Shown: one piece after another, positions 1 to 64,000 of the stretch
How positions within the stretch are numbered: the stretch's first letter is position 1
Layout: every line of letters starts with the position of its first letter
Virus record (IMG/VR): IMGVR_UViG_3300031576_000036
Coordinates: 3,148 to 67,147 of that record
Origin: a virus
Direction: 5' to 3' (one strand)
Length of the DNA: 64,000 nt
Position numbers and translations under genes: made by a program
The notes under the pieces: generated by a model
The model's database searches: none
What the model saw: only the letters and a program-made list of their open reading frames with translations
What the model was told of the DNA's origin: nothing

Positions 1-628
1 ACGCTTGGCAAGATGAAACACGCGAGTGTAAGGAGTGCGGATCGGAATTCGCGCCCGAAACCCGCCAGCAAACTTGCTGCGATGATTCCTGCTTTTGCGC
101 TTATAACGGCTTGCCCTACGAAGATGATGAAGAGGATATTTATTTTCTAGCAGTGTGAACAACCAAATGCCCTACTAACAACCAAAGTGCCTTAGAAAGC
201 GTTATGACAAATGGGGAAATTCATATTCGCGCTCATATTGATCGCGTTTGCGTTCGGGCTGTTCGCCTATTTGCAAGGATGGCTTATCGCGACGGCGCAA
301 CTTGAACAGCAGATAAATCATTCCGCCGCTACCGTTAGAGGATGGTAATTGCGCGCAATGGCCGAAACTCTCTCGCTCGTGGGGAGAGTCCGCCCGGAGC
401 AACCTATGGGCGCTGATGATGGCAAGGGGGTTGCGCACTCAATTACCGAGTAGACTTGTTGACTTAGGAGGAAAAAGCTATGCCGACGTTTATGATTTTT
501 GCTACGATCCTTTTCTTTCAATTCCTGGCCGTGCTGACCGCTCTGGAATGGGCTGAGAACCGAGAGATTGCACCCGCGCAAAAGCGTTAGCAGCGGGCAA
601 AACGGCCAATAGTTTTTCATTATAACGG

Positions 629-658
629 TTGACATCGCAGCGCGCTACAGCGTAGAAT
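629..658 (+). promoter_or_regulatory. sigma70-type promoter for early genes
   Basis: TTGACA (629-634), 18-nt spacer, TAGAAT (653-658), upstream of AAGGAG RBS and ATG at 708. Confidence 0.7.
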
Positions 659-707
659 GCGCTGCAATCACAACAAAGCGCCGTTGAGCGCAAAGGAGCA
701 AAAAGCT

Positions 708-1052
708 ATGTCAGACACAAAAGCAAAACGCACAGAGCAAAACAAGAAAGCCGCTTCCACACTCAAAACCTACCTTTGCCAAGTTACTGAGTACCGAGGA
801 GAGTCCGAACACTCCACGAGCATTCTAGTTGACGCTAAGGATGAATACAGAGCCAAACGTTTATTGATTTGCGAGATTTTGTTTGAGTGGTGGAATTCGG
901 ACTCTGATGAGGACGGCGCGGAAACGCGGGAGATGATCGGGGATGAAAAGGGATGGGAGTTTGCCTACAGCGGAAGTGTGACGGGCTATGTTGACCGCGA
1001 GATACCGAAGTCTCACGTTAAGATTTTGAAGCAATACCTTACCTCATACTGA
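708..1052 (+). CDS. hypothetical early protein
   Basis: ORF with AAGGAG RBS before ATG 708 (MSDTK...), directly after a promoter. Confidence 0.7.
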   Translation: MSDTKAKRTEQNKKAASTLKTYLCQVTEYRGESEHSTSILVDAKDEYRAKRLLICEILFEWWNSDSDEDGAETREMIGDEKGWEFAYSGSVTGYVDREIPKSHVKILKQYLTSY

Positions 1053-1101
1053 TATGAGGATTGACTATAATCGCAGCTAACCAAAAAACGGAGAACCAAC
1101 A

Positions 1102-1602
1102 ATGCAAGACAATCAACATAACAACGACAATAGCAAAGAATGGCCTTCCACATTCGAGCAATGGTTTCGCGCCAATTTGGGCGACTATGCAAGCGACATC
1201 GCCAATCACGGCGCGGACGCTGGCTATCCTCACATCACCTACACGAGCGACACCGTTGAGATTTTCGATCAATACGACGCGGAGATTTGGGATATGGCGA
1301 TTGCGATGGCGGACGGTATGGGAGCAAAGAACGTCGCGGAGTTCATCTCAGGCTTTAGGCGTGATGATATGCTCGCGGGCATCCACACGTTCAAAAACTT
1401 GATGGTCTGGTTCGCGTGTGAGGAGTTGGCGCGGAAGATTGAGAATGGGCCACCAACTTTCGTTTGCGCAGAGTGCGAAGAGAGTTTCGAGGATGAAGAC
1501 GACCTGACGGAAGGGCTTTGTTATTGGTGCGAGCGGGACAAGGAAGAGAAGGAAGAGAAGGAAGCTGCTTCCAAACCCCAAGAGGAGGTAATCGCGCAAT
1601 GA
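1102..1602 (+). CDS. acidic hypothetical early protein with C-terminal CxxC...CxxC
   Basis: GGAG RBS; very D/E-rich; CAEC and CYWC motifs; ATGA overlap with next gene. Confidence 0.75.
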   Translation: MQDNQHNNDNSKEWPSTFEQWFRANLGDYASDIANHGADAGYPHITYTSDTVEIFDQYDAEIWDMAIAMADGMGAKNVAEFISGFRRDDMLAGIHTFKNLMVWFACEELARKIENGPPTFVCAECEESFEDEDDLTEGLCYWCERDKEEKEEKEAASKPQEEVIAQ

Positions 1603-1982
1603 AAGGCTATCGCTTTTATCTCGAATTCCCAGACGCGCAATCAAAGCGCGCACACTCCTCCAAGCGCGGCGGCGGCTCGGAAGGAAATGTGTTTGCGCTC
1701 TGTTTGGACTCTCCGCCTCGAATGGACGCTAACGCGCTCGGCGGTTGGGTGCAGGAAGGCGTAGGCGCTGTTCACTATCAATCGAACTCGCCTGTCTGTG
1801 GCTCCTCAACTTCTCTGCGCCGATTGCAACTGTTTTGCAAGCGCATCTCAGAGGCAGTGGCTAGGGAAATTCACCCGGCCTTGTTCGAGTATTTGGGCAA
1901 TGCCGGCAACAACTACAACGAAAACAACCAAAACAACGAAAAGGAGCAATTAGAAGAAAATGGCAAAACGAAAAACGGATAA
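1599..1982 (+). CDS. hypothetical phage protein
   Basis: GGAGG RBS before ATG 1599 (MKGYRFYLEF...), ATGA coupling to upstream gene. Confidence 0.7.
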   Translation: MKGYRFYLEFPDAQSKRAHSSKRGGGSEGNVFALCLDSPPRMDANALGGWVQEGVGAVHYQSNSPVCGSSTSLRRLQLFCKRISEAVAREIHPALFEYLGNAGNNYNENNQNNEKEQLEENGKTKNG

Positions 1983-2991
1983 CAACGACAACAACGGGCA
2001 AGTGGAGTTCTCCCTTGCCCGCGCAACTGGTGAGGAACCTTTGAGTTTCGAGCCGCTGTACACAGTCGGAGACGTGCTAGAACTTGACCCTAAAGACCTT
2101 GTTATTGCGCAAGAGAGCAAATTCGATCCTCTCTTTGACAAGCGCGCAGAGGATGAGGACAAAGAACTCGCGGCGGCAATGGCCACAGAGGGTTTCAACA
2201 GCTTGATTCAAGTCGTTGAGCGCGCTAATCCTGATGACCCATCAGTTTCATTGTTGCACGTCGTAGCCGGACGCCGCAGGGCGCTGGCGGCGATTGAAGC
2301 GGGCGTGGCTGTGCAGGCGCTCGTTCTCAATCCCAAGTTGAGCGATTGGCAATTGGTAGGCGCGATGATCTCAGAGAACGAGTTGCGCAAAGCGGACAAC
2401 TTGATCAACAAGGCGCATAAGGCGCAGAGGTTCGTTGAGCTTTTTTGCGAGCAGTTCCGGCCAACGAGCGGAGAGAGCGCAGAGGTCGGCGATGATGGGG
2501 AGATTGTATACAACGGCGTGGCGTGGAAGGCTACTGCCGCTCAGCGTAGGGAAGCCACTTCCGCTGTGGCGGCAAGATGTGGAGTCAGCGAACGCCGCGT
2601 TAGGCAATTTTTCGAGTTGTTGACTCTCGCTCCCGCCGTCCAAAAGGCCATCGAAGCCGGGAAGGTTTCGGGAGAGATCGCGCGCGGCTGGAAAGACCTC
2701 ACCCACGATCAACAAACGCGGCGGTTGGCGAAGGAACTCGAAAAGGCTGCTACGACCGCTGGCAGTGGAAGCGGTAAGGCGTCTGCGTGGCCGAACAAGA
2801 TTGCCTTCAACCGCGCTACACTCGAAACTCTGTACGAACAAGGGGAGGGGTTGGGAATGCCCGCTAACGTTCTCAACTTCCTCTCTGTTTACTTGGGCTA
2901 CAACACGGTTGAGGATGCGGGCTTGAAGTGGTTGACGAAGGCGATTGCTCCGGTAATAGAAGAGGATGGCGACGAGGATGACGACGAGTAA
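1960..2991 (+). CDS. parB: ParB-like protein (ParB N-terminal CTPase-type domain plus HTH)
   Basis: VVAGRRRALAA (GxRR arginine patch), ISENELR (ENxxR), HTH-like ATSAVAARCGVSERRVRQFFELL; AAGGAG RBS. Confidence 0.8.
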   Translation: MAKRKTDNNDNNGQVEFSLARATGEEPLSFEPLYTVGDVLELDPKDLVIAQESKFDPLFDKRAEDEDKELAAAMATEGFNSLIQVVERANPDDPSVSLLHVVAGRRRALAAIEAGVAVQALVLNPKLSDWQLVGAMISENELRKADNLINKAHKAQRFVELFCEQFRPTSGESAEVGDDGEIVYNGVAWKATAAQRREATSAVAARCGVSERRVRQFFELLTLAPAVQKAIEAGKVSGEIARGWKDLTHDQQTRRLAKELEKAATTAGSGSGKASAWPNKIAFNRATLETLYEQGEGLGMPANVLNFLSVYLGYNTVEDAGLKWLTKAIAPVIEEDGDEDDDE

Positions 2992-3397
2992 GTTAATTCC
3001 CCGCATCCCAGCGTTGCTTTGTCCTCACTGCCGCCAAGACATCGCAACGAAGCTCTACGAGAACAAGAAGCTTGAGCAACAACTTAGGAAGTTGCTCAAG
3101 CTCTTGCATCGCAGACGGGTTCTAGGGGGAAGCAAGAGTAATAGTAATCGCCGCAAGATGGCGATGATTTACCTTCGGAGGTTAGTTATGAACGCAGAAG
3201 GGAAAGTGATCGAGAAGAACGACAAGGGAGGGCAGGCGTTGCGGAAGCTTTCCCACGAGCTAGCTGAACGCCTATGCAACGCAAGCTTGCTATGGGTTGC
3301 AAACGATTTGATGACCGATGCCGGGATTGCAGACACGGCAGCGGAGATTGAGAAAGGCTTGGTGGAGTTTTTCTTTGCACCTAACAACGAGACCTAA
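2966..3397 (+). CDS. hypothetical protein with CxxC
   Basis: ORF overlapping the parB end; LCPHCR motif; start codon uncertain. Confidence 0.55.
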   Translation: MATRMTTSKLIPRIPALLCPHCRQDIATKLYENKKLEQQLRKLLKLLHRRRVLGGSKSNSNRRKMAMIYLRRLVMNAEGKVIEKNDKGGQALRKLSHELAERLCNASLLWVANDLMTDAGIADTAAEIEKGLVEFFFAPNNET

Positions 3398-3421
3398 CAA
3401 CAGAAAAGAGGATAAAAAGCT

Positions 3422-4162
3422 ATGGACGCAAAAACGGGAGCGGAACAAAATAATTTCACTGAACTGCTAATCCCCCAACCCATCAAATTGGAAATGGTCT
3501 ACATTCCCGGTGGCGAGTTCACGATGGGATCGCACGATTACGACGGGGAAAAACCACCGCATCGCGTGCGCGTCTCGCCTTTCGCCATCGGTAAATACCC
3601 GGTCACGCAGGCGCAGTGGAAGGCGGTAATGGGGGAAAATCCGAGCCGCTTCAAAGGCGACGACCTGCCGGTGGAAACTGTCTCGTGGGAAGACGCCGTG
3701 GAATTTTGCGAGCGGTTGTCACACGCGACTGGGCGCAAGTACCGTCTGCCCAGCGAAGCCGAGTGGGAGTACGCCTGCCGCGCGGGATCAACCACGAAGT
3801 ACGGCTTCGACGGCGATGAGAAACAATTGGGCGATTATGCGTGGTATTACGAAGACTCTGACTCCAAAACTCATCCGGTTGGGCAGAAAAAACCAAATGC
3901 TTGGGGCTTGTATGATATGCACGGCAATGTCTGGGAGTGGTGTGAGGATTGGTATGGTCATTACCCTAGCGCAGAGGCGACTGATCCTACGGGGTTCAGT
4001 AGTGGCTCGGGCCGCGTTTTTCGGGGCGGCGGTTGGAACAACGGCGCCGTCAGTTGCCGGTCGGCGTATCGCTACGGGGTCGCGCCCGGCAGTCGCGGCG
4101 GCAATCTCGGTTTCCGCCTTGTAGTTGCCAAAAGACAGTTTGAATTAGCAAACATAGCCTAA
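3422..4162 (+). CDS. FGE-sulfatase (formylglycine-generating enzyme family, CLec fold) domain protein, DGR-target-like
   Basis: IPGGEFTMGS, KYPVTQAQW, RLPSEAEWEYACRAG, PNAWGLYDMHGNVWEWC, RVFRGGGW...LGFRL are canonical FGE-family motifs. Confidence 0.92.
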   Translation: MDAKTGAEQNNFTELLIPQPIKLEMVYIPGGEFTMGSHDYDGEKPPHRVRVSPFAIGKYPVTQAQWKAVMGENPSRFKGDDLPVETVSWEDAVEFCERLSHATGRKYRLPSEAEWEYACRAGSTTKYGFDGDEKQLGDYAWYYEDSDSKTHPVGQKKPNAWGLYDMHGNVWEWCEDWYGHYPSAEATDPTGFSSGSGRVFRGGGWNNGAVSCRSAYRYGVAPGSRGGNLGFRLVVAKRQFELANIA

Positions 4163-4335
4163 CTTTGGCAAGACAAATCCATTGTGTATGATGATCGCCC
4201 GCGTGTTACAATGCCAGAACGCGACTTACAAAGCCATCCATTCTTCATAAAGGTGCCCGGATAGGCTTTCTCTCTATTGAGCGACACTCAACGATGTTTC
4301 CATAACCTTAGTAGCTATTCTGGAGCCTTCCGCAA

Positions 4336-5862
4336 ATGTATCCTTCCGCATCACCAACGGACATTTATGCGCCTATCACATCTATTCAAACGCTTCCTGA
4401 ACCGCTTCCTGAACCCAATTCTTGCAACAACGATCACTCTGAGCTTGGCGATGGTTTGCCTACTGAGCGGTCGGATAGCGTTGATGGGCATTACCCTGCT
4501 GTGGGGCTGCTGGTGGACGGGGATTATATTAGCGTTGGAAGTGGGGAGGATGATCTACAGCGGCGAGAGATTGAGCAAGCGAGCGCGGAGACAGTCGTAG
4601 CTGAGACAGTCGCAGTAGCAAAATCTCTTAGCCAGTTGCGCAAGTTCATTGACTCACATTTTCACGGCGCGGACTGGCAAGGGGTTGAGACTATCCTTGC
4701 GTTTTTGTGCGCCTACCGCCTTCACGAAACCGACCCGTTATGGCTGCACGTCATCGGGCCATCGGGGAGCGCCAAGACTAGCTTGGGAATTCAGTTGTTA
4801 GCGAGGGGGTTCGCGGATCACCATCCCATTGGGGATATAAGCGAGAATACTTTGTTGAGTGGGTACGCGAAGGGGCGTGAGGGAGGGAAGTTCAATTCGC
4901 TACTACATAGAGTGGGCGAAGAGGGATTGTTGTACTCGAAGGAGTTCACTGAGTTTCTAGCGAAGGACGAACGAGTCGTGCGCGCTGTAGCTGGGCAACT
5001 ACGTTCGGTCTACGACGGTGCGCTTCACAAAGAAACCGGCGCGAGCGCAAAGTCTCTATTTTGGTCTGGGAGGTTGTCAGTTATAACAGCCTTTACGCCA
5101 AGCGTAGAGTGGAAGTGGTTGCAGTACAACCGCGAGGGGGAGAGGTTTTTGATTTTGCGCTGGCGAGCTACAGCGGACAAACGCGCACTAACAAGAGCAG
5201 TCAGAAATCAAGAAGGTCGTCAGGGAGAGTTCCAAGCCGGACTTGAGGAGAGAGTGTTGGAGTTGATCAACGGCAATGACAAATACGGCGCGATAGTGGA
5301 AGCAGCAAGCCCCAGCGATGATGTTATGGACAAGCTTCGCGCTTACCATTTACCCCAGGTTGTAGCTTGGTTGCGTTCGATCCCGGTTAAATACGACGGG
5401 AGACAGGTAAGTCACGTTGCGAGTGAGGAATCGCCAACGAGGGTTATGCATCAATTGATAAAGGCAGCGCGAGGTAGTGCTATGTTGCATCGGAGGAAAC
5501 AATTCGGCGCGGAGGACTGGCGAATAGCTACGAGGCTCGCGCTGGATAGCATTCCTGAAACTAGAATGAGGTTGTTGAGAAGCATCTACCCTGATCCGAG
5601 TTATTCGACTGGGGTGGACAAGATTCGCATTATGTCGGGGTTCTTTAGCAATGATGCTATTCAAATGCACTTGGATGAGCTACAGGCGCTCAAGGTCATC
5701 AGGCGAACTCGGCATAGTAGTGATAATGATCTCGACGGGGGATACGCATATACAGAGGAGTTCGCGCGAACCGTAATAGATGGGTGTCCGGTGTTGTGGG
5801 AGCAGTTGCGCGGGGAGTGGGGGGAGAGGGAACAACTGGCAATAAGGGAGATGGAACAATGA
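4336..5862 (+). CDS. AAA+ ATPase, putative MCM-like replicative helicase
   Basis: Walker A-like IGPSGSAKT, LLYSKEF (Walker B-like), QLRSVYDG, ERF arginine-finger-like motif; located in replication arm. Confidence 0.65.
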   Translation: MYPSASPTDIYAPITSIQTLPEPLPEPNSCNNDHSELGDGLPTERSDSVDGHYPAVGLLVDGDYISVGSGEDDLQRREIEQASAETVVAETVAVAKSLSQLRKFIDSHFHGADWQGVETILAFLCAYRLHETDPLWLHVIGPSGSAKTSLGIQLLARGFADHHPIGDISENTLLSGYAKGREGGKFNSLLHRVGEEGLLYSKEFTEFLAKDERVVRAVAGQLRSVYDGALHKETGASAKSLFWSGRLSVITAFTPSVEWKWLQYNREGERFLILRWRATADKRALTRAVRNQEGRQGEFQAGLEERVLELINGNDKYGAIVEAASPSDDVMDKLRAYHLPQVVAWLRSIPVKYDGRQVSHVASEESPTRVMHQLIKAARGSAMLHRRKQFGAEDWRIATRLALDSIPETRMRLLRSIYPDPSYSTGVDKIRIMSGFFSNDAIQMHLDELQALKVIRRTRHSSDNDLDGGYAYTEEFARTVIDGCPVLWEQLRGEWGEREQLAIREMEQ

Positions 5863-6059
5863 AAATGGAAACAGTAACTTGTAAACGTTGTGGGGCTACC
5901 TGGCTTGCGTCTGCTACTAGCAAGCCAATTGCTTGTCCAAATAACAACTGCCGACTGCTTACCATTGCGCCGGTAGAATGGGAAGTGAAGTTGGCTTTGG
6001 GGAAGGCCGTTAAGTACAAAGGAACGCAAGTAAATATTAAAAAAGAAAATAAAGGTTGA
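5859..6059 (+). CDS. small zinc-ribbon protein
   Basis: CKRC...CPNNNC; ATGA overlap with upstream gene; GGGAG RBS. Confidence 0.6.
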   Translation: MKMETVTCKRCGATWLASATSKPIACPNNNCRLLTIAPVEWEVKLALGKAVKYKGTQVNIKKENKG

Positions 6060-6084
6060 CTCGCATCACTCTTCAGCGTACAAT
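6056..6084 (+). promoter_or_regulatory. strong sigma70-type promoter with A-rich UP-like element
   Basis: TTGACT (6056-6061), 17-nt spacer, TACAAT (6079-6084); A-tract immediately upstream. Confidence 0.8.
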
Positions 6085-6089
6085 GCGCT

Positions 6090-6545
6090 GCATTGAAGGA
6101 AGAGAAAAGCGCGAACAGAGCCAATTGTGGTAGTTGGCTCCATTGTGGGAGAGGGAGAGGGAGAGCGTGAGTGTAGTCAACTTGCTTGCGCTCTCCCTTC
6201 TGAAACGAAATCAGAACAGATATTTGAATTGAAACAGGTTCGTAGAAACGGCTTTCTTTGGGGAAGTCGCTTCCGGTAGCCCTTGGTATCAACGATAGCA
6301 ACCAATCGTCAAGGGCGACGACATTCGCATTCAAGTACAGCGAGTACGTTAGATGCGGGAGGGTTGCCGTCATCAGCTTCCAACTAAGCCCACTCCCTCC
6401 CTTCAACTTCCTCGGATAACAAACGGGAAAGCTGCTGCAACGATCCTGGTTGGTTCTCATAGATTGTCTTGGACTAGGATCACAAATGAAAGAAGCTTGC
6501 CCCTTTACAAACGAGGAAGCTGGGGGAGGGAGTGGGGTTGTTTGA
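6090..6545 (+). ncRNA. candidate structured ncRNA or long 5' leader
   Basis: about 460 nt with no credible ORF after a promoter; several stems, e.g. 6118-6126/6132-6140, 6158-6172/6184-6198, 6389-6414/6512-6536. Confidence 0.5.
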
Positions 6546-6551
6546 AATACT

Positions 6552-7007
6552 ATGGCTAGAGAAAAATCAACAAGGACAAGAAAACAAACCAGCCACGGGC
6601 ATTCCAAGTCCGTGCGCCGATTGAGCAGCGATGGAGTTGAGAGGTTACGCAACCCGCTGACGGATCACGATAGGTTGCTGGACACAGCGGACAGCGACTC
6701 GAAATTGGCAAAGCTGGTCTACCCTAGCGATACGAGCGCGCACGGGTTGTTGCGGATGGAGTTCGAGCAATTTCTGTCCACCTTGCGCCCCGCTCCCAGA
6801 AAACCGACGACGAAGGTGGTTTCAGCGTATATGCAAGGGGAGACGCTGAAGTTGTTGTTTGAGGCGAGAATGCGGTTGATTACTGAAGGGCGTTATCATC
6901 AAGATGATAGTTTGAGTGGGCTTCTCAAAGCGATTGTGCGAGAGGCGGATAGAAATGCGAGGAGTAACGAAAGGGGTAACAATGTCGAACCAACTACAAG
7001 TACTTAA
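6552..7007 (+). CDS. hypothetical protein, possibly DNA-binding
   Basis: basic ORF; C-terminal strand-helix-helix pattern (KVVSAYM...SLSGLLKAIVREA) loosely RHH-like. Confidence 0.55.
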   Translation: MAREKSTRTRKQTSHGHSKSVRRLSSDGVERLRNPLTDHDRLLDTADSDSKLAKLVYPSDTSAHGLLRMEFEQFLSTLRPAPRKPTTKVVSAYMQGETLKLLFEARMRLITEGRYHQDDSLSGLLKAIVREADRNARSNERGNNVEPTTST

Positions 7008-8334
7008 AACAGATCGTTCGCGGATTGAATGCGCGCAACAGTGTATGCGCAAGCGATTTTGGCAGTACGAAGCGCAACTGGCAGAAACGGATTCCGCGAA
7101 CGGGGCGAGGGGGATCGAACCCAACAAGCCACAGTTCGCGCTTGAGATTGGGAGCGGGGTTCACTTGGGGATGGAAGTCCTACTCACCCAAGCTATTCGT
7201 TACCAAACTGATCCTTTAGTGAACGGCGCGGACAACCTCGTTAAGACGATGATATTAGAAGGAACCTTGGATATTGCAGTGAGGGCGGGAGATGCGAGGT
7301 ACGACGAAAAAATCCTCCCCTTCTTCGAGAGCTACAACAACCGAGAGGAAGCTACTTCCAATGAGGACGACGAGGCCGAAACATTCTCAGTCTATGCCGT
7401 CGAGGAAGGCCGCGCGCTCGTCGAGGGACTAATACGAACGTATGCACACGCTCCGAACGGCTTAGCGCGATTGCTTGACGAATACGAGATCATCGCGGTT
7501 GAGCAGGAGCTTGAAGTTCCCTTGTCCACAGACGGCAACGTTGTGCTGATGGCCAGACCGGATGGCATCCTTCGTTCTCGCGCTGACCATCAGTTGTATG
7601 TGCTCTCGTTCAAAACCGCTACGACCTACGACCGCCGCAAGGCCCGCGCGGGAATGTACGACACTCAGGGAATGTCTGAGTTAATCGCCGCGCAACATCG
7701 CTACAACGAAACCTTCGCGGGGGTGGTGATGGTCTACCTTGTTAAAGGCTACAAATCGCAAGACAAAGACGACCAATTGTGGAAGCACAACAACGGCGTC
7801 GTTCGTCCTTACTTCAAACCAGGGGTAGTGAGTGATGATGATGACTACCGATTCTCTTATGATTGGCTTACGGAGTTCGGCGAGACAAAGCGGCTCGGCA
7901 AAGGGTTCTCCAAAATCAACCTCTGGGACTCGTGCTACATCGGCATCAAAGAATGGATGGAGCGGATAGTTGCGGGGAGGGAAGTTGACCTCAATCCTGA
8001 CTTACTTGATAAGTATGTGGTAATGCCGCCGCCTTACTATCGTAACGAAGCGGATTTGGAAGAATGGAAACTCCAAGCCCGCCATCAAGAGATGTTGATT
8101 CACGATCTCGCAACAACGGCGAACGCGATGGTAGCGGCGGGAGATAGCGAAGGTCTGAAAACGTTCCTTCCCATCGCCTTCCCCAAGAACCGACAGAGTT
8201 GCGCTTACCCCTTGCCGTGCTCGCTGATTCCAATCTGTCACGAGGGGCTGGGGGATGGAGTTGGGGAGATGGTTTTGGAGTCAGGGAGCTATAAGCAGCG
8301 CCAAGCAAATCACCCTAATGAGGTTGAAGGATAA
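6982..8334 (+). CDS. PD-(D/E)XK superfamily exonuclease (Cas4/AddB-like)
   Basis: N-terminal QQCMRK, GSGVH, ARPDG...SFKT, C-terminal C..PLPC...C cluster; next to a Sak4-like ATPase. Confidence 0.75.
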   Translation: MSNQLQVLKTDRSRIECAQQCMRKRFWQYEAQLAETDSANGARGIEPNKPQFALEIGSGVHLGMEVLLTQAIRYQTDPLVNGADNLVKTMILEGTLDIAVRAGDARYDEKILPFFESYNNREEATSNEDDEAETFSVYAVEEGRALVEGLIRTYAHAPNGLARLLDEYEIIAVEQELEVPLSTDGNVVLMARPDGILRSRADHQLYVLSFKTATTYDRRKARAGMYDTQGMSELIAAQHRYNETFAGVVMVYLVKGYKSQDKDDQLWKHNNGVVRPYFKPGVVSDDDDYRFSYDWLTEFGETKRLGKGFSKINLWDSCYIGIKEWMERIVAGREVDLNPDLLDKYVVMPPPYYRNEADLEEWKLQARHQEMLIHDLATTANAMVAAGDSEGLKTFLPIAFPKNRQSCAYPLPCSLIPICHEGLGDGVGEMVLESGSYKQRQANHPNEVEG

Positions 8335-8337
8335 GGT

Positions 8338-8850
8338 ATGCCAAGAAAAAAGAAACGCCCACACCAGATAGCGGTTGCGCAAGTTGTCCCCCCTCCGACC
8401 CCCAACGCGCCGCGAGAATTGGACGTTACGCTGCTCCCAACAGTTCACAGCGAACGCGCGTCTAGCGAACGCGCATCTGATGACCCAACTGTGAACGCCC
8501 TCCTGCAAATGGCCGCTGCCGTGCAAACCCTGGCGAACGGCGTTGACCAACTCGTCACCAGAGTAGATGGACTTGAGCAGCGGATGATCGAAGGTGAGGA
8601 GCTACGGACGCTGGCGACTAACAGCGGTCTAAGCACCATAGGTTTGAGCGGTGGGCCGAACGACCAGGGGCAACTCGCAAACAGCGGGGACTATCGCTTG
8701 CTTGAAAGGCAACTGCTGAACTCTATGGCTGGGGACGAGGTTCGAGGAAACGAGCACACCGTGGTTATAGGGGGAACGGCGGCGGAGGAGGAAGGGCGAA
8801 GGACAAGGTTGCATTCGATGTTGGAGCAGGAGAATAGATTCAAGTACTAA
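8338..8850 (+). CDS. hypothetical coiled-coil protein
   Basis: ORF tightly packed in operon; heptad-like segment. Confidence 0.65.
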   Translation: MPRKKKRPHQIAVAQVVPPPTPNAPRELDVTLLPTVHSERASSERASDDPTVNALLQMAAAVQTLANGVDQLVTRVDGLEQRMIEGEELRTLATNSGLSTIGLSGGPNDQGQLANSGDYRLLERQLLNSMAGDEVRGNEHTVVIGGTAAEEEGRRTRLHSMLEQENRFKY

Positions 8851-8873
8851 CTGGGAAAGGTAAAAACGGAAAA

Positions 8874-9884
8874 ATGCCAACACCAAACACAAAATTCTCA
8901 ACCGCGCTGTGCTACGGCGCGACGAAATCAGGAAAGACCCGCGAAATCGGCGCAATGAGCCTCTACATCTACCAAACTTACGGCAAAACGACTCGGCTCA
9001 TCAGCGCGGACGGCGGCGGGTGGGAGTCGGTACAGGATTACGTTGACGCGGGGATTATCGAACCTATCAACATAAGCGACGCGGCAACCCCACTCACGTT
9101 GTTGCATAGGCTGGCGCGAGGGGATTGGGAAGTGGAAGGGAAGTGGCTTCCCAGGGATCACAAGGATCAGCAGTTCTCCAACGTAGGAATGTACGCCATC
9201 GAGGGTTTCTACTCCATCTGCCAGCTTCTAATGGGCGACCAAATAGAGAAAGGCCGGAAGATCGCCGAGGACGTAGTGGGGAAGTTCGCGGAAAAAGACG
9301 CTGACACCGGCGAGCAGTTCACTTTCGGCAACGCCTCTCGCGCCCACTATGGGTTCGTGCAGCAACGGCTACTGCAACTGATTCGGGAATTTCAGGGCTT
9401 GTGCGCAGTGGGGGTCAATCAAATTCTCTTTACCTCTCTCGAATCAAGTGGGGAAGATGAGTTCACGAACGCGAAAATTCTCGGCCCGGCCAGCGCGGGC
9501 AAGGCGCTCACCCAGATATTGCCACAGAGAGTGGGAGATTTGATTCACCTAGAGATTGTAGCGAAACCAGCGGCTAAAGAAGGTCAACCGCCCACGCAAG
9601 AATACCGTGCGTATTTCCAGCCTCATATTGACTCGGAGATTCGACGCGCGTGGCCTGCGAGCTTACGGCTGACTCCGACGCTCAATCTGGAATTGCAGAA
9701 GGACGATGAGCTTAGGAAAGGGTATGTGGTGCTCACCGATGAACGAGGAGCGACTAGAGAGGGAGTAAGTAGGCTGTGGAGATGGAGGGATAGGACGCAA
9801 TCGAAAGGAGTCGAAGAACTCCGAAAAATAATGAACTCGAAAACAACAACTTTAACAACAACCGAAAAAGAAAGGACAAAGTAA
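8874..9884 (+). CDS. AAA ATPase, Sak4/AAA_24-like recombination protein
   Basis: Walker A YGATKSGKT, ISADGG, YAIEG; sits in an exonuclease-ATPase-SSB cassette. Confidence 0.7.
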   Translation: MPTPNTKFSTALCYGATKSGKTREIGAMSLYIYQTYGKTTRLISADGGGWESVQDYVDAGIIEPINISDAATPLTLLHRLARGDWEVEGKWLPRDHKDQQFSNVGMYAIEGFYSICQLLMGDQIEKGRKIAEDVVGKFAEKDADTGEQFTFGNASRAHYGFVQQRLLQLIREFQGLCAVGVNQILFTSLESSGEDEFTNAKILGPASAGKALTQILPQRVGDLIHLEIVAKPAAKEGQPPTQEYRAYFQPHIDSEIRRAWPASLRLTPTLNLELQKDDELRKGYVVLTDERGATREGVSRLWRWRDRTQSKGVEELRKIMNSKTTTLTTTEKERTK

Positions 9885-9890
9885 AACAAA

Positions 9891-10688
9891 ATGGCAAAAC
9901 GAAAATCAAGTGACGGCAACGAATTCACGGGAGCACACGAGGAAATCGCTTCCTCCGTTGGGGACTTCGATTTCAACGATCCCTCCCTCTTGGAGGAAGA
10001 AGTTGATCAGGTGAACGCCGATGTGGACGCAGATGAATTTCCCCCTCCTCCTCCAGATGGCATCTACAAAGTCAACTGGGATTTCTCTGAGAGCGACCCT
10101 GAAAAGCAGTTCTCTCTCAGGAAAGACAGCAAAGGGAAGGCATTCGGAATGACCAAATTGGTGGGAACGATAATTGACGCCAAGGATCAAAACACCCCAG
10201 AGCGCCTGTGGCTGAACCGCAAAGTGTTCTCAATGGTCAACACCATTGTGTTTCAGAGTGGGGCGAGCGGATTCGGGGATTGGCTCAAGTCCGTCGGGCG
10301 TAAGAATGTAGTGCAAGCGGTAGAACAGGCGCGCAACAAAGCCGAACAGCTTAACCTGTATCGCAAAGGCGCGGAGGATGCGATTGTGGAAGGCGCGCAG
10401 GGATGGGTGGCTATCTGCTGGGAAGGCTCTTACAAGCTTGAGAATGATGCTCTTGGTGGAACTTCATACATTCGTCCGAAAGGGAAGTACGCGAACGGAG
10501 AAAAGATCGCCAAGGATCATCCGGTGCAGAAGTTCACCAATATGAAAGCCTTCCCGACAAACGACAAGGGGGAGAGGGTTCCGAAGGTCATAGTCGTTGA
10601 CCCGGAGGACGGAAACGAATATGAGGTGTTGGCGCAGTTGACGGTGAAGACGTATATTCCGCTGCGCGAAGGGCAGCAGTCGGAATAA
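9891..10688 (+). CDS. putative single-stranded DNA-binding protein
   Basis: acidic, PPPDGIYKV motif, beta-rich; directly follows the Sak4-like gene. Confidence 0.5.
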   Translation: MAKRKSSDGNEFTGAHEEIASSVGDFDFNDPSLLEEEVDQVNADVDADEFPPPPPDGIYKVNWDFSESDPEKQFSLRKDSKGKAFGMTKLVGTIIDAKDQNTPERLWLNRKVFSMVNTIVFQSGASGFGDWLKSVGRKNVVQAVEQARNKAEQLNLYRKGAEDAIVEGAQGWVAICWEGSYKLENDALGGTSYIRPKGKYANGEKIAKDHPVQKFTNMKAFPTNDKGERVPKVIVVDPEDGNEYEVLAQLTVKTYIPLREGQQSE

Positions 10689-10704
10689 CGAGTGTGAAGA
10701 CTAT

Positions 10705-10770
10705 GGCCTTGCCCGCAAAGGATGCTACATAAGGGTGTGGCGTTACTCCGTGAAAGCCGGAGACAGGGCC
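10705..10770 (+). ncRNA. small tRNA-like cloverleaf element
   Basis: 7-bp closing stem GGCCTTG/CAGGGCC, hairpin ATGCTACAT/GTGTGGCGT, T-arm-like CTCCG-TGAAAGC-CGGAG. Confidence 0.4.
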
Positions 10771-10780
10771 TTCAGAGAAA

Positions 10781-10903
10781 GCTGCGGCGGCGCTGAAGGA
10801 AGCGCACGGATGGACTAGCAAACTGTCTGCCAGAGAAGCTAGAGTTCCGGCCCGAATCAGGCAGATAATGCAGGGAAGCAGGTTTCGAGTCCTGCCCGCA
10901 GCT
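10781..10903 (+). ncRNA. tRNA-like RNA with enlarged anticodon/variable region
   Basis: acceptor GCTGCGG/CCGCAGC, D arm GCGC-TGAAGGAA-GCGC, T arm GCAGG-TTTCGAGT-CCTGC; about 70 nt between D and T arms. Confidence 0.6.
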
Positions 10904-10930
10904 ACTTCCAATAGATTCGGAGGCATTACT

Positions 10931-11134
10931 ATGAACAAAATCGTTGAACTCGCTACCGTTACAACTAAAGACTTAGTAGACGAATTGCTAAGACGTACAG
11001 ACGTGGTAGAAGGTTTATTCATTGAACCCTTAGATAAGTGTGAGGTAGCAGTTATGCACGGGGATGGCTATCTAACCGGCGGAATGCACGAAGTGAACAA
11101 CGGGCCGTTTCTGTTGTTGCGGATAATTGATTGA
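10931..11134 (+). CDS. small hypothetical protein
   Basis: GGAGG RBS, ATG 10931; VTTKDLVDELLRR. Confidence 0.65.
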   Translation: MNKIVELATVTTKDLVDELLRRTDVVEGLFIEPLDKCEVAVMHGDGYLTGGMHEVNNGPFLLLRIID

Positions 11135-11146
11135 GGAGAAAAGAAA

Positions 11147-11554
11147 ATGTCAAACAAAATAATCCTAACCGGCGACAACGACTCTCCAATCGAGGAAGCA
11201 GCTTCCTCCGTGGAATTCCCAATGATTGACGAACGTTGGGAACCCCCTTTGGAACGGATGTTGCTGGATATGGAAGTCGTTGCGCTCGCCAACCGCGATG
11301 CGGGCATTTACCGTCGCGCGGGTTTGAAGGTGGACTCCGCCGAAGACGTGGAACTGTATATTCAGCGGCAACTCGGAACCTACGGAGGTCAGTTATCAAT
11401 GTCCCAAGCTGAATACTACCGAATGCGCGTCGCGGAACACCTATTCACCCTATGGATCACAACGGTAATTCAGCAGCAGCAACAGCGCGCGATGGAGACT
11501 AACCAAATCCTCGCGGAGATGAATCGTCCGCGCAAAAGTGAGCGCAGACATTAA
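11147..11554 (+). CDS. hypothetical protein
   Basis: GAGGAG RBS, operon packing. Confidence 0.7.
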   Translation: MSNKIILTGDNDSPIEEAASSVEFPMIDERWEPPLERMLLDMEVVALANRDAGIYRRAGLKVDSAEDVELYIQRQLGTYGGQLSMSQAEYYRMRVAEHLFTLWITTVIQQQQQRAMETNQILAEMNRPRKSERRH

Positions 11555-11591
11555 CAACCAACAACAACGACAAAAGAAAGGAAAAACGGAA

Positions 11592-12002
11592 ATGCCAACA
11601 GACAACAAATCCGACAAAGTGTACGCCGAGCCAACTGACCTCGACTTCGCCCGCCAGCAGTTGCAATTTAACCTCGCCGCCGTGATCGCGCGGTTTGAGT
11701 ATGAGACTGGGGTTGCGGTCGAAGAAGTCAAAGTGGTTCGGGAAACCAGAGACAACCACGACAACTACACAGATTTGAATGCAATCTGGAACGGCGACGG
11801 GCCGAGGTCCTATGTGACTCACGTGGGAGTGAGGTTGGCAAAGGGGAGGTTGGTGGGGCCGAATATGATTGAGCTTCCTGATGAGGAAGAGATAATACAA
11901 TTAGTAACGGACGTTGCTGACCAAGAGCTTGCGGCGATCAATGAGAAGTTTCAGGAAGCCGCTGAGCAAGATCGAGTGGATGCGGAGGAGATTCCTTGGT
12001 AG
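11592..12002 (+). CDS. hypothetical acidic protein
   Basis: ATG 11592 (MPTDNK); acidic C-terminus ending EEIPW. Confidence 0.65.
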   Translation: MPTDNKSDKVYAEPTDLDFARQQLQFNLAAVIARFEYETGVAVEEVKVVRETRDNHDNYTDLNAIWNGDGPRSYVTHVGVRLAKGRLVGPNMIELPDEEEIIQLVTDVADQELAAINEKFQEAAEQDRVDAEEIPW

Positions 12003-12027
12003 TTGGGGAAGGGAGGATTGAAAAGCT

Positions 12028-13485
12028 ATGACATTTACCAACGAAGAATCAAGACTACTGGATTGGGAAGCGGCTTCCGAACCTGAAACAGAGGAAGTCC
12101 CTGAAGTAGTAGCAGACTCAATCCTCCCTTCCCACCGAGGAAAGTCCCTTGACGACCTCGACGGGAAACATCCGGTTTGCTTCCTGACCGGTCAAGCGGG
12201 AACGGGTAAGACTTTTCAGCTTATTCAGAAATTGCTCGCTGACCCCAAGTACGCCTTGGTGTGCGCCACAACTGGCATCAGCGCCGTGAACCTCAACGCA
12301 ACCACCATCAATTCTGCCTTGGGGTACTCAACGGTGGAAGTAATGGGAGACAACTACCTCGCGGGCTATCTCGAAGCCTCCATCCGTCGCATTCGTGACG
12401 CTGGGTATGAATGGCTAGTGGTGGATGAGTGCAGTATGATGCATCGGAAAGCGTTTGAGTACTTGGTGATGGCCACCAGAGCGGTCAACGAAGCCGATAG
12501 CAGCAGACAGCCGTTAGGGGTGATGTTGACTGGGGATTTCGCCCAGCTATCTCCTATCGGAGAAACGATTATGATAGGCGGAAAGCCGGTTATTGAGAGA
12601 GGGAGGGAGAAGAAAGAGAAAACTCCCTGGTTGTTCCTGAGCGAAGAATGGCAGCAGTTCGACGACAACACTATTAAGCTTGAGAAAGTGTGGCGGCAAA
12701 CCAACCCCGACTTCCTCCGCGCGATCAACGCTATCCGTCGTGGTAGTGGGAACGCGGGGGCGGCGTTGCTCAAGCAAGCTGGAGTGCAGTTTGAACGGAG
12801 GTTGCTGACGGACTTCGACGGCACCACCATCGTCGCCAAAAACGACGAAGTTGACCGGTTGAATCAAATGCGACTGGCGCAACTTCCAAGACGCACAATG
12901 GGCTTTACAAACACCCGTTGGCACGCCCGCGCGAACCCTCCGGGGGAGTGGAAGAACATCCCTGGCGTTTTGCAGTTGAAGATAGATGCTTGGGTTATGT
13001 TGCTCACCAACAATCCCCCAGACTTCAACTACGTCAATGGCGACTGCGGCCACGTCCGGGAGTTTGTGTTACACCCTGAGACCGGGGAGCCGCAAGCGAT
13101 CCTCGTTGAGGTAGAGAGGACGAAGGAAGTCGTTTCCATTTCTAAGATCAAGCGGATGGTGGAGCAACGCGGGGAACCCGATGAGCCTGAGCGTTCACAC
13201 CCCAAGGTGAGCGAAGTGCAGGTGGGAAGACGTAAGGTGTGGTGTTTGGGGGAGATTGAGTATTGGCCTTTGCGATTGGCGTATGCTACGACTTGTCATA
13301 AGTCGCAGGGGCTTTCGCTGGATAGAGTGCAGATAGACCCACGGTCGCACTTCTTCGGCTCGCCCAATATGAGCTATGTCGCCATCTCGCGTGCTAGGAC
13401 GCCGGAAGGATTGATTGTGGTGGGCGGGGTGGAGGAGCTTGCTACTAAGATAAAGAGTGATCCTTTGGTGAGACGTTTCATTTAG
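12028..13485 (+). CDS. PIF1/RecD-like SF1B DNA helicase
   Basis: TGQAGTGKT, VVDECSM, TGDFAQL, VWRQ, PLRLAYATTCHKSQGLSLD, YVAISRAR. Confidence 0.92.
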   Translation: MTFTNEESRLLDWEAASEPETEEVPEVVADSILPSHRGKSLDDLDGKHPVCFLTGQAGTGKTFQLIQKLLADPKYALVCATTGISAVNLNATTINSALGYSTVEVMGDNYLAGYLEASIRRIRDAGYEWLVVDECSMMHRKAFEYLVMATRAVNEADSSRQPLGVMLTGDFAQLSPIGETIMIGGKPVIERGREKKEKTPWLFLSEEWQQFDDNTIKLEKVWRQTNPDFLRAINAIRRGSGNAGAALLKQAGVQFERRLLTDFDGTTIVAKNDEVDRLNQMRLAQLPRRTMGFTNTRWHARANPPGEWKNIPGVLQLKIDAWVMLLTNNPPDFNYVNGDCGHVREFVLHPETGEPQAILVEVERTKEVVSISKIKRMVEQRGEPDEPERSHPKVSEVQVGRRKVWCLGEIEYWPLRLAYATTCHKSQGLSLDRVQIDPRSHFFGSPNMSYVAISRARTPEGLIVVGGVEELATKIKSDPLVRRFI

Positions 13486-13520
13486 TTAATACCGATTGAC
13501 AGTAATACGAGGTTTTTGTA

Positions 13521-13940
13521 ATGAGTTTCAAATTTGATAGAGACGCAGCATTCGTGGGCGCATTTAGAACAATACAGCGCGAAGTTCACAAAACCGCCAA
13601 GGAAAAAGGCTGGTGGGCGGTTCCAAACCCGGCTATCATCGCGGGCTTGCAGATAGAGGGCATCATGGAGCGCAACGAACTGTATTCTCTGTTCCCCAAC
13701 CAAGCTGAGAAGATCGCGTTGATGCACTCGGAATTATCAGAGGCGTTGGAAGGGCTGAGGACGGAGGCGTTCTCGGACAAAATAGGAGAGTTCCGAGCGG
13801 TTGAGGAGGAGCTTGCAGACTTGGTGATTCGCGCGATGGATTTTTGTGAGTACTTTGGGTATGACCTGGCGGGGGCGATTGTGGCGAAAGCAGCGTACAA
13901 CAAAGGGAGATCGTTTATGCACGGAGGGAAGAAGTTTTAG
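13521..13940 (+). CDS. mazG: MazG-like nucleotide pyrophosphohydrolase
   Basis: IALMHSELSEALE, EEELADLVIR, KAAYNKGR...HGGKKF. Confidence 0.85.
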   Translation: MSFKFDRDAAFVGAFRTIQREVHKTAKEKGWWAVPNPAIIAGLQIEGIMERNELYSLFPNQAEKIALMHSELSEALEGLRTEAFSDKIGEFRAVEEELADLVIRAMDFCEYFGYDLAGAIVAKAAYNKGRSFMHGGKKF

Positions 13941-14072
13941 TTATGAAAGTAATTCTTGTGGATGTAGAAGAAACTGATGAGTTGAACGAAGAACGGTTCG
14001 TTATTCTAGCTGCTGAATCTGAAGAGGAGGACGCGGCATTGCAAGAGATTATCGCAACGGAGGACAGCAACA

Positions 14073-14342
14073 ATGGCGACCAAAAATAATCCAGGTAAAT
14101 GGGATTGCTACGAAAATGCTGACGCAGACGAGCCGATGTTTGTGCTGCTCGCACGGGACAGGCACGCTCCGGCGTTGGTGGAATTGTGGGCGGCGCTGCG
14201 AACGTTGGACGAAGACAACGTAGAACAGATTGAAGAGGCGGAGGAATGCGCTAAGAGTATGCTGCGGTGGAGGCTGCAAAATGGGAAGACTAAGACAGTG
14301 AGTATGCAGACAGTAGCGATTGCGGCGGTTGGGTGTCTATGA
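14073..14342 (+). CDS. conserved-looking phage hypothetical protein
   Basis: GGAGG RBS; DCYENADADEPMFVLLARD. Confidence 0.7.
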   Translation: MATKNNPGKWDCYENADADEPMFVLLARDRHAPALVELWAALRTLDEDNVEQIEEAEECAKSMLRWRLQNGKTKTVSMQTVAIAAVGCL

Positions 14343-14569
14343 GCGCCCCCAGAGTATTTGCGTTGCTCACGTTGCTGGGGTGGACCGTGATGGCAGTGAG
14401 TGAGTGGCAAGCGTTCGTAGGGGTGGTGAGGGTGGTGGTGGGATGGGGAGGGATATTGGTGGTGGGAGCGGTGATGCTGTCAGTGATAATTGCGCTAATG
14501 CCTGTGAGGAGGAAGCGACTTCCCTCCGCTAACAAAAATAATCTTGACATATCGAGAGGACAACAGTAA
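14339..14569 (+). CDS. small two-TM membrane protein
   Basis: two hydrophobic segments and a basic tail; ATGA overlap with upstream gene. Confidence 0.5.
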   Translation: MSAPRVFALLTLLGWTVMAVSEWQAFVGVVRVVVGWGGILVVGAVMLSVIIALMPVRRKRLPSANKNNLDISRGQQ

Positions 14570-14572
14570 TAT
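14544..14572 (+). promoter_or_regulatory. putative sigma70-type promoter
   Basis: TTGACA (14544-14549), 17-nt spacer, TAATAT (14567-14572); A-rich upstream. Confidence 0.55.
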
Positions 14573-14577
14573 GCTTC

Positions 14578-14930
14578 CGCATATCAAGCTAGCAGCGATA
14601 CTTGCACCAACCTGGACATTCGTTGCTAGCGATTCCTGCCAAATGCAGGTGTCGCTGCTTCTATTGTCCTCTCGGTTCTGCAAATTTCATCGTAACAAGT
14701 TCTTTTGTCTTTGCAGGACCGTACAATCTACCTACCCGGCTGGGCGATCAACGGAGCGCCTTTTCAAGGGGAGTAGTTTGTCTACAACGGTTGCGCTCAC
14801 CCAGCAGCGGTCCTGCAAAGATAAGAGAATTATAGAAGTTCTCAAAAGTGGAGAGGCAGACTTCAGGGAAGAAGTGCGTTTAATTGAATGCCGCAGCCCC
14901 TTGGTAGGATATTTATTAAGTAAACAATGA
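14578..14930 (+). ncRNA. candidate structured ncRNA or leader
   Basis: 22-bp inverted repeat 14700-14721/14808-14829 enclosing stem 14739-14747/14797-14805; no convincing ORF. Confidence 0.4.
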
Positions 14931-14981
14931 ACCTACAAGGCAGTAACAACTGGTATCTACACTGCTCAAAGGAATCCAACA

Positions 14982-15371
14982 ATGCTAGACATTCAAGCCT
15001 GCTCCGACGGTATTAGTGCGCAGTGGGAGAAAGATCGCGCTGCAACACAAATGACATTAGGCAGGCTAATCAAAGTCTTGGAAGCAATGTCCCCAGACGC
15101 GCCCGTAGCAAACCTACACTCTCCCCACAGTTACCGAGGCTACTACGGAGATTTGGCTTTTGAGCGTGTCGAAGGAACCCAGCCTGCCTCAGAGCTTCTA
15201 GCCACTTGTAAATCTGCTATGGGTCAGGTGTTCGCAGGGTACAGAGGGGGAGATTTCGTAATGGGCGCGCTTGCTCCGGTTTGGGTAGCGAAGTATGGAG
15301 ATTGTGGAGAGAAGATCATTGCGCTGGAAAACACTGGAGAGATTATAACCAAGCAAGACGACTACAACTAA
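14982..15371 (+). CDS. hypothetical phage protein
   Basis: AAGGA RBS; MTLGRLI...HSYRGYYGDLAFE...GYRGGDF. Confidence 0.7.
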   Translation: MLDIQACSDGISAQWEKDRAATQMTLGRLIKVLEAMSPDAPVANLHSPHSYRGYYGDLAFERVEGTQPASELLATCKSAMGQVFAGYRGGDFVMGALAPVWVAKYGDCGEKIIALENTGEIITKQDDYN

Positions 15372-15768
15372 GAATAAAAGTGCCCCCAACATCCCTCCAC
15401 CCCCACTTAGGCCCCACTCAGGGTGGAAAAAGGAAAACACTTTTATGCCCACACCTGAGCAACTCAGAAAGCTCGCTGATGCGCAAGCTAAACTCCGCGA
15501 AGCCGAGAAGCGACGACGGCTGGACAAAATAATAGCCACGCTCGAACGAAACCAAGCTGTCCGAGCAGCGGCGATGAACAACCAATCTATAACTAAAAAG
15601 GAGTAACCAGGATGCCAAGAGGAACCAAGTCACAAAAACGTCGGGAACAACAACGCAGAGAGCAGCCCAAGTGCGCGAACGGCTGCGGACGAACTGTAAG
15701 CAGCGAGAGACAGGTGTGCGGGACTTGCGCGAGTAAACCGCCGAAGAAATAACTTGAAGGAAGCGACA

Positions 15769-18700
15769 ATGGCAATCACTCAACAACCGAAATCCTGTGA
15801 AGGCTGTGCGCTTTCGGGTATCTCCAAAGGCTTTATGTCCCCAGAAGGGAAAGGCTCCCTAGGAGTCTTGCTCGTCGGGGAAGCAGCTGGAGAGCACGAG
15901 ATGAGAGATTCACTTCCATTCAGGCCGCAAGCCCAAGCGGGAAGTGTACTAGAGAGAGCTATCAAGCGAATGGGATTGTCCCGCGAACAATTCGTGATCT
16001 CAAATGTCATAAATTGCAGGCCCAAAGACAATAAACTCGAAGGAGAATGGTATGAACAAGCAGCAATTGAACACTGTAAACGAAACCTTGGGGGTGTTGT
16101 TGAACGATTTGCGCCGCGCGCAATCGTCGCTCTTGGAAATATCCCGCTCCGTGCCCTTACCGGAACCGCCGGTCCGGGCAGAACTGTTACTGCTCTACGA
16201 GGATATTGCCTTCCTGCAACAACGTATACAGCAACGGAAGGGAAACCTATTCCAGTTATCCCAACCTACCATCCCTCCTTCATCTCCCGTGGAAACGAAC
16301 ATCTCTTAGGGGTGTTAATGCACGACTTGGGGAAGGCGATCAAGGTTGCGAGCGGGAAGCTCGTGGAAGGAAGCCACTTCCTTTACGATCCCTTGGGTGA
16401 CGACAGTGACAAGCTCAAATATTACTACCCAGTCCCAAGCGAAAAGGTAGACGAGCTTCTGGAAGCCGCTTCCGACCCAAACGCCCTCATTGCCTACGAC
16501 ATCGAAACTGCCTTCACTGGCAAGGGCAAAGGTGAGGACGAATACGAGATGATCGAGGGCGATGAGATCGTCCAAATTCAATTCTCCCTTCGTCCTGGCG
16601 AGGCTTGCATATTTCCCTGGTCAGATGCAGTTAGAGAACTAAGCAGAAAGATTCTGGGAGGTTGCGCAAGAAAAGTTTCCCAAAATGGCTGGCGCTTCGA
16701 CCAAGTTAAACTACGAGCAGAGGGAGTAAGGGTTGCGGGGGAGGACATAGATGTAATGACTGCCTTCCATCATTTGCAGCCTGATCTCCCTGCGGACTTA
16801 CAGTTCATTGCTTCGATGTTTGGCTTCCCTTTTCCTTGGAAGCATTTGGGAACAAAGGACTTAACCTATGCGGGCGCAGATGTGGACGCCTTACAGCGAA
16901 TAATGCAGAAGCTTCCTGAAGATATGCGCAAGCGGGGGGTTTGGGATAGCTACGTCGAGATGGTCTTGGGGCTACAGCCTATCTTGGAAGGAATGCAAAC
17001 CCGTGGCATCCGACTTGACCTCGAAGCGAGAGAGCAGTTTCGAGTGGAGATCGAAGAGCAAAAGAAAGTCGTCAACACTCAATTGCAAGCGGAAGTCCCG
17101 GAGGTAGTGAAACCTAGAAAGGTTTACAAAGACTGGCCTGATGAGTGCAAGGAGTACCTCTCCGCTGTTAAGGAGGCTAACATTATCATCGGCAAAAAGG
17201 GCGGGAAGCGGCTTCCGGTCGTGACAATGGGCGTGGCTACCGCCGACCATCACATCGCGCTTACCATTGAACAGCGAAGAGACCTGGTTGAACAGCTAGG
17301 TAAGCAGTGGCGCTACGACAACGGCTCTTTACATCGGGTTGACTTGTTTCTGCCGAACTCAACCGCGCACTTAAAGAAACTAATCGTTCACTTTGGCGAA
17401 AAGGTTCCCAAGAATTTAGATGATGACGACACCACCGCGCGTCCAGAGTTAGAGAAGCTGATCGAGAAGCTTCACAAAGAAGCGGACAAGCTCAAAGCAA
17501 AGAAGCGCCCCACAGACGACGATCTCGTAAAGATAGAACAAAAGCTCTCGCTGGTGAAGTTGATAGAACAGAGCATCGAATACCGACAACTGAACAAAAT
17601 CGGCTCGACTTACATAGAAGGTTGGCAACCAGACTCCAATGGGCTAGTTCATACAACCTACACCTTCTCTCCCGCTTCGTGGCAACTGGCTGCCATCCGC
17701 CCAAACGTTATGAATGCGCCTGTGCATAGTGAGCTTGCTAAGAAATTCAAAAAGCTTCAAGTAGCATCTTCAGGTTGTACATTGATCGCCGCTGACTACT
17801 CTGCCTGCCACTTGAAGACCCTCGCGTTCGAGGCTGAAGACATCTCCTATTATCGGATGGCCTGCATTGACGGGCACTCTACCGTAGCGGCGTTGATGCT
17901 CAAGTTGGTAAGCCCTGAAAAACTTTTCTCTATGGAAGACGGGGAACTACGTGATTACTTCAAGTGGTTAAAGTCCGATAAAGACCGACTCCGGGTTCGC
18001 AACAAACAAGCAAAACCCTGCATTGCCGAAGGGGAACTTGTGCTAACCCAACGAGGTCTGGTCCCAATCCAAGCCGTCTCGATTGACGACCGACTTTGGG
18101 ATGGAGTAGAATGGGTTTCCCACGGCGGGGTTGTATGTCTTGGAGAGAAGGAGATTATTGAATATGACGGACTCAAAGCTACGCCAGATCACGAAGTCTA
18201 CACCGCCTGCAAGCGGAAGGTATCGCTCAGGGAAGCAGCATCGGGATCACTTAGGCTCGAAAGATCAGGAGATGATTGGAAAGCGATTCGGACAGATGGT
18301 TGTTATATCAGCGACGATCAAACGGGTGCCAAGGGGCGGCAGCAATCGGCGCGAGAGACTATTGCATCACTGCCAATGTCAGGTTTGTGGCGCGAAGGCT
18401 TGGATAGATCGTTGTTGGCTAAGAACCATCAAGGAGAAGGGTTGCAGGAAGTGCGCAGACTTGGCAAATCAGATTCCTCACTCCAAGAAAATTGGTCGGC
18501 GTTACGACGCCATAGTAGCTCGTTGTTACAATCCGACCAATCCAGCTTTTCATCGCTACGGTGGGCGGGGGATCAAATGCAACTTCAACTCACGAGAGCA
18601 CTTCACCAGATGGATAGTGGAGAACCTGCCGCACGAGAACTACAACGGAGTGGAAATAGATCGAATAGACAACGACGGGCATTACGAGCCTGGGAACTTG

Positions 18701-19563
18701 CGGCTGGCTTCGAGGTCGCAGCAAATGCGAAACAAGTCGGACAATGTATGGATGAGCTTCTACGGCGAGCAAGTGTTAATGATAGAGTTCCCCAGTCCAT
18801 TTACGGAAAGTTGGACGAGACGGTTGGTGCGCGATTGGGGAATGACTGGCGAGCAGATAATAGAACAGGCGAAGGCTGCGGCGAAAAAGGGCACGAAGAA
18901 TTGGCGAGGGCGACAGGATCGTTTAATAAAGTTCGGGTATATGACATCCTTAATTCGGGACCCAGACACCGGTTCACTGTTAGCGGCAAGCTAGTGTCTA
19001 ATTGTTTGCTTGGAATACAACTCGGCCTCGGCGCTAGAAAGCTGTTCGACCTCAATCGTGGCAGCTTCGACAATCAAAAAGAAGCTCAGGATGTTATTGA
19101 TTTGATCAAGCGTATCTACCCGAACATTCCTAAGTGGCAACAACATATTAAGGACCTCGCGCACCGGCAAGGGTTCTTGGCGCACAGGTATGGCGGAATC
19201 CGGTGGTTCTGGAATGTGCAGCGGTGGGACGCTAAGAATGGACGGATGACTGCGGGAGATGATGCAGAGAGGGCGCTGGCATATCCGGTTCAGGGAGATG
19301 CTTTTGGGAAGATGAGAGAGGCTATGTTGGACTTGGAGATTGAAGGATTAGCGGAGAAGTACAGACTTAATAATAACTTGCACGATGCGCTGTACTTCGA
19401 CTGTCCTAACGAATACTTGGAGGAAGCCATTTCCAAGATCAAGGAAATTATGGAGCGCCCAGCGAGGAAGCTAGTGAATAAGACGTTTCCAGACGGGTTA
19501 GTAATTGGGGTAGAGATTAACGTGGGGCCGAATCTTGGAGAGTTGAAGGAGGTCAAACTATGA
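15769..19563 (+). CDS. polA: DNA polymerase family A with N-terminal family-4 uracil-DNA glycosylase domain and 3'-5' exonuclease; intein-containing
   Basis: UDG: CEGC, VGEAAG, NVINCRP, TYHPS; Exo I AYDIET, Exo II QNGWRFD, Exo III YAGAD; motif A AADYS, motif B split by the intein, motif C LHDAL. Confidence 0.93.
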   Translation: MAITQQPKSCEGCALSGISKGFMSPEGKGSLGVLLVGEAAGEHEMRDSLPFRPQAQAGSVLERAIKRMGLSREQFVISNVINCRPKDNKLEGEWYEQAAIEHCKRNLGGVVERFAPRAIVALGNIPLRALTGTAGPGRTVTALRGYCLPATTYTATEGKPIPVIPTYHPSFISRGNEHLLGVLMHDLGKAIKVASGKLVEGSHFLYDPLGDDSDKLKYYYPVPSEKVDELLEAASDPNALIAYDIETAFTGKGKGEDEYEMIEGDEIVQIQFSLRPGEACIFPWSDAVRELSRKILGGCARKVSQNGWRFDQVKLRAEGVRVAGEDIDVMTAFHHLQPDLPADLQFIASMFGFPFPWKHLGTKDLTYAGADVDALQRIMQKLPEDMRKRGVWDSYVEMVLGLQPILEGMQTRGIRLDLEAREQFRVEIEEQKKVVNTQLQAEVPEVVKPRKVYKDWPDECKEYLSAVKEANIIIGKKGGKRLPVVTMGVATADHHIALTIEQRRDLVEQLGKQWRYDNGSLHRVDLFLPNSTAHLKKLIVHFGEKVPKNLDDDDTTARPELEKLIEKLHKEADKLKAKKRPTDDDLVKIEQKLSLVKLIEQSIEYRQLNKIGSTYIEGWQPDSNGLVHTTYTFSPASWQLAAIRPNVMNAPVHSELAKKFKKLQVASSGCTLIAADYSACHLKTLAFEAEDISYYRMACIDGHSTVAALMLKLVSPEKLFSMEDGELRDYFKWLKSDKDRLRVRNKQAKPCIAEGELVLTQRGLVPIQAVSIDDRLWDGVEWVSHGGVVCLGEKEIIEYDGLKATPDHEVYTACKRKVSLREAASGSLRLERSGDDWKAIRTDGCYISDDQTGAKGRQQSARETIASLPMSGLWREGLDRSLLAKNHQGEGLQEVRRLGKSDSSLQENWSALRRHSSSLLQSDQSSFSSLRWAGDQMQLQLTRALHQMDSGEPAARELQRSGNRSNRQRRALRAWELAAGFEVAANAKQVGQCMDELLRRASVNDRVPQSIYGKLDETVGARLGNDWRADNRTGEGCGEKGHEELARATGSFNKVRVYDILNSGPRHRFTVSGKLVSNCLLGIQLGLGARKLFDLNRGSFDNQKEAQDVIDLIKRIYPNIPKWQQHIKDLAHRQGFLAHRYGGIRWFWNVQRWDAKNGRMTAGDDAERALAYPVQGDAFGKMREAMLDLEIEGLAEKYRLNNNLHDALYFDCPNEYLEEAISKIKEIMERPARKLVNKTFPDGLVIGVEINVGPNLGELKEVKL
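18019..19002 (+). mobile_element. intein (328 aa) inserted in PolA motif B
   Basis: block A CIAEGELVLT, block B ATPDHEV, block F VRVYDIL...HRF, C-terminal VSN then +1 Cys; removal restores QAKP/CLLGIQLG. Confidence 0.9.
18164..18994 (+). CDS. HNH endonuclease nested in the +1 frame within the intein
   Basis: AAGGAG RBS at 18148-18153; GKRFGQMVVI, CQCQVCG, GCRKC, RCYNPTNPAFHRYGGRGI, IDRIDNDGHYEPGNLRLASRSQQMRN; start codon could be further downstream. Confidence 0.85.
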   Translation: MTDSKLRQITKSTPPASGRYRSGKQHRDHLGSKDQEMIGKRFGQMVVISATIKRVPRGGSNRRERLLHHCQCQVCGAKAWIDRCWLRTIKEKGCRKCADLANQIPHSKKIGRRYDAIVARCYNPTNPAFHRYGGRGIKCNFNSREHFTRWIVENLPHENYNGVEIDRIDNDGHYEPGNLRLASRSQQMRNKSDNVWMSFYGEQVLMIEFPSPFTESWTRRLVRDWGMTGEQIIEQAKAAAKKGTKNWRGRQDRLIKFGYMTSLIRDPDTGSLLAAS

Positions 19564-19769
19564 ACACCAAAGGAAGCAAACTCGACAACGCTCGTGAGTT
19601 CATCCGGCGCGGAATGGAACTAGGAGGCAAAACCCTAGACGCATCTGCGCGGGAAGCCCTAAAAGTTTTCACGCCGTATCTAGTAGCAATCGTGGTAGCC
19701 GAGAAGGAAGCCGCTTCCCTGACTGCCAAACTCGAAACCAAATCGGTGCCAGAAAAGGCTGATAACTAA
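19560..19769 (+). CDS. small hypothetical protein
   Basis: GGAGG RBS, ATGA overlap with polA. Confidence 0.65.
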   Translation: MNTKGSKLDNAREFIRRGMELGGKTLDASAREALKVFTPYLVAIVVAEKEAASLTAKLETKSVPEKADN

Positions 19770-19770
19770 A

Positions 19771-20010
19771 ATGGCTAACAACGGAACCAACAACTATTCC
19801 GACAATGAAGGCAACGGCGAAGGCGGAAACAATACTCTAATGTGGGTAGTGACTATTGTATTGAGCGTGTTGGCAATCTGGGGCATCTGGGTGTTCAGCG
19901 GATGGCTTTTGGATTTGGACAGCCAACCCAAGCAACCTCCCGGCTCCACTCCAATAAGCACTCCCAACAACAGCCCTCGACCTTACGGAACCTCGGAGAG
20001 GCTACGCTAA
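19771..20010 (+). CDS. small membrane protein
   Basis: single TM segment LMWVVTIVLSVLAIWGIWVFSGWLL. Confidence 0.6.
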   Translation: MANNGTNNYSDNEGNGEGGNNTLMWVVTIVLSVLAIWGIWVFSGWLLDLDSQPKQPPGSTPISTPNNSPRPYGTSERLR

Positions 20011-20014
20011 GGAA

Positions 20015-20332
20015 ATGAAACCCATAACCATCACAATTTCCAACTACAACTGCCTTGTCTGCGGCGAACTCTACGAAACTTCCTACCTCGCTCGGCAGTG
20101 CCACGAGCAACTCACGGCGGTAGTCAACCTCACGTATCATTGCGGTAGGTGTGGGGTAGGGTTCACGACTGAGATAGGAGCGATTAGGTGTGGGAGTTGC
20201 GCAGGGGAGGTAAGGATGAAACACGAGCAAAAGATAAAGTTGGCGAATAAGGTCCTGTTTTGGCTATTCATTGCCCTAGTGGGAACGGTGGTTATCATTG
20301 CCATTGTCAAGGCCGGCGAACTGTTGCTATGA
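20015..20332 (+). CDS. Cys-rich protein with C-terminal TM segment
   Basis: CLVC, CGRC, CGSC motifs; hydrophobic C-terminus. Confidence 0.5.
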   Translation: MKPITITISNYNCLVCGELYETSYLARQCHEQLTAVVNLTYHCGRCGVGFTTEIGAIRCGSCAGEVRMKHEQKIKLANKVLFWLFIALVGTVVIIAIVKAGELLL

Positions 20333-20615
20333 GCTTACACGCTACAAAAGAAAGCCGTTCACTTTCTCTCGATTGCAAACGGCTTTTTCCCACTTTGATA
20401 GGTACACACATTTTGTGCCCGCAAACCTTCTTTCGCCCTAATTGGTTTACGTTAGATTGCTCGTCTTCTCTCCCTATCACCCTCGGCATCCCTTTGCGCA
20501 GGGCAATGTGGGTAGCCATTGTTCGTGAATGACGATCTTTTGTGTTTGTGCCAAAGAACCAATGCTCAGCGCGCGCTGAGCATAGAGAAATACTACTGCA
20601 ACCCAGCAAGAGAGG

Positions 20616-23600
20616 TCAAGGCTTTACGGTTGCCGATGGCGCAAGTTGTTTTGCTTCTTCCTCAAGCGACGGCTTGCCTTGTCGTTTGCGTTTGCGGTTT
20701 TCGACGTTGCGCTCTTCGCGGGTGAACTCTCGCAGAATCTCCGCCTTGAGCAGCGCGTCTGGAAACTCCGCCATTGCCGCTTCGCGCACGTCCGGGTAGT
20801 ACGCAGGGAAGATAACGTCTATGAGGATTTGTCGGCGATCCTCAGCAGTTTTGGAAGTGAAATTGCTGTCAGCAGCGAGAGCGTCTACAACTCCCGGCAT
20901 AAATTTGCCGAGTTCTCTCGCTATCACCCGGTCAACTCGCGGGTCGCCAACCTTCGGTACAACGTCATTCCAGCGAACGCCGAGGGTTTCCATTTCCTTT
21001 TCGAGATAGTTGCGCTCTTCAACGAAGGGGATTCCGGTTAGTTGGCGAACGAGAGGCATTGACCGGGAGGGGGCCTGAGTGCGCGTGGGGACTTCTTTTT
21101 CCGGGAGGGATTGTTTCCAATAAGGAACTCTATTCTGTAGTTGGTTGCGGAAGCCGCTTCCAAACCCCTCTCCCTCCAAGTCTCGCTGTTTGTGCTCCTC
21201 CACGCTCCAAAACAACGCTAGGTCGGAAACTTGCTTCAAGGGAGTTAGGAATCCCGCTGTGATCGCGCCGAGGTACTGCCCGGCGAGCTTATCAGACTTA
21301 GCTTCTTTCTCAGCATTGCCAATCCCCGCAATGGCATTCGTCACTATGTCCGCTTGCTGTTCCATCCCACGCAAGCCGAAACCGAACGCCTCTGCTCCCT
21401 CACGCGCGGTCAATGCTCCAAGTCCGCGTTTGTTTCTCTCCAATAAGTCCGCAACGTAGAATGCTGGGGCGAACGGAGTAAAGCGAACGTCCAGGTTTTT
21501 CCCTCCGACTTTAACTTCGTTCCACTTTTCTCCAGCGGAGAACGGTGCGACTTTCGAGAGAGGCTTACCGAGGAGCTTGCGAGGATACTTTGCAAATCGG
21601 GACTCCTCATCCTCAGTCATCTGCGAGCCTTGTTGCTCGTAGAAGCTGTGGCGCATCTGGGACGCCAGGCCGAAGATCGCGGTTCCCATCAGCGACTTCC
21701 AAAATACCCCCATATCCCCCTTAGCGACGTTCGCTCTTTCCTTTGCCGACATCAACGAGAGAACGCCTAGGGGAGAGTATTCATACTGAAATCGGAGGAA
21801 GTTGTTGATGAGGAAGTTCGGAAAGGGAATGACTCCGAGCTTGAACGCGGCTCCCACCTTGCCTTTGAGAACTTTGTTGACGAGATCGCCCTTGCTTCCC
21901 TTTTCAGGTCTGCGACCAAACGTGATGCGAAGGGCTTCATCAGCAGCGCGAGTCACAATCTCCACAGGGAGTTCCGCTGCTCTACCTTCTTTGATCAACC
22001 CCCCTAAATCTATGCCTCCCTCCATAGCATAACGTCGTAACTTAGCCTCAAAGATCGCCCTACGGGAAATTTGCTCTTGCGCTCGGTTCGCCCAAGTTAG
22101 CGTGTGAACGACATTTTCGGCCTGGATGAAGCCCTTGGTGACGAGGGATTGTGAGCGGTCATATCTCGCTTGGGCTTTGGTGATGGCGTCTAGTAGCTTT
22201 TGCTTTTTCGGAGCGTCGTTGGGCATCGCGCTGGCTTCCGACTTCCAACGAGAGAGAAGTTGCGGAGTGGTTTCCCCAACGGCAGCGGGGGATTCCAGGT
22301 CCGCATTGAGAATCTGGAAAAGCTTATAGTCAACTTCTTCCGGGAAAGCCTTTGCCATTTGGTCTACGAGGTTGGAAACCTTGCCGACGTTTTGCTTGTA
22401 GTTGCTGGAACGGAGAGAGTTAATAGCTTCCCCAAAGAGGTTTATGAAAGGACGGATGGCAAGCGTGGGAGAGAGGGCGTTGCGGTTGTCAAAGCGTTTT
22501 GCGCCGAGAATATTTTGAACGGCGGAGTCGAATAGCTGTCCGAGGGAGTCCATCCCCGTGACGATCCCAGTCGCTAAGAGATTTCGTTGCGCAGTTTCAA
22601 AAGCCGACACCAAGAGTCCCTGGTAAACGGTTGAAAGCCTGTCCCAATTGCTGCGCTCGCGGAACATTCCGTTGAGTTCGGTTAGGGAGGGGAGTTGCTC
22701 GGAAATGGCTTCCGCGAGTCGAGGATTCACCTTAGCGAGATCGTTCACCATTCGGCGGATGTGGGAGAGGTAAGCGAGTTCCGCAGCAGAGGTAGAAACG
22801 TCTTGACGGAGCTTGTCTAGGAACTGAGTAGCGTCTATTCCCTCACGCTCGAAAATTTCGTTGAATTGAGAGAGCGGAATTCGTTTCTCCTTGGCCATCC
22901 GCACCAATTGGGTAATTACGAGTTCGTTCGGATCGAGTTCGTAGCCCTCAGCGGCAACCGCGTCTTTCGCTGCTTTAAAGAACTGCTTAGCGACGCCTTT
23001 GGCGTTGGTGATTTCTTCCAGATAGGGAACGTCAGGATCAACCCTGTACGAAAGGTCTAGAGTCTGCAACCGCTGGCGCGCGGGGATTGCTTCTTGGCGT
23101 TTGCGTTCAGCGACAGCTTCGGCTTCGGCGAGCTTGAATTGCCTGCGCGCGTGTTGGGATTCTTCGAGGGTTTGCTTGCGGCTCTCCCGAACCGCGTTGA
23201 TTCGCGCGTCAAGCTCAGCTAGGCGCTCTGGGTTGAGGTAGCCGGATTCCTTACGCAGGTCTTCAAGTCTGCGTAACTCTTTGCGAGTTTCCGTTCGGGC
23301 TTGTTTGGAGAGGTCGTATGCGCGGGCGGTGGTTTCTAAGGACGCAGAAGTTTCGTTCGCGGAAGTCGCTTCCCTCACGCTCTCATCTATGACATCACGG
23401 GCTTGTTGCTGCGCTTCGGGCGTGGGAGCGCCGCGCTTGAACCCCTTGAACAACTGCTTCCACATCTGGGGGTCGAATATGGGGTTGGCAAACAACTTCT
23501 GCCCTTCGTAGCGCACTGATGCTCGGAGCTTCGGAGGGAGGTCGAGGTAGTGTACTTCCGCTTCGCCATAGGCTGCTCCCCTTGATTCGTCACTTAATAT

Positions 23601-26384
23601 CAAGGACTCTCTTGCGGCTTCCGCATCCCCACGCCTTGAATATGGGCCATATTCTTCCCCGTCAATTCCCGCCGAATCTTGCACTACATAGTCCGTCGTG
23701 CCGTCAGTGCGAGCCACTTCTATAATTCTGTAGTTCGGAGTTGGCGGACGCTCACCAGCGTTGATAGTCGTCCTACCGTAAGTCCCTCCGAATTTCTTCG
23801 CCACCCCCCTGGCGAACTGCGGCAACTTCTCATCGTAGAGAAGCTTGTGAATTTGTCCGCCGATGGAGAGGTCGTTTCCTGTTATTGTCCCAGTAGGAAA
23901 GAATCCATCCCCCTTCCAATCTCTTGCGCCTGTTGTAATCTGCTCAGCGATTCTTGGCCCTACAACCTCAGATAAGCGTTCGAGGGTTAGGTCTTGGAGT
24001 TCGTTGAGGGTTTGGGCGTTCCCGTCTTTGATTACTGTAAGATCGAAGGAGCCATTGTCATTTTGCGCCCAATCTATAGAATCAACATTCTGCCTCAGCG
24101 CATCTTCATAAAGGTCAATCTGTTGCTTCCCAGTGGGCCACACGATCCGACTGTACCCATTGTCGCTCGCCCAGCGGAGCATCCGTTTGAAGGCGAGTTC
24201 GTGCCAATTGGATTTGAAGGGGGCGTTGGGAATACTAGCTGCGCGCAATCGCTGTTGTTCGTCAGTTAGGGCATCCAGCCTCGTATCAAGTTCGATTATC
24301 TGTTCAGGAGTTAAATCGTCCCACCGAAGCGCACGTTGGTTGCGAATGTCTCGCTTTCGCTGGGCGAGCGCCTCCAACTGCGCATCTGCATCCGCAGGTT
24401 TATAGCCCTTCTCCCTCCCCTGCTGCATCCAATCTGATTGAATCTCCTGCAACCGTAACACTTTATTCCCTTGCGCGTCTTTGCCTTCGTCAAAGCGAAC
24501 GTGGGCGAGGATGTTGGGTTCGGAGAAGTGGCTAGAGCTAAACTGTGCATCCTGCGCTGCCCTATTACTAGCCATCCTCGTGGCTTCAGCGCGATCCGCC
24601 GCACTCAGTACTTCGTAGGGCCTGCCAAATGCTCTATCGGCAACCTTATCAAGTGTCTGTATGGAGAGTTCTTGAAAAGGCTTCAGTGGAAGCGTCAACA
24701 ACAACTCCCGATACGTCCCCGGCTCCCCGCCTTGCAACGCTTTCCAGGATTCAAACTTCGTCTGCGACGTTCGCTGCGCAAACGTCTGCCCACTTTCCAA
24801 GTGCATAAGCTCGGTGCCAAGCTCGTGCAGTTCAAACTCAGCGTCATTAAGCGCAGCTTTAGCCGCAATTGCGTTTTCTTGCGACCCAAACTCAAGCGCA
24901 TACCGTGCGCGCTCGCGCAAGATGTCCACATCTCGACGTTGGGAATCGAGAGCTACAGTCAAGTCTGCAATTCTCTTTGTAGTCTTTGGATCGTTGGTTG
25001 GTTGGCCAAGAACCTTCTCTTCCACTCTCACTTGGTTATCCCGGATCGTCTGCAACAACTCGTCGCGTCTTACTGTCTTCCCGCGAATGGCTTTCATCGC
25101 TAGCAACTCGGCCAACCCAGACCATTCGTATTCCTCTGCCTTAATCCCGTACTTAGGATCGCGCAACATTCCCATTGCTTGGTCCGCAGTTAGCTTCTTG
25201 GGGAACTTTTGGGTTACAACTTGCTCAAGCGCCGAATAATACCAGTTGACCGGATCACGACTTACCTCGTCTATCGGCAGGGGGATGCCGGAGAACAGTC
25301 CTGCTTGCTCACCAAATACAATTGCTGTGCGCTTGTCAGGAAGCTCCCCCCAAGAGAACGAACCCTTGGGAAAGAGTCCTTCCGGAATCAGCGGACGGTT
25401 CGCCTCTGTCCCAGTGGGCATAACCATATCCAAAGCGGCGTTAGCCAGCGAGGATTTTATGACGTTCTCAGGCGTGAGCGGTCGCCCTTCGAGAGGAGCG
25501 TCCACCATCTCTTGCCCAGCGCCGCCGAGGGCCTGCATCCCTACCCTCGCTGGTCCCATCGGCATTTGGTTCAGTCGCTTGAACAGACGCCCTTCTACTG
25601 CTCCTACGAGTCCACGAGTTGCGAGTTCCTTGGGGTCAGTGATCCCCTCAGCGCGAGCGGTGGCCATCTTTTGAAACGCGAACGCCATCGTTGGAGACTT
25701 GAATAGCATCATCGGCGCGAGTTGGCCAGGGAGCGCGGCGGCGAATTCGGAAGTGGCTTCCAACGGCGAAACCGAGAGAGGGTTAAGGTGCATCTGCGCG
25801 GACGACAACGCGCTTGCCTCTTCTCGTGATCTTCCGATAAGCCAATCTCCGAGCTTATTCAACACCGACTGTTCCCGCTGCCACGTTTGCGCTCCTCTGA
25901 TCAAATCTCCATCCGCCTCTAACATCGAAAGAAATTGAACTTCGCTTTTATCAAACGATCTCCCTATGTCATCAAGTAGGTAAGCCGCGCCTGCTAGTGT
26001 TCTGCCCAGCGCCGCCGCTCCGGCCTGCTGGCCACGCTCGATTGCTCCGAGAATGCCGGAGTCCTCGCCTGCGATGGCTTTTTCCATCACCCCGATTTCC
26101 GCTGGGGTTTGGGGACGCATAACAGCCGCCACGTCCGCTATGGTTCTGGGCCTGAGTTGGCGTTGGGTAATCACGTCTCCAGGGGTCAACGTGTGCCCCA
26201 TTGCGCCTGTGCGCGTTTGTAACAATGGTCGCACGGGAGGGGTAAGAAATTGTTGTCGCCGCCCAAGTCCTGTTTCAATAGCAGTTGTAACACTTGGGGG
26301 GAGGGGGGTTCCGGTCGGAGGCGCAACGACGTACTTAGCGGGATCAAAAGGTCTGGCTGGACGTTTGCGTTTTTGCGGCGGCAT
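20616..26384 (-). CDS. large internal virion/ejection protein (polyvalent-type)
   Basis: 1922 aa, mostly helical, last gene of the morphogenesis arm; contains SHFSEPNILAHVRF...LQEIQSDWMQQGR module. Confidence 0.7.
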   Translation of the reverse strand: MPPQKRKRPARPFDPAKYVVAPPTGTPLPPSVTTAIETGLGRRQQFLTPPVRPLLQTRTGAMGHTLTPGDVITQRQLRPRTIADVAAVMRPQTPAEIGVMEKAIAGEDSGILGAIERGQQAGAAALGRTLAGAAYLLDDIGRSFDKSEVQFLSMLEADGDLIRGAQTWQREQSVLNKLGDWLIGRSREEASALSSAQMHLNPLSVSPLEATSEFAAALPGQLAPMMLFKSPTMAFAFQKMATARAEGITDPKELATRGLVGAVEGRLFKRLNQMPMGPARVGMQALGGAGQEMVDAPLEGRPLTPENVIKSSLANAALDMVMPTGTEANRPLIPEGLFPKGSFSWGELPDKRTAIVFGEQAGLFSGIPLPIDEVSRDPVNWYYSALEQVVTQKFPKKLTADQAMGMLRDPKYGIKAEEYEWSGLAELLAMKAIRGKTVRRDELLQTIRDNQVRVEEKVLGQPTNDPKTTKRIADLTVALDSQRRDVDILRERARYALEFGSQENAIAAKAALNDAEFELHELGTELMHLESGQTFAQRTSQTKFESWKALQGGEPGTYRELLLTLPLKPFQELSIQTLDKVADRAFGRPYEVLSAADRAEATRMASNRAAQDAQFSSSHFSEPNILAHVRFDEGKDAQGNKVLRLQEIQSDWMQQGREKGYKPADADAQLEALAQRKRDIRNQRALRWDDLTPEQIIELDTRLDALTDEQQRLRAASIPNAPFKSNWHELAFKRMLRWASDNGYSRIVWPTGKQQIDLYEDALRQNVDSIDWAQNDNGSFDLTVIKDGNAQTLNELQDLTLERLSEVVGPRIAEQITTGARDWKGDGFFPTGTITGNDLSIGGQIHKLLYDEKLPQFARGVAKKFGGTYGRTTINAGERPPTPNYRIIEVARTDGTTDYVVQDSAGIDGEEYGPYSRRGDAEAARESLILSDESRGAAYGEAEVHYLDLPPKLRASVRYEGQKLFANPIFDPQMWKQLFKGFKRGAPTPEAQQQARDVIDESVREATSANETSASLETTARAYDLSKQARTETRKELRRLEDLRKESGYLNPERLAELDARINAVRESRKQTLEESQHARRQFKLAEAEAVAERKRQEAIPARQRLQTLDLSYRVDPDVPYLEEITNAKGVAKQFFKAAKDAVAAEGYELDPNELVITQLVRMAKEKRIPLSQFNEIFEREGIDATQFLDKLRQDVSTSAAELAYLSHIRRMVNDLAKVNPRLAEAISEQLPSLTELNGMFRERSNWDRLSTVYQGLLVSAFETAQRNLLATGIVTGMDSLGQLFDSAVQNILGAKRFDNRNALSPTLAIRPFINLFGEAINSLRSSNYKQNVGKVSNLVDQMAKAFPEEVDYKLFQILNADLESPAAVGETTPQLLSRWKSEASAMPNDAPKKQKLLDAITKAQARYDRSQSLVTKGFIQAENVVHTLTWANRAQEQISRRAIFEAKLRRYAMEGGIDLGGLIKEGRAAELPVEIVTRAADEALRITFGRRPEKGSKGDLVNKVLKGKVGAAFKLGVIPFPNFLINNFLRFQYEYSPLGVLSLMSAKERANVAKGDMGVFWKSLMGTAIFGLASQMRHSFYEQQGSQMTEDEESRFAKYPRKLLGKPLSKVAPFSAGEKWNEVKVGGKNLDVRFTPFAPAFYVADLLERNKRGLGALTAREGAEAFGFGLRGMEQQADIVTNAIAGIGNAEKEAKSDKLAGQYLGAITAGFLTPLKQVSDLALFWSVEEHKQRDLEGEGFGSGFRNQLQNRVPYWKQSLPEKEVPTRTQAPSRSMPLVRQLTGIPFVEERNYLEKEMETLGVRWNDVVPKVGDPRVDRVIARELGKFMPGVVDALAADSNFTSKTAEDRRQILIDVIFPAYYPDVREAAMAEFPDALLKAEILREFTREERNVENRKRKRQGKPSLEEEAKQLAPSATVKP

Positions 26385-26393
26385 TTTTAGTAG

Positions 26394-27764
26394 CTACCTC
26401 CGGGGCTGCACAGGGATAGTGAGCGGGGGGATTGTGGGGAAGCGACGGTTGGTATTGCCCACTCCCGGAGAGGTGCCCGCGCGCGGCAATGACCCCTCGC
26501 GGATGTTGAGGTATGGCCAGGGACGCCCGCTGTCGTCGGAGGTTCCCGATCCGCCTTCGAGGAAGTCCGGGAACACCTTAGCTGCTTCGGTTGCCTTGGC
26601 TGTCGCCGCTGCATACGCGCTCTCAAACTCCCGTTGCAACTCAAGCTTTCTTCGTTGCCAACTCGGAGCGCCTTTCACAGCCGAAGGGGTGTCTTCGTAA
26701 GTCTGAAGCGCAAGGGACGCAGCCTCCGCCTTTGCCTTTAGCTCGTCGAATTCCTGTTTGTATTTGATGGCTTGGGTGCGATTTTGCTGGAAGTTTGTGA
26801 GGGACTGCCCTGCTGTGAGTCCTCCGGTTTCCGCAGCGGTCGCGGCTTGCTGACCATAGTATTGGGCTTGGGCTTTATTCTTTTCCGCAGCCGCTTCCAA
26901 GTTACCGATCTGCGCAGAGCCATAGCGCATCGTCTGGCCCCCAGCGGCGTTGTAGAAGGGGATTTGGTTTTCGACCGGCATTGACCAAAATTGCTCAGGG
27001 GTTATACCCGCCTGCGCCGCCGCAGCTAGCACCTTTCCCATCAGCCCCTTAGACATTGCTTCTTTGGCGAGGGCGGATTTTGTTTGTGCGCGTTGCTGTT
27101 CGATCAGTTGTTTCTCAGTGGAGATTTGACCGAGAGGGACTTTGCGGGTCTGTCCTAACTTCTCATCCATTTGTACGAGGAAGTCATTTCCTTCTGCATC
27201 CTGGTATACCTGTGGGAGGGTTTTCCACTTTCCCTGCTGTCCCTGCTGTCCCTGCTGTCCCTGTGATGAAAACTCCAGTATTCCTGGTCGAGGAACTCGC
27301 GCAGTGGGCGCAACTGCCCTCGCCATCCCCGCATATACTGTCGCCGCCGGACTCACGGCTTCTGTTACCCCTCGTGGGATGTTGCCAATGGATTCCCTGG
27401 ATGGCGCGGGGAGAGATGGTGGTTGAGGGACCGCCGGACGCTCTTGCGCAATGTCATCGTTTGGGGGCAGGATGCCCTTGAGTCGGGTCCACAGATCGTC
27501 AACATACTTTGTACTTGCTACTCCTGTTCCAAACAATGAATCTGACCAATGCTTTTTGCTCGGTTTGCTGCCGAGAATGTCAAGAGCCATCCGAGTAACA
27601 ATGGGCATATTGTGCTCAGTTGCCGGGATGGTCTGAAGCCACTTGAGCGCGTTCTGTCGAGACTCGTTCTCCATCTCGGACTCTTCTTGGCGACGGCGTT
27701 GGATGTTGCCAATGAGTCCTCCGAGAACTCCTTGACCAAATGATGAATATCGTGGGTCCGGCAT
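26394..27764 (-). CDS. putative internal virion/ejection protein
   Basis: Q/A/G-rich helical protein between pilot-like and large internal protein genes. Confidence 0.6.
   Translation of the reverse strand: MPDPRYSSFGQGVLGGLIGNIQRRRQEESEMENESRQNALKWLQTIPATEHNMPIVTRMALDILGSKPSKKHWSDSLFGTGVASTKYVDDLWTRLKGILPPNDDIAQERPAVPQPPSLPAPSRESIGNIPRGVTEAVSPAATVYAGMARAVAPTARVPRPGILEFSSQGQQGQQGQQGKWKTLPQVYQDAEGNDFLVQMDEKLGQTRKVPLGQISTEKQLIEQQRAQTKSALAKEAMSKGLMGKVLAAAAQAGITPEQFWSMPVENQIPFYNAAGGQTMRYGSAQIGNLEAAAEKNKAQAQYYGQQAATAAETGGLTAGQSLTNFQQNRTQAIKYKQEFDELKAKAEAASLALQTYEDTPSAVKGAPSWQRRKLELQREFESAYAAATAKATEAAKVFPDFLEGGSGTSDDSGRPWPYLNIREGSLPRAGTSPGVGNTNRRFPTIPPLTIPVQPRR
27231..27263. repeat. 9-bp tandem repeat (CCCTGCTGT)x3 encoding QGQ repeats
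   Basis: directly visible tandem copies. Confidence 0.7.
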
Positions 27765-27788
27765 TTTAGGCTCGCTCTCCTTCTTTGG

Positions 27789-28475
27789 TTATTCAGGCCA
27801 CGTGCTTCCTGCTCCGTAAATCTGTCCCCCGCCTCTACGATTAAGCACATCGCGCAAGAGCGGCCCTAACAAATCTCCTACTTGCGCGCCGATCTGCCCC
27901 CAACCTTGACCTGCTTGCTGTCGCTGGCCCGCGAGTGATGCTTGACCGCCGAGCGCAGGACCGAGGACCGCCGATGAAGCGTCTATGGCTTGATTGCCGA
28001 AGCCTAGCGCCATCGAACCGGCTTGGCCTCCGGTGCGCAACAGTCCCTCCGCTGCCATCGTGCGGGCGCGCGGAACAAGTTCCATAAGTTCACGGTTCCT
28101 AGCCCAATCGAAGTTCATCATCCCCGATGTGCGCCCACCACCACGAGCGCCGAACCGCGCGGCATTCTGGATCATATTGGTGTAGTTGTCGTTGATGGCG
28201 GTTCGTTGGGGACCTAATATCTCATCAAGCGCCTGCGTCCCACTGCCGGACAGTAAGCGGTTGTAGAACCCAGACGCTTTGGAGATGTCGTTGATGGCGA
28301 TGGGTTGGAAGGCTTTGCGCGCGTCAGTTGCTTGCCCGCTCCAGTGGATCAGGTTCTCCATTACGGGGTTTATTTTCCCGGAGATGTCCCTTTCCAGTCG
28401 TGACCGACGATTGCCAAACAGCGAGCCTAAAATGGAACCTCCGAGGCCGATTAGGGGTATTAGTGGAAAAGGCAT
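27789..28475 (-). CDS. putative DNA pilot/ejection protein
   Basis: AAGGAG RBS before MPFPLIPLIGLGGSILGSLFG; G/A/Q-rich. Confidence 0.6.
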   Translation of the reverse strand: MPFPLIPLIGLGGSILGSLFGNRRSRLERDISGKINPVMENLIHWSGQATDARKAFQPIAINDISKASGFYNRLLSGSGTQALDEILGPQRTAINDNYTNMIQNAARFGARGGGRTSGMMNFDWARNRELMELVPRARTMAAEGLLRTGGQAGSMALGFGNQAIDASSAVLGPALGGQASLAGQRQQAGQGWGQIGAQVGDLLGPLLRDVLNRRGGGQIYGAGSTWPE

Positions 28476-28503
28476 TCTGCAATCTCCTTTAGTTGAGCAA
28501 GCT

Positions 28504-28953
28504 TTAGTTGAGCAAACGCCAAACCGCCGCTCCTGCACTTACGTTCGCCGCCAAATAAACGTTATTGGTAGTAGTGTTGATCCAAATTGAGCCGACTCCG
28601 TAGCCTTTGGTAAGGTCGTCGGTGACGGCTGGGACGGAGGTTGCGGCCAAGTTGGATAGCCGGGTTGCTATTTGGTCCACACCGAGTTGCACGAGCGCAG
28701 CTGGGCCGGTGGTAACGCCGTTGAGGATGTTAGCGCGCTGTAACTCCCATTGGCGCTCAATATCGTCCGCTGCGGAAGTCACTTCCACCCCTTGCGCGCT
28801 TTGTTGCTGCGATTGTTGCGATTGTTGCGATTGTTGCGATTGTTGCGCATCTTGGCGATAAACCATCTCCGCCAGCCCAGTTAGGAACCGCTGTAGCTGT
28901 TCCGGGGACTCGACTTGTTGACGGGTTGGGTAGAAGTTGTTTGCGCTTGGCAT
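28504..28953 (-). CDS. putative virion structural protein
   Basis: MPSANN start; C-terminal PAVTDDLTKGYGVGSIWINTTT...GAAVW fibre-like module; QQS repeat. Confidence 0.6.
   Translation of the reverse strand: MPSANNFYPTRQQVESPEQLQRFLTGLAEMVYRQDAQQSQQSQQSQQSQQQSAQGVEVTSAADDIERQWELQRANILNGVTTGPAALVQLGVDQIATRLSNLAATSVPAVTDDLTKGYGVGSIWINTTTNNVYLAANVSAGAAVWRLLN
28808..28845. repeat. 9-bp tandem repeat (GCGATTGTT)x4 encoding QQS repeats
   Basis: directly visible tandem copies. Confidence 0.7.
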
Positions 28954-28963
28954 ATTAGCGTTG

Positions 28964-30199
28964 TTAGCTGATCGGAATGAGTTGAAAGTATTGATTGGCC
29001 AAAACACTCGATGCGCTTGCATCGGAAGCGTTTTGAGCGAATTGTATCGTCAATGTTCCTCCTACATTGACCACCATCACCCCTTCGATGACACAGGTTC
29101 CCGTCGTCGTAGTAGTTGACGCGCAGACCACCGTGTCGAGTGCGGTCGCGCGAGTCGTGGCGATGATGCCGGTAGTCATCCGCAGGTGGCCTTCATAGCT
29201 GATTGCCGTCATTGTCGCGGTTCCGCTTACTGCCAACTTGAGTCCACCAGTCATGGGCGCGGTAGTTTGAATGACGGCGCGGAACGCATAAGCCCTTGCA
29301 GCTTCTACATCACGAGTTAGGCCAGTCACGTTTGCCAACGTGGTATCAGCGGTCTTATCAAACTGCGCGGAGTTGCGCGCGGCAAGTCCGGTAATGCGGT
29401 TCACTTCACCCGCTTCGTTGCGAGAGTAGAGGTTGTGGTTCCCGGCGGCGGAATCGCCGGAGTAAAACTGAACTGTGTCGGCGGGAGACGTGGAGGGAAT
29501 AGTGGAAGCCGTGAACGCCAGGACGCCCGCGCCGCTTGTGCCGATTGCTCCGGCGCTAGTGCCGATGATTAGGGAGCCTGCACCAGTGGAAGCGTTAGTT
29601 ACTCGCGCTACCCCGGCAGCCAGCCGCGCTACGCCAACATCTCCACCGAACGTAACCGCCCCGCTGGTGGACGCGACAGAGAGAGTGCTTGTGCCGAAGG
29701 TATACCTGAGCGCGCCGCTCGAAGAGAATCCAGGATTCCCGCTAGACAGGTAGAGACCGGTAGAGGTATCGGAGGCGAACGAATACGTAGGAAGCGACGC
29801 TGAACCATTACCTGCCGCGAATGCTCCGGCATCGCTCAGGATGGCGGTAGAGTTCTGAATCAGCTTACCGGTCGTGGAATCGAATCGCGCGACGGCGTTG
29901 TCAGTCGCGGACGCCGGGCCTACGACATCTCCTGTTCCCGGACCTGCGGCGGCAAAAGGCCCCACCCACGTGTTTGCCGGGGTGCAATAGTAGAGTCCTT
30001 GGGAGGAAGTGAGTTTTCCCCACACGCTACCCTCGGAACAGGTTGTTGGGAGGGTTGTGCCAGTTACGACTCGACGGGCGGTTTGCGAGGATGACTGGGC
30101 CAACGTGGGACAGGCAAACAGTAGTAACAGCCCCAAGGAAGGAAGCCACTTCCCTATCAACCACTTAAGCCATTTTGATCGTTTTCTATTGTTAAGCAT
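28964..30199 (-). CDS. tail fibre-like protein with N-terminal signal-peptide-like segment
   Basis: T/G/S/A-rich; GDVVGPASATDNAVARFDSTTGKLIQNS and GSASLPTYSF fibre-type motifs; LGLLLLFACPTLA/QS. Confidence 0.65.
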   Translation of the reverse strand: MLNNRKRSKWLKWLIGKWLPSLGLLLLFACPTLAQSSSQTARRVVTGTTLPTTCSEGSVWGKLTSSQGLYYCTPANTWVGPFAAAGPGTGDVVGPASATDNAVARFDSTTGKLIQNSTAILSDAGAFAAGNGSASLPTYSFASDTSTGLYLSSGNPGFSSSGALRYTFGTSTLSVASTSGAVTFGGDVGVARLAAGVARVTNASTGAGSLIIGTSAGAIGTSGAGVLAFTASTIPSTSPADTVQFYSGDSAAGNHNLYSRNEAGEVNRITGLAARNSAQFDKTADTTLANVTGLTRDVEAARAYAFRAVIQTTAPMTGGLKLAVSGTATMTAISYEGHLRMTTGIIATTRATALDTVVCASTTTTTGTCVIEGVMVVNVGGTLTIQFAQNASDASASSVLANQYFQLIPIS

Positions 30200-30530
30200 A
30201 TTCCACCGTTACGTTTACTTTCTGTGATGCCGCTCCACCTACGAGCCAGAAGTTAATTCGCTCACTGTTCTTGCCTTGTTGCGAGATAAGAAAGATGGTG
30301 TCTCCACCTTGTATCGTCTCGCCCTTGTTTGTGGCGCTCACACTGCTATCTTCGCCCTTGTACACATTGTCGCTGTTGCCAGGGTCGCCTTGCAAAATAA
30401 TCCTTTGCGCTCCGTTGGGAAGATTCGGAAAGATTTTGGACACCGAAACCCCTGCGGGTAGCGTCCCCCCGGAAAGAACCGTCCAAAGGTTCATCGGGGT
30501 TGCTCCGAGGGTGATTTGTGCGTATGGCAT
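30192..30530 (-). CDS. small beta-rich virion protein
   Basis: AGGAG RBS; IILQGDPGNSDNVYKG pattern. Confidence 0.6.
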   Translation of the reverse strand: MPYAQITLGATPMNLWTVLSGGTLPAGVSVSKIFPNLPNGAQRIILQGDPGNSDNVYKGEDSSVSATNKGETIQGGDTIFLISQQGKNSERINFWLVGGAASQKVNVTVEYA

Positions 30531-30629
30531 ATTGCGTTCTCCTACACAATCTGACTATAATTGCATTAGGGGCAGGCATTTCTACCTGCCCAAATAACTC
30601 AAACCGCTTGCAATGGGAGTGCAAATAGT

Positions 30630-31172
30630 ATGAGCAAGTCAAAGTATAGCACCAACATAGACAATTCAAAAGAGATTTGGAAGCCGATTCCGGGATTCGA
30701 GGGCCTATATGATGCATCTACGCAAGGTCGTGTGCGCCGTTCTATAACGTGGCAAAATCACAGAGGCTCCCCCAGTCGTCCAGGATTGATCCTAAAAATC
30801 TCGGCGAACAAGTTAGGATATTGCCGTGTTCCCCTGTCCAAAGCTGGCAGAAAGCGCGCATACAGCGTTCATAGAATCGTCGCTGCAACTTTCTTGGGGG
30901 AATCATTGGATAGCCCCTTGACGGTGAACCACCTAGATGGAAATAAAAAGAACAACTCGGTTATCAACCTGGAATGGTGTACGGCCAAGGCCAACTGTAT
31001 CCACTCTTGGTTTAATGGGCGGGCCAAAAAGCTGACTATCAATGATGTTAAACGTGTGCGTTACTTGCATACGTTGGGTTTCAAATGTGTTGCGCTAGCG
31101 GCTATGTTCAAAATATCTGGTGGGCAAATGTCCAGGGTATTGCGAGGGCAAGCCCATAAACACATTAGATAG
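30630..31172 (+). CDS. NUMOD4-HNH homing endonuclease, antisense to the structural operon
   Basis: EIWKPIPGFEGLYDASTQGRVR (NUMOD4), VHRIVA, VNHLDGNKKNNSVINLEWCT; C-terminal HTH. Confidence 0.9.
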   Translation: MSKSKYSTNIDNSKEIWKPIPGFEGLYDASTQGRVRRSITWQNHRGSPSRPGLILKISANKLGYCRVPLSKAGRKRAYSVHRIVAATFLGESLDSPLTVNHLDGNKKNNSVINLEWCTAKANCIHSWFNGRAKKLTINDVKRVRYLHTLGFKCVALAAMFKISGGQMSRVLRGQAHKHIR

Positions 31173-34100
31173 TCGCGCCGATACGTCTACTGTCCCCTCC
31201 AAATGGCTTGACGGCAATCATCTCACTGGTTCGTCCCCAAGGCGCGGAGATCACACACGAGTCCTTTTGAAACAATCTAAATCCTTCCACAGACGTAAGC
31301 TGATGTTCAAAGATTTTTCCCTTCAAAGCTCGCAATGGAAGGTAATACTTGCGCATCTCCCCACCGGACTGCGGGATGAAGTAGGTTGAGATAGCGCCGT
31401 CGCAGAGAATGTTGTAGACGACTTCGGCAGTGGAAGCGACGGTAATGTAGGCTTCGCGGAGAATCTGCCAGCCGCAAACATCGTGTGTCGTAGCTTGGGT
31501 TTTCCACACTTTGACGAGTTCCGGCGCAGGTTCGTGTACGAAAGTAACGTTGAATATCCGCCAGTCCACAAAGTCATCCACTGGTCGCAGGCGGAAGCTG
31601 CTTCCTATCACGGGGGTTTCGAGCGCATACGACTTCACGGATTGCCCGTCGTGGTTGATGAATAGCGATTGAATAACCCCTTGGTCGCCGCTCTCCAACT
31701 GTATCTCACGTTGGACTCCTTCGGTGTCAGCTTCGATTATGACGCCTTGGAGGAACTTGGCCCCCATATCCCCAGAGAGTTCCCAATCGGTCGCTCTCAA
31801 GAATGTAAGCTCAGGCTTAGGAATCCACGAGGGTTGCCACTCGTACAACTCAAGTCGCGCACCGTTCGTTCCAGGGTGGATGATGTCAATGCCGATGTTG
31901 ACCGCGAACAGTTCGTCCCCCTCCACGAGGTCTATAATCTGTATGCCCCTGCCAATGGAGAAAACCGAGTTCGCCACGACAAGGTTGGTGTAGTTGTCTT
32001 TATAGATGTTTACGTTCGCCGCTACCGTTCCCGTGGCGAGGTCAAACATTTGATCCCCGAAGCGTTTCTGGGATCGTGGGTCGTTGGCGTCAAAGGCAAG
32101 CGTAAGTATGCGAGCTTGAATGGGATCAAGGTTGTCCATCGCGCCGCCGTAAGAGACGAACGATCCAAAGCCCGTGAACCCAACGGTGCCGAAGAGGATT
32201 TTATAGCGTGTTGGGCCTTTGTCGGAGTAAACAACTCGCACCCCACCGTCGGAGTAAACGTCGTAATACCACCGACGCTTAGCTTTGTCCCAAACAAGCA
32301 TATTCCATTGATTGCTGCTGTCTTGATAAACAAAGCGAAGGTACTGTCCGTCCGAGTCAAGCATCATCGAGTTGGGCTTGGTGTAGGCAGGCGAGGGCAA
32401 GCCGCCTGCGAGCGACGTGGGAGTTCCTTCTTGACCGTCGTGAGGGAAGAGAGGGAAAAGGGTATCATCTGTAATAGATCGTGGTTGTCCGCCCTCGGAC
32501 TCGTAAATCCCATCCTTACCGATGAAGTAGATAAGGGTGTCCACGGTGATCCCTCGGCGTGTCCAAGCTCCCTTGCCGTTGGCGACTTCCTGGGAGATGA
32601 ACTGCGGCTGACCCGGTTGGGCGGAGAAGTTCTGCGAAATCAAGTACATCTTCTCCGTTGTCCACACGTAGGGCCGTCCGTCGTAGATACAACCGCCGAT
32701 GAGAGGTTGTGATGGGGAAGCGACTTCCAGGTAGTTCAAGTCTGAGCAACTGTTAGGGTCGTTCCCATTGGACCAGTAGAGCACGCCGGGGTTGAGTGAG
32801 TCACCAAGGAAGAAGTAGAACAACCCGAACTGCCCTTGGCCATAAGGTCCAAACACCGTTGGCAGAGGTTGCCCCATCACAATCGGGTTCGGCATCTCCC
32901 ACACCGCGCCAGTCGCCGTCCCCGCCGATTGCGTGAGTTCCGTGACTGTTGTGCTCTCAGGCATCGCATACGTCAAGTAAGCTTTGCCGTTTATTATAAT
33001 CTCGTTACCCGGAGAGTCGTTCGTGGTAAACGCGCTTCCACCAGTAATAGTCACTCGTGTGCCTACGACGTTGCACGTTCCACTTCTGGGGATACCGGCT
33101 GTGGGCACGGGAGGAAAGCGGTCAAACGTGAGCAAGGGATTGTTGGCGATGCTTCCGTCCGTGAGGTTGTCTACGAAACTGGGAGAGCCGGTGTTGTCTA
33201 CGGTTGCGAGATAAATCCATTGGAGCAGCGTGCCTCCGTAACGGTAGATGTCGAGCTTGTCCACTTGAGGGTCTGGGTGCAAGGGACAGGTGATAGTACG
33301 TTGTTGCCGACGACCGACTACGCCTGCGCGCGTCGGTGGCGACGGTAATCCCATCTCTCCAGTTGAGGAATTTCGTCCGACTGTGCGGTAGTAGTAAGCA
33401 TTTCCCAGCACATCGTAGTCAATTTCGGCGTCCGGGCCATACGTGCCTCCGATCCACACCGACGAGAAGCGGATGGTAGTGGTGTCAGAGACGTTGAAGT
33501 TGATCATAAAGGATGTGCAGTCCTTCAAGGAGCGAGACTGGTCAGTTCCGACGCGGATGAGATCGCCGACCTTGATCCGCAACTGATACCACTGCTCCTG
33601 CCCCGATCCCACTTGGAACTCTCCGCTATCCCGAACGGGAGCAGTGAATAGTCCCCCTCCCTGGCCAGTGTTGCCGTCTTGCTCCGCGAGCCTATTCAAT
33701 ATTTGTTGCCGGACTCGCGTTGGAAGGATGCCTCTGGGTTGAAATTGCTCGATCTGCTGCCTGGATGATCGTTCGTTGAAGCGATCTAACTGCGAAGACT
33801 GGACGTTCTGAAAGCTCGCTTGGAGTTGCGTTGTGGTGTTAGTGGAGACAGCATAGCGTTGCAAATCAGCGGTACGAAATGGATAGAAGTAATAATTCCG
33901 TGATAAATCCGTGGCCGCATACGTCGTGGTAGTGTTAGGGTCTACATCGAAGAATATTCTTCCTTCGATAAGCTTGGTTATGTCGGAGAGATAGACGCCT
34001 ACGCAGATTTCGTCGTCATCTGTGATCGGGCGCGAACCAGCCGCCGACAAATCTCGTGCAATGTTGTGGCGAATGTTTCCAATTCCAGCGGGAGTAATAA

Positions 34101-35160
34101 TTGATTCGTAAGCTTTAGTGATAAGCGTCTCGGCTGCAATATGATTACTGACTGTGTAACAACGGAAGTTTCTAAACCCCGTGACGGCTTGCCCCGCAGT
34201 GAAAGTTCCCGTGGTGGAGCAGCGGAAGCAAGGTTTACCGTCGGGACCGTCTGTGACGGAGAGAACGCGGACGATCTCGGTTGCAGCTAATTGTACAAGA
34301 GTGTTGACTAGCAACCCAGTAACGGGAGTTGCGAGTTGGATAGTGCAGAATCCACTTGCTCCGATTTCATAAACGATTCCTTCGATGGTGGTTGATTTGA
34401 TTTGCGGAAAGGTTTGCTCAACCGCAACGTATTCAGCGGTTCCGCCGCCGCTATTTATCAAGATGCGCTGTCCAGGTTGGATGTCGGTTCCTTGGCTAGC
34501 AGGAACTATGTTGCAATACCCAACCGCGCCAGAGTCGTAAACAATGTTGTTTATTGTGGTGTTCGTGCGGTTGGTTTGCGTCAATGTGGAAGCATTGACG
34601 CTTTTGTTCCAAACGTTTCCATTCTCTGCCGTCGCTTGGGGGTTGGCGCTGGTGCAGTCCGTGATGGAATTATACAACGCTGGAGAGAGAGTGACGGAGC
34701 ACTGTTCGCGCGGCGGGAATATCCCCCATTGCTGCCCATTTCCCAACACATCAAACTTCCTCATTCGGGTCCCGTCCGTTAGGTAGAGCAAGGGGGAGGG
34801 AGAGCGTTCCGGTCGGCCTTCGACGGCCATCAAGGGTAGGCCGCTGAATCCGGCTTCGGAGAACACGAGGACGGTTTTGCCGAATAGGATGGCGTTGTCT
34901 GCGCCGACGATGTAGGTGTAGTCGTTGCGGGGAACGTCGTTGAGGCGATGAATACTGTGGATGTTCAAATACCCACCGCTTATATTAGTAAAGCCAGGTC
35001 TGGTAGTTATCTGACCTTCCACATAGCTTCGTATGTTCTTCGCAAATGGATAGTAGCCATCTTCCAAGAAGTTGACTGGACGAGCGACGTTTATTCCTTT
35101 GTAGTAAAATTTGAGCGGCTGGCGTTGAAAGGCATCGCCAAGCCCGCTACCCCAAGCCAT
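31165..35160 (-). CDS. putative tail nozzle/stabilization protein
   Basis: 1331 aa beta-rich; NIR...GQITTRPG N-terminus, LYWS and IYFIGKDGIY propeller-like motifs; follows adaptor-like gene. Confidence 0.6.
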   Translation of the reverse strand: MAWGSGLGDAFQRQPLKFYYKGINVARPVNFLEDGYYPFAKNIRSYVEGQITTRPGFTNISGGYLNIHSIHRLNDVPRNDYTYIVGADNAILFGKTVLVFSEAGFSGLPLMAVEGRPERSPSPLLYLTDGTRMRKFDVLGNGQQWGIFPPREQCSVTLSPALYNSITDCTSANPQATAENGNVWNKSVNASTLTQTNRTNTTINNIVYDSGAVGYCNIVPASQGTDIQPGQRILINSGGGTAEYVAVEQTFPQIKSTTIEGIVYEIGASGFCTIQLATPVTGLLVNTLVQLAATEIVRVLSVTDGPDGKPCFRCSTTGTFTAGQAVTGFRNFRCYTVSNHIAAETLITKAYESIITPAGIGNIRHNIARDLSAAGSRPITDDDEICVGVYLSDITKLIEGRIFFDVDPNTTTTYAATDLSRNYYFYPFRTADLQRYAVSTNTTTQLQASFQNVQSSQLDRFNERSSRQQIEQFQPRGILPTRVRQQILNRLAEQDGNTGQGGGLFTAPVRDSGEFQVGSGQEQWYQLRIKVGDLIRVGTDQSRSLKDCTSFMINFNVSDTTTIRFSSVWIGGTYGPDAEIDYDVLGNAYYYRTVGRNSSTGEMGLPSPPTRAGVVGRRQQRTITCPLHPDPQVDKLDIYRYGGTLLQWIYLATVDNTGSPSFVDNLTDGSIANNPLLTFDRFPPVPTAGIPRSGTCNVVGTRVTITGGSAFTTNDSPGNEIIINGKAYLTYAMPESTTVTELTQSAGTATGAVWEMPNPIVMGQPLPTVFGPYGQGQFGLFYFFLGDSLNPGVLYWSNGNDPNSCSDLNYLEVASPSQPLIGGCIYDGRPYVWTTEKMYLISQNFSAQPGQPQFISQEVANGKGAWTRRGITVDTLIYFIGKDGIYESEGGQPRSITDDTLFPLFPHDGQEGTPTSLAGGLPSPAYTKPNSMMLDSDGQYLRFVYQDSSNQWNMLVWDKAKRRWYYDVYSDGGVRVVYSDKGPTRYKILFGTVGFTGFGSFVSYGGAMDNLDPIQARILTLAFDANDPRSQKRFGDQMFDLATGTVAANVNIYKDNYTNLVVANSVFSIGRGIQIIDLVEGDELFAVNIGIDIIHPGTNGARLELYEWQPSWIPKPELTFLRATDWELSGDMGAKFLQGVIIEADTEGVQREIQLESGDQGVIQSLFINHDGQSVKSYALETPVIGSSFRLRPVDDFVDWRIFNVTFVHEPAPELVKVWKTQATTHDVCGWQILREAYITVASTAEVVYNILCDGAISTYFIPQSGGEMRKYYLPLRALKGKIFEHQLTSVEGFRLFQKDSCVISAPWGRTSEMIAVKPFGGDSRRIGATI

Positions 35161-35167
35161 ATTGTTG

Positions 35168-36544
35168 TTAGCCTCCTGTGATGGAATCGGAACTGTCAGT
35201 GTCTATGCGTCGTTGGTAGCGGGCTTCCTTGTCCCGACTGCTTATATCTTTCATAGTGTTGAAGTTGCGCGCTTCGACTGCGAGCTTACTGTTATATTCC
35301 ATAGCAGCCTTGAAGAAGCGTTCCCAGAGGGGTTGAGTTGCGAAAAATTCCGCGCCGCCGAGTTTAAAGACCGCCAAGTGTCGCGCGTAGTCCAAGACGG
35401 ACTGGACGTGCTCATTCGCTATCTGTAAGGAAGCCACTTCCGGGATGGGGGCTTCGATATTCATCTCCAGCGAAATAGCGTAACCCGTGGAATCTGGCTT
35501 TGGGTGTAGGCCGAAGATATTCCAACCGTAAGCAATGAGTGCTCTAGACATCCCCGCTGCGACGTTTTGCCAACCCGGTTCCCACGAGTCCATATCCGAA
35601 ACTTGGATGACCGGAACGGGGGCGTTGTTCACGTAGGCGACTAGCACGGACGGCGAGATGCGCGAAAGCAAGAGAGCGTCTTCGTAGCGTTTGCGACAGT
35701 AATCTGCGCGGGCGTGGTCGCGGGATTGGCCATCGGCAGACAGTAAGAAATGGAGGGCTAGCCATTTTGTAGCGTATTGCCAGTCCGTCGCGGGGAAGCG
35801 GTCAGAGCGGATGGAGATAATCTCCGCAAGCGCGCTGATATTGGGCGGGGGGATCAGTCGCAACGAGGGCTGCGTGTTGGGCAGCAAGAACGAGTAAGCG
35901 TAGGGGATTCCCTCGTTTACCAAACTCCCCACGGCGAGCCGGTTGTACTGGGCGTCGAATTCGTCTTGCCTGCGGAGGGTGATGCGTTTGTTGTTGAATG
36001 AGGGATCGCCGGGGGTGACGAACTTGAGTTGGAGATGCCGCACGTCGGCTACGCCGTTGTCTAGTTCCAGGATGTAGCTCGGAGCGGAGGGAATGCTCTG
36101 TGGAAGTTCTTCGCTCAAAACCATCCCCACGTCAAACTGAAACTGCGCGCACGCCTGGATAACGGCGTCGTTGATTTGCGTCGCGGAGAACTGTCCTGTG
36201 GTGGGGAAGTTGGTGTAAGTGTAACCGCTGGAAGTGAAGTCGCTGAATGGTTCGACGAGCGCGTATTGAATGTCGTTTATAAGAGCGGACTGGTTGCTCT
36301 CCACGACAAGCAACGGCGTAGCTCCGAGGGAGGCTGCGGACGACAAATCATAAATCTGTTGGTTGGTGATGGTGGCGAACTGCCTACGCGCCCGCCAATA
36401 GCTCGCATAGAATCCCCAAGTGCGCAAAGACTCTCTCAGATAGCGTTTGAGTTCGTCTTGGACCCAGAAGGTAAATAGCGGATCGCCCAGCGAACGCGCC
36501 AGGGATTCTGAGAGAGTCGTTAGGGTTTGCGATGCATACGGCAT
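35168..36544 (-). CDS. putative head-tail adaptor/tail tubular protein
   Basis: LGDP...FW.QDELKRYL N-terminus, LRLIPPP and LHPKPD motifs; position in the tail module. Confidence 0.55.
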   Translation of the reverse strand: MPYASQTLTTLSESLARSLGDPLFTFWVQDELKRYLRESLRTWGFYASYWRARRQFATITNQQIYDLSSAASLGATPLLVVESNQSALINDIQYALVEPFSDFTSSGYTYTNFPTTGQFSATQINDAVIQACAQFQFDVGMVLSEELPQSIPSAPSYILELDNGVADVRHLQLKFVTPGDPSFNNKRITLRRQDEFDAQYNRLAVGSLVNEGIPYAYSFLLPNTQPSLRLIPPPNISALAEIISIRSDRFPATDWQYATKWLALHFLLSADGQSRDHARADYCRKRYEDALLLSRISPSVLVAYVNNAPVPVIQVSDMDSWEPGWQNVAAGMSRALIAYGWNIFGLHPKPDSTGYAISLEMNIEAPIPEVASLQIANEHVQSVLDYARHLAVFKLGGAEFFATQPLWERFFKAAMEYNSKLAVEARNFNTMKDISSRDKEARYQRRIDTDSSDSITGG

Positions 36545-36553
36545 TGCGAGTAA

Positions 36554-37063
36554 TTACTTGTCGTTACTTTGGGAAGCGGCTTCCTTTGTTGGTCTGACCA
36601 ACTTACCTTCCACGATCTCACACCCCTCGCAATTGTGCGCTCGTCGCACGTCTGCTATCCATTGCTGCTCCCGAACGCTGATGGGTTGGAGTTGTGAGAG
36701 CGCCAAGACGTGCTCAGTCGCCGCTGCACACCGCTCACTGGAAGTCTTAGCCGTAGTAAGCCGTTGGTAGCTTGCACGGGCTTCATCCTGGAAAGGCTTG
36801 GCGTCCGCTTGGATCGCTTGGAATCGCTTGATCTCGTCAGCGGTGATTGCCAAGGGATCAGGGGTAACGGAAGCTTTAGCAGCTTTCGTCGGTTGGGCAG
36901 CTTGCGCTGGCCCTTGCGACGGCGATTGCGCCCCTACACCCACAACAGCAAACGCCAATGCCATTGCGAGCGCGCCGGTTGCGCCTACGGCTACCAGCTT
37001 GTTGCCAAAAATCTTGTTAATCCAATAGTTAATCATCGTCGTTGTTTCTCCGTTTTTGTTCAT
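36554..37063 (-). CDS. exported or membrane-anchored coiled-coil protein (spanin candidate)
   Basis: hydrophobic N-terminal segment ending VGA/QS, helical body, three Cys. Confidence 0.5.
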   Translation of the reverse strand: MNKNGETTTMINYWINKIFGNKLVAVGATGALAMALAFAVVGVGAQSPSQGPAQAAQPTKAAKASVTPDPLAITADEIKRFQAIQADAKPFQDEARASYQRLTTAKTSSERCAAATEHVLALSQLQPISVREQQWIADVRRAHNCEGCEIVEGKLVRPTKEAASQSNDK

Positions 37064-37092
37064 CGTTAAGGCACCTTTCTTTCGATTTGCTA

Positions 37093-37530
37093 TCAGGATT
37101 CTATCACATCCTCCGCCACCGTCCTACTCACCCAGCGCAACAAAAATGCTACCAACAGCCAAACTGCAACCGTGCGAAACCCCGTCGTGGCTATCCGCAT
37201 CAACAGGTCGTTCGCAGACACGCATACGATGTTACAGTCCGTTGAGCTTCTCGGCGCGAATATGACTACGCGAACAGACTCGGCTACGAGCGCAATACAA
37301 GCGATTGCGATCCACTTTAGTAATCGAGAAAGCTGTCGGAGTTGGATTTGATCGCTGACTGGAAGCGGCTTCCGAAGACGTTTTGCTATTTGGTATTTAA
37401 GATAGAGTGTATAGTGCGCAAGGAGTCCCGTCGCCATCGCACCCAACAGCCTTAACCCCAACCACACATAGAACAGCGTGAGGTTGTCTGAGGAAAGCGT
37501 GAGGAAGTTAGAGAGATTTGAGAGCCACAT
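37093..37530 (-). CDS. multi-TM membrane protein
   Basis: three hydrophobic segments. Confidence 0.6.
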   Translation of the reverse strand: MWLSNLSNFLTLSSDNLTLFYVWLGLRLLGAMATGLLAHYTLYLKYQIAKRLRKPLPVSDQIQLRQLSRLLKWIAIACIALVAESVRVVIFAPRSSTDCNIVCVSANDLLMRIATTGFRTVAVWLLVAFLLRWVSRTVAEDVIES

Positions 37531-37537
37531 ATTGTTG

Positions 37538-37831
37538 TTAAGGAAAGACCTTAAACACTGCTCCTAACGCTACCGATGCAATCGCAGTCAGCAATCCCAA
37601 CGCCCACCACAGCACGCGGCGGTTGTACTCCTTGAGGTCGGATTTCGTCTCGGTTGCCACCAGTTGTACATTGGTGATGCGTTCCGTTTGTACCGCCACG
37701 TCCTTGGCGATAGCTTTCATTTCACTCTCTATCTGACGAAAGAGCGTTAGCACGTCGGAATCAATTGGCATTGCTGTAGGCATCCCTGGGCACCAAAAAT
37801 GGGGGATTCTGCGCCTCCGGTTGCTCATCAT
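37538..37831 (-). CDS. coiled-coil plus C-terminal TM protein (XhlA/holin-like)
   Basis: heptad region followed by VLWWALGLLTAIASVALGAVF; start codon uncertain. Confidence 0.55.
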   Translation of the reverse strand: MMSNRRRRIPHFWCPGMPTAMPIDSDVLTLFRQIESEMKAIAKDVAVQTERITNVQLVATETKSDLKEYNRRVLWWALGLLTAIASVALGAVFKVFP

Positions 37832-37843
37832 TACGCGACAAGG

Positions 37844-38662
37844 CTAAAAGACCTTGCTCACGCCAATGGTTCCTCGGAACTGATTTGAGCCGACTGGGAA
37901 TATGGAGCGTTGGCGCTGATATTCGATACCTAGGCGTCCGCGCCAGGATTTTCCAAGTGGAATGTAAGCGTCGCCCCGTAGAACGTGCGCGCGAAGTTCG
38001 GCGGCGGAAACTACGTCCGGGAAGGCGTAGAAGTATTGGAGAACGTACTTGTCTTGGAAGTTGACGCCTGCGCCCAAGGTAGGTGAGAGAAACGCTTGTT
38101 TGATGATCTGGAGTTTGTAGCGAGTAAGATCAAGTCCGGCTGTGACGAAGGGCTTCAAGCCGAAGAATCCATTGTTAATCGGATAGTAACGAACTTCCCC
38201 GCGTGCGCCAACCGTATGCGCGGTTAGTGAAGTGGGTTCGTCTTTGAAGCGATTGAAATTCAATCCTCCTACAGCAACCACTTTAGTCCCAACTGGAACC
38301 GAGCCATCAACCCCGATGCCGAATTCCGTTCCTTGATTGCGGTTGTCCGAAGTGGTTCCGCCGCTGATGTGCAACCCCACTTGTCGCTCTTGCGCAACTC
38401 CCACAACCGCCAACGCCATCACCAACGCAAGCGCGCTCGTAGAAGTCTTGGTTGCAGACGTAGACGCCAACGGAGCTTTCGCGGTCCACCGACCATACAA
38501 CCCAACCACGATTGCGACTAAGGCAATTGCGTCATCCAGGGAAGCGTTCAATTGCTCAGCATACTTTGGGAAAGCAATCGCCGCTGCCGCAACGAGCGCG
38601 GCCCAGAATGCCTTCGACTTCCAAAATGCTTTTGTTTCAACCTGTGTTTGTGCAACCGACAT
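37844..38662 (-). CDS. holin-like N-terminus fused to putative outer-membrane beta-barrel
   Basis: FWKSKAFWAAL...LYGRWTAK two-TM module, third hydrophobic segment ending GVA/QE, alternating beta-strands, terminal GTIGVSKVF. Confidence 0.6.
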   Translation of the reverse strand: MSVAQTQVETKAFWKSKAFWAALVAAAAIAFPKYAEQLNASLDDAIALVAIVVGLYGRWTAKAPLASTSATKTSTSALALVMALAVVGVAQERQVGLHISGGTTSDNRNQGTEFGIGVDGSVPVGTKVVAVGGLNFNRFKDEPTSLTAHTVGARGEVRYYPINNGFFGLKPFVTAGLDLTRYKLQIIKQAFLSPTLGAGVNFQDKYVLQYFYAFPDVVSAAELRAHVLRGDAYIPLGKSWRGRLGIEYQRQRSIFPVGSNQFRGTIGVSKVF

Positions 38663-38827
38663 TAGATATTCTCCTTTTTATTGGTTAGAAAATGGTAAAT
38701 GCTGGTTAGCATATTACCAATTGCGATAAAGGCCGTGCAACCGCATTTCGCACACCCCTTGCGCCAGCCGATGACGTGGATGAGTTTTGAGTGCCCGCAG
38801 GCGTTGCATTTTTGCGTATGAGGTATC

Positions 38828-39568
38828 CTATCTTGAGGTATGGGGGTAAAAAATGCGCGGATGCTCTACCTGCGACGTACCAGTTAAAGCCGCCGTTGCG
38901 CCGTAAAATAGCTCAGGCTCTGGTGAAGCGCGTCCGAGAATTGACCAATAGTAAGGCTTTGCCGTCAGTCTCACCATTCGCGGTGATGCGCCCTTAGCTA
39001 GCGCATTGATGTCGTCTGCGGAGAAAACTATACCAGGATAGATGGCGGCGTCCGCCATTCGGCCTGCGCCAAATAACGTAGAAGCATTTCGGCTCATAAA
39101 ATACAACGTGCTGCTGGCAAAGTTGTTGGTATTGTCATTCGTACTGATTGGAGTCACGGTCTGTGATGCGCCATCTACATAAACCGCGCCGATCTCAACC
39201 GTCTGACTTTTATCAAAAACGATGGCATAGTGATGCCACGCCGCCGCGCTTGGTCTTGGAAAATGCCCACTATAAATACCGACATCACCCTTCAGTCCAA
39301 GCTCAAATGTTCCGCTAGTGCTGCTGTTGGGATCAAGATAGAAGCCGCCAGTGGACGCGCTGAAGTTCGCAGTAAACTCCATTGCCAGGTCGTCGTTGTT
39401 AGTGAATGAATCCCAATACAACCAGAAGACCAAAGTGATCTTGTTGACGCCGGATAAGTCAACACTTGCTGCGCTCATTGCATCAGATGTGCCGTTAAAG
39501 GAACGCGCGCCCATCACCGGAGCAAGCAACGCGCACAACAATAGCAGTGATATGAATAGCTTTCTCAT
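38828..39568 (-). CDS. LamG/concanavalin A-like domain protein with signal peptide
   Basis: SFNGTSD, ITLVFWLY, WHHYAIVFD, VYVDG, GRMADAAIY; N-terminal MRKLFISLLLLCALLAPVMG. Confidence 0.8.
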   Translation of the reverse strand: MRKLFISLLLLCALLAPVMGARSFNGTSDAMSAASVDLSGVNKITLVFWLYWDSFTNNDDLAMEFTANFSASTGGFYLDPNSSTSGTFELGLKGDVGIYSGHFPRPSAAAWHHYAIVFDKSQTVEIGAVYVDGASQTVTPISTNDNTNNFASSTLYFMSRNASTLFGAGRMADAAIYPGIVFSADDINALAKGASPRMVRLTAKPYYWSILGRASPEPELFYGATAALTGTSQVEHPRIFYPHTSR

Positions 39569-42500
39569 TATGGAGTCCCCCTTATTTCTACTCTCAGCAA
39601 TTGCGCATCGCCGGTCATTGTGTCGCCGCCCGCATCTGCATCACGAGTTACCTTTATCCTAAAAGCTTCTCCGACCGCCAGCGAATCCATCTGCGCACCG
39701 GCGGTAAAAGTGATCACGCAATATTGCGTGATGCCGCTAGTCCCGTTGGCCGTGCAGGTCGCGGCCTGAGCCGTGGCGAACGAATCGGCGTCAATGTCCA
39801 GTCCTCCGTTGTCAATCCGCTCGAATGCGGCGTTCCACACCACATCGCCGCTGGTTGCGGTAGCCGCCACCCAAACAATCGTGAGAGTAATGCCGTTGCC
39901 GGTGTACTTGCGATCCAACGCCCCGCTGAATACAGAGTTCTCGTCGGTCGCCGCGTCGAAGTTGAGCACCTGATGGGCGTTGCGGGTGTCAAGCGTGGCG
40001 AAGGAGCTAGCGGGGGGTTCGTTGGCATTGGCGGAAAAGGTTGCCAGCGTGCCCCTATAAACGATGCTAGAGAAGGTTTGGGTAGCCGTCCAGGTTTGCG
40101 CAAGATTTATACCGGCGATGGTTATGTTAGCGTCGGGAGGAGTCAAAACGCGGACCGTTCCAGTGGTTAAGCCATCAACCTCAAAGCGGATTTCCTTCGT
40201 GGCGTCAGATGAGCCTTCAATGATAGAAGTCGTGTCTACTACCGGCAGAGACGAGCCGCCCCCGCTCAAGTTCACCCAAGCCCCTCCAAGATAGCCATAG
40301 AAGCGATTGTTGGTGCGATCAATGGTGGTGGGGATGACGTTGGTGACGAGGTTCGCGGGGACGCCGGTAGGAACGCCCGCAGCGGATGGGTAGTGAACAA
40401 ATCCGGCTGTGTCGCCCGTGACCAGCGTGGCATTGGCGAAGAACGTATCTATGACGTTCGCGCCCCCGCTGACCGCCCCCTTGAACTTCACGTAATCAGT
40501 GGAACCGGATGGCCCCATCGAGAGATAAACACCTGTAGGCGCTGCGCCCTGGTTCTCAATCAACAATCCATTGTGAGCACTCGCCGTTGGCAGGAAATGA
40601 GCGACCAAAGATGACGTGAGTGTCATATTCGTGCCTGCGGAAGGTGAATCTGCGTAGATGGAAGCCGCTTCCCCGATAGTTTCAGCGGAGGTCGCAGAGT
40701 AGGTAGGAGCACGCAATCTAAAAACCCGCTGAAGGTTAAACGCGCCGCCCCCAGCAGTGAATTGCACAGTACGATTAAGGTTAAATAGAACGTCAGAAGC
40801 TTCAGTGTCGGCAGCGAGGGTGGTGTGCGCTCCGCCAGTAAAGATACCTAAATTTGGTGAACCTGAAGTGGAGACGCTTTGAGTGAGCGTGAGTGGCGTG
40901 GCGCTGGCGATGGTTTGGTTCGCGGTGAAGGACTGAACAATGTTGGTGCCAGCGAGCGTGTAGTCAGCGTCTTGTGGAGTCAGCACTCTGACAGTCGCAG
41001 TAGTGAGTCCATCAACCTCGAAGCGAATCTCTTTCGTGGCGTCTGCCGAGCCTTCCACGATAGAAGTCGTATCAACAAATGGCGGGGATGCCCCTCCACC
41101 TACCGCCCACTCAAGTACGGCAACTCCACCGGAAAATGATGTAACTTTCAGGAAGTCGGCGGCTGCCGGATCATCCGCTGGCCATTTGTAAGTAACATCA
41201 CTCGCAGGAGCGTCCCCAGCTTGCAAGATGGAGAAATTCGCGTCCCCCGACACTGCCAGCCTAAGCTTACCGGTGGTCGAAGACGCCGTACCGAGTTCAA
41301 GTTGCGTGCTGCCGGTCGTGTAGCGAAAGTCGGCGCTATCAAGCAGCAAACCACCAGTGGTTACAAAAGGCACACGCCCAGAAGTAAGCGCAGATGCCGA
41401 ACCTGCAATGACGATATTAGCGTCAGGAGGCGTTAATACGCGAACCGTCGCGGTCGTCAAGCCGTCAACTTCAAATCTAATCTCCTTTGTCGGATCACCG
41501 CTTCCCTCAACTATGGAGGTGGTGTCTACAACCGGCAAGCCTCCGCCCGAACACGCTGAACCCGTGGTGGTGAGGTTGCCACTGGAATCCATTTGCAAAC
41601 ACTGAGTGCTGCCGGGGGCTGCGAGTGGGAAGGTCAAAGTGTAACTTGTAGTTGTAACCCCTGGAGAGAGTGTTAGGGTGTTGCTATTGGTTGTGTTGTT
41701 GAGGATATGGTTGAGCGAAGAGATTGTGGCAAAAGCCGAATCGTCAGCTAGACGTACTTGGATTGTTGCGGATGACCGTTTCAGCCCAGGGAACGTCGAA
41801 GACGTGCCTCCGAATTGCACCAATGTTCCATTATCTCGCAGAGTGGAATCAGTGATCTCCCACGAAGTTGCCGAGGCTTTCTTCAGGATGTTGGCCGTGT
41901 GGCTAGCGGTATTGTCTACGACGACTGGGTTATAAGTCCCGGTGTTTTTTGAGAGCAACAATTGTTGCGTGATCGTTCCCCCAGCAATGTCATAGTACAA
42001 TTTGCCGTCGTTGGCGAGCGAGGCCGTGGGAGCGGAGGAGAATCCCCGATAGAAGTGCGCGCCTGCGAACGAATAACCTCCCCGCACGCTCCCACCGGAA
42101 TCTTTTATCTGAATCATCTCCGCCGTCGCCGCTGCAATGGACTGTACCGTGAGCGCGACTACTGAGGTTGATCCTTGGTTGAAGGTTGCGTTTCCGGTGA
42201 GCGCGAGGGAGTCGGACGCGGCGGTGTAGGTGAAAGCTGCTTCTCCAGCGATAGCCGAGGCCCCCGTCCAGTAGGTAACTTGATTCGCCGCGCCAGAACC
42301 AGTGATAGTCCCTGAACCCACTGCCCATTCGAGCACCGCTACCCCAGCGCCGAACGATGTCACTTTGAGGAACTCGTTGGCAGCCGGATCATCTGCCGGT
42401 AGCTTATAAAGAACGTCGCTCGCAGGGGTATCGCCAGCTTGCAAAGTAGTAGTGTTGGCATCCCCACTCACGTTTAGTCTCAGACTCCCCGTGGTAGTCA

Positions 42501-45222
42501 AGGGAACACCGAGTGTGAGCCGGTTGTTGGTTTTGTCCCAAGCGAAATCCGCATCTCCGCCGAACGCCCCAGCGTCATTGAATTGAACGTTGGTATCCGC
42601 GCCTCCGGGGACTGAACCTGCTCCCCCACACGCGCTCCCGGTTGTAGTAACCGCGCCCGTCGAGGACATTTGTAAACATTGAGTACTACCGGGCGCAGCG
42701 ACGGGGAGAGTAACATTGTAGCTGGTAGTGGTGACACCTGCTTGGATACTAACGATGTTGCTGTTCGTGGCATTCCGTAATGTTAGTAATCCCGTCTCAG
42801 CCCCCGTGCGCCCAAGCACAACTGAAGTTCCAAAATACCCGGTGCGCGGGCGGTTGCTTGCGGATGCGCCGATGTCGCTCGCGTCATCCGTGTTGAATAG
42901 TATCCCTCCAATCGCAACGATGTCCGAGCCGAGTTTATACAGTGGGGAACTGGCCGAAAGAGTTCCGTTGGTGTTACTCCAAGTGGAAAAGAAATCAAGG
43001 TTCGGTCCGGGATCGAACTGCGCTCTCGTACCATAACCTAGTTGTCCAAGGCCATCGGTGGTGAACACTTGCGGATTCGTTCCACCAACGCCATACGTCG
43101 CGGGAAGAATGAAGTCCTTGCGCGTGATCATTGACGACGAGGGTTGGATGGTTGCGACGACTTGGGTTGGATTCTTTAACTCCAACGCAGGAACCCGAAG
43201 GATTCTCGGAGCTTCCGTTCTTGCCCCCGCGCGCCCATAGGTAATAGAGAGTCCATCAATGTACCAAGTTCCGCCCGCGCTCGTAGCGAAGTTCTGCAAC
43301 ACCAGGTGTACCTGAGTAGCCGCTGCCGTAACGCGAGAAGTAATAGAGAGTCGAACCCAAGTGTTGGTAGTGGTGGTGGAATCGCCAACGTAAGCAGTGG
43401 AGCCGCCGTTGAGCCAGAAGTGCAAACGGACGTTTGGTTGTGTAGGTTGGCCGCTGGGGATGTAGACCCAAGCAGTTAGAGTAACTTGTTGGTCGAGGAT
43501 TTGTGAGAGTTCGGGAGTGTTGACGGCGGCGAGCACGTATTCGGTTCCAGAGGGGACTTTTGCGGCATAGTCACCGAACTTTTTAGTTGTGTCTCCAAGC
43601 CCCGTGCCGGTTTTGGTAAGCGATCCGCTGCTGACGCCCCAATCCGTAGGTTGAGAGCCGTTCCAGTATTCCGCGCCGCCGTTTTGCAAGAGATTCACGG
43701 ATGGCGCGAGCGGCGCGGGACCGGTCTTCGTAGCGTTGGCGTTGCACAAGTTGATAATTTGGCCATCGTACATCGTCTCCACACCGTTGTCAGTGAGAGC
43801 GCCGCAGTTTAGCCCGTATTGCAGAAGTCCGATCTTGGTGCGAACGGAAGTCGAATTGATGGTAAGTATGTCAGTGGCCACACCATCAATGCGAATATCA
43901 GAGGTTCCTATCAGAGAGACATAAGTAGTTTCGACACCCTGGCCGATAGTCCAGTTGCTAGCGGTGTCTAGCCGGATGCCCGCTTCTACGAACGCGGGCG
44001 CGTTGGTGTCTTCTACGTGCGCGCCGATAATGCCGCCGTAGTTGGCGTTTTTGATGTGAATCGCGGGGTCTATATTGCCCTCGAAGGTGCCACCGTAAAT
44101 CCAGTTGTCAAACGTTCCTCCCGTGCCGGTAGCGCCGTCTATGAACAATCCTACACCGGAAGGAAGCTCCACGATGCAGTTGACGAAAGCGTTTGCGTTC
44201 GATGGGAGAATGCTGCTACCCCGAACCCAAATGCCATTCCCAGGAATGCCGTAGGTATAAGGGTAGACGAGGGAATTGGAGACCATCACGGTGTTGAAAG
44301 TTGAGATAAGTACGCCTTCTAGGACTAGGCCGTAGCCCGCTGCGCCCGTTCCGGCTGCTATGCGAACGTTGGAGACGTAAGCCCTATCCACATTTCGTAA
44401 CACCAGGCCATTACGAGTTGCATTGACGCCTCCGAGGATCGTTATTCCCTCTATCCGCAACCCCTCAATGAGTTGCGATGAACCTTTGTCGAACACGACG
44501 CAATCACTTCCAGTGCCCATATTGCAAGTGATTGCCGTTCCGATGTCGTCTCCTACGAGATTTATTCGTTTGTTGATGGTCCAAGTGGAGTCTATGCGAT
44601 ACCTCCCAGTGGGAAGGTAGAGAGTGCCGCCGTCAGGAGTTGCGGCGAGGGCGTTGTTTAGTTGAGTGATGGTGTTGGTTGCGCCGGTTTTGTCGGCGGA
44701 GTAGCCAAGAACCGCGTTGACCACTTGGCGGTAGTCGGTTGGGGAGGAACCGCCGCCTCCGCTAGCGCCGGGCGCTATTTGGTCGCCACGGGTGAACGGA
44801 GTAGAGATGTTGTTGGGGGATGTTCCCCCGGAGAATTGAACGTCGTAGTTTCCCGCGTCGAGGTAAGCAAACCAATAGCCATTGGCGTCGGCGGTGAAGG
44901 GGTTTGCTTTGGGGGTGCAAGTGGGTGAGAGGCGGTCAGAACAGAGAGTCGCGGGAGTAGCAGTTCCGGCTACGAGGACGGTGACGGTACAGCTAGGGTA
45001 GGACTGTTGAACCGTGGTGGTGGATTGAGAACCTGCGACGTTGACCCGCGCGCCGCCACGCTCGCAATAGCCATCTAAGCGGCTCTTGGTGGATTGAGCG
45101 AGCGCGGTTACGGTGGAGAGCGCGAGGAAGCTAGCCAACAAAAGCGCGAGCAGTCTCAAGTAGCTCCACAAGGAGCCGTTAGAGGTTGCTATGGGAAGTG
45201 ACTTCCGCGACTGAAAAAGCAT
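39568..45222 (-). CDS. large tail fibre/tailspike with pectate-lyase-like beta-helix, CBM-like domain and internal repeats
   Basis: ADKTGATN...GGTLYLPTGRYRI beta-helix start, NLLQNGG...YIDGL CBM-like domain, NPFTADANG, duplicated modules. Confidence 0.8.
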   Translation of the reverse strand: MLFQSRKSLPIATSNGSLWSYLRLLALLLASFLALSTVTALAQSTKSRLDGYCERGGARVNVAGSQSTTTVQQSYPSCTVTVLVAGTATPATLCSDRLSPTCTPKANPFTADANGYWFAYLDAGNYDVQFSGGTSPNNISTPFTRGDQIAPGASGGGGSSPTDYRQVVNAVLGYSADKTGATNTITQLNNALAATPDGGTLYLPTGRYRIDSTWTINKRINLVGDDIGTAITCNMGTGSDCVVFDKGSSQLIEGLRIEGITILGGVNATRNGLVLRNVDRAYVSNVRIAAGTGAAGYGLVLEGVLISTFNTVMVSNSLVYPYTYGIPGNGIWVRGSSILPSNANAFVNCIVELPSGVGLFIDGATGTGGTFDNWIYGGTFEGNIDPAIHIKNANYGGIIGAHVEDTNAPAFVEAGIRLDTASNWTIGQGVETTYVSLIGTSDIRIDGVATDILTINSTSVRTKIGLLQYGLNCGALTDNGVETMYDGQIINLCNANATKTGPAPLAPSVNLLQNGGAEYWNGSQPTDWGVSSGSLTKTGTGLGDTTKKFGDYAAKVPSGTEYVLAAVNTPELSQILDQQVTLTAWVYIPSGQPTQPNVRLHFWLNGGSTAYVGDSTTTTNTWVRLSITSRVTAAATQVHLVLQNFATSAGGTWYIDGLSITYGRAGARTEAPRILRVPALELKNPTQVVATIQPSSSMITRKDFILPATYGVGGTNPQVFTTDGLGQLGYGTRAQFDPGPNLDFFSTWSNTNGTLSASSPLYKLGSDIVAIGGILFNTDDASDIGASASNRPRTGYFGTSVVLGRTGAETGLLTLRNATNSNIVSIQAGVTTTSYNVTLPVAAPGSTQCLQMSSTGAVTTTGSACGGAGSVPGGADTNVQFNDAGAFGGDADFAWDKTNNRLTLGVPLTTTGSLRLNVSGDANTTTLQAGDTPASDVLYKLPADDPAANEFLKVTSFGAGVAVLEWAVGSGTITGSGAANQVTYWTGASAIAGEAAFTYTAASDSLALTGNATFNQGSTSVVALTVQSIAAATAEMIQIKDSGGSVRGGYSFAGAHFYRGFSSAPTASLANDGKLYYDIAGGTITQQLLLSKNTGTYNPVVVDNTASHTANILKKASATSWEITDSTLRDNGTLVQFGGTSSTFPGLKRSSATIQVRLADDSAFATISSLNHILNNTTNSNTLTLSPGVTTTSYTLTFPLAAPGSTQCLQMDSSGNLTTTGSACSGGGLPVVDTTSIVEGSGDPTKEIRFEVDGLTTATVRVLTPPDANIVIAGSASALTSGRVPFVTTGGLLLDSADFRYTTGSTQLELGTASSTTGKLRLAVSGDANFSILQAGDAPASDVTYKWPADDPAAADFLKVTSFSGGVAVLEWAVGGGASPPFVDTTSIVEGSADATKEIRFEVDGLTTATVRVLTPQDADYTLAGTNIVQSFTANQTIASATPLTLTQSVSTSGSPNLGIFTGGAHTTLAADTEASDVLFNLNRTVQFTAGGGAFNLQRVFRLRAPTYSATSAETIGEAASIYADSPSAGTNMTLTSSLVAHFLPTASAHNGLLIENQGAAPTGVYLSMGPSGSTDYVKFKGAVSGGANVIDTFFANATLVTGDTAGFVHYPSAAGVPTGVPANLVTNVIPTTIDRTNNRFYGYLGGAWVNLSGGGSSLPVVDTTSIIEGSSDATKEIRFEVDGLTTGTVRVLTPPDANITIAGINLAQTWTATQTFSSIVYRGTLATFSANANEPPASSFATLDTRNAHQVLNFDAATDENSVFSGALDRKYTGNGITLTIVWVAATATSGDVVWNAAFERIDNGGLDIDADSFATAQAATCTANGTSGITQYCVITFTAGAQMDSLAVGEAFRIKVTRDADAGGDTMTGDAQLLRVEIRGTP

Positions 45223-45293
45223 ACACTAAGCCTATCCTGGTTAGAAGTGACGGTTGAGAACAAATGGGGCATCTGATGTTCCTACGGACATTC

Positions 45294-45626
45294 CTACTGC
45301 TTGATTTTCATCGGAATCGGATTATTCATCGGACTGTCCACTGCGCCTGATCCCTGTCCACGCCCATCGTCCCTTGGGCGCATATCAATCGCCTGGATGG
45401 ATTGGGAGTCGAAGGTGGAGTCGAGAGGTTCGGGCGTGACGGTCTGGAGCGAGCCTGGGCCGTTAGGAGTGTAGTAAAATGTGACCTTTACATTGCCTTG
45501 GTTCGGCGGCGTATTCAATGCACCCTGAACCCCTGGATTATGCGTACTGCCCACAACTGTAGACGGAGTAACTTCCTTGACAATGTTGACATCCATTGGG
45601 GAGTCAATTTGATTTTTCGTTGGCAT
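45294..45626 (-). CDS. hypothetical protein
   Basis: AAGGAG RBS before MPTKNQ; DSPM motif at both ends. Confidence 0.6.
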   Translation of the reverse strand: MPTKNQIDSPMDVNIVKEVTPSTVVGSTHNPGVQGALNTPPNQGNVKVTFYYTPNGPGSLQTVTPEPLDSTFDSQSIQAIDMRPRDDGRGQGSGAVDSPMNNPIPMKIKQ

Positions 45627-45654
45627 TTCAAATCTCCTTATTGTAAGATGTGCG

Positions 45655-45684
45655 CTATCCGATAGTTTGAGGCTATCGGATAGC
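45655..45684. terminator. hairpin, possible terminator or processing site
   Basis: GCTATCCGA-TAG...CTA-TCGGATAGC inverted repeat between divergent genes. Confidence 0.4.
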
Positions 45685-45716
45685 AATTAACATTCAAACC
45701 TGAATAGGAGGTCCAA

Positions 45717-46220
45717 ATGTCTAACCGCAAGTTTAAGCCAATTCCTGAACTTTCACCAGAGCAAATCGCTCGATTCAAGTCTAAGATACTGATTACCAAA
45801 TCGGGTTGCCACGAATGGCAGGGTAATACAACTACGCAAGGCTACGGATCATTTCTTCTTTATCCAAGGCGTTGCTCAGGCAAGGATAAACGGTACGCAC
45901 ACAGAGTTGCATTCAAATTGCATAACGGGTTTATTGATGATTCATTGCTAGTTTGTCACACTTGCGACAATCATCCCTGCGTAAATGGTGAACATTTATT
46001 GCAAGGAACTCACGAAATCAATAGCGCCGATATGACTAGCAAGAAACGGCAAGGCTTCGGCGAATCACACAGTCAGGCAAAACTAACTGATAAAGACGTA
46101 AAGCAAATCCGTAAGCTTCGCAGGCAAGGGTTAATAATTAAAGACATTGCATTCATTTTCGGCGTCAGCTACGAAACCACGAGACAAGTTTTAACTGGCG
46201 AAACTTGGACACACGTTTAA
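45717..46220 (+). CDS. HNH endonuclease, antisense to the structural operon
   Basis: GCHEWQG, AHRVAF, VCHTCDNHPCVNGEHL..GT...N, GESHSQAKLT; AGGAGG RBS. Confidence 0.9.
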   Translation: MSNRKFKPIPELSPEQIARFKSKILITKSGCHEWQGNTTTQGYGSFLLYPRRCSGKDKRYAHRVAFKLHNGFIDDSLLVCHTCDNHPCVNGEHLLQGTHEINSADMTSKKRQGFGESHSQAKLTDKDVKQIRKLRRQGLIIKDIAFIFGVSYETTRQVLTGETWTHV

Positions 46221-47305
46221 AGCCCGCCCATCCACGGGAAACCCCCGGATGAGTGAGTTTGCCAATAGTCCGCGCCCCCAAGGAAGCCATTTCGATAATA
46301 CTGCCCCAGGCGCGGAATCCATTCTTGATTGTATATCTCCCGGTCTATGCGCTGAGCCGCGAGATATTGTTCGTCGTAGCTGTTTCTGGCTTCCTGGATA
46401 AGCAGGAGCCAGTTGGTTTTCACCAGCGATGGTATTCTTCCTTTGTTGATCTCCGCCCACCGATAAGCCTTCATCCGCGCGTAGTCGAACAGCATCTCCG
46501 AGTTAATGTAAGGCGGCAACACGCTGTTGACTCTTCCGAGATCGTCCGTGAACTCCGCTCCATAAGCTTGGTAGACGGCATAGTAGACCTTCGCGGGAGT
46601 GGAGACGTAGTGCGGATAGAGTTCATACAGCGGAGTCCCCGGTTGTAGGTTGCCGTCGAGAGTCACTCCCGGATACACTGTCGTCGCGGCGGGAGCTTGA
46701 ACGAGCATAAACGGCATCCCCGTGCTGGTGCGGTTGGGGTCTACCATATCCAAATACCGCTTGGGCTTGGAGATGTCGAGCCAGAAGTTGTTGTCCGGGT
46801 CTTTGACCGTTAGCCAGCGGAGGAAGTTCGTGGACTCAAAGCCGGTCGTCGGGTCCAAAGGGGGAAGAATCCAGCGACGGTAGATGTTTACGGAGAGCAC
46901 GGCGGAAGTGGCTTCCTGAAACTGCCGATCAAGCGTGATTGCTCCTGCCCCCGAAGGGTCATAGCCGTAGATGTCGTAGATGGGGAGGTTGCCCCCTATG
47001 ACTCCCCCGGTAGCCGCTGCTCTTAGTGATCGGCGCGTAAGCAAAGGCGGAGAGGATAGCGCGTCGAGGATCGTCTTCAAGGCCGCGCTAGGGACTGCGG
47101 TTGCGCTATATTGCGTCACCGCAATGTTCCCCGTGATCACTGCTGGAACCTGAATCATCCCTTCGCGCAACAAGAAACTCCAAGGACGTTTGTTCTGGAT
47201 GTCCCGCCACGCATCGTTGATGAGTTGCTTGGCGCGGGGTTGCGGAAGGTCCGCGCCCACTTCGCCGATCAGGTTGTTCCACAATTGATAAAATGTGGTG
47301 GACAT
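46217..47305 (-). CDS. putative head-tail adaptor protein
   Basis: AKQLINDAWRDI...WSFL N-terminal pattern, YELYP motif; downstream of capsid genes. Confidence 0.55.
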   Translation of the reverse strand: MSTTFYQLWNNLIGEVGADLPQPRAKQLINDAWRDIQNKRPWSFLLREGMIQVPAVITGNIAVTQYSATAVPSAALKTILDALSSPPLLTRRSLRAAATGGVIGGNLPIYDIYGYDPSGAGAITLDRQFQEATSAVLSVNIYRRWILPPLDPTTGFESTNFLRWLTVKDPDNNFWLDISKPKRYLDMVDPNRTSTGMPFMLVQAPAATTVYPGVTLDGNLQPGTPLYELYPHYVSTPAKVYYAVYQAYGAEFTDDLGRVNSVLPPYINSEMLFDYARMKAYRWAEINKGRIPSLVKTNWLLLIQEARNSYDEQYLAAQRIDREIYNQEWIPRLGQYYRNGFLGGADYWQTHSSGGFPWMGGL

Positions 47306-47311
47306 TCTTCG

Positions 47312-47473
47312 CTAACCTTTAGTCTTGTTCCCCGCCGCGTTCCCAATGCGGATCGCCGCGCCTTCGCTTTTCCCTGACTTCAAAGCTGCATTCGCTGCCG
47401 CCGCAGCCACTTTGAGTTGCTGGGCGTTGAGCTTCTTATTTTTCTTTTTGAAGTCTCGCGCTTGCCAAGTCAT
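47312..47473 (-). CDS. small basic protein
   Basis: MTWQARDFKKKNKK...AANAALKSGKSEGAAIRIGNA; AAGGGA RBS. Confidence 0.55.
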   Translation of the reverse strand: MTWQARDFKKKNKKLNAQQLKVAAAAANAALKSGKSEGAAIRIGNAAGNKTKG

Positions 47474-47511
47474 ACCAAAGTCCCTTTCGGTTGTAATGGT
47501 GATCTCATCTG

Positions 47512-48231
47512 TCACGCTGGGAGTTCCTTACGATGCTGCTCGTTCAACGATTTAGTAATGTTCAAAATCACAACGACCGCGCCGAACGTCCCTTCCACCG
47601 TGAGTTGGTTGTTCAGGGCTTCGGCGTCTCCGTAAGACACCAAGATGAGTTGCACGAGATCAAACAACCATTGCGGAGTGTTTGCTTGTAGACGCACGCG
47701 ATCAAGTGTGATCTTTGCAGCAACCACGTCCTTTGTGAAGGAAGGTTGCTGCTGGGAGAGGAGGATTGCGCGCAGAGTTGCAAGCGCCGCCCTAACGCCC
47801 CCAGTAATAACGATGAATGAGGCTTTGGCTTGATCTGAGAGTTCGATCACTCCAAGCCTCTCTAGTTGTTGAACATCCACCAACAACGCATCGAGCTTGG
47901 CGATGGTGTCGTTGGGATCAGGGAAACCACTTCTCACTCGATCCGCCACCACTCCCAATGCTAACGCCGCTCTATCATCTAAGTTGTAGATGTTGAGCGC
48001 GGTGTTACGAGAGAGTCGTCCGGCTTTCACCAAGATTGCCGTAGCGTCACTAGCCGTCCTCAGTCCAATCGCCGCTTTGCCGATGTAGATTCCCGCGAGG
48101 CGTTTTTTGTACGTCGCGGTGGGTTCGTCAGGTTGCTGCGAGGGCTTTTTGCAACCCACAACCAAAGAGAGATTGAGTACGCATAGCAATGACAGAAGTA
48201 GTCCGATAGCGCGGAATTTGTTGCATCTCAT
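47512..48231 (-). CDS. lipoprotein
   Basis: signal peptide with lipobox LVVG/C. Confidence 0.65.
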   Translation of the reverse strand: MRCNKFRAIGLLLSLLCVLNLSLVVGCKKPSQQPDEPTATYKKRLAGIYIGKAAIGLRTASDATAILVKAGRLSRNTALNIYNLDDRAALALGVVADRVRSGFPDPNDTIAKLDALLVDVQQLERLGVIELSDQAKASFIVITGGVRAALATLRAILLSQQQPSFTKDVVAAKITLDRVRLQANTPQWLFDLVQLILVSYGDAEALNNQLTVEGTFGAVVVILNITKSLNEQHRKELPA

Positions 48232-48233
48232 AT

Positions 48234-48593
48234 TCAATAACCCTCAACCACTAGACGAAACTGCGCGCCTGAGAGATCAGTTGTGTTGGTTACTTCAGTT
48301 GCGCCGACCGGGGTAGTTGTCCAGATGAACGTAATGTCCTCGCTACCCTGTTCTTGGCGATCAGCCTTGACTGCACCCAGAACTCGGTAGGTTGGAACCT
48401 GAGTGGCCTTGACGACTGCCAGTCCCGGCTGCATCACAGCGCAGATGCGGTTCAATCCAAGCTGGGTGGCGGTCACGATGTGTTTAGTCGTGGTGTTGTA
48501 GCTAGCGGGTCCGTTGACCTCGACTTCGAGTTGCATCCGATCTCCGACAGGCATTCTGCGGACGACGTTGATTGATGGAGTTGGTGCAGGCAT
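48234..48593 (-). CDS. putative head decoration protein
   Basis: AAGGAG RBS; GPASY...EVTNTTDLS...RLVVEGY pattern; near the capsid gene. Confidence 0.55.
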   Translation of the reverse strand: MPAPTPSINVVRRMPVGDRMQLEVEVNGPASYNTTTKHIVTATQLGLNRICAVMQPGLAVVKATQVPTYRVLGAVKADRQEQGSEDITFIWTTTPVGATEVTNTTDLSGAQFRLVVEGY

Positions 48594-48859
48594 TTCAGTT
48601 ATTCTCCTTTTGTTTAATTACAATTGCGCTTATTAAAGGAAAAAGCGGAAGCAGCTTCCAAGGCTCTGGCTGTTGTTAATTGCGTAGAGCTACCTTGTTT
48701 GTCGCGGTTGATGAAGGAAACCACTTCCGCTCCTGGTCTTCACCACCAGTGCCCTAATGGTGACTAAGAATCTCGCTGGGAAGGGAACGCCCACGACCCC
48801 CGTTGTACGCGACGTTCCCTTTCCCAGTTCTCCCCTTTTGCACGGGAAGCTTATATGCG

Positions 48860-49501
48860 CTAGACAAGCCTAACCATCGGCTTCATCCACACGCGGGTAA
48901 TGGTGTTGTCAACCGGGAGTTCCGCAGCCACCAGCCCCGTGCTAACGTAAGCAGAGAGGTTAGCGATTGTGGGAGTGGAGATGTCCGCCGCAACTTGCTG
49001 TCCCAACCCCCTACCGGATTGGTCAACAATCTTGACCAACTGCCCGTCAACCGGGTTGGTTACGTCAGTAACGAACTGCAACGACCCCAACCCTCCAGTC
49101 TGAATCCAGCAGTAGTTGCCGATGGTGACAGTGTTGAGAAAGATTCCCACGAACCGTAGCAGTGTGCCAGCAGTTGCGGAATCAGTAGTGACAACGTAGT
49201 TGCCCGCTTTGGCGATGGTCGAGACGAAGGCCGCGCAACCTTTAACCGCTCCGAGCACCGCCACTGAATCTAGCTGCACGTACTGATAGGTTCCACTGTA
49301 GAGGGTGCCGATGCTGGAGTCATACAGTCCGCTATCCAAAGCCGCAGGGCCACTCGCCCCAGTCGCCAGTTCAACCTCTTGGCCGAGAGCGCCGAGACGG
49401 ATCGCAGGCGAAGTCGAGGGGATAGACCCAGGAGTGCTTTCGTTAATGGTGTTCAGCTTCCCAAGATTGGTTGCGAACGATGTTGGAATACGTAATGACA
49501 T
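48860..49501 (-). CDS. putative capsid cement/decoration protein
   Basis: directly after the MCP; YQYVQ and GNYCWIQTGG motifs; AAGGAG RBS. Confidence 0.6.
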   Translation of the reverse strand: MSLRIPTSFATNLGKLNTINESTPGSIPSTSPAIRLGALGQEVELATGASGPAALDSGLYDSSIGTLYSGTYQYVQLDSVAVLGAVKGCAAFVSTIAKAGNYVVTTDSATAGTLLRFVGIFLNTVTIGNYCWIQTGGLGSLQFVTDVTNPVDGQLVKIVDQSGRGLGQQVAADISTPTIANLSAYVSTGLVAAELPVDNTITRVWMKPMVRLV

Positions 49502-49584
49502 TTTTGTTCTCCTTTACTGGAAGATGGTAGAGCGGGAAGGATCAAAGCCACCAGACTCCCCAACCCGCTCCACTATACCAATCT

Positions 49585-50715
49585 TTAAGCTTGATGGCCG
49601 TAATACTGTTTTTGATACCGGGGGCCGACACACTGCACATTGAGCGCAGCGTGAATGCGCCCGACGACGCGAGTGTTGATCTGCGACGGCAGGAAGCCCG
49701 TGAAGCCGAAACCGAACAACGGACTGTTGGAGACGCGGACCTTCCACATCCGGGTGTTGAACCAATTGAAAACCTCGCCCACGTAGCAGTCAGTACCAGC
49801 GGTGATGACTTGTCTGGCCCAATTGTTGAGCGTGCTTGCGGAAGCCGCTGCCGTGGGAGCGTCCACGAAGAGGTCCGTGGTGGAGAAGTTTCCATACTCC
49901 GTATTTTGACCGTACCTTGCGCTCAGCCACAGATCGTCTTTGAAGATAATGGCGTTCTTGAAGCGAATCCCCGTGTGGACTCCGAAGTAAGGATCAGCTT
50001 CCTGGGCGATCCGCTGCTTCGGCTCCATCAGTTCCTCAATGTGAGCAACGATGGCTTTGTTCCCGACTCCGATGTCGGGTTGTTCCATCCCGATGTTCAC
50101 GTCCATATAGCCCGTGTTGAGTTCCTTGTAGTCCATCTTGCCCATTGAGCCGTCAGCATTACCGAGGAACCTGGGAGTTGAGTTGTAGGCGTTGCCAACT
50201 TCCGATCTGGCCTGTCCACCGTAGCTGGTGTAGATGTTGTTGTCCCAACTGGGGAAAACGCCGTCGTTGATCGCCTCTGGCCAGCCGTTGAGGTGTTTGG
50301 CGCGGGCGGCGGTTTGGCCGTTTTGCGAGAACATCACCGAGATGCGACTGGTGAGAGAGGACATCGCAGCGGCAAGATCGGTTTCGATGATCGAGAAAAT
50401 GGCATTCGGTCCAACGTTGAACACTTCCAAATCTTCCAAATACTCGACAATGAGAGCGACGTAGAACTTCGGGTTGAAGTTCGCGCTGGCGAGAATTTGT
50501 CGACGAACCGGCGTGAAGTCCTCTCCTGGGGAGTAAGCGTCATTTTGCAACCCCCTCCACAAAAAGGTCTGTTGGATAGTAGCGCCGCCGCCGAACGGAA
50601 CGAATGCTCCTTGGCCGCGCAGATACGCCAGGAAAGGCGCATTGAGAAAGAAGTTGTCCTGAACAACCAAAGGATACATCTCCTTTAAAGTTGTTATATT
50701 TAGTTCGTCTAACAT
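49585..50715 (-). CDS. major capsid protein
   Basis: 376 aa after the scaffold gene; strong AAGGAG RBS; ELNITT...DNFF..APFLAYL...GGATI N-terminal pattern. Confidence 0.8.
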   Translation of the reverse strand: MLDELNITTLKEMYPLVVQDNFFLNAPFLAYLRGQGAFVPFGGGATIQQTFLWRGLQNDAYSPGEDFTPVRRQILASANFNPKFYVALIVEYLEDLEVFNVGPNAIFSIIETDLAAAMSSLTSRISVMFSQNGQTAARAKHLNGWPEAINDGVFPSWDNNIYTSYGGQARSEVGNAYNSTPRFLGNADGSMGKMDYKELNTGYMDVNIGMEQPDIGVGNKAIVAHIEELMEPKQRIAQEADPYFGVHTGIRFKNAIIFKDDLWLSARYGQNTEYGNFSTTDLFVDAPTAAASASTLNNWARQVITAGTDCYVGEVFNWFNTRMWKVRVSNSPLFGFGFTGFLPSQINTRVVGRIHAALNVQCVGPRYQKQYYGHQA

Positions 50716-50787
50716 TGTTGTTAGTCTCCTTTAGTTGCTGTTGTGGTTGTGGACAACGTTCTTTCCCCTTTGAGCATTGCGCGGTTG

Positions 50788-51795
50788 TTAGTCGCGGTTG
50801 ACCATTGGGTTGAATCCGTGCCCGTTGTATTTACCTGTGAGAAATGCTTCTGTTGCTCTCGCCGCCGCGCGTCCGGGTTGGCCGGGTTTGGCGAACAATG
50901 GGAGTCCGGCTTTGGGGTCGTTTCCAGCCGCCGCCTGCTGGACAGCTTGGAGGGTCTGTGCGAGAACTGGTGACTGGGCGAACCCGCCTCCGGTTGGCAA
51001 CTGTCGCTCGCTTAACCTTTGCGCGACTTGCTGTTGCACTCGACGTTCGACCTCGGCGTTCATATCCGCAGCCTGTTTGTCAGTACGGAGTTTGTTGAAG
51101 TCGAATTTTTCCTGGATGTAGTCTTCAAGAGGTTTACCGGCTGTGAGAGCTTCGGCCAGGAGAGAGCGACGGTCGGCAGGAAGCGGCTTCCCGGTTAGCA
51201 ACGTGTATTCCTCTCTCAAATCGGACATCGTGGCATCAATCATCGCGGTTGAGATCGCGGCTTCTTGGATGCGTTGGTTCACCACGGCATCGGTTGCGTA
51301 GGCGATGGGAGATTGCGAGGGCTGGTTGTTACCATTGTTGCTGTGGTTGTTGTTGGTAGGCATAGCTCTTTGCTCCGGTTGTGGTGATTCGTTGCTGTTT
51401 TCTGCTTCCAGTAAATCCTCAATCCCCATTCCCTTCAATCGCGCTTCTACCGCTTGGTAGTTTCGCGCCAGTTGCTCTCGCTCTCGCTGAATAGCATCGT
51501 ATTGCTCTCGACTGACCGTGTTGGACGCCAGGTGCGCTTCCCACTCTTTGAGTTCGTTTTCATAAGTGAGAAGCTTTTGCGCATCCGCCTCAATTGCGCT
51601 CAGGCGTTGCTGTAGCTCTCGTCCGTTCTTACCGTAGTCATCGCGCATCATAACAGCGGTCGCTGTGAACTGTTGCGCAGGTTCGCTCTTTTGGTAGAGT
51701 GCTCGAAGTTGCTCGTAGTCCTCCTTCGAGAAGTTTGCTTCTTGAGATTGAAGCCACTTGTCGAAGGTGGACTGTTCGTTAGGTTTCAAAGGCAT
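50788..51795 (-). CDS. capsid scaffolding protein
   Basis: Q/E-rich coiled coil between portal and MCP; GGAG RBS before MPLKP. Confidence 0.7.
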   Translation of the reverse strand: MPLKPNEQSTFDKWLQSQEANFSKEDYEQLRALYQKSEPAQQFTATAVMMRDDYGKNGRELQQRLSAIEADAQKLLTYENELKEWEAHLASNTVSREQYDAIQREREQLARNYQAVEARLKGMGIEDLLEAENSNESPQPEQRAMPTNNNHSNNGNNQPSQSPIAYATDAVVNQRIQEAAISTAMIDATMSDLREEYTLLTGKPLPADRRSLLAEALTAGKPLEDYIQEKFDFNKLRTDKQAADMNAEVERRVQQQVAQRLSERQLPTGGGFAQSPVLAQTLQAVQQAAAGNDPKAGLPLFAKPGQPGRAAARATEAFLTGKYNGHGFNPMVNRD

Positions 51796-52034
51796 TTGGT
51801 TTCTCCGTTTTAGTCGTGGTTGGAAAAATTCCGAAGCAACCGCAAGTTGGTAAGCTAAACAACTAAGCAAATGGTCAGGCCAACGGGCCGGAAAACGGAA
51901 ATGAAGAACCTGCCTCGCGTCGGGAAGCCGCTTCCTTAGCAGTAAAGGGCCAAGCTCTGTTGGTTGCTTCGGAGAATGTCAAAAAGCTATACGAAACGCT
52001 CTCAATTCATTGGAATTGATTGCAGACAATTTAG

Positions 52035-52064
52035 ATACTACACGGTTGGCGGAAACGAAGTCAA
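52035..52064 (-). promoter_or_regulatory. putative sigma70-type promoter for scaffold/capsid genes
   Basis: minus strand TTGACT, 18-nt spacer, TAGTAT in a 300-bp intergenic gap. Confidence 0.5.
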
Positions 52065-52094
52065 ACTATTTTTCGCTTGACATTCTTTTGTCGC

Positions 52095-52451
52095 TTATGC
52101 TGGAACCGGCGGAGCCATCGGACTCGGCTGCATCCCCTGCGCAACCTTGAGCATCGCTCGTGCAATCGCTTGGCCAGCCGCTTGCAATTCCTCGGTGGCC
52201 ATCGGGAACGACTGTGCGAGCAATTGCAGTTGATCCACCATCGGCTCGAATTGAGCTTTGATGGCCATCATCGGATCACCACCCATCGCTCCCATACCAG
52301 GATCGCTCATCCCCATTCCACCCATTTCCGATTCGGAAGCCATTTCCCCGCCCTGCTGGGGAGGCATAGGCAATCCCGGTGCGCCCCCGGCGAGCATTTG
52401 CGCCGCGTCCGGGGGGAGGGTGGCGGTGTTCATTTGTTGTTGATAAGGCAT
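52095..52451 (-). CDS. M/P/Q/G-rich hypothetical protein
   Basis: AGGAG RBS; low-complexity composition like the portal C-terminus. Confidence 0.65.
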   Translation of the reverse strand: MPYQQQMNTATLPPDAAQMLAGGAPGLPMPPQQGGEMASESEMGGMGMSDPGMGAMGGDPMMAIKAQFEPMVDQLQLLAQSFPMATEELQAAGQAIARAMLKVAQGMQPSPMAPPVPA

Positions 52452-52468
52452 ATTGGTGAATCTCCTGT

Positions 52469-53065
52469 TTACTCGATATATTTCCAGTTTATTCTACGAC
52501 AAATAGAGCTAACTGATGTTTGTTTAAGGCCAAACGTCTTTCCCAATACTGTTTGGGATTCTCCGGCTTCCCATCGTCGTCGTATTTCTCGCACAATATC
52601 TGCTGTTACAAGCGCACGTCCATTGGACTCCCCAAGATGTGCACGAACCTCCCCAGAAAAGAATTTAGTATGTCGCTTAACCCAATTTCCTCTATCTTTA
52701 TTGGCTGGATGCGCCTTCCCCCTTTTCAACAACTCAGGATGTCGGCGCGCCCAACTTTTATTACCAGTTAGCGCGTCTCTTCCTTTCTTTAGCATATCCT
52801 GCATATTATCCCGCACAGTCCCTAAAAATAGATGTTTAGGGTTACAGCACAGCGGAGTATCGCACCGATGGCAAACAAGCATACCGTCTGGTATCGAACC
52901 ATTAGTCAACACCCACGCCAATCTATGCGCAGCCCATCTTCGGCCTTGATATTTGGTTACGCCATAGCCATTGGGACGCAACGCTCCAATCCACAACCAA
53001 CACGCATTCGCAGAATCCATCTCTACCATTCTCCAGAAATCATCTGGAGTCTTTTTGTTCGCCAT
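52469..53065 (-). CDS. HNH endonuclease
   Basis: CWLWIGA...GYG, AHRLAW, VCHRCDTPLCCNPKHLFLGT..DN..DM; C-terminal HTH. Confidence 0.9.
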   Translation of the reverse strand: MANKKTPDDFWRMVEMDSANACWLWIGALRPNGYGVTKYQGRRWAAHRLAWVLTNGSIPDGMLVCHRCDTPLCCNPKHLFLGTVRDNMQDMLKKGRDALTGNKSWARRHPELLKRGKAHPANKDRGNWVKRHTKFFSGEVRAHLGESNGRALVTADIVREIRRRWEAGESQTVLGKTFGLKQTSVSSICRRINWKYIE

Positions 53066-53080
53066 AACTCAATTTCCTTT

Positions 53081-55363
53081 TCAAGACTCAGAAACTACGC
53101 TGCGGGGTCCAGTTCCACTTAAATCTGCCTTTTGCTGAATTTCCGGCATAGCCTGGCCGCTCGGAGGTCTACCCTCTGGCCTGCCGGTTCCATTTTGCGC
53201 CCCCGGCGGTCCCCCTTGCTGCCCTTGTTGCATCATCCCAGCCAACCCCTGCTGGATCATTGCTTCCGGCCCCATTGATTGCATTATTTGCATCTGCGCC
53301 TGCGCCATCATCGCCTGCGCTTGAGCTTGAAGCATCACGGTGTACTTCATTTGCATCTCTTGCCACGCGATGTAGCGTTCGACCATATTCGTGGTTTCGG
53401 GAGGCGCTTCGCCGAAATTGGGGAGGTTCCAGGCTTTGGCGAGGTCCCACGGGGAGATAGGGAAGTTTTTGGGGTCCCGCCACAGTTGTAGTAGGAAGAG
53501 TTTATTTTGGATGTCGGTGACGTTGAACGAGGAGCGAGGGGTGATGTTGAAAACGAACTGCCGTCCGTGTAGCAATCCCTTGCGCATCAACGGAGCGTCT
53601 TCCGGGAGTCCCGGAACTTGGTCTGGAATGAGCGATCCCGGTTTGAAGTCGAAGTCTTCTTTCGTCACGCCGTCTCGTCCGAGCGTGGAGAGCCGTCGCG
53701 CGGTGGTGTCGAACTCCAGTATAAGCCACATAAACATATACCCAAGGTCCGTCAACGACCTTTCCATATCGCGGGCGAAATCGCTTATCAAAGGCCCTGC
53801 GGCCTGAAGCAACCTGTCAATGCTCTCCGCCGAGGGAACTTGCTGAAGCTTAGCTAGCGCGGTGAAGTCCTGGACTCCGATTTGGTAGTCCATATCGGAC
53901 TGGAACTTCTCGTAAACCGGAAGCCACTGTTGGGGAAGTTCGTAAGATTGCCAATCCAATAGGGGCTTAACAGGGTCATTTATCATTCCGGTCTGAGCAA
54001 GTCTCTCGCCCGGAACTCTCGTGTTCAAAACCTCCATCGCTTGCCGCGAGTATTCGTTTTCGTTGAACGTCAATGGCGGATCAAGGCGGAGTTCGAGGGA
54101 ATCTACCGCGCCGCGAGCAAGCGAATCTCCAGCGGCTTGGATGGAGTAGTTTTCGCCGACGATATTGAACCCCAAGGATTGCCAAGGCCATTTATCAAAA
54201 GTGAACTTTACCAAGGGAACCTTGCCGTGCCACCACGGACTCGGACCGTCGTAGAGAACGCAATGATTCGTCCATACGATCAAACGTCGTAGTGGGTAGA
54301 GAAGACAGTCTTCACGGGTGGTTGGGCGAGTGTTGGGGGTTAGTTGTTGACCGCCGCTCCCTAACATTTCCCCGTTGGGGCCATAGTCGCTTCCGGCTGC
54401 GGCGAGAGTGAGCGTGCCGTCCGGGATTTCAGTTCCCAGCGAAGGAATTCCGTACTCCCACATAGTCCCCCGTGTGAGCGACTGAGCGTAGCCGCGAGAG
54501 ATGTCCTCGCTATGCAACAGCGCACCGGAGTCATTCACCGACATATCGGCGACATAGGTGTAGTAAACGTCTACTTCGGGAAAAGGGGAATTAACGTCGT
54601 TCATTGACGAGTCAACTGCGCCACCGCCGAGTCCGAGATACTTGAAGATAGGAGCCGCCCAGGTGGAGATGAGTTTCATTGGGCCGGGAGCCACACTATT
54701 CATAACGCGGTCGGGGATGATTTTGCCGAGGGAAGCGGCTTCCGGGAACGCCGCCGACGCAGCCGCAATAGACATTGTGTCTTGAATGTGAACCGCGTAG
54801 GCACGCTGAAGGTCTCCATCCCTGGAGGGTTGATCCTGTAGCACTTGCGTCATCCCGAACGCTCTAGTGGTTACGTCCGCTTGTTCGCTCCCGAATGGAC
54901 TCTTGCCCCAAGTAGGAGAGAGGTAGCCTGCTCCGAGGACCGCCCACTGTAGAGCCTCTTTGATCCTGCGGTCCACGAAACTCGTCGTCCACCAATTGTC
55001 TCGGCGTTTGTTGAGTATTTCAGCTTGTTCCTCCAGGTCCTCGTTATACGTCTCGTATTCCCAGCGAGGATTCAGGTTCGTAAGGGTCGAGATAATCTCT
55101 CTGATTTGGCGTTTGAGGCGGTTGAATTGCACCATCGAGAGCTTGCGGTTGCTCGCTGCTCGAACTTGATTGGAGATGACCGCTATCGCTGTGTCCAAAT
55201 CCTTATATGCAACCTGTCCTTTCAAGTGCGTCATCCCCGCTGCGAGCGATCTCGTGAGCCACGCTATTTTATGGTCGTCCGCAGAGTCATATCGTGGGCA
55301 CATCCATCCTAACGAGTAGAGTTGAGAAGTTTGGTTGGTGAAGGGAGTTTCGACGTAGGCCAT
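53081..55363 (-). CDS. portal protein
   Basis: 760 aa downstream of terL; YDGPSPWWHGKVP, M/Q-rich C-terminal extension. Confidence 0.8.
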   Translation of the reverse strand: MAYVETPFTNQTSQLYSLGWMCPRYDSADDHKIAWLTRSLAAGMTHLKGQVAYKDLDTAIAVISNQVRAASNRKLSMVQFNRLKRQIREIISTLTNLNPRWEYETYNEDLEEQAEILNKRRDNWWTTSFVDRRIKEALQWAVLGAGYLSPTWGKSPFGSEQADVTTRAFGMTQVLQDQPSRDGDLQRAYAVHIQDTMSIAAASAAFPEAASLGKIIPDRVMNSVAPGPMKLISTWAAPIFKYLGLGGGAVDSSMNDVNSPFPEVDVYYTYVADMSVNDSGALLHSEDISRGYAQSLTRGTMWEYGIPSLGTEIPDGTLTLAAAGSDYGPNGEMLGSGGQQLTPNTRPTTREDCLLYPLRRLIVWTNHCVLYDGPSPWWHGKVPLVKFTFDKWPWQSLGFNIVGENYSIQAAGDSLARGAVDSLELRLDPPLTFNENEYSRQAMEVLNTRVPGERLAQTGMINDPVKPLLDWQSYELPQQWLPVYEKFQSDMDYQIGVQDFTALAKLQQVPSAESIDRLLQAAGPLISDFARDMERSLTDLGYMFMWLILEFDTTARRLSTLGRDGVTKEDFDFKPGSLIPDQVPGLPEDAPLMRKGLLHGRQFVFNITPRSSFNVTDIQNKLFLLQLWRDPKNFPISPWDLAKAWNLPNFGEAPPETTNMVERYIAWQEMQMKYTVMLQAQAQAMMAQAQMQIMQSMGPEAMIQQGLAGMMQQGQQGGPPGAQNGTGRPEGRPPSGQAMPEIQQKADLSGTGPRSVVSES

Positions 55364-55365
55364 CT

Positions 55366-55497
55366 TTATTTGTCCTTACCTTTGCGATTGCGGCTGTGAC
55401 TGCGGATGAATATGTAGAATAAAGCCATCGCACCCAGGAATGGAATCACCCAACTTAGGATTTCCCACAATATCTGCTCGACTGGCTCCTCGCGCAT
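55366..55497 (-). CDS. small membrane protein
   Basis: AAGGAG RBS; single TM segment and basic tail. Confidence 0.5.
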   Translation of the reverse strand: MREEPVEQILWEILSWVIPFLGAMALFYIFIRSHSRNRKGKDK

Positions 55498-55499
55498 CA

Positions 55500-56045
55500 C
55501 TAGCTCCTTTTTTGGTCGTAGTTGAGCACGTAGAGATTCACCCCTGGGTCTACGCGCTTGTCCCAAGACATTTTGCGAGTGTCGTTGCGCCGCATTGCTT
55601 CCCTGGCAAACGCTTTTCCTTTTTCTGACATCTGTTCCATCGCGGATCGCAACTCTCGCCGATTCTCGCGCACGGTTTGCTCGAATTGTTGTTGCTCGCG
55701 CTCAACGAACTCTTGGCGCTTTCGGCATTCAGCCTGGGTGAGACGCTTTTCGAGCGAGCGCATTTCGTTGAGCGTGGAGGCTTCTTTGCGCTCGTAGCCT
55801 TGGGGCGCGGAGTCGCTATCGCTTCCCGCAGGGATAATATGGCCGCGAGCGTTCTCGAAGTAAACCGTTCCTGATAGCTGTTGATTCTGGACGCGCGCGT
55901 TCATCCATCTTGGCAAAAGCGTGAGTTCGGCTTTGCAGCCTTTACGCTCACAAGGACAGGAAATGACTTCCGCGAACTCCGCCAACGGTCGCTGAACTTC
56001 GTGGATTTGATCGCATTTGTTTCCGCTGTACGTATAAGTTGGCAT
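55500..56045 (-). CDS. FmdB-like zinc-ribbon protein with coiled coil
   Basis: MPTYTY...C...CPC N-terminus. Confidence 0.6.
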   Translation of the reverse strand: MPTYTYSGNKCDQIHEVQRPLAEFAEVISCPCERKGCKAELTLLPRWMNARVQNQQLSGTVYFENARGHIIPAGSDSDSAPQGYERKEASTLNEMRSLEKRLTQAECRKRQEFVEREQQQFEQTVRENRRELRSAMEQMSEKGKAFAREAMRRNDTRKMSWDKRVDPGVNLYVLNYDQKRS

Positions 56046-56129
56046 ATCTAGCTTTTCCTTGAGGCTGCGTAAATCATCATTCCTACGAATATCAATGTAG
56101 CGATAAATGCTCCAAGCAGTACCATAACT

Positions 56130-58322
56130 TTAAATGTAAGTAGGACGCATCACGCCCGCTCGTTCCTCTTCCAGTTTCGTAAAGTCCTTCGGATCGAACC
56201 GAGTCAGCCCTGGATAACCCTCTTTGAACGTAGCAAACTTAACCAACTTCTCTTGTTCCTCTTGCATCGAGCGCCATTGTGGGGTTTCGCCGCGATAAAT
56301 GTCAAGCTCGTGCAGCGTTACGAGTCCTATTCCGAGCGAGAACAGATCGTCGTCGTGAGCGGACTTGTCGTGTTCGAGTCGGATGTTGCGGGAGTTGTCG
56401 GATTCGTGAACGACGAAATCCCGCATTTCGTCTATCGTCCACGGAGAGTTGAGTTCGACGAACATTCCCTTCAAGAGCTTAAAGAGCCAGGAAGTCAGCA
56501 AGGGTCGAGTGCCGTGGCCACTCCCGGTTCCTGTCGTCTTCCAGCCTAGGTTGCCTATTTTGTTCCCGCTGAGATCGCGTTTGTCCGCCGTACGACGCAT
56601 ATAAAACCGCGTCCAACCTCGTTTGCGAACTTCGAGTAGGCAAGCGCCGCCATCGCTGGCGGTTTCAGGAGAGAACATCGGATAGGCCATTCCATTTTTG
56701 TAGGAGTTCCAAGTTGAGTAATAGTGGAGGAGCATTAGCGCAAAAGGCCACATCTCCAGCCCCCCAAGTTGGTCGGAGGCGAACGAAGCGACTTGGGAAG
56801 CGGCTTCCCCAAAGTCCCCTTTGCGGATCACTTGGAGCGAGGAGCGATCCCTTCCGATTCCTTCTGAAGCGTCTAGGCTAACCGCGTATTCTTTGTCTTC
56901 CCTCGGATATTCCCACACCCAAAGCGTGTTGAGATGAGAGTGAACACTGGAGTAGCCGGGGAATTTAATCGGGGTCCAAAGCCAATCCACTTCATCCCTA
57001 CCTCCCATCCATTTGACGTGAATACTCGGAGCGTCTTCTAGCTTCTCCTGCGCTTCCGCTCCGAGCCACGACGGGACTTCTGTGCCGGAGAGCTTAAACA
57101 CGCCTACGGGCTGCTTCAAGCGACTCTCATACTTTTGAATGAGTTGAATGGAGAACACAGATTTCGACCGCGACTGAAAACAACTCAAATCGTCGCTGGC
57201 GTATTCCGCCAAAAAGTCTCCCAACTTATCCTTCCGCTCCGCAAAGTCGTAGGAATACTCATACCACCACTGCGTTGCCAATGGCATCTCCCAATCCCTA
57301 CCCATCGCTTGCGCTAAGAAAGGATCAGACCGCACATACTCCTTCGCTTTCCGCGCGTGCTCTACAACGTAGTCCTTGGGCTTCCAGTCTTGAGGAATAG
57401 GAATCGCCGCCAGCCAACCATCAGTCGGATACAGGTTGTCAGAGATATAGTAGGGAAGGAAAAGCGGGCGCATTACCGATAATCCTTGTGGCCAGAGTTC
57501 TTTGTTCTCTTCCCATTTTGTATGCCAGTAATCGTGTCGGCCTCCAGCGGTAGATTCCATCACACCAAAATGCAATGAGGTTGGATGCCACGCGCCGAAC
57601 AGCGATGCGTCTACGATCAGTTCTGGTTTGTCGAAATTTGGAATCTCACTTAGGTGGAATAATTTTACCGTGTCGCCTCTCGAAATCCCCGTTCCCTGTG
57701 TGCCGTGCTGAATTGAGATGTAGGAGTTGCGGGAGTCACAGCGCAAGAAAATTTCGCCTGATTGATACTCTTTTACGTCCGGTGGAATGAGCCACCAAGG
57801 TTGCTTAGGCAAAGAGCGCGAGATCATCTCTGAGAGTAGCCACGATTTATCAGGATCACTACTGCCTATAACAGCGGCGCTATCAGGCACGAATAGCATT
57901 CGGTGCATTATCTTGCTAGTAGTGTCGGTCGTGCCTCCTCCCTGTCTGGCTTTAAGCAACTGCACCACAACAGGCTTTCCTTGCTCCTCCAATTCCGCTT
58001 GGGCGAGCGTCAACACCTGTTGGTATTTGTTTTGCTTGAAAGGCACGAGCGCCAGCGTCTCAGCGTGCCGCACGTAGTGGTAATTCTCGGCCCAATGCAA
58101 GTAATCCAGTCCGCACAACAACCTTTCGTTCGAGATGAACTGTTGTTCGTCTTTCGTGAGCGGACGTTGAAGTTCCACGACTCGTCGTTTGTCGTCGCGG
58201 ATAGCTAAGGACTCAAGGTGGGAGATGCAAGCCTGAATGTAGGCAGGGGTGTAATAGATCAGCGATTTACCATCGCTTTCTAACTGGGCTATTCGGTTGG
58301 CAACAACTTTTCTCGAATACAT
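56130..58322 (-). CDS. terL: terminase large subunit
   Basis: LLKARQGGGTT (Walker A), FHLSEI (Walker B), ESTAGG (motif C), SLDASEG and HDDDL nuclease acidic residues. Confidence 0.9.
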   Translation of the reverse strand: MYSRKVVANRIAQLESDGKSLIYYTPAYIQACISHLESLAIRDDKRRVVELQRPLTKDEQQFISNERLLCGLDYLHWAENYHYVRHAETLALVPFKQNKYQQVLTLAQAELEEQGKPVVVQLLKARQGGGTTDTTSKIMHRMLFVPDSAAVIGSSDPDKSWLLSEMISRSLPKQPWWLIPPDVKEYQSGEIFLRCDSRNSYISIQHGTQGTGISRGDTVKLFHLSEIPNFDKPELIVDASLFGAWHPTSLHFGVMESTAGGRHDYWHTKWEENKELWPQGLSVMRPLFLPYYISDNLYPTDGWLAAIPIPQDWKPKDYVVEHARKAKEYVRSDPFLAQAMGRDWEMPLATQWWYEYSYDFAERKDKLGDFLAEYASDDLSCFQSRSKSVFSIQLIQKYESRLKQPVGVFKLSGTEVPSWLGAEAQEKLEDAPSIHVKWMGGRDEVDWLWTPIKFPGYSSVHSHLNTLWVWEYPREDKEYAVSLDASEGIGRDRSSLQVIRKGDFGEAASQVASFASDQLGGLEMWPFALMLLHYYSTWNSYKNGMAYPMFSPETASDGGACLLEVRKRGWTRFYMRRTADKRDLSGNKIGNLGWKTTGTGSGHGTRPLLTSWLFKLLKGMFVELNSPWTIDEMRDFVVHESDNSRNIRLEHDKSAHDDDLFSLGIGLVTLHELDIYRGETPQWRSMQEEQEKLVKFATFKEGYPGLTRFDPKDFTKLEEERAGVMRPTYI

Positions 58323-59047
58323 TCTTCTTCCACGATCTCGGCTTCTATCACGGGGGCTTCCGGCAACGCTTTTACCTCTCTCCCATTCAACGCCTTTGTG
58401 AGCACCTTATCCGTCTCTTCCCACTGTGGCAACCCCATCGCAAGGTTATTGGTGACGTTCTGTTGGTTGACGTTCACAACCGTCCCAGGGCCTTCTTGGA
58501 TCAACCCTCCTGCCTTCATCAGCAGTTGTCGGTCGTTGAAGCCGTGGCGTTCGCCTTCGACGGCTTGGCGAATGGAAGCGTCCACGACGGAGTTCATCTG
58601 CAATTGCAACCGGATTTTCGCGGCTTCGAGTCCATACCAATAGATAGCTTTACAAAGGTCCCCTACGAAGTCCTCGTAGGGAAGTTTGGCCAGGTCGCAA
58701 GCCTGTTCCAACGAGGGTTCTCGGAATTCCTCGGTAGGAAATAGTTGTTGCTGATGCAAATCCTCCCACGCAAGGGCGAACTTGCGCAGCGAGTCGTATC
58801 TGTGCGCGCCCATCCGCGCGAGCAATATAATCGCTTCGATCCCGGAGCGCCCTTGGACGATAAGGCCGTCGAAGAGAGGAAAGAGGTGTTCGCTGAGGGG
58901 GACGTGGGTGATGGGCAATGGGGGTTGGTCAGACTTTGGGATGTTTTTAACAATAGTCGCTGCGGAAGCGCCTTCCCCATTCGTAACCGGAATATGAATT
59001 TCGTATTCCCCAAGTTGCAATTTAGTCCCGAATTTCTTTCTCGGCAT
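58289..59047 (-). CDS. putative terminase small subunit
   Basis: overlaps the terL start; helical, with VNVNQQN strand and IEAEIV C-terminus. Confidence 0.55.
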   Translation of the reverse strand: MPRKKFGTKLQLGEYEIHIPVTNGEGASAATIVKNIPKSDQPPLPITHVPLSEHLFPLFDGLIVQGRSGIEAIILLARMGAHRYDSLRKFALAWEDLHQQQLFPTEEFREPSLEQACDLAKLPYEDFVGDLCKAIYWYGLEAAKIRLQLQMNSVVDASIRQAVEGERHGFNDRQLLMKAGGLIQEGPGTVVNVNQQNVTNNLAMGLPQWEETDKVLTKALNGREVKALPEAPVIEAEIVEEECIREKLLPTE

Positions 59048-59050
59048 CCC

Positions 59051-59632
59051 TTACAACCTCCCCCACTGCTTCGCCATTGCGTTCGCAATCCCCTGATAGG
59101 TACGACTGCGATTTTTCCATCTCTCCTGCGACGGCGGCTCCAAGTGAACCCTTGCGACTCTCCCGGACACTATTTTGCTCGGTTTCAACTCAGGAAGCCC
59201 TTTCAACCACAAACAAGTCGCCTTTGTTTCTCCGTGCCCGAATTGCCACGGCTGGATTATTTGGCTATATGTTTGTTTAATCAACGTGCGCGCGTGGCTG
59301 TGCATTATGGGATTTTCAATGGCAATCAGCGGAATGGGCGCAGCCAGCAACTCCACGAAAAACTGCGCTGCCTTGTGCATTGCGCGCCATCGAGCTTTCC
59401 CATTTACCTTATCGTAAAGATGCCGTACCCCAGAGTTGCACAGATAAGTACAAGGCGGATGCGCAGTCAGCAGGTCCCATTTTCCCGGTCGAATAATATG
59501 AAACACGTCTCCCATTATGTGATTACCCGGAATCTCTGAGGGCAGTAGATCGCAACTCCAGGCATCGTGTCCTAGGCGCGCGAAGGCTTCTCGAACAATC
59601 CCGCTAAACTCGCAAGCTACCAATACTCTCAT
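59051..59632 (-). CDS. short DNA cytosine methyltransferase-like protein
   Basis: MRVLVACEFSG, WSCDL, AHPPCTYL (PC motif), IENP, QPWQFG..ETKATCLWL, RSRTY.GIA.AMA.QWG. Confidence 0.8.
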   Translation of the reverse strand: MRVLVACEFSGIVREAFARLGHDAWSCDLLPSEIPGNHIMGDVFHIIRPGKWDLLTAHPPCTYLCNSGVRHLYDKVNGKARWRAMHKAAQFFVELLAAPIPLIAIENPIMHSHARTLIKQTYSQIIQPWQFGHGETKATCLWLKGLPELKPSKIVSGRVARVHLEPPSQERWKNRSRTYQGIANAMAKQWGRL

Positions 59633-59746
59633 TCTTTTACCTTCACCGTTGATTGCTGCCTTCCCTCCCGCTTCGCCCACACTCTTCGTCCTCGCCTAGT
59701 CGCCGCCGTGAGTCCCTGGGGTCGGCGCTTATACATCCCTTTACGT

Positions 59747-60094
59747 CTAGTCGTTACCGTGGAGATTTTTGAGTTGTTTGCCATCGTCGTATCGTAGCCC
59801 CTCCATCATTTTCTCGACTTCCTCTGGTCCATAAATTTCCAAGAGTTCCAGCAATGTGGCTTCAGTCTCATCCCCTGCCGCGCGCTTCCAGTCTTCGTCC
59901 TGACGCTTCTCAGGGTTGAAGTGGATGACGGCATCTGTGCCCAATGGCGCTCTCCGGTCGAACTTCTCAAGTTTGCTGCCTTCTTCCTGCGCGCGTCTAA
60001 GCAAATCAAGCTCTCCAACCAAATGCCGGTTGATTATGGTGTTGATGCCAATCCGAATCGCTCGTAGCTCCAAGAGAATGTCTTTGAGAATCAT
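59747..60094 (-). CDS. hypothetical protein
   Basis: ORF in tightly packed operon. Confidence 0.6.
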   Translation of the reverse strand: MILKDILLELRAIRIGINTIINRHLVGELDLLRRAQEEGSKLEKFDRRAPLGTDAVIHFNPEKRQDEDWKRAAGDETEATLLELLEIYGPEEVEKMMEGLRYDDGKQLKNLHGND

Positions 60095-60104
60095 AGCAGG
60101 TACG

Positions 60105-60317
60105 CTACCCCTTGTATAACTTCGCCCTCACCGCCGCATCCTTAGCTTCAAGCAACTTCCTGAGCGCAACTGTTCGCTCCGGGTTCCTTGGCAGTTCCGC
60201 AACGAGCTTCTTCGCCAACTCTCCAAATGGCTTGCTTACTTCCTGCAAGTCCGAGGGAAGATGATCGTAGGCGAAAAATTGTTGAATAGGTTCATATTTG
60301 ATTTCTTCGTCAGCCAT
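60105..60317 (-). CDS. small helical-hairpin phage protein
   Basis: AAGGAG RBS; QFFAYDHLP...ERTVALRKLLEAKDAAVRA. Confidence 0.7.
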   Translation of the reverse strand: MADEEIKYEPIQQFFAYDHLPSDLQEVSKPFGELAKKLVAELPRNPERTVALRKLLEAKDAAVRAKLYKG

Positions 60318-60937
60318 TACTTCTGTTCTCCTTTGTTTGCAAACTGTTTCTGAACCGCCCCCTTCTGCGCTCCCGTAGCCACTTTCGGCTTATCGTGCAA
60401 TAACGCTTCTCCCTTCGACCCTGTGTGCGCGATTCTCGTCGGCGTCGGCACTGGAAGATCGTTCATTATTCGTATTGCGTCCGGGGGGATTTCGTCGCAA
60501 TTGAACTTTTCACCAAATCCGCAGTCCCGCTCTAAGGCTGCGTTGGTGATTAGAAAGGCTATCTCCCCGGAAATTCCTCTGCCTTCTTCTTGGGGAAACT
60601 GCGCAATACTGAAAGCAAACGTCACATTGCAAATATCCATTCCTCCACTCTCGCCTCCCCCACGTAACGAAAGCCTCCACGTCACGTCCGCCTTCGGAAA
60701 TCCCACTACGTCGCTGCATAAGCTGGCGTGTTTGGAGAGTTCGTTGTCTATGGTTTTGGCGATGTGGACTTGGGCGCTTTCGGCGATCTCGGCCTCCGCT
60801 AACGCGCGCTTTACTTTAATCCCTAGCAGTTCTCGGAGTTCGTTCCCGTTGAGGGGGTTGTAGATTTTCCCCGCTACCGCCGCTTCTTCCGCGCGGGGTT
60901 TCGAGTCGGGTTGTTCACTTACTTTTGTTGGGATCAT
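60317..60937 (-). CDS. hypothetical protein
   Basis: AGGAG RBS, operon packing. Confidence 0.65.
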   Translation of the reverse strand: MIPTKVSEQPDSKPRAEEAAVAGKIYNPLNGNELRELLGIKVKRALAEAEIAESAQVHIAKTIDNELSKHASLCSDVVGFPKADVTWRLSLRGGGESGGMDICNVTFAFSIAQFPQEEGRGISGEIAFLITNAALERDCGFGEKFNCDEIPPDAIRIMNDLPVPTPTRIAHTGSKGEALLHDKPKVATGAQKGAVQKQFANKGEQK

Positions 60938-60940
60938 ATC

Positions 60941-61255
60941 TCAGTCGTTCTCCTGTTCTTTGGTTAGCCAGTTTGCATCTTTGATCTCAATTGAGCGATC
61001 CGTTGGCGCAGGAACTTTGTTTATGCTGATGTTTGTAACCTGCACGGCTAGGCTCGGCGCGCTCGCTACTCCGTTTTCGCGTATGGAAATCGGAACAATA
61101 TTAAAATTCATCCCCAATTCCCAATGCCCATCCTCGCAGCCGCATTCGCTGGCTAGGAGTTCGGTGAGGGCTTTGATGGTAAAGTCGTATTTGACGGTTG
61201 GTGTCATATTTCTAGCAACCTCCGATTGTGAAATCGCCTCGAATGTGGACGCCAT
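60941..61255 (-). CDS. hypothetical protein
   Basis: ORF in operon; start codon uncertain. Confidence 0.55.
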   Translation of the reverse strand: MASTFEAISQSEVARNMTPTVKYDFTIKALTELLASECGCEDGHWELGMNFNIVPISIRENGVASAPSLAVQVTNISINKVPAPTDRSIEIKDANWLTKEQEND

Positions 61256-61863
61256 AGCAATTTCAATTTCTCACGTTCGCTGGGGGAAGTGACTTCCTCC
61301 CACTTCACATCTTTGACCTTGTGGTTATTATGCCACACTTTCTCGTCAATGTTCGCCCGCCACCAACGCCATAGTAGTGTGAACCACTCCCGTCGCGGCA
61401 ACACCCTCGCCCTCCGCACGTCCATCCTCTCCCAATCCTGCCAAGTCGTATAATGAACGCCGATCTCCCTCGCAATTTCACTCGTGGGTGTTCGCATCAC
61501 GACGGCTCGAAAGTATTGCATCCAAGCCTTGAACAGCTTTTGCTTGGGGGTGAGAATGCTAGCTTTTGCAACTATCGCCGTCGTGTGCTTTCGCTCTCCG
61601 GCTAGGGTCCGTACTCGTTGCGCTCGCTTCACGTCTGCTCGGTCCCGCTCTACCAGAGCTTGTTCGAGAGTCCACAACAGCGCGTCTTGTTGCATATAAC
61701 GAAAGGGGATGTCTATGGAGTTTGCGCGTTGGCCGCTCTTGAGACATAAGCGCGCGAGGGTGCCCTCGATTCCGCGCTCAGGTAACAATAGAAGTAAGTC
61801 GCGGCGCTCGGAGAACGTCGTGGCTTTGTATTTGTGTGGAAGTTGGAGGTCGAGGTAGAGCAT
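61204..61863 (-). CDS. HTH DNA-binding protein
   Basis: PTSEIAREIGVHYTTWQDWE XRE-like HTH; ATG 61863 just after the upstream stop. Confidence 0.6.
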   Translation of the reverse strand: MLYLDLQLPHKYKATTFSERRDLLLLLPERGIEGTLARLCLKSGQRANSIDIPFRYMQQDALLWTLEQALVERDRADVKRAQRVRTLAGERKHTTAIVAKASILTPKQKLFKAWMQYFRAVVMRTPTSEIAREIGVHYTTWQDWERMDVRRARVLPRREWFTLLWRWWRANIDEKVWHNNHKVKDVKWEEVTSPSEREKLKLLWRPHSRRFHNRRLLEI

Positions 61864-61865
61864 TT

Positions 61866-62771
61866 TTAAAGTCCGTGCCTCTCCAAAATCTCGCGTATCT
61901 CCGGCTTGTCCCTTCGCATCAACGCAACAACCTCTGGATTGTGGTTCCCCGGCGAGGGCAACCAACCTCCTTCCGTAATCCCCGCCAGCAACAAGTTCAT
62001 CCCCTTCGGCCCCCGCGATCCATTGTATGCTCTTGCCTCCGGGTCCAGCCAGGTTCCCTCGCTATCAAATAAATTCCCGGCGCTATCCACAAATACTACT
62101 TGTTCCAAAAGCAAGCCAGAGATTCCGTAGTTTGTTCTCAAATTATCCAGCAGTTCTTCCCGCACTTCAGATTCAACATCCGTCAAAAACATAACCGGTT
62201 CGCACGGATGCGACGCGAACACCGAATGGGTCTTGTGTTGTTGGTCAATGAGGGCGATCAGTTTCATTTGACCCGCGACTTGTTTGGAGGCTTGGCGGCG
62301 TTCGTAGATTTTGGCCGCTTGCGCTTCCGGGGTTAGCGGCGCGTTTGCAACTGAAGGCTCATCCGCGAATTCTACCTGAGGTTCCCGCGCTTCTTGTTTC
62401 CGCAGCTTCTTAGACTTCTCGTATAGCCTCTCTGTCCCTGGAGCAAACACCACCATAAAAGGATCGCTATAGCCGAGTTCGCAAGCGTTTATGAACATCT
62501 CAAACGCGCGACGAGCGATGGAGGATTTGCTTACGCCGAATTGTTTTGAGAATTTTGTGAGCTTTTCGTTAAGCCCCGTTGGAAGGTAGAGGGAGGTTAT
62601 TTTGCTGCCCTTGGTGGACGGCCCTTGGAAGCGATTTCCGGCGTGCGTATTGTTAGCCGCCGCGATTACCTCCGGGTCTTCTCCCAGACGCTCGGCTACC
62701 TCAGCGATTGCAATCGAGGACATTCTGCCGCGAGAGGGTTTGTTGACTGGATTCTTGGAATGGTTTGCCAT
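61866..62771 (-). CDS. ribbon-helix-helix (CopG/Arc-like) domain regulator
   Basis: KITSLYLPTGLNEKLTKFSKQFGVSKSSIARRAFEMFI; first gene after a strong promoter. Confidence 0.7.
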   Translation of the reverse strand: MANHSKNPVNKPSRGRMSSIAIAEVAERLGEDPEVIAAANNTHAGNRFQGPSTKGSKITSLYLPTGLNEKLTKFSKQFGVSKSSIARRAFEMFINACELGYSDPFMVVFAPGTERLYEKSKKLRKQEAREPQVEFADEPSVANAPLTPEAQAAKIYERRQASKQVAGQMKLIALIDQQHKTHSVFASHPCEPVMFLTDVESEVREELLDNLRTNYGISGLLLEQVVFVDSAGNLFDSEGTWLDPEARAYNGSRGPKGMNLLLAGITEGGWLPSPGNHNPEVVALMRRDKPEIREILERHGL

Positions 62772-62781
62772 AACGATGAGG

Positions 62782-62810
62782 ATTGTAGACGGACAAGGTG
62801 GGGTTGTCAA
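62782..62810 (-). promoter_or_regulatory. near-consensus sigma70 promoter, nearly leaderless transcript
   Basis: minus strand TTGACA, 17-nt spacer, TACAAT; ATG 10 nt after the -10 box. Confidence 0.8.
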
Positions 62811-64000
62811 GGGTATATTTAGGTTTTAGGGATAAATAAGTAGAAAGTGGAGGGGAAATAGGATAAAAGTGAAGTACAAATTGTGTATAAAGTAAATGGA
62901 ATATAGCTAGGTTCTAGTATGTGAGGGTATATGTAAGATATGTGGGGTTGTGTGGATTTATTAGAACGCGCGAGGTGTGTGGCCGTAAGTCCTTTTATTT
63001 CCCCGATATGTATACATATCTGACGCTCTCCGATCCAAATATAGACCCAAATATGTTTTTTTTTATAAGTGTGTAAGAGAGAATGCGGTGGGGAGGGGAT
63101 ATAAGTCGGTCGGTAGGGTTGAGATATTTATACATATACCAGTGGTGAAGGTGCAGGAGGTTACGAGGAGGTTAGAATTTGGCAATAAAGGCAGAGTTTG
63201 GGAGTGGGTTGGTTAGAAAGGAAGGCGTGCTAATGTACTACTTAGGAGTTGCTTGCAGGATCAGATGTAAATATGAATAGACTTATTGTAGGATATTAGG
63301 TATATTGGGGTTGTAGGTTTACTATGGAGGAAATATGGAGGAAATATATGTTTAAGGATTTTATGACTTTGGCGCAATTGGAGTTGGCCGGGTTTGAGTT
63401 AGTGAATGAAACATTGGCTAAGCATCCTAAGTATGAGAGTTATCGTCGTAGGTGTAAAGGGTGTGGGTTGTGGATCAAGAGTTCGTTGCATAATGGGGAA
63501 TGTAATAGGTGTTTTGATAAGGAGAATAAGATGACGAGGAAGGGGGATAGTGCGTTGTACAGAGGGCAATAGTAAGTAAGGGCGCTAAGAGGCTATATGA
63601 ATAACGCTAATAAGCTATATTGCGCAATCTAATTATTAAAGAATTAGTAGTTAAGACCTGGATTATTAGCTCCAGTAGCAACGGCGACGCAGGCCGGAAG
63701 TGACTTCCGGGAATGGAGCTACAATAAATAATATTAAAAGTAATACTAATGCCTTGGGGTCGCGAGAGTGCCCGACCGTTGCACGCTGAAATTTGTCGGT
63801 TCACGTTAGATATTATAAGCATAATATAGTAATAAATATTATTTATAGTAGTATTAGTATACATAGTAGTAATAAAAAAAAACCAGCCTAGACAGTAAAA
63901 AAAATCACAAAAGGAGAAAACTACCCCTGTCGAATGAGAAAAAAGTTCGGGTGGCCGCTTATAAAATATAGGATAGAGGAAAAAAATAATATGTGTGGCC
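62811..64000. other. AT-rich, strand-skewed, largely non-coding region (control region, origin or genome end)
   Basis: abrupt drop in GC, very few C on the + strand over about 62.8-63.6 kb, TAA/TAG-rich tracts. Confidence 0.6.
63324..63572 (+). CDS. small Cys-containing hypothetical protein
   Basis: repeated GGAGG RBS-ATG; CKGC and CNRC motifs; start could be 63336 or 63348. Confidence 0.45.
   Translation: MEEIWRKYMFKDFMTLAQLELAGFELVNETLAKHPKYESYRRRCKGCGLWIKSSLHNGECNRCFDKENKMTRKGDSALYRGQ

Follow-up and report, generated by a model that had tools for sequence, protein, structure and literature searches.

Evenly spaced copies of a 13-bp palindrome along the genome of an uncultured phage, and an orphan ParB-like protein as their possible reader

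Why should a phage carry the same 13-bp palindrome about once every 1.8–2 kb along its chromosome, mostly inside genes, and which protein might read it? The question arose from a stretch of 64,000 nucleotides (the window, G000:C1:3148-67147), part of the whole genome of an uncultured phage (G000; 67,147 bp).

The palindrome lattice is under DNA-level selection

Exact copies of the palindrome, GGAAGYNRCTTCC, number 32 in the window and 36 in the whole genome, where about 0.02 would be expected; dinucleotide shuffles of the window (n = 100) yielded a mean of 0.02 copies and a maximum of 1. An earlier note on this DNA had claimed at least 32 exact copies, and all 32 were found at the positions given for them (Table 1). 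Copies with one mismatch are also in excess (14 in the genome, compared with 0.63 expected and a maximum of 3 in 30 Markov shuffles). The ten listed in the earlier note are all real, and three more were detected.

Table 1. Palindrome copies and the gene of the proposed reader, in window coordinates
Feature	Coordinates	Strand	Context or mismatch
ParB-like gene P0033, 343 aa, proposed palindrome reader	1960..2991	+	Pfam, motifs, AF2 model, Foldseek, hhalign
Exact site	1560..1572		in DUF7222 ORF 1102-1602
Exact site	2550..2562		within ParB-like gene, directly ahead of HTH
Exact site	6262..6274		end of doubtful 50-aa ORF, or non-coding
Exact site	7347..7359		in exonuclease-like gene 6916-8334
Exact site	9139..9151		in Sak4-like gene 8874-9884
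Exact site	11194..11206		in ORF 11147-11554
Exact site	12066..12078		in Dda-like helicase gene 12028-13485
Exact site	14511..14523		non-coding, 20 nt upstream of ORF 14544-14930
Exact site	16369..16381		in DNA polymerase gene 15754-19563
Exact site	16461..16473		in DNA polymerase gene 15754-19563
Exact site	17204..17216		in DNA polymerase gene 15754-19563
Exact site	19706..19718		in ORF 19560-19769
Exact site	21149..21161		in 1922-aa ORF 20616-26384 (-)
Exact site	23361..23373		in 1922-aa ORF 20616-26384 (-)
Exact site	25749..25761		in 1922-aa ORF 20616-26384 (-)
Exact site	28774..28786		in overlapping ORFs 28504-29022 (-) and 28607-28861 (+)
Exact site	30141..30153		close to 5' end of ORF 28964-30199 (-)
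Exact site	31593..31605		in 1331-aa ORF 31165-35160 (-)
Exact site	32716..32728		in 1331-aa ORF 31165-35160 (-)
Exact site	35429..35441		in ORF 35168-36544 (-)
Exact site	36572..36584		3' end of ORF 36554-37063 (-); next start 28 nt downstream of site
Exact site	37361..37373		in ORF 37093-37530 (-)
Exact site	40660..40672		in tail-fibre-like gene 39568-45222 (-)
Exact site	45194..45206		5' end of tail-fibre-like gene 39568-45222 (-)
Exact site	46904..46916		in ORF 46217-47305 (-)
Exact site	48647..48659		non-coding
Exact site	51179..51191		in ORF 50788-51870 (-)
Exact site	51923..51935		non-coding
Exact site	54731..54743		in portal gene 53081-55363 (-)
Exact site	56796..56808		in large terminase gene 56130-58322 (-)
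Exact site	61285..61297		ORF edge, or non-coding
Exact site	63696..63708		in ORF 63607-63864 (-)
One-mismatch copy	746..758		position 2
One-mismatch copy	9941..9953		G5>A
One-mismatch copy	13125..13137		C9>T; absent from earlier list
One-mismatch copy	19422..19434		C9>T
One-mismatch copy	22701..22713		G5>A
One-mismatch copy	27179..27191		C9>T; absent from earlier list
One-mismatch copy	30679..30691		C9>A; absent from earlier list
One-mismatch copy	48716..48728		G5>A
One-mismatch copy	49840..49852		position 11
One-mismatch copy	52335..52347		C9>T
One-mismatch copy	55959..55971		G5>A
One-mismatch copy GGAAGCGCCTTCC	58964..58976		position 8
One-mismatch copy	62627..62639		C9>T

When GGAAG/CTTCC pairs were counted in the genome at spacers of 0 to 11, 37 cases were found at a spacer of 3 and only 0–2 at any other. 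The variant GGAAGCGCCTTCC occurs once, on top of the 36 copies of GGAAGYNRCTTCC. All arm positions are invariant and compensatory pairs are absent; one-mismatch copies likewise carry no compensating change in the opposite arm. At 22 of the 36 sites the inner Y can pair with the inner R, where independence would predict about 20. Recognition looks like that of two independent half-sites, a hairpin being less fitting, and this would indicate a dimeric protein as the reader.

Thirty-one of the 36 sites lie inside ORFs, in all three reading phases (19/7/5, read as E-A/V-A/T-S, K-x-L-P and G-S-x-F). After synonymous-codon shuffling (n = 300) a mean of 4.6 copies remain (maximum 7), essentially the five non-coding sites that were left unshuffled. 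Since the coding copies vanish, the signal resides in the DNA and is not a peptide motif, as had been proposed from the different reading frames. The lattice is therefore under DNA-level selection in this genome.

The sites are spaced far more evenly than expected by chance: the coefficient of variation is 0.53–0.55, compared with 0.96 under random placement, and none of 20,000 random placements was as even as the observed one. The largest gap between sites is 4,534 bp (P 0.006–0.015). The remark that putatively mobile genes lack sites stands as an observation, as no site was found in the three HNH genes, the polymerase insert, the FGE gene or the tail-fibre segment 40673-45193. It is, however, statistically weak: the probability of zero sites is 0.14 if the tail fibre is left out and 0.012 if it is counted, for segments picked post hoc.

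The ParB-like protein and phages that share the motif

Most of the 71 ORFs of G000 that were scanned with Pfam match no family, and the ParB-like protein P0033 was the only one in the genome found to have a recognisable dimeric DNA-binding domain. The RHH, HTH and TerS binders suggested earlier lack Pfam support among these ORFs. P0033 matches HTH_ParB (PF17762) with 24.8 bits, just 2 bits above the cut-off of 22.6, and ParB_N does not reach its threshold in the genome. Box II (GxxRxxA) reads VVAGRRRALAA and box III (ENxxR) reads ENELRKAD; among 39 homologs, G104, R107 and N140 are invariant and R105 and R143 are at least 90% conserved. The AF2 model has a pLDDT of 87.1, with helices 193-242 above 90. 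Its top Foldseek matches are Noc, ParB, KorB and Spo0J; they span the N-domain, the best being Noc structures 7nfu and 7ol9, and the HTH region aligns with the ParB DNA-binding domains 6s6h and 1vz0. The C-terminal helices (285-342) of the model, where a dimerisation domain would be expected, are covered by no solved-structure match. Taken together, motifs and model place P0033 in the ParB/Noc/KorB family. The earlier idea of a dimeric reader with a ParB-like candidate agrees with the two independent half-sites, and P0033 is the best candidate.

ParA profiles PF13614 and PF01656 gave no match in G000 or in phages G005, G003 and G001 (controls were positive in 14/14 genomes), and an LG[KR]GL-type ParA-binding motif, as given in the available part of PMC12704722, is absent from the N-terminus of P0033. 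With both the ATPase and the binding motif missing, a ParABS partition system was discarded. Tyrosine integrase (PF00589) and Tet_JBP gave no match in the same four genomes. A restriction-modification site was also rejected, as Pfam detected no cognate methyltransferase domain in the 71 scanned ORFs, many of which match nothing.

The same motif forms lattices in the otherwise unrelated clade of phages G004, G005 and G006, with 19, 39 and 22 copies, respectively (0.65–0.72 per kb). The 11-bp core of this clade, GAAGTNACTTC, is present in 59 copies in G005, 34 in the 21-kb locus L274 and 14 in the 21-kb locus L277. Within the clade, 25 of the 30 sites that can be aligned are unchanged and at the same position, compared with 395 of 5,289 control 13-mers (7.5%). 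The aligned sequences indicate that the motif is under purifying selection there.

Comparison of all G000 ORFs with the clade by tblastn and phmmer revealed nothing in common except a 70-aa ORF, in G006 only. The ParB-like family is the sole protein family demonstrably common to G000 and G004-G006, in a survey whose profile-level comparison covered the ParB pair alone. An hhalign comparison of the 20-sequence clade ParB family with P0033 gave a probability of 92.8% (E 3.9e-7, 207 columns), and the alignment covers the N-domain and the HTH and extends past them. In sequence-sequence comparison the two proteins were reciprocal best among 56 and 73 partners (30.6, with runners-up at 22.8 and 19.9); in a permissive blastp the ParB pair ranked 5th among 3,543 pairs, and no pair reached significance. 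Their recognition helices are similar, not identical (SERRVRQ and TNKHVRD).

The motif is accompanied by a ParB gene in G000 and in 6/6 lattice-bearing clade loci checked (48–100% identity). Other palindromes, too, go with ParB-like genes: phage G003 harbors a 13-bp palindrome of its own, in 10 copies, together with a ParB_N gene, and the mycobacteriophage Corndog, with 34 copies of a 17-bp palindrome, encodes the ParB-like gp90. However, no lattice is found in G001, the closest relative among the fetched genomes (ParB-like gene 32% identical), even if one mismatch is allowed, nor in the 50 kb of Burkholderia phage AH2, whose homolog is 37% identical to the clade ParB. Because ParB-fold genes are common among phages (PMC12704722, available part), the co-occurrence may be due to chance.

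Loading sites for a clamp, and other explanations

The explanation we favor, with a probability of about 0.5, is that the palindromes are loading sites of an orphan clamp of the ParB/KorB/Noc type that would cover the whole genome, a plasmid-style arrangement as yet without explanation in phages. P0033, encoded by the phage itself, would recognise the palindromes as its cognate sites and load there. The N-terminal part of P0033 has the CTPase-type fold of ParB (with GxRR and ENxxR), and a ParB helix-turn-helix is present as well, with no ParA partner; in this it is like Noc and, in function, KorB. A P0033 dimer would read the two GGAAGY half-sites and, by analogy with ParB, KorB and Noc, the loaded protein would form a closed, nucleotide-dependent clamp and move off along the DNA. 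Given loading sites about 1.8 kb apart and no gap larger than 4.5 kb, clamps travelling 1–2 kb could cover the entire phage chromosome; selection for such coverage would maintain even spacing and place sites in coding sequence wherever the protein tolerates them. The indirect evidence that P0033 reads the palindrome is a protein family and a motif common to the two lineages; this step, and everything downstream of it, we infer. The predicted coat may serve to mark or condense phage DNA, to shield it, to time transcription, or to feed replication or packaging.

An alternative that we consider unlikely, yet worth weighing, is that the sites are bound by another dimeric protein, either a shared host factor or a small phage ORF without family, the ParB-like gene being a bystander. 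A common host protein would predict the same motif in two lineages without other detectable shared genes; the lack of a lattice in ParB-bearing G001 and AH2 and the abundance of ORFs without family agree with this possibility. However, G000 and the clade differ in GC content (52.6% vs. 57.5–59.8%) and in motif detail (inner Y/R vs. T/A; centre mostly S vs. W; outer G/C obligatory vs. optional), and two related readers fit these differences better than a single host protein. Furthermore, five bacterial genomes with motif clusters, none of them identified as the phage's host, contain just 16–101 copies per 5.2–7.4 Mb, and the only recognisable dimeric DNA-binding domain in G000 is that of P0033.

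We find it improbable that the palindrome is an enzyme target for modification, nicking or cleavage, be it by a ParB-assisted modifying enzyme or by a homing or recombination nuclease. Free-centred palindromes are typical of enzyme sites, three HNH genes are present, and a gene with an FGE-sulfatase domain follows the ParB-like gene at a distance of 431 bp. Activation of thymine dioxygenases is known for some phage ParBs, but those ParBs have no DNA-binding domain, according to the available part of PMC13229309, and P0033 has one. Moreover, an enzyme target leaves enrichment, even spacing and positional conservation unexplained, Pfam scans of G000 found neither methyltransferase nor Tet_JBP domains, and symmetric nicks would break the genome.

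Less probable still is an element acting in RNA or at translation starts, either as a small hairpin or as a start-associated sequence. Of the 59 core sites in the G005 clade, 11 have an ATG 0–1 nt past the 13-mer (about 3.5 expected), and several occupy the entire gap between genes; however, a spacing constraint would also yield start-adjacent sites where non-coding room is scarce. The hairpin would be weak (−3.3 kcal/mol), the arms are invariant without compensatory pairs, and the flanks of the sites show neither conservation nor a T-run. The predominance of intragenic sites, in all three phases and in both arms of the genome, also argues against this option.

A passive origin of the motif, as a copy of a HIP1- or REP-type repeat that occurs throughout the host genome, is very unlikely: motif pairs 85–110 bp apart that adjoin an IS200-like Y1 transposase in Cytophagales look like REPINs with their RAYT, but these genomes carry 16–96 copies per 5.2–6.7 Mb (at least 35-fold sparser than in the phage), their 8-kb loci show clustered motifs and no lattice, and, as a 13-bp insertion cannot sit in frame, the phage sites must have arisen by point changes under selection.

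Relation to known dispersed sites

To call the lattice an undescribed system, as had been suggested, is too strong: dispersed-site precedents are known in Cluster O phages (PMC4351075, available part), in KorB-OB (PMC11790492, likewise) and in Noc-NBS. KorB, an HTH-bearing CTPase clamp of the ParB family, has palindromic OB sites, described as a 16-bp sequence, that are scattered over the ~60-kb IncP-1 plasmid RK2. Some of these sites have no promoter within 1 kb, and in its CTP form KorB slides as far as 1.5 kb (available part of PMC11790492). A likeness to P0033 is seen in structure 8qa9 of KorB, among its top matches. RK2 carries 12 OB sites; their core is a 13-bp palindrome of 6-1-6 layout around a central S, and its inner AGCSGCT would match the form commonest in G000. 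In contrast with OB, the phage sites are packed about threefold more densely, at regular intervals, and mostly lie inside genes. The plasmid RK2 also encodes a ParA homologue (IncC) and a clamp-locker (KorA), whereas G000, in which no ParA was found, is not known to have a KorA-like partner.

On the Bacillus subtilis chromosome, Noc recognises about 70 scattered palindromic sites of 14 bp, at a density of about 1 per 50 kb compared with 1 per 2 kb in G000. Through an N-terminal amphipathic helix, this cellular protein anchors DNA at the membrane. It resembles P0033, whose best structural matches are Noc structures, as an orphan ParB paralogue without ParA; it lacks the ParA motif and uses CTP, as the available part of PMC12704722 describes.

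Cluster O mycobacteriophages carry >30 copies of a 17-bp palindrome, to which the available part of PMC4351075 assigns no function. One of them, Corndog, is non-temperate, has ~70 kb and encodes a ParB-like protein, gp90; its sites are kept among relatives and missing from the host, and in that part of the paper the authors draw no link between sites and gp90. On re-count, we found 34 copies. Like Corndog, G000 has invariant arms, a free centre and some sites inside genes, and it shares with the Cluster O type a high copy number (36) and the lack of PF00589. Placement differs: Corndog sites crowd the right arm, 24 of 34 fall between genes or close to 5' ends, and their spacing is not even (CV 1.06, P 0.77), whereas in G000 31 of 36 are intragenic and regular, without the early-arm crowding of the Cluster O type. 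Cluster A stoperators, with about 24–36 copies of a 13–14-bp site, genes included, are bound by one phage protein (partly from the available text of PMC4351075). Stoperators are asymmetric, oriented with transcription and found in temperate phages with a repressor; a system of this kind was rejected for G000, where the site is palindromic and no integrase (PF00589) was found.

A broader reading, speculative and itself rather unlikely, is that the lattice is a loading grid with its spacing tuned to the sliding range of the phage ParB clamp, so that every phage chromosome is coated and gathered into a ParB condensate, a protein-only 'self' compartment. If so, the compartment would mark phage DNA, fend off host nucleases and defence, and pass that DNA on for replication and packaging. 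Lytic phages in general would then organise their genomes in this way, many lineages having arrived at it independently, each with a palindrome of its own.

A regularly spaced palindrome lattice

The 67,147-bp record of phage genome G000, which carries a terminal direct repeat of 127 bp, holds 36 copies of the 13-bp palindrome GGAAGYNRCTTCC and one copy of GGAAGCGCCTTCC. An earlier note, made by eye, had claimed at least 32 exact copies in the window; 32 are found, while 100 dinucleotide shuffles gave a mean of 0.02 and a maximum of 1. When the pairing of GGAAG with CTTCC was counted across G000 at spacers of 0 to 11, spacer 3 yielded 37 cases and each other spacer 0–2. The ten one-mismatch copies named in the same note are also real, and the window contains three more. 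Genome-wide there are 14 such copies, compared with 0.63 expected (30 Markov shuffles, maximum 3), and in ten of the 14 the mismatch falls on position 5 or its mirror, position 9, with a transition in nine of these ten. Two-mismatch copies are not enriched in G000 (16 vs. 9.9).

When genes were called with a rough greedy method, which gave 78 ORFs and 93% coding sequence, 31 of the 36 sites fell within ORFs, where they lie in all three phases (19, 7 and 5) and yield the different peptides that had been read as a mark of a DNA-level motif. When synonymous codons were shuffled within genes 300 times, the mean count fell to 4.6 (maximum 7), which equals the copies in unshuffled non-coding DNA. 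The lattice is a signal at the DNA level.

Spacing is regular: the coefficient of variation (CV) of the gaps is 0.53–0.55, compared with 0.96 for random placement, and none of 20,000 random placements was equally even. The longest gap, 4,534 bp, lies within the tail-fibre-like gene (P 0.006 if the genome is treated as circular, 0.015 if linear). The proposal that mobile genes are site-free stands as an observation, since no site is found in the three HNH genes, the polymerase insert, the FGE gene or most of the tail-fibre gene; its statistical side is modest, with P(0) of 0.14 for the 3.5 kb that exclude the tail fibre and 0.012 with the tail fibre included, in segments picked post hoc. This hint would fit an origin of the sites in place via point mutation. 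The stretch of about 390 residues between the two polymerase matches, which lacks a lattice site, is the intein mentioned in the earlier note. Among the HNH genes, one carries NUMOD4 and one a resolvase-type HTH. Three sites at genome positions 273, 375 and 693, outside the window (locus L283), fall within 420 bp near the record start, beside the terminal direct repeat, and make up the sole tight cluster of the G000 lattice.

Features of G000 discussed in the text, in window coordinates
Feature	Position	Strand	Evidence
ParB-like gene (P0033)	1960-2991		Pfam HTH_ParB 24.8 bits (cut-off 22.6)
FGE-sulfatase domain gene	3422-4162	+	199 bits; two genes downstream of the ParB-like gene
DNA polymerase gene, interrupted	15754-19563	+	PHROG polymerase matches at residues 37-720 and 1108-1237
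HNH endonuclease genes (three)	30630-31172; 45717-46220; 52469-53065	+; +; -	GC 0.43-0.47 vs. 0.526
70-aa ORF	60105-60317	-	72% identical to G006 ORF 12519-12728; 62% to one in L144

The anatomy of the G000 sites was also examined. Their arms are invariant and their flanks are information-free. At position 6, C makes up 69% and T 29%; at position 8, G makes up 61% and A 34%; the centre is mainly G or C. Of the 36 sites listed, 22 have complementary bases at the inner Y and R, about 20 being expected if the half-sites vary independently. As RNA, the 13-mer would form a 5-bp stem with a triloop of just -3.3 kcal/mol. Taken together, the base frequencies, the independence of Y and R, the weak RNA fold, the half-site counts and the bare flanks fit a symmetric dimer that reads two GGAAGY half-sites on duplex DNA, and favour it over a hairpin, which fits poorly. 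A Chi-like site was rejected because lone half-sites are not notably enriched in G000 relative to its relatives and the fixed adjacency would have no reason. Also discarded were an intrinsic terminator (the flanks lack a T-run), an N4-type hairpin promoter (the sites are too numerous and intragenic) and a tRNA-linked feature (G000 has no tRNA genes).

The motif in a second phage clade and in bacterial genomes

Viral contigs were scanned for pairs of motif sites at a distance of 70–100 bp, and 7 loci turned up. G004 (29 kb), G005 (54 kb) and G006 (31 kb), three of the records concerned, have GC contents of 57.5–59.8%, belong to a second, otherwise unrelated phage clade and contain 19, 39 and 22 copies of GGAAGTNACTTCC, respectively. 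The true core in this clade is GAAGTNACTTC, found 59 times in G005 and, in two further loci of the clade, 34 times in L274 (21 kb) and 14 times in L277 (21 kb). A second scan for the pair pattern returned only G005 and the L274 record. Regularity is again seen in G005, with CVs of 0.60 for the 13-mer (P 6e-4) and 0.65 for the core (P 1.5e-4).

Positional conservation was measured within the G004–G006 clade, whose aligned parts are 65–83% identical. An exact site lies at the same place in a sister genome for 25 of the 30 sites in alignable segments, and the core is kept in 27. Among control 13-mers only 395 of 5,289 (7.5%) are identical at 12 positions, and the centre base of the sites is freely variable. 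Hence, the arms are under purifying selection in this clade. Some of its sites occupy an entire intergenic gap, and an ATG follows the 13-mer within 0–1 nt at 11 of the 59 core sites, about 3.5 being expected.

All G000 ORFs were compared with the second clade, by tblastn at E 1e-2 and by phmmer at E 1, and nothing convincing was found beyond the 70-aa ORF, matched in G006 only. Its G006 counterpart is a 218-bp insert missing from the same place in G005, and the ORF looks like a small mobile gene common to unrelated phages.

A much less likely reading is that the lattice is a passive copy of a genome-wide repeat of the host. The pair pattern was found at 79 loci in 596 Gb of genomes. However, five bacterial genomes with motif clusters hold 16–101 copies per 5.2–7.4 Mb, at least 35 times sparser than in the phage, and none of the five is a known host. 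Some of the bacterial loci have an organization of their own. In Thermoanaerobaculia and Spirochaetia MAGs (L198, L208, L228, L243, L264 and others) up to 16 copies of this 13-mer stand in tandem at a period of 20–21 bp, equal to two helical turns; such arrays look like protein-binding ones. In Cytophagales (L205, L216, L225, L251, L268), GGAAGTWACTTCC occurs in pairs 85–110 bp apart or in triplets beside an IS200-like Y1 transposase of about 183 aa, an arrangement that looks like REPINs with their RAYT.

A ParB-like protein as putative reader

The lattice exists, is under selection and has regular spacing. For its function, our main reading is that the sites are putative loading sites of the orphan ParB/KorB/Noc-type protein of G000, spaced so that sliding clamps reach the whole chromosome; we give this about one chance in two. 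Clamps loaded at evenly set sites would reach every part of the chromosome and form a coat.

The G000 protein, P0033, has a box II (VVAGRRRALAA) and a box III (ENELRKAD) that are conserved across 39 homologs; Pfam ParB_N was not reached in G000. Its AlphaFold2 model (pLDDT 87.1) finds Noc, ParB, KorB and Spo0J as the best matches among solved structures. A HMMER search of 1.84 billion representatives gave 257 matches at E<=0.001, six of them full-length with 33–45% identity; a word-based search gave only 2 matches, and tblastn against GenBank phages gave none. The P0033 gene, which has a DUF7222 gene upstream, contains a lattice site immediately before the HTH.

In the second clade, a ParB-like protein of 414 aa with GHRR and an HTH (P0036) has counterparts of 48–100% identity in all six lattice-bearing loci checked. 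A profile of 20 P0036 relatives matched P0033 with a probability of 92.8% (E 3.9e-7) over 207 columns, which take in one further region besides the N-domain and the HTH; this profile-level comparison covered the ParB pair only. In single-sequence hhalign, run on 560 of about 4,088 pairs plus 129 ParB-containing pairs, P0033 and P0036 are mutual best matches among 56 and 73 partners (30.6, with runners-up at 22.8 and 19.9), and their score exceeds the maximum of 21.9 among the 560 other sampled pairs. In a permissive blastp, where not one of 3,543 pairs reached significance, the ParB pair came 5th. These profile and sequence matches, together with the null outcome of the other searches, make the ParB-like protein the sole protein family shown to be common to both lattice-bearing lineages. 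In G004 and G005, one site directly follows the stop codon of the ParB-like gene.

Both lattice lineages have a ParB-like gene. Against the ParB reading, the gene also occurs where the lattice does not. G001, a distant relative of G000, encodes a ParB-like protein with 32% identity and has no lattice even with one mismatch allowed, and Burkholderia phage AH2 has a P0036 homolog with 37% identity and no lattice across 50 kb. Furthermore, phages are described as frequent carriers of ParB-fold genes (PMC12704722), and the co-occurrence is therefore weak evidence.

Both ParB-family proteins with dispersed palindromes and palindrome lattices in phages are of a known kind. Cluster O mycobacteriophages, which are non-temperate and encode the ParB-like gp90, are reported to have 34 copies of TGTTCGGNNNCCGAACA (PMC4351075). 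On re-counting, these 34 sites are unevenly spaced (CV 1.06, P 0.77), whereas the G000 lattice is even. In Cluster EG Microbacterium phages, an 18-bp inverted repeat is reported to occur 8–10 times, upstream of starts (PMC7302621). KorB is described as a clamp that depends on CTP, with OB as its loading site and a sliding range of up to 1.5 kb (PMC11790492), and certain phage ParBs that lack a DNA-binding domain as activators of thymine dioxygenases (PMC13229309). No genes for a ParA-type ATPase, a tyrosine integrase or Tet_JBP were found in G000, G005, G001 or G003, another distant relative. A search of the literature, supplements aside, found no report in which ParB-like proteins of phages are connected with sites across the genome.

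Few unexplained genes of lytic phages are as common as those with a ParB fold, and an explanation for the Cluster O palindromes has been lacking since 2015. If ParB and palindromes belong together, the phage would use a plasmid-style clamp chromosome-wide and not at a single centromere. Phage ParB-fold genes would thus gain a testable job, and it would be clear why a phage accepts the burden of a 13-bp word every 2 kb in its own coding sequence. Lattice phages would also provide a natural experiment on required clamp travel, since lineages can be compared in both spacing and sliding range.

The P0036–P0059 family (e.g. G004:9376-10620) has an acidic tract near its end, followed by a conserved APDLRxLGIAEP...L peptide; this end may be a putative partner-binding tail. 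An acidic tail also ends P0033 and its homologs.

Relatives of G000 and their own palindromes

No megablast match to 8 kb of G000 was found in GenBank phages, and neither the portal protein nor the TerL relative P0002, each used as a single query, had a match in viral contigs. TerL homologs do exist, the closest being P0002 (63% identity) and P0003 (60%). Among the TerL matches listed, 160 loci on viral or metagenome contigs were examined, none with more than 44% TerL identity; together they contain a single copy of GGAAGN3CTTCC in 2.09 Mb.

Distant relatives have dispersed palindromes of their own, odd-length and in some cases intragenic: tCCGCAAAWTTTGCGGa 8 times in 32.8 kb (G002, the L029 record), CGTAGASTCTACG 10 times in 60.9 kb (G003, the L031 record), TGTAGTSACTACA 4 times (L111) and GACAGSCTGTC 6 times (L155). 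The genes that they have in common with G000 are structural ones only. G003 has a ParB_N gene (G003:51768-52754, 35.8 bits) in which the recognition helix differs, as does the palindrome. Local clusters are also seen, with TGCATCG-N5-GATGCA 5 times within 400 bp (L134:5262-5667) and TCCCTAGGGA 4 times within 500 bp (L144:5847-6334); unlike the lattice, both look like iterons or operators.

Follow-up and report, generated by a model that had tools for sequence, protein, structure and literature searches.

A putative HNH-like homing endonuclease gene nested in the +1 frame of an intein in a phage DNA polymerase

Introduction

Endonuclease genes lying out of frame within inteins have been published before (Gorbalenya 1998, as cited; Gosselin et al. 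2025; Phillips et al. 2026). An earlier note on the DNA analyzed here had correctly pointed to alternate-frame HNH genes in phage insertion elements, while its estimate of novelty was too high, since inteins of this kind had been described. The locus lies in the window, meaning the whole stretch of 64,000 nucleotides that was analyzed (virus record IMGVR_UViG_3300031576_000036, positions 3,148 to 67,147), where a polymerase intein contains an HNH-like open reading frame (ORF) in the +1 frame.

Non-canonical inteins of actinobacteriophages, in which a homing endonuclease similar to endonuclease VII occupies 'frame 3', are described by Gosselin, Arsenault and Gogarten (bioRxiv 10.1101/2025.01.02.630785); the accessible text of their paper reports HNH only in frame. 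As in the window, the endonuclease ORF is found on the same strand but out of frame between the splicing blocks, the middle of the intein shows no recognizable structure when read in frame, the insertions are in phage genes for replication or packaging, and a free-standing endonuclease gene is proposed to have invaded an intein. In contrast, the endonuclease of the window is HNH_3-like with Arg for His and uses a different frame, its ORF overlaps the Hint lobes by about 35 codons on the N side and about 25 on the C side, and its Shine-Dalgarno (SD) sequence and ATG lie inside Hint-N.

Phillips, DeSimone and Gogarten (bioRxiv 10.64898/2026.09.14.751524), who cite Gorbalenya 1998, 'Non-canonical inteins', present a dnaX intein of cyanobacteria that contains a LAGLIDADG endonuclease out of frame. 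Its overlapping ORF has SD-like motifs, its in-frame segment is disordered, and its distribution is sporadic with intein-free alleles, all as in the window; as in the family of the window, the endonuclease frame has a low dN/dS and the extein frame a raised one. However, the LAGLIDADG endonuclease occupies a +2 ORF and its intein sits in a cellular gene, dnaX, whereas that of the window sits in a phage PolA.

An annotated counterpart is found in Hamiltonella phage APSE-1 (NC_000935.1), where the 'HNH endonuclease' CDS P46 lies inside the polymerase CDS P45 in the +1 frame (the offset from 29554 to 31808 is 2254, which leaves a remainder of 1 when divided by 3). This polymerase also carries an intein (CLAKGTLV...IVHN/C), and the core of P46 is 32% identical to the HNH core of the window (E 5e-12). 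P46 differs in having only 140 aa without the four-Cys N-terminal domain, and the insertion is near the polymerase C-terminus instead of in motif B.

Two further systems are partly similar. In the ShiLan domain (Arsenault et al. 2025, PMC11855218), an out-of-frame HNH is inserted in a phage DNA methylase; as in the window, the HNH gene is hidden in another frame and the insertion is open in the host frame. There, however, a splicing domain is lacking and the insert is thought to be retained in the protein, and leaderless GTG initiation was proposed with no ribosome-binding site detected, whereas in the window there is a Hint domain, and the SD and ATG are conserved. In fractured genes (Dassa et al. 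2009, PMC2677866), split inteins flank a free-standing endonuclease gene; an endonuclease gene of free-standing type at the intein endonuclease position and short overlaps with the coding ends of the intein are shared with the window, but the host gene is divided into two trans-spliced ORFs, while that of the window remains a single uninterrupted one.

Results

The polymerase is covered by a single plus-strand ORF (15754–19563), of which the TTG start gives 1269 aa; the database copy (P0001) has 1264 aa and matches an ATG at 15769, the likely start. According to Pfam and homologue alignment, the N-extein (15754–18018, plus strand) consists of a uracil-DNA-glycosylase domain (UDG, 7.1e-19) fused to a family-A DNA polymerase (DNA_pol_A, 2.9e-27) up to the Lys-Pro of motif B. 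The C-extein (19003–19563, plus strand), delimited by alignment with the homologues P0002 and P0003, comprises the remainder of motif B (CLLGIQLGLG) followed by the C-terminal part of the polymerase, and opens with the +1 Cys codon TGT (19003–19005), where the homologues have Ala or Ser. With the motif B register set against bacterial Pol I homologues, the intein interrupts motif B (O-helix) of the UDG-PolA fusion exactly. Neither P0002 (952 aa) nor P0003 (941 aa), the homologues nearest to the polymerase of the window with identities of 60% and 53%, contains the intein, which suggests that it was gained by horizontal acquisition.

An intein of 328 aa with splicing blocks had been proposed for 18019–19002 (plus strand, polymerase frame, C1 to VSN). 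This held, and the intein is of class 1: alignment with P0002 and P0003 gave an insertion of exactly 328 residues (C756–N1083), and the blocks C1 (CIAEGELVLT), TPDH, VYDILNSGPRHRF and VSN/C were found. The penultimate residue is Ser, where His is usual. No match to the intein was obtained with Pfam intein models; each of the 32 best structural matches of its AlphaFold model was an intein or a Hint domain (Z 15.2 to 7.5), with the gp41-1 intein in first place (Z 15.2, rmsd 2.3, 116 aligned).

The Hint N-lobe (intein residues 1–84, blocks A and B with TPDH; 18019–18270, plus strand) showed mean pLDDT values of 86–95 per ten-residue block, and C1, T55 and H58 were invariant across 46 aligned inteins. 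The Hint C-lobe (VYDILNSGPRHRFTVSGKLVSN, with blocks F and G; 18898–19002, plus strand) gave block means of 88 and 81 for residues 301–320 and of 63 over the final eight. Beta strands were modelled at 303–327, and Y308, D309, R318 and N328 were invariant in the same 46 inteins. Between the lobes, residues 85–293 (about 209 aa; 18271–18897, plus strand) had pLDDT below 50 without a confident fold, and no family match was found in Pfam, PHROG or NCBIfam, in agreement with the claim that the in-frame middle lacks an endonuclease motif. Only the two intein ends are thus predicted by the model to fold in the polymerase frame, as a Hint domain. The linker appears to be translated with the polymerase and, judging also from dN/dS, to be under selection for stop avoidance only.

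In the +1 frame, an open frame extends from TTG 18131 or ATG 18164 to TAG 18992–18994. The ORF from the ATG (18164–18994, stop codon included, plus strand) encodes a 276-aa candidate HNH-like (beta-beta-alpha-metal) homing endonuclease, as indicated by PHROG, AlphaFold and dN/dS. An SD-like AAGGAG (18148–18153, plus strand), encoded within Hint N-lobe codons (K-E), stands 10 nt before the ATG, so that the coordinates and spacing given in the earlier note were reproduced. Its figure of about 830 dual-coding nucleotides was also accurate: 831 nt (18164–18994) are stop-free in both frames until the terminal TAG of the +1 ORF, which overlaps the Leu-Val codons of the intein C-terminal ...KLVSN/C inside block G.

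Profile searches of both frames, suggested in the earlier note, assigned HNH PHROGs to the +1 product (phrog_374, 1.2e-27; phrog_3377, 1.1e-23; six families besides phrog_374) and none to the in-frame middle. Pfam HNH_3 did not match the product of the window and matched only seven among 41 relatives (E 0.0033 at best), and a search of NCBIfam yielded nothing. One correction concerns the HNH motifs described in the earlier note, in which the canonical first His is Arg (IDRID).

The model of the +1 product had a mean pLDDT of 71.8, with mostly more than 80 in core residues 110–190. Four cysteines (C72, C75, C94 and C97; 18368–18454, plus strand), invariant in 41 aligned homologues, probably form a zinc ribbon inside a beta-rich N-terminal domain, with strands modelled at 45–82. 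The beta-beta-alpha core (VEIDRIDNDGHYEPGNLRLASRSQQMRN; 18650–18733, plus strand) contains D166, R167 (His in HNH), N178 and N190, with strands at 163–167 and 179–183 and a helix at 184–190. E164, D166, R167, Y174, N178 and N190 were invariant in the 41 homologues; Arg167, in place of the canonical general-base His, was thus present in 41/41. A modest match to a solved HNH enzyme was obtained with PacI (Z 5.5, rmsd 4.0, 84 aligned), and Foldseek gave no hit at E ≤ 0.001.

For the stop test, synonymous codons of the +1 ORF were shuffled 20,000 times and stops were counted per frame. In the window, no polymerase-frame stop was observed against a mean of 14.75 expected, and zero was reached in 0/20,000 shuffles, whereas the third frame contained 23 stops against 23.7 expected. 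Across 84 representatives, the corresponding values were 0 against a mean of 11.5 in the polymerase frame and 17.06 against 16.57 in the control frame. Wobble T before AA, AG or GA codons occurred at 0/79 positions in the window versus 55/214 elsewhere, and at 0/6296 versus about 25% in the other 83 representatives. The double-open layout is more than chance. All host-frame stops have the form NNT followed by AA, AG or GA, so that a synonymous substitution at the wobble position of the nuclease gene is enough to remove any of them, which makes +1 the easiest overlap to evolve.

Selection by frame was determined in relatives 33–40% identical to the HNH of the window, its own lineage offering as nearer kin only L126 (54% over 133 residues) and L122–125 (41%). 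In 74 gap-free relatives of 309 aa, the most variable position was frame-0 position 3 for intein codons 1–64 and again from 289, and frame-0 position 1, i.e., the HNH wobble, for codons 65–288. The per-frame dN/dS proposed in the earlier note (NG86, 51 pairs of 75–95% nucleotide identity, not phylogenetically independent) was 1.57, 0.08 and 1.33 in the intein middle for frame 0, the HNH frame and the +2 control, respectively, with frame 0 similar to the control, and 0.09 for Hint-N in frame 0. These relatives support an in-frame middle that would be unconstrained except for stop avoidance.

The nested ATG was kept in 72 of 74 relatives, and an SD match of at least 5 nt lay upstream of the conserved ATG in 68/75 sequences versus 8% of control positions. 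The Tyr codon overlapping the nested start was TAT in 72/74, compared to 21 TAT and 16 TAC elsewhere. The conserved ATG, SD and biased Tyr codon support a nuclease that would have its own start.

The out-of-frame layout was present at 110 of 120 loci (107 by automated criteria, and L013, L066 and L102 by inspection), representing 84 distinct sequences and including the window, finished chromosomes and isolated phages, as well as at 34/80 further metagenome loci. The 110 include Streptococcus phage Javan113 (MK448670) and Gardnerella phage vB_Gva_AB1 (MW387018), both prophages of Gram-positive bacteria, which carry in their polymerase genes a homologous intein (CIAEGELVLT ... LVHN/C) and a homologous +1 HNH ORF, 31–36% identical to that of the window (tblastn), with the same SD-ATG placement and unannotated in the records. 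Their inteins are shorter (309 versus 328 aa), are inserted six instead of two residues after the motif-B Lys, and lie in a different PolA lineage without UDG fusion.

About 39 of the 80 metagenome loci had no covering host ORF, some being short contigs, and the HNH also has free-standing relatives (L059). An in-frame fused intein-HNH form was not found, which is weak evidence. The nested ORF was interrupted by nonsense codons in L104 and L070 and by deletions in L051, L054–L057 and L114, with frame 0 intact in every case.

Discussion

The anatomy, the stop avoidance, the family-level frame-specific purifying selection, the Hint fold, the conservation of the start signals and the absence of the intein from close homologues were taken into account in reading the locus as a two-gene mobile unit, i.e., a Hint intein and an independently started +1 HNH-like endonuclease, with splicing, initiation, nuclease activity and homing as its predicted functions. 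A probability of about 0.88 was assigned to this reading.

An assembly artefact, in which two compensating frameshift errors would disguise a canonical in-frame intein-HNH, would fit the fact that HNH homology starts near the end of Hint-N homology and ends just before block F. Against this stand a frame 0 open over 294 codons despite 14.75 expected stops and the recurrence of the layout at 110/120 independent loci, finished chromosomes and isolated phages among them. An identical contig with a word depth of 205 and no indels points the same way, although it probably derives from the source sample and hence is not independent. The chance of such an artefact is practically negligible. Ribosomes might instead undergo a programmed +1 shift after the Hint N-lobe and return before block F, producing a conventional in-frame intein-HNH with straight-through translation as a by-product. 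The shifts would be needed at codons 65 and 289, and the wobble position does change frame there; a minor frameshifted product is also conceivable. But a stop-free frame 0 would be needless if ribosomes left it, and the conserved SD and ATG with the biased Tyr codon are the mark of independent initiation. To our knowledge, two efficient frameshifts within one essential gene are without precedent, and this explanation was considered very improbable.

Decay of the +1 ORF in the window phage, leaving a de facto mini-intein whose nuclease has lost its expression or its activity, was judged unlikely. The nonsense codons and deletions within the family demonstrate that decay occurs, the catalytic His is absent, and close relatives for gauging constraint on this copy are lacking. 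On the other hand, the ORF is full length (276 aa) with its SD and ATG kept, and it retains all columns invariant across the 41 aligned sequences, of which it is one. The Arg-for-His replacement is a family-wide invariant under purifying selection and not a local lesion.

The two-gene unit may have originated when a free-standing HNH gene invaded a mini-intein out of frame, as the earlier note had suggested; the free-standing relatives (L059) and the loci without a host ORF support this origin, and the failure to find a fused form is in line with it. Translation of the polymerase mRNA straight through in frame 0 would yield a precursor with a Hint domain interrupted by about 209 unstructured residues, which would excise itself together with this filler and rejoin motif B (O-helix). 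Separate initiation at the internal SD and ATG (18148/18164) would produce the 276-aa endonuclease, predicted to comprise a disordered N-terminal tail, the beta-rich four-Cys domain, the beta-beta-alpha core and a helical C-terminal domain. As known from other homing endonucleases, it would cut or nick polymerase alleles without the intein in the vicinity of motif B, and the whole unit would then be copied into the intein-less allele by repair.

Intein and Its Position in the Polymerase Gene

The polymerase gene occupies positions 15754-19563 of the plus strand as a single uninterrupted ORF of 1269 aa, counted from a TTG codon; the database copy of the protein (P0001) has 1264 aa, which agrees with a start at ATG 15769. 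Pfam recognized a uracil-DNA glycosylase (UDG) domain and a family-A DNA polymerase in this ORF. The window covers nearly all of a virus record that is complete (67,147 bp) and has direct terminal repeats.

The closest polymerase homologues, P0002 (952 aa) and P0003 (941 aa), were 60% and 53% identical to the window protein over the searched N-extein region and 61% and 56% identical over the full alignment, respectively. In the alignment, both lacked exactly 328 residues, corresponding to C756-N1083 of the window ORF. The residue following the insert was Cys in the window and Ala or Ser in P0002 and P0003, so that among these alleles Cys is found only in the one with the intein. Alignment with bacterial Pol I homologues placed the insertion point in motif B (O-helix), two residues past the invariant Lys.

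The intein (18019-19002) starts with CIAEGELVLT, carries T55-P-D-H58 as block B, and ends with VYDILNSGPRHRFTVSGKLVSN/C, where the terminal KLVSN/C provides Asn followed by Cys at position +1 of the extein. The features of a class 1 intein were present, namely the N-terminal nucleophile, Thr-x-x-His in block B, and the C-terminal Asn with Cys at +1, and residues C1, T55, H58, and N328 were invariant among 46 aligned inteins. Because the insert breaks up motif B, which is essential, and because the splicing residues are conserved, we infer that the window intein would be removed by protein splicing.

The penultimate intein residue (18997-18999) is Ser (VSN/C) where His is usual. Ser was also found at this position in L133, L144, L145, and L149 (L-numbers denote loci with relatives of the nested HNH protein); L125 ends with ISN/C and the prophage family with HN/C. 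Active inteins without a penultimate His exist.

An AlphaFold model of the intein, based on 46 aligned relatives, had block-mean pLDDT values of 86-95 over residues 1-80 (above 80 for residues 1-84) and of 88 and 81 over residues 301-320, with values below 50 over residues 85-293. When the model was compared with about 48,000 solved chains using VIA-align, the top 32 rows were all inteins or Hint domains, and the row after them had Z 4.2. The best matches were gp41-1 (Z 15.2, rmsd 2.3, 116 aligned residues), NpuDnaB (Z 14.9), and Mtu RecA (Z 14.8). At the sequence level, neither the window nor any of the 46 relatives was matched by an intein model of Pfam or NCBIfam, and the PDB profile search with the intein gave weak matches only, to the split-intein fragment NEQ068 of the Neq polymerase (E 0.25) and to a bacterial intein-like domain (E 0.96).

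Two other arrangements were rejected. For a group I intron with a homing endonuclease, no Rfam intron was found at E ≤ 0.1 in 17000-20000, and the host frame is uninterrupted. For a fractured gene or split intein with an intervening endonuclease gene, the host gene is one ORF, not two. A blastn search of the phage collection with the polymerase gene gave no match.

Elsewhere in the phage, a second intein was looked for by reading in the terminase gene (56130-58322, minus strand), and none was seen. Three very large ORFs are located in the structural arm, all on the minus strand: 20616-26384 (1922 aa), 31165-35160 (1331 aa), and 39568-45222 (1884 aa). The PHROG scan of the 1331- and 1884-aa ORFs gave no match at 1e-5.

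Nested Reading Frame and Its Product

Inside the intein, the +1 frame is open on the plus strand from TTG 18131 or ATG 18164 to the TAG codon at 18992-18994, which overlaps the Leu-Val codons of the C-terminal KLVSN. The AAGGAG motif that the earlier note had placed 10 nt upstream of the nested ATG is indeed present at 18148-18153. The phage genome contains one copy of this ORF and no paralogue.

A sigma-70-like site (TTGACG, 18 nt, TAGAAT; 10/12) was observed at 18083-18112, within Hint-N codons, some 50 nt before the nested ATG. In the promoter scan, this single site compares with 1.6 expected from shuffled sequences; it is not above chance and constitutes no evidence of a promoter.

Both frames were subjected to profile searches. 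Seven PHROG families matched the +1 product; five of these bear the name HNH endonuclease, among them phrog_374 (1.2e-27), phrog_3377 (1.1e-23), phrog_2081 (1.5e-12), and phrog_4578 (5.6e-05). The frame-0 middle of the intein matched no family. Pfam and NCBIfam searches of both window frames matched no intein or HNH model; Pfam HNH_3 was recognized in seven of the 41 relatives, with a best E of 0.0033, and not in the window. Used as a sequence profile against the PDB, the HNH alignment yielded no match at E ≤ 1, and Foldseek comparison of the HNH model with the PDB gave nothing at E ≤ 0.001. In ESM Atlas, the nearest clusters were unnamed viral proteins; clusters with I-HmuI_NUMOD-like, NUMOD1, or AP2 domains scored 0.86-0.91 and are leads only.

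The AlphaFold model of the nested protein (276 aa) had a mean pLDDT of 71.8, with core residues 110-190 mostly above 80. In it, the first 30 residues are disordered, four invariant Cys residues lie in a beta-rich domain, and the C-terminal domain is helical. Strands 163-167 and 179-183 form a beta-beta-alpha unit with helix 184-190; block-mean pLDDT was 83-95 over residues 161-190. The best match among HNH structures was PacI (Z 5.5, rmsd 4.0, 84 aligned residues), a modest score below the clear level of the tool.

In the alignment of 41 nested-protein sequences, D166, N178 (structural Asn), and N190 (distal metal-ligand position) were invariant. The first-His position of the HNH motif is occupied by Arg167 (IDRID) in all 41 aligned homologues, and Arg is also present in P46 of phage APSE-1. 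Based on the HNH_3 consensus, we take this position to be that of the general-base His; nuclease activity of the nested protein is therefore not to be assumed.

Conservation of the Layout

A tblastn search of phage records with the +1 product found its best matches within the annotated polymerase genes of Streptococcus phage Javan113 (L001) and Gardnerella phage vB_Gva_AB1 (L002). In both, the HNH ORF likewise occupies the +1 frame of the polymerase CDS and lies in a homologous intein (CIAEGELVLT...LVHN/C) with a K/R/S/Q-rich, unconserved in-frame middle. The two host genes (883-3780 in L001, 865-3768 in L002) are annotated just as 'DNA polymerase (I)'; the nested HNH ORFs (2405-3178 and 2393-3196, respectively) and the host inteins are absent from public annotations.

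A set of 120 loci was assembled from the window, these two phages, and 117 loci from viral contigs and species-representative genomes. By automated criteria, 107 of them had a complete intein in one long polymerase ORF with an HNH ORF in +1, and inspection added L013, L066, and L102 with the same layout, for a total of 110. Among the other ten, L038, L053, L093, L116, and L118 were cut by contig ends, L021, L023, and L039 were truncated or rearranged, L072 was frameshifted in Hint-N, and L059 was free-standing.

In L039, a truncated intein remnant was observed at 2425-3741, where unrelated sequence replaces the N-terminal part of the polymerase together with Hint-N, and the HNH frame, open for 439 aa, is joined to an unrelated upstream ORF. 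In L072 (Eubacterium plexicaudatum ASF492), as a result of a frameshift in the Hint N-lobe at about 2880-2900, the N-terminal part of the polymerase enters the HNH frame and stops, after which frame 0 resumes; the cause is either disruption of the prophage polymerase or an error of assembly.

Decay of the nuclease gene with the polymerase frame remaining open was found in several loci. L104 and L070 carry nonsense codons, and in L051, L054-L057, and L114 deletions left inteins of 261-263 aa with a truncated HNH.

Selection on the Overlapping Frames and the Start Signals

The number of polymerase-frame stops was compared with that expected from synonymous codon shuffles of the +1 ORF. In the window, none was observed compared to a mean of 14.75 expected, and none of 20,000 shuffles (0/20000) reached zero. 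This absence of stops, the coordinates, and the 110 of 120 loci with the same layout confirm the claim of the earlier note that an HNH ORF is nested in +1 within the intein with both frames open. The 107 loci of the automated set comprised 84 distinct nucleotide sequences, and these 84 representatives also had no polymerase-frame stops compared to an expected mean of 11.5; the zero-fraction was at most 0.057. In the third (control) frame, 17.06 stops were observed and 16.57 expected.

A polymerase-frame stop requires an HNH codon ending in T followed by a codon starting with AA, AG, or GA. In the window, none of the 79 sites before such codons had a wobble T, compared to 55 of 214 elsewhere; in the other 83 sequences, it was found at 0 of 6296 such sites compared to 3765 of 15176 elsewhere. 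Since each polymerase-frame stop can be removed by a synonymous change in HNH, the +1 overlap is presumably the commonest for this reason.

Codon-position variability was evaluated in the 74 distinct sequences whose inteins were exactly 309 aa and aligned without gaps. In codons 1-64 and 289-309, the most variable position was position 3 of frame 0, whereas in codons 65-288 it was position 1 of frame 0, which is position 3 of the HNH frame. Diversity was depressed at codons 65-96 and 289-304, where both coding regions matter.

Values of dN/dS were calculated by NG86 for 51 of 2701 pairs, those with 75-95% nucleotide identity; the pairs are not independent. Hint-N in frame 0 yielded 0.09. In the middle, the ratio was 0.08 in the HNH frame, compared to 1.57 in frame 0 and 1.33 in the +2 control frame. 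At the level of the family, and not of the window copy alone, the HNH frame is under purifying selection and the amino-acid constraint on the overlapped intein frame is relaxed.

Start signals were also conserved. At intein codon 49, the +1 ATG was kept in 72 of 74 sequences, and the Tyr codon contributing its AT was TAT in 72 of 74, with other Tyr codons nearby divided into 21 TAT and 16 TAC. A Shine-Dalgarno match of at least 5 nt preceded this ATG in 68 of 75 sequences compared to 8% of control positions. Another ATG, at codon 86, was also conserved (73/74) and was without such a match in all 75.

Wider Family, Hosts, and Insertion Sites

A metagenome scan yielded 442 relatives, and the best 80 loci were taken. 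Of these, 34 had the HNH gene inside a long ORF, again in the +1 relation, and most of them had an N-end of the CIAEG type and a C-end of the form (H/S)N/C; seven were flagged because the host ORF used the other alternative frame (HNH+1); and 39, without a covering host ORF, were free-standing genes or short contigs. The clear other-frame PolA cases were L155-157 and L200, with hosts of 611-1010 aa, while L174, L181, and L182 were short contigs. The clear cases mean that the family overlaps its hosts in two different registers.

Hosts among the best 80 of the 442 relatives included PolA, UDG-PolA fusions like that of the window (L125, L132), and an SF2 helicase (L145). In the helicase locus (1641-4346), an intein of the form CIAEGQRV...LVSN/C with a nested +1 HNH ORF was observed just past a motif VI-like GRGLR; Pfam identified the host by ResIII (3.3e-27) and Helicase_C (8.1e-12). 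This locus would be a switch of host gene.

Insertion sites within motif B differed slightly. By alignment, including L003 and L062, the window intein is located at Lys+2 and that of the Gram-positive prophage family at Lys+6; by eye, L125 and L126 were placed at Lys+2, L132 at Lys+3, and L133 at Lys+7. The distribution is sporadic, with P0002 and P0003 free of the intein and homologous units present in other PolA lineages and in the SF2 helicase. A search for longer relatives with in-frame fused HNH gave none at E ≤ 1e-5 among 2180 candidates, which is weak evidence.

The window intein is divergent, with its 328 aa, its location at motif-B Lys+2 of a UDG-PolA fusion, and its penultimate Ser, and belongs to a large, mostly unannotated family.

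Discussion

The earlier note had proposed that a free-standing HNH gene invaded a mini-intein out of frame. Comparison with the free-standing relatives, the decayed copies, and the intein-less homologues supports this as the probable origin of the homing element, as far as sequence can indicate. Nuclease decay with an intact polymerase frame, together with intein-less close homologues, is the pattern expected of such an element.

The possibility also raised there, that compensating sequencing errors had created the two open frames, is ruled out by the conserved layout, the selection tests, and a contig without indels. The window sequence occurs in two DNA runs of one cave-metagenome sample, which is probably the source. 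The contig was built from the probable source run, which is not independent of the assembly, and covered 17800-19200 at a word depth of 205 with no difference or indel. That two programmed frameshifts yield an in-frame intein-HNH protein is highly improbable: selection for an open frame 0 would then be pointless, and neither the Shine-Dalgarno sequence nor the ATG would be needed. That the +1 ORF is a relic in the window phage is unlikely. Its nearest HNH relatives among the best 80 of 442 are just 54% (L126, a 1.2-kb contig) and 41% (L122-125) identical; against a relic, the ORF is undamaged in the window and none of the residues invariant in the family has been lost.

Beyond invasion by a free-standing gene, the unit may be a site-hopping pair of intein and nuclease rather than a frozen accident, considering the several neighbouring motif-B sites and the helicase host of its homologues. 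The Arg in place of the general-base His makes the nested protein a candidate atypical nickase or targeting protein, here one acting away from the insertion point, but this is an unlikely proposal. If it were true, action at a distance would let the intein colonize new sites and new genes, and the overlap with both Hint lobes would tie the survival of the nuclease gene to the essential polymerase.

With regard to novelty, out-of-frame intein endonucleases as such have already been published. One preprint describes inteins of actinophages whose endonuclease is encoded in a separate frame or on the other strand and proposes an invasion model (Gosselin, Arsenault, Gogarten, bioRxiv 10.1101/2025.01.02.630785); there, the out-of-frame endonuclease is EndoVII-like and HNH is in frame, in contrast to the out-of-frame HNH of the window. 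A LAGLIDADG gene out of frame in a cyanobacterial dnaX intein, supported by the same kind of dN/dS argument, is reported by Phillips et al. (bioRxiv 10.64898/2026.09.14.751524), where Gorbalenya 1998 is credited. Arsenault et al. 2025 (PMC11855218) describe a methylase insertion that conceals an out-of-frame HNH and has no splicing domain.

The RefSeq record of APSE-1 (L120, NC_000935) contains an 'HNH endonuclease' P46 CDS nested in +1 in the polymerase P45 CDS (annotated CDSs at 3828-6809 and 4133-4555, minus strand). The P45 intein (CLAKGTLV...IVHN/C) is located near the polymerase C-terminus. The cores of P46 and of the window HNH share 32% identity (E 5e-12).

For the motif-B PolA family with a +1 HNH gene, no published description was found in the article texts examined. 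The conserved start signals embedded in the Hint N-lobe, and the homologous units at neighbouring motif-B positions and in another gene, go slightly beyond the published cases.

No new principle follows from these results; their value is that of a well-supported example and a tractable system. Gene callers overlook the nested gene, and annotation treats the polymerase as one long protein with no mention of the intein, as happened for Javan113 and vB_Gva_AB1. To the few known inteins in which the homing endonuclease has its own overlapping gene, the results add a large, hitherto unannotated family, comprising 110 loci (the window, two annotated phage records, and loci from viral contigs and species-representative bacterial genomes) and at least 34 metagenome loci. 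Through its free-standing relatives, nesting in two frames, conserved start signals, and a codon-level reason for easy +1 overlap, this family provides unusually clean support for the view of intein evolution in which splicing comes first and the endonuclease invades later.
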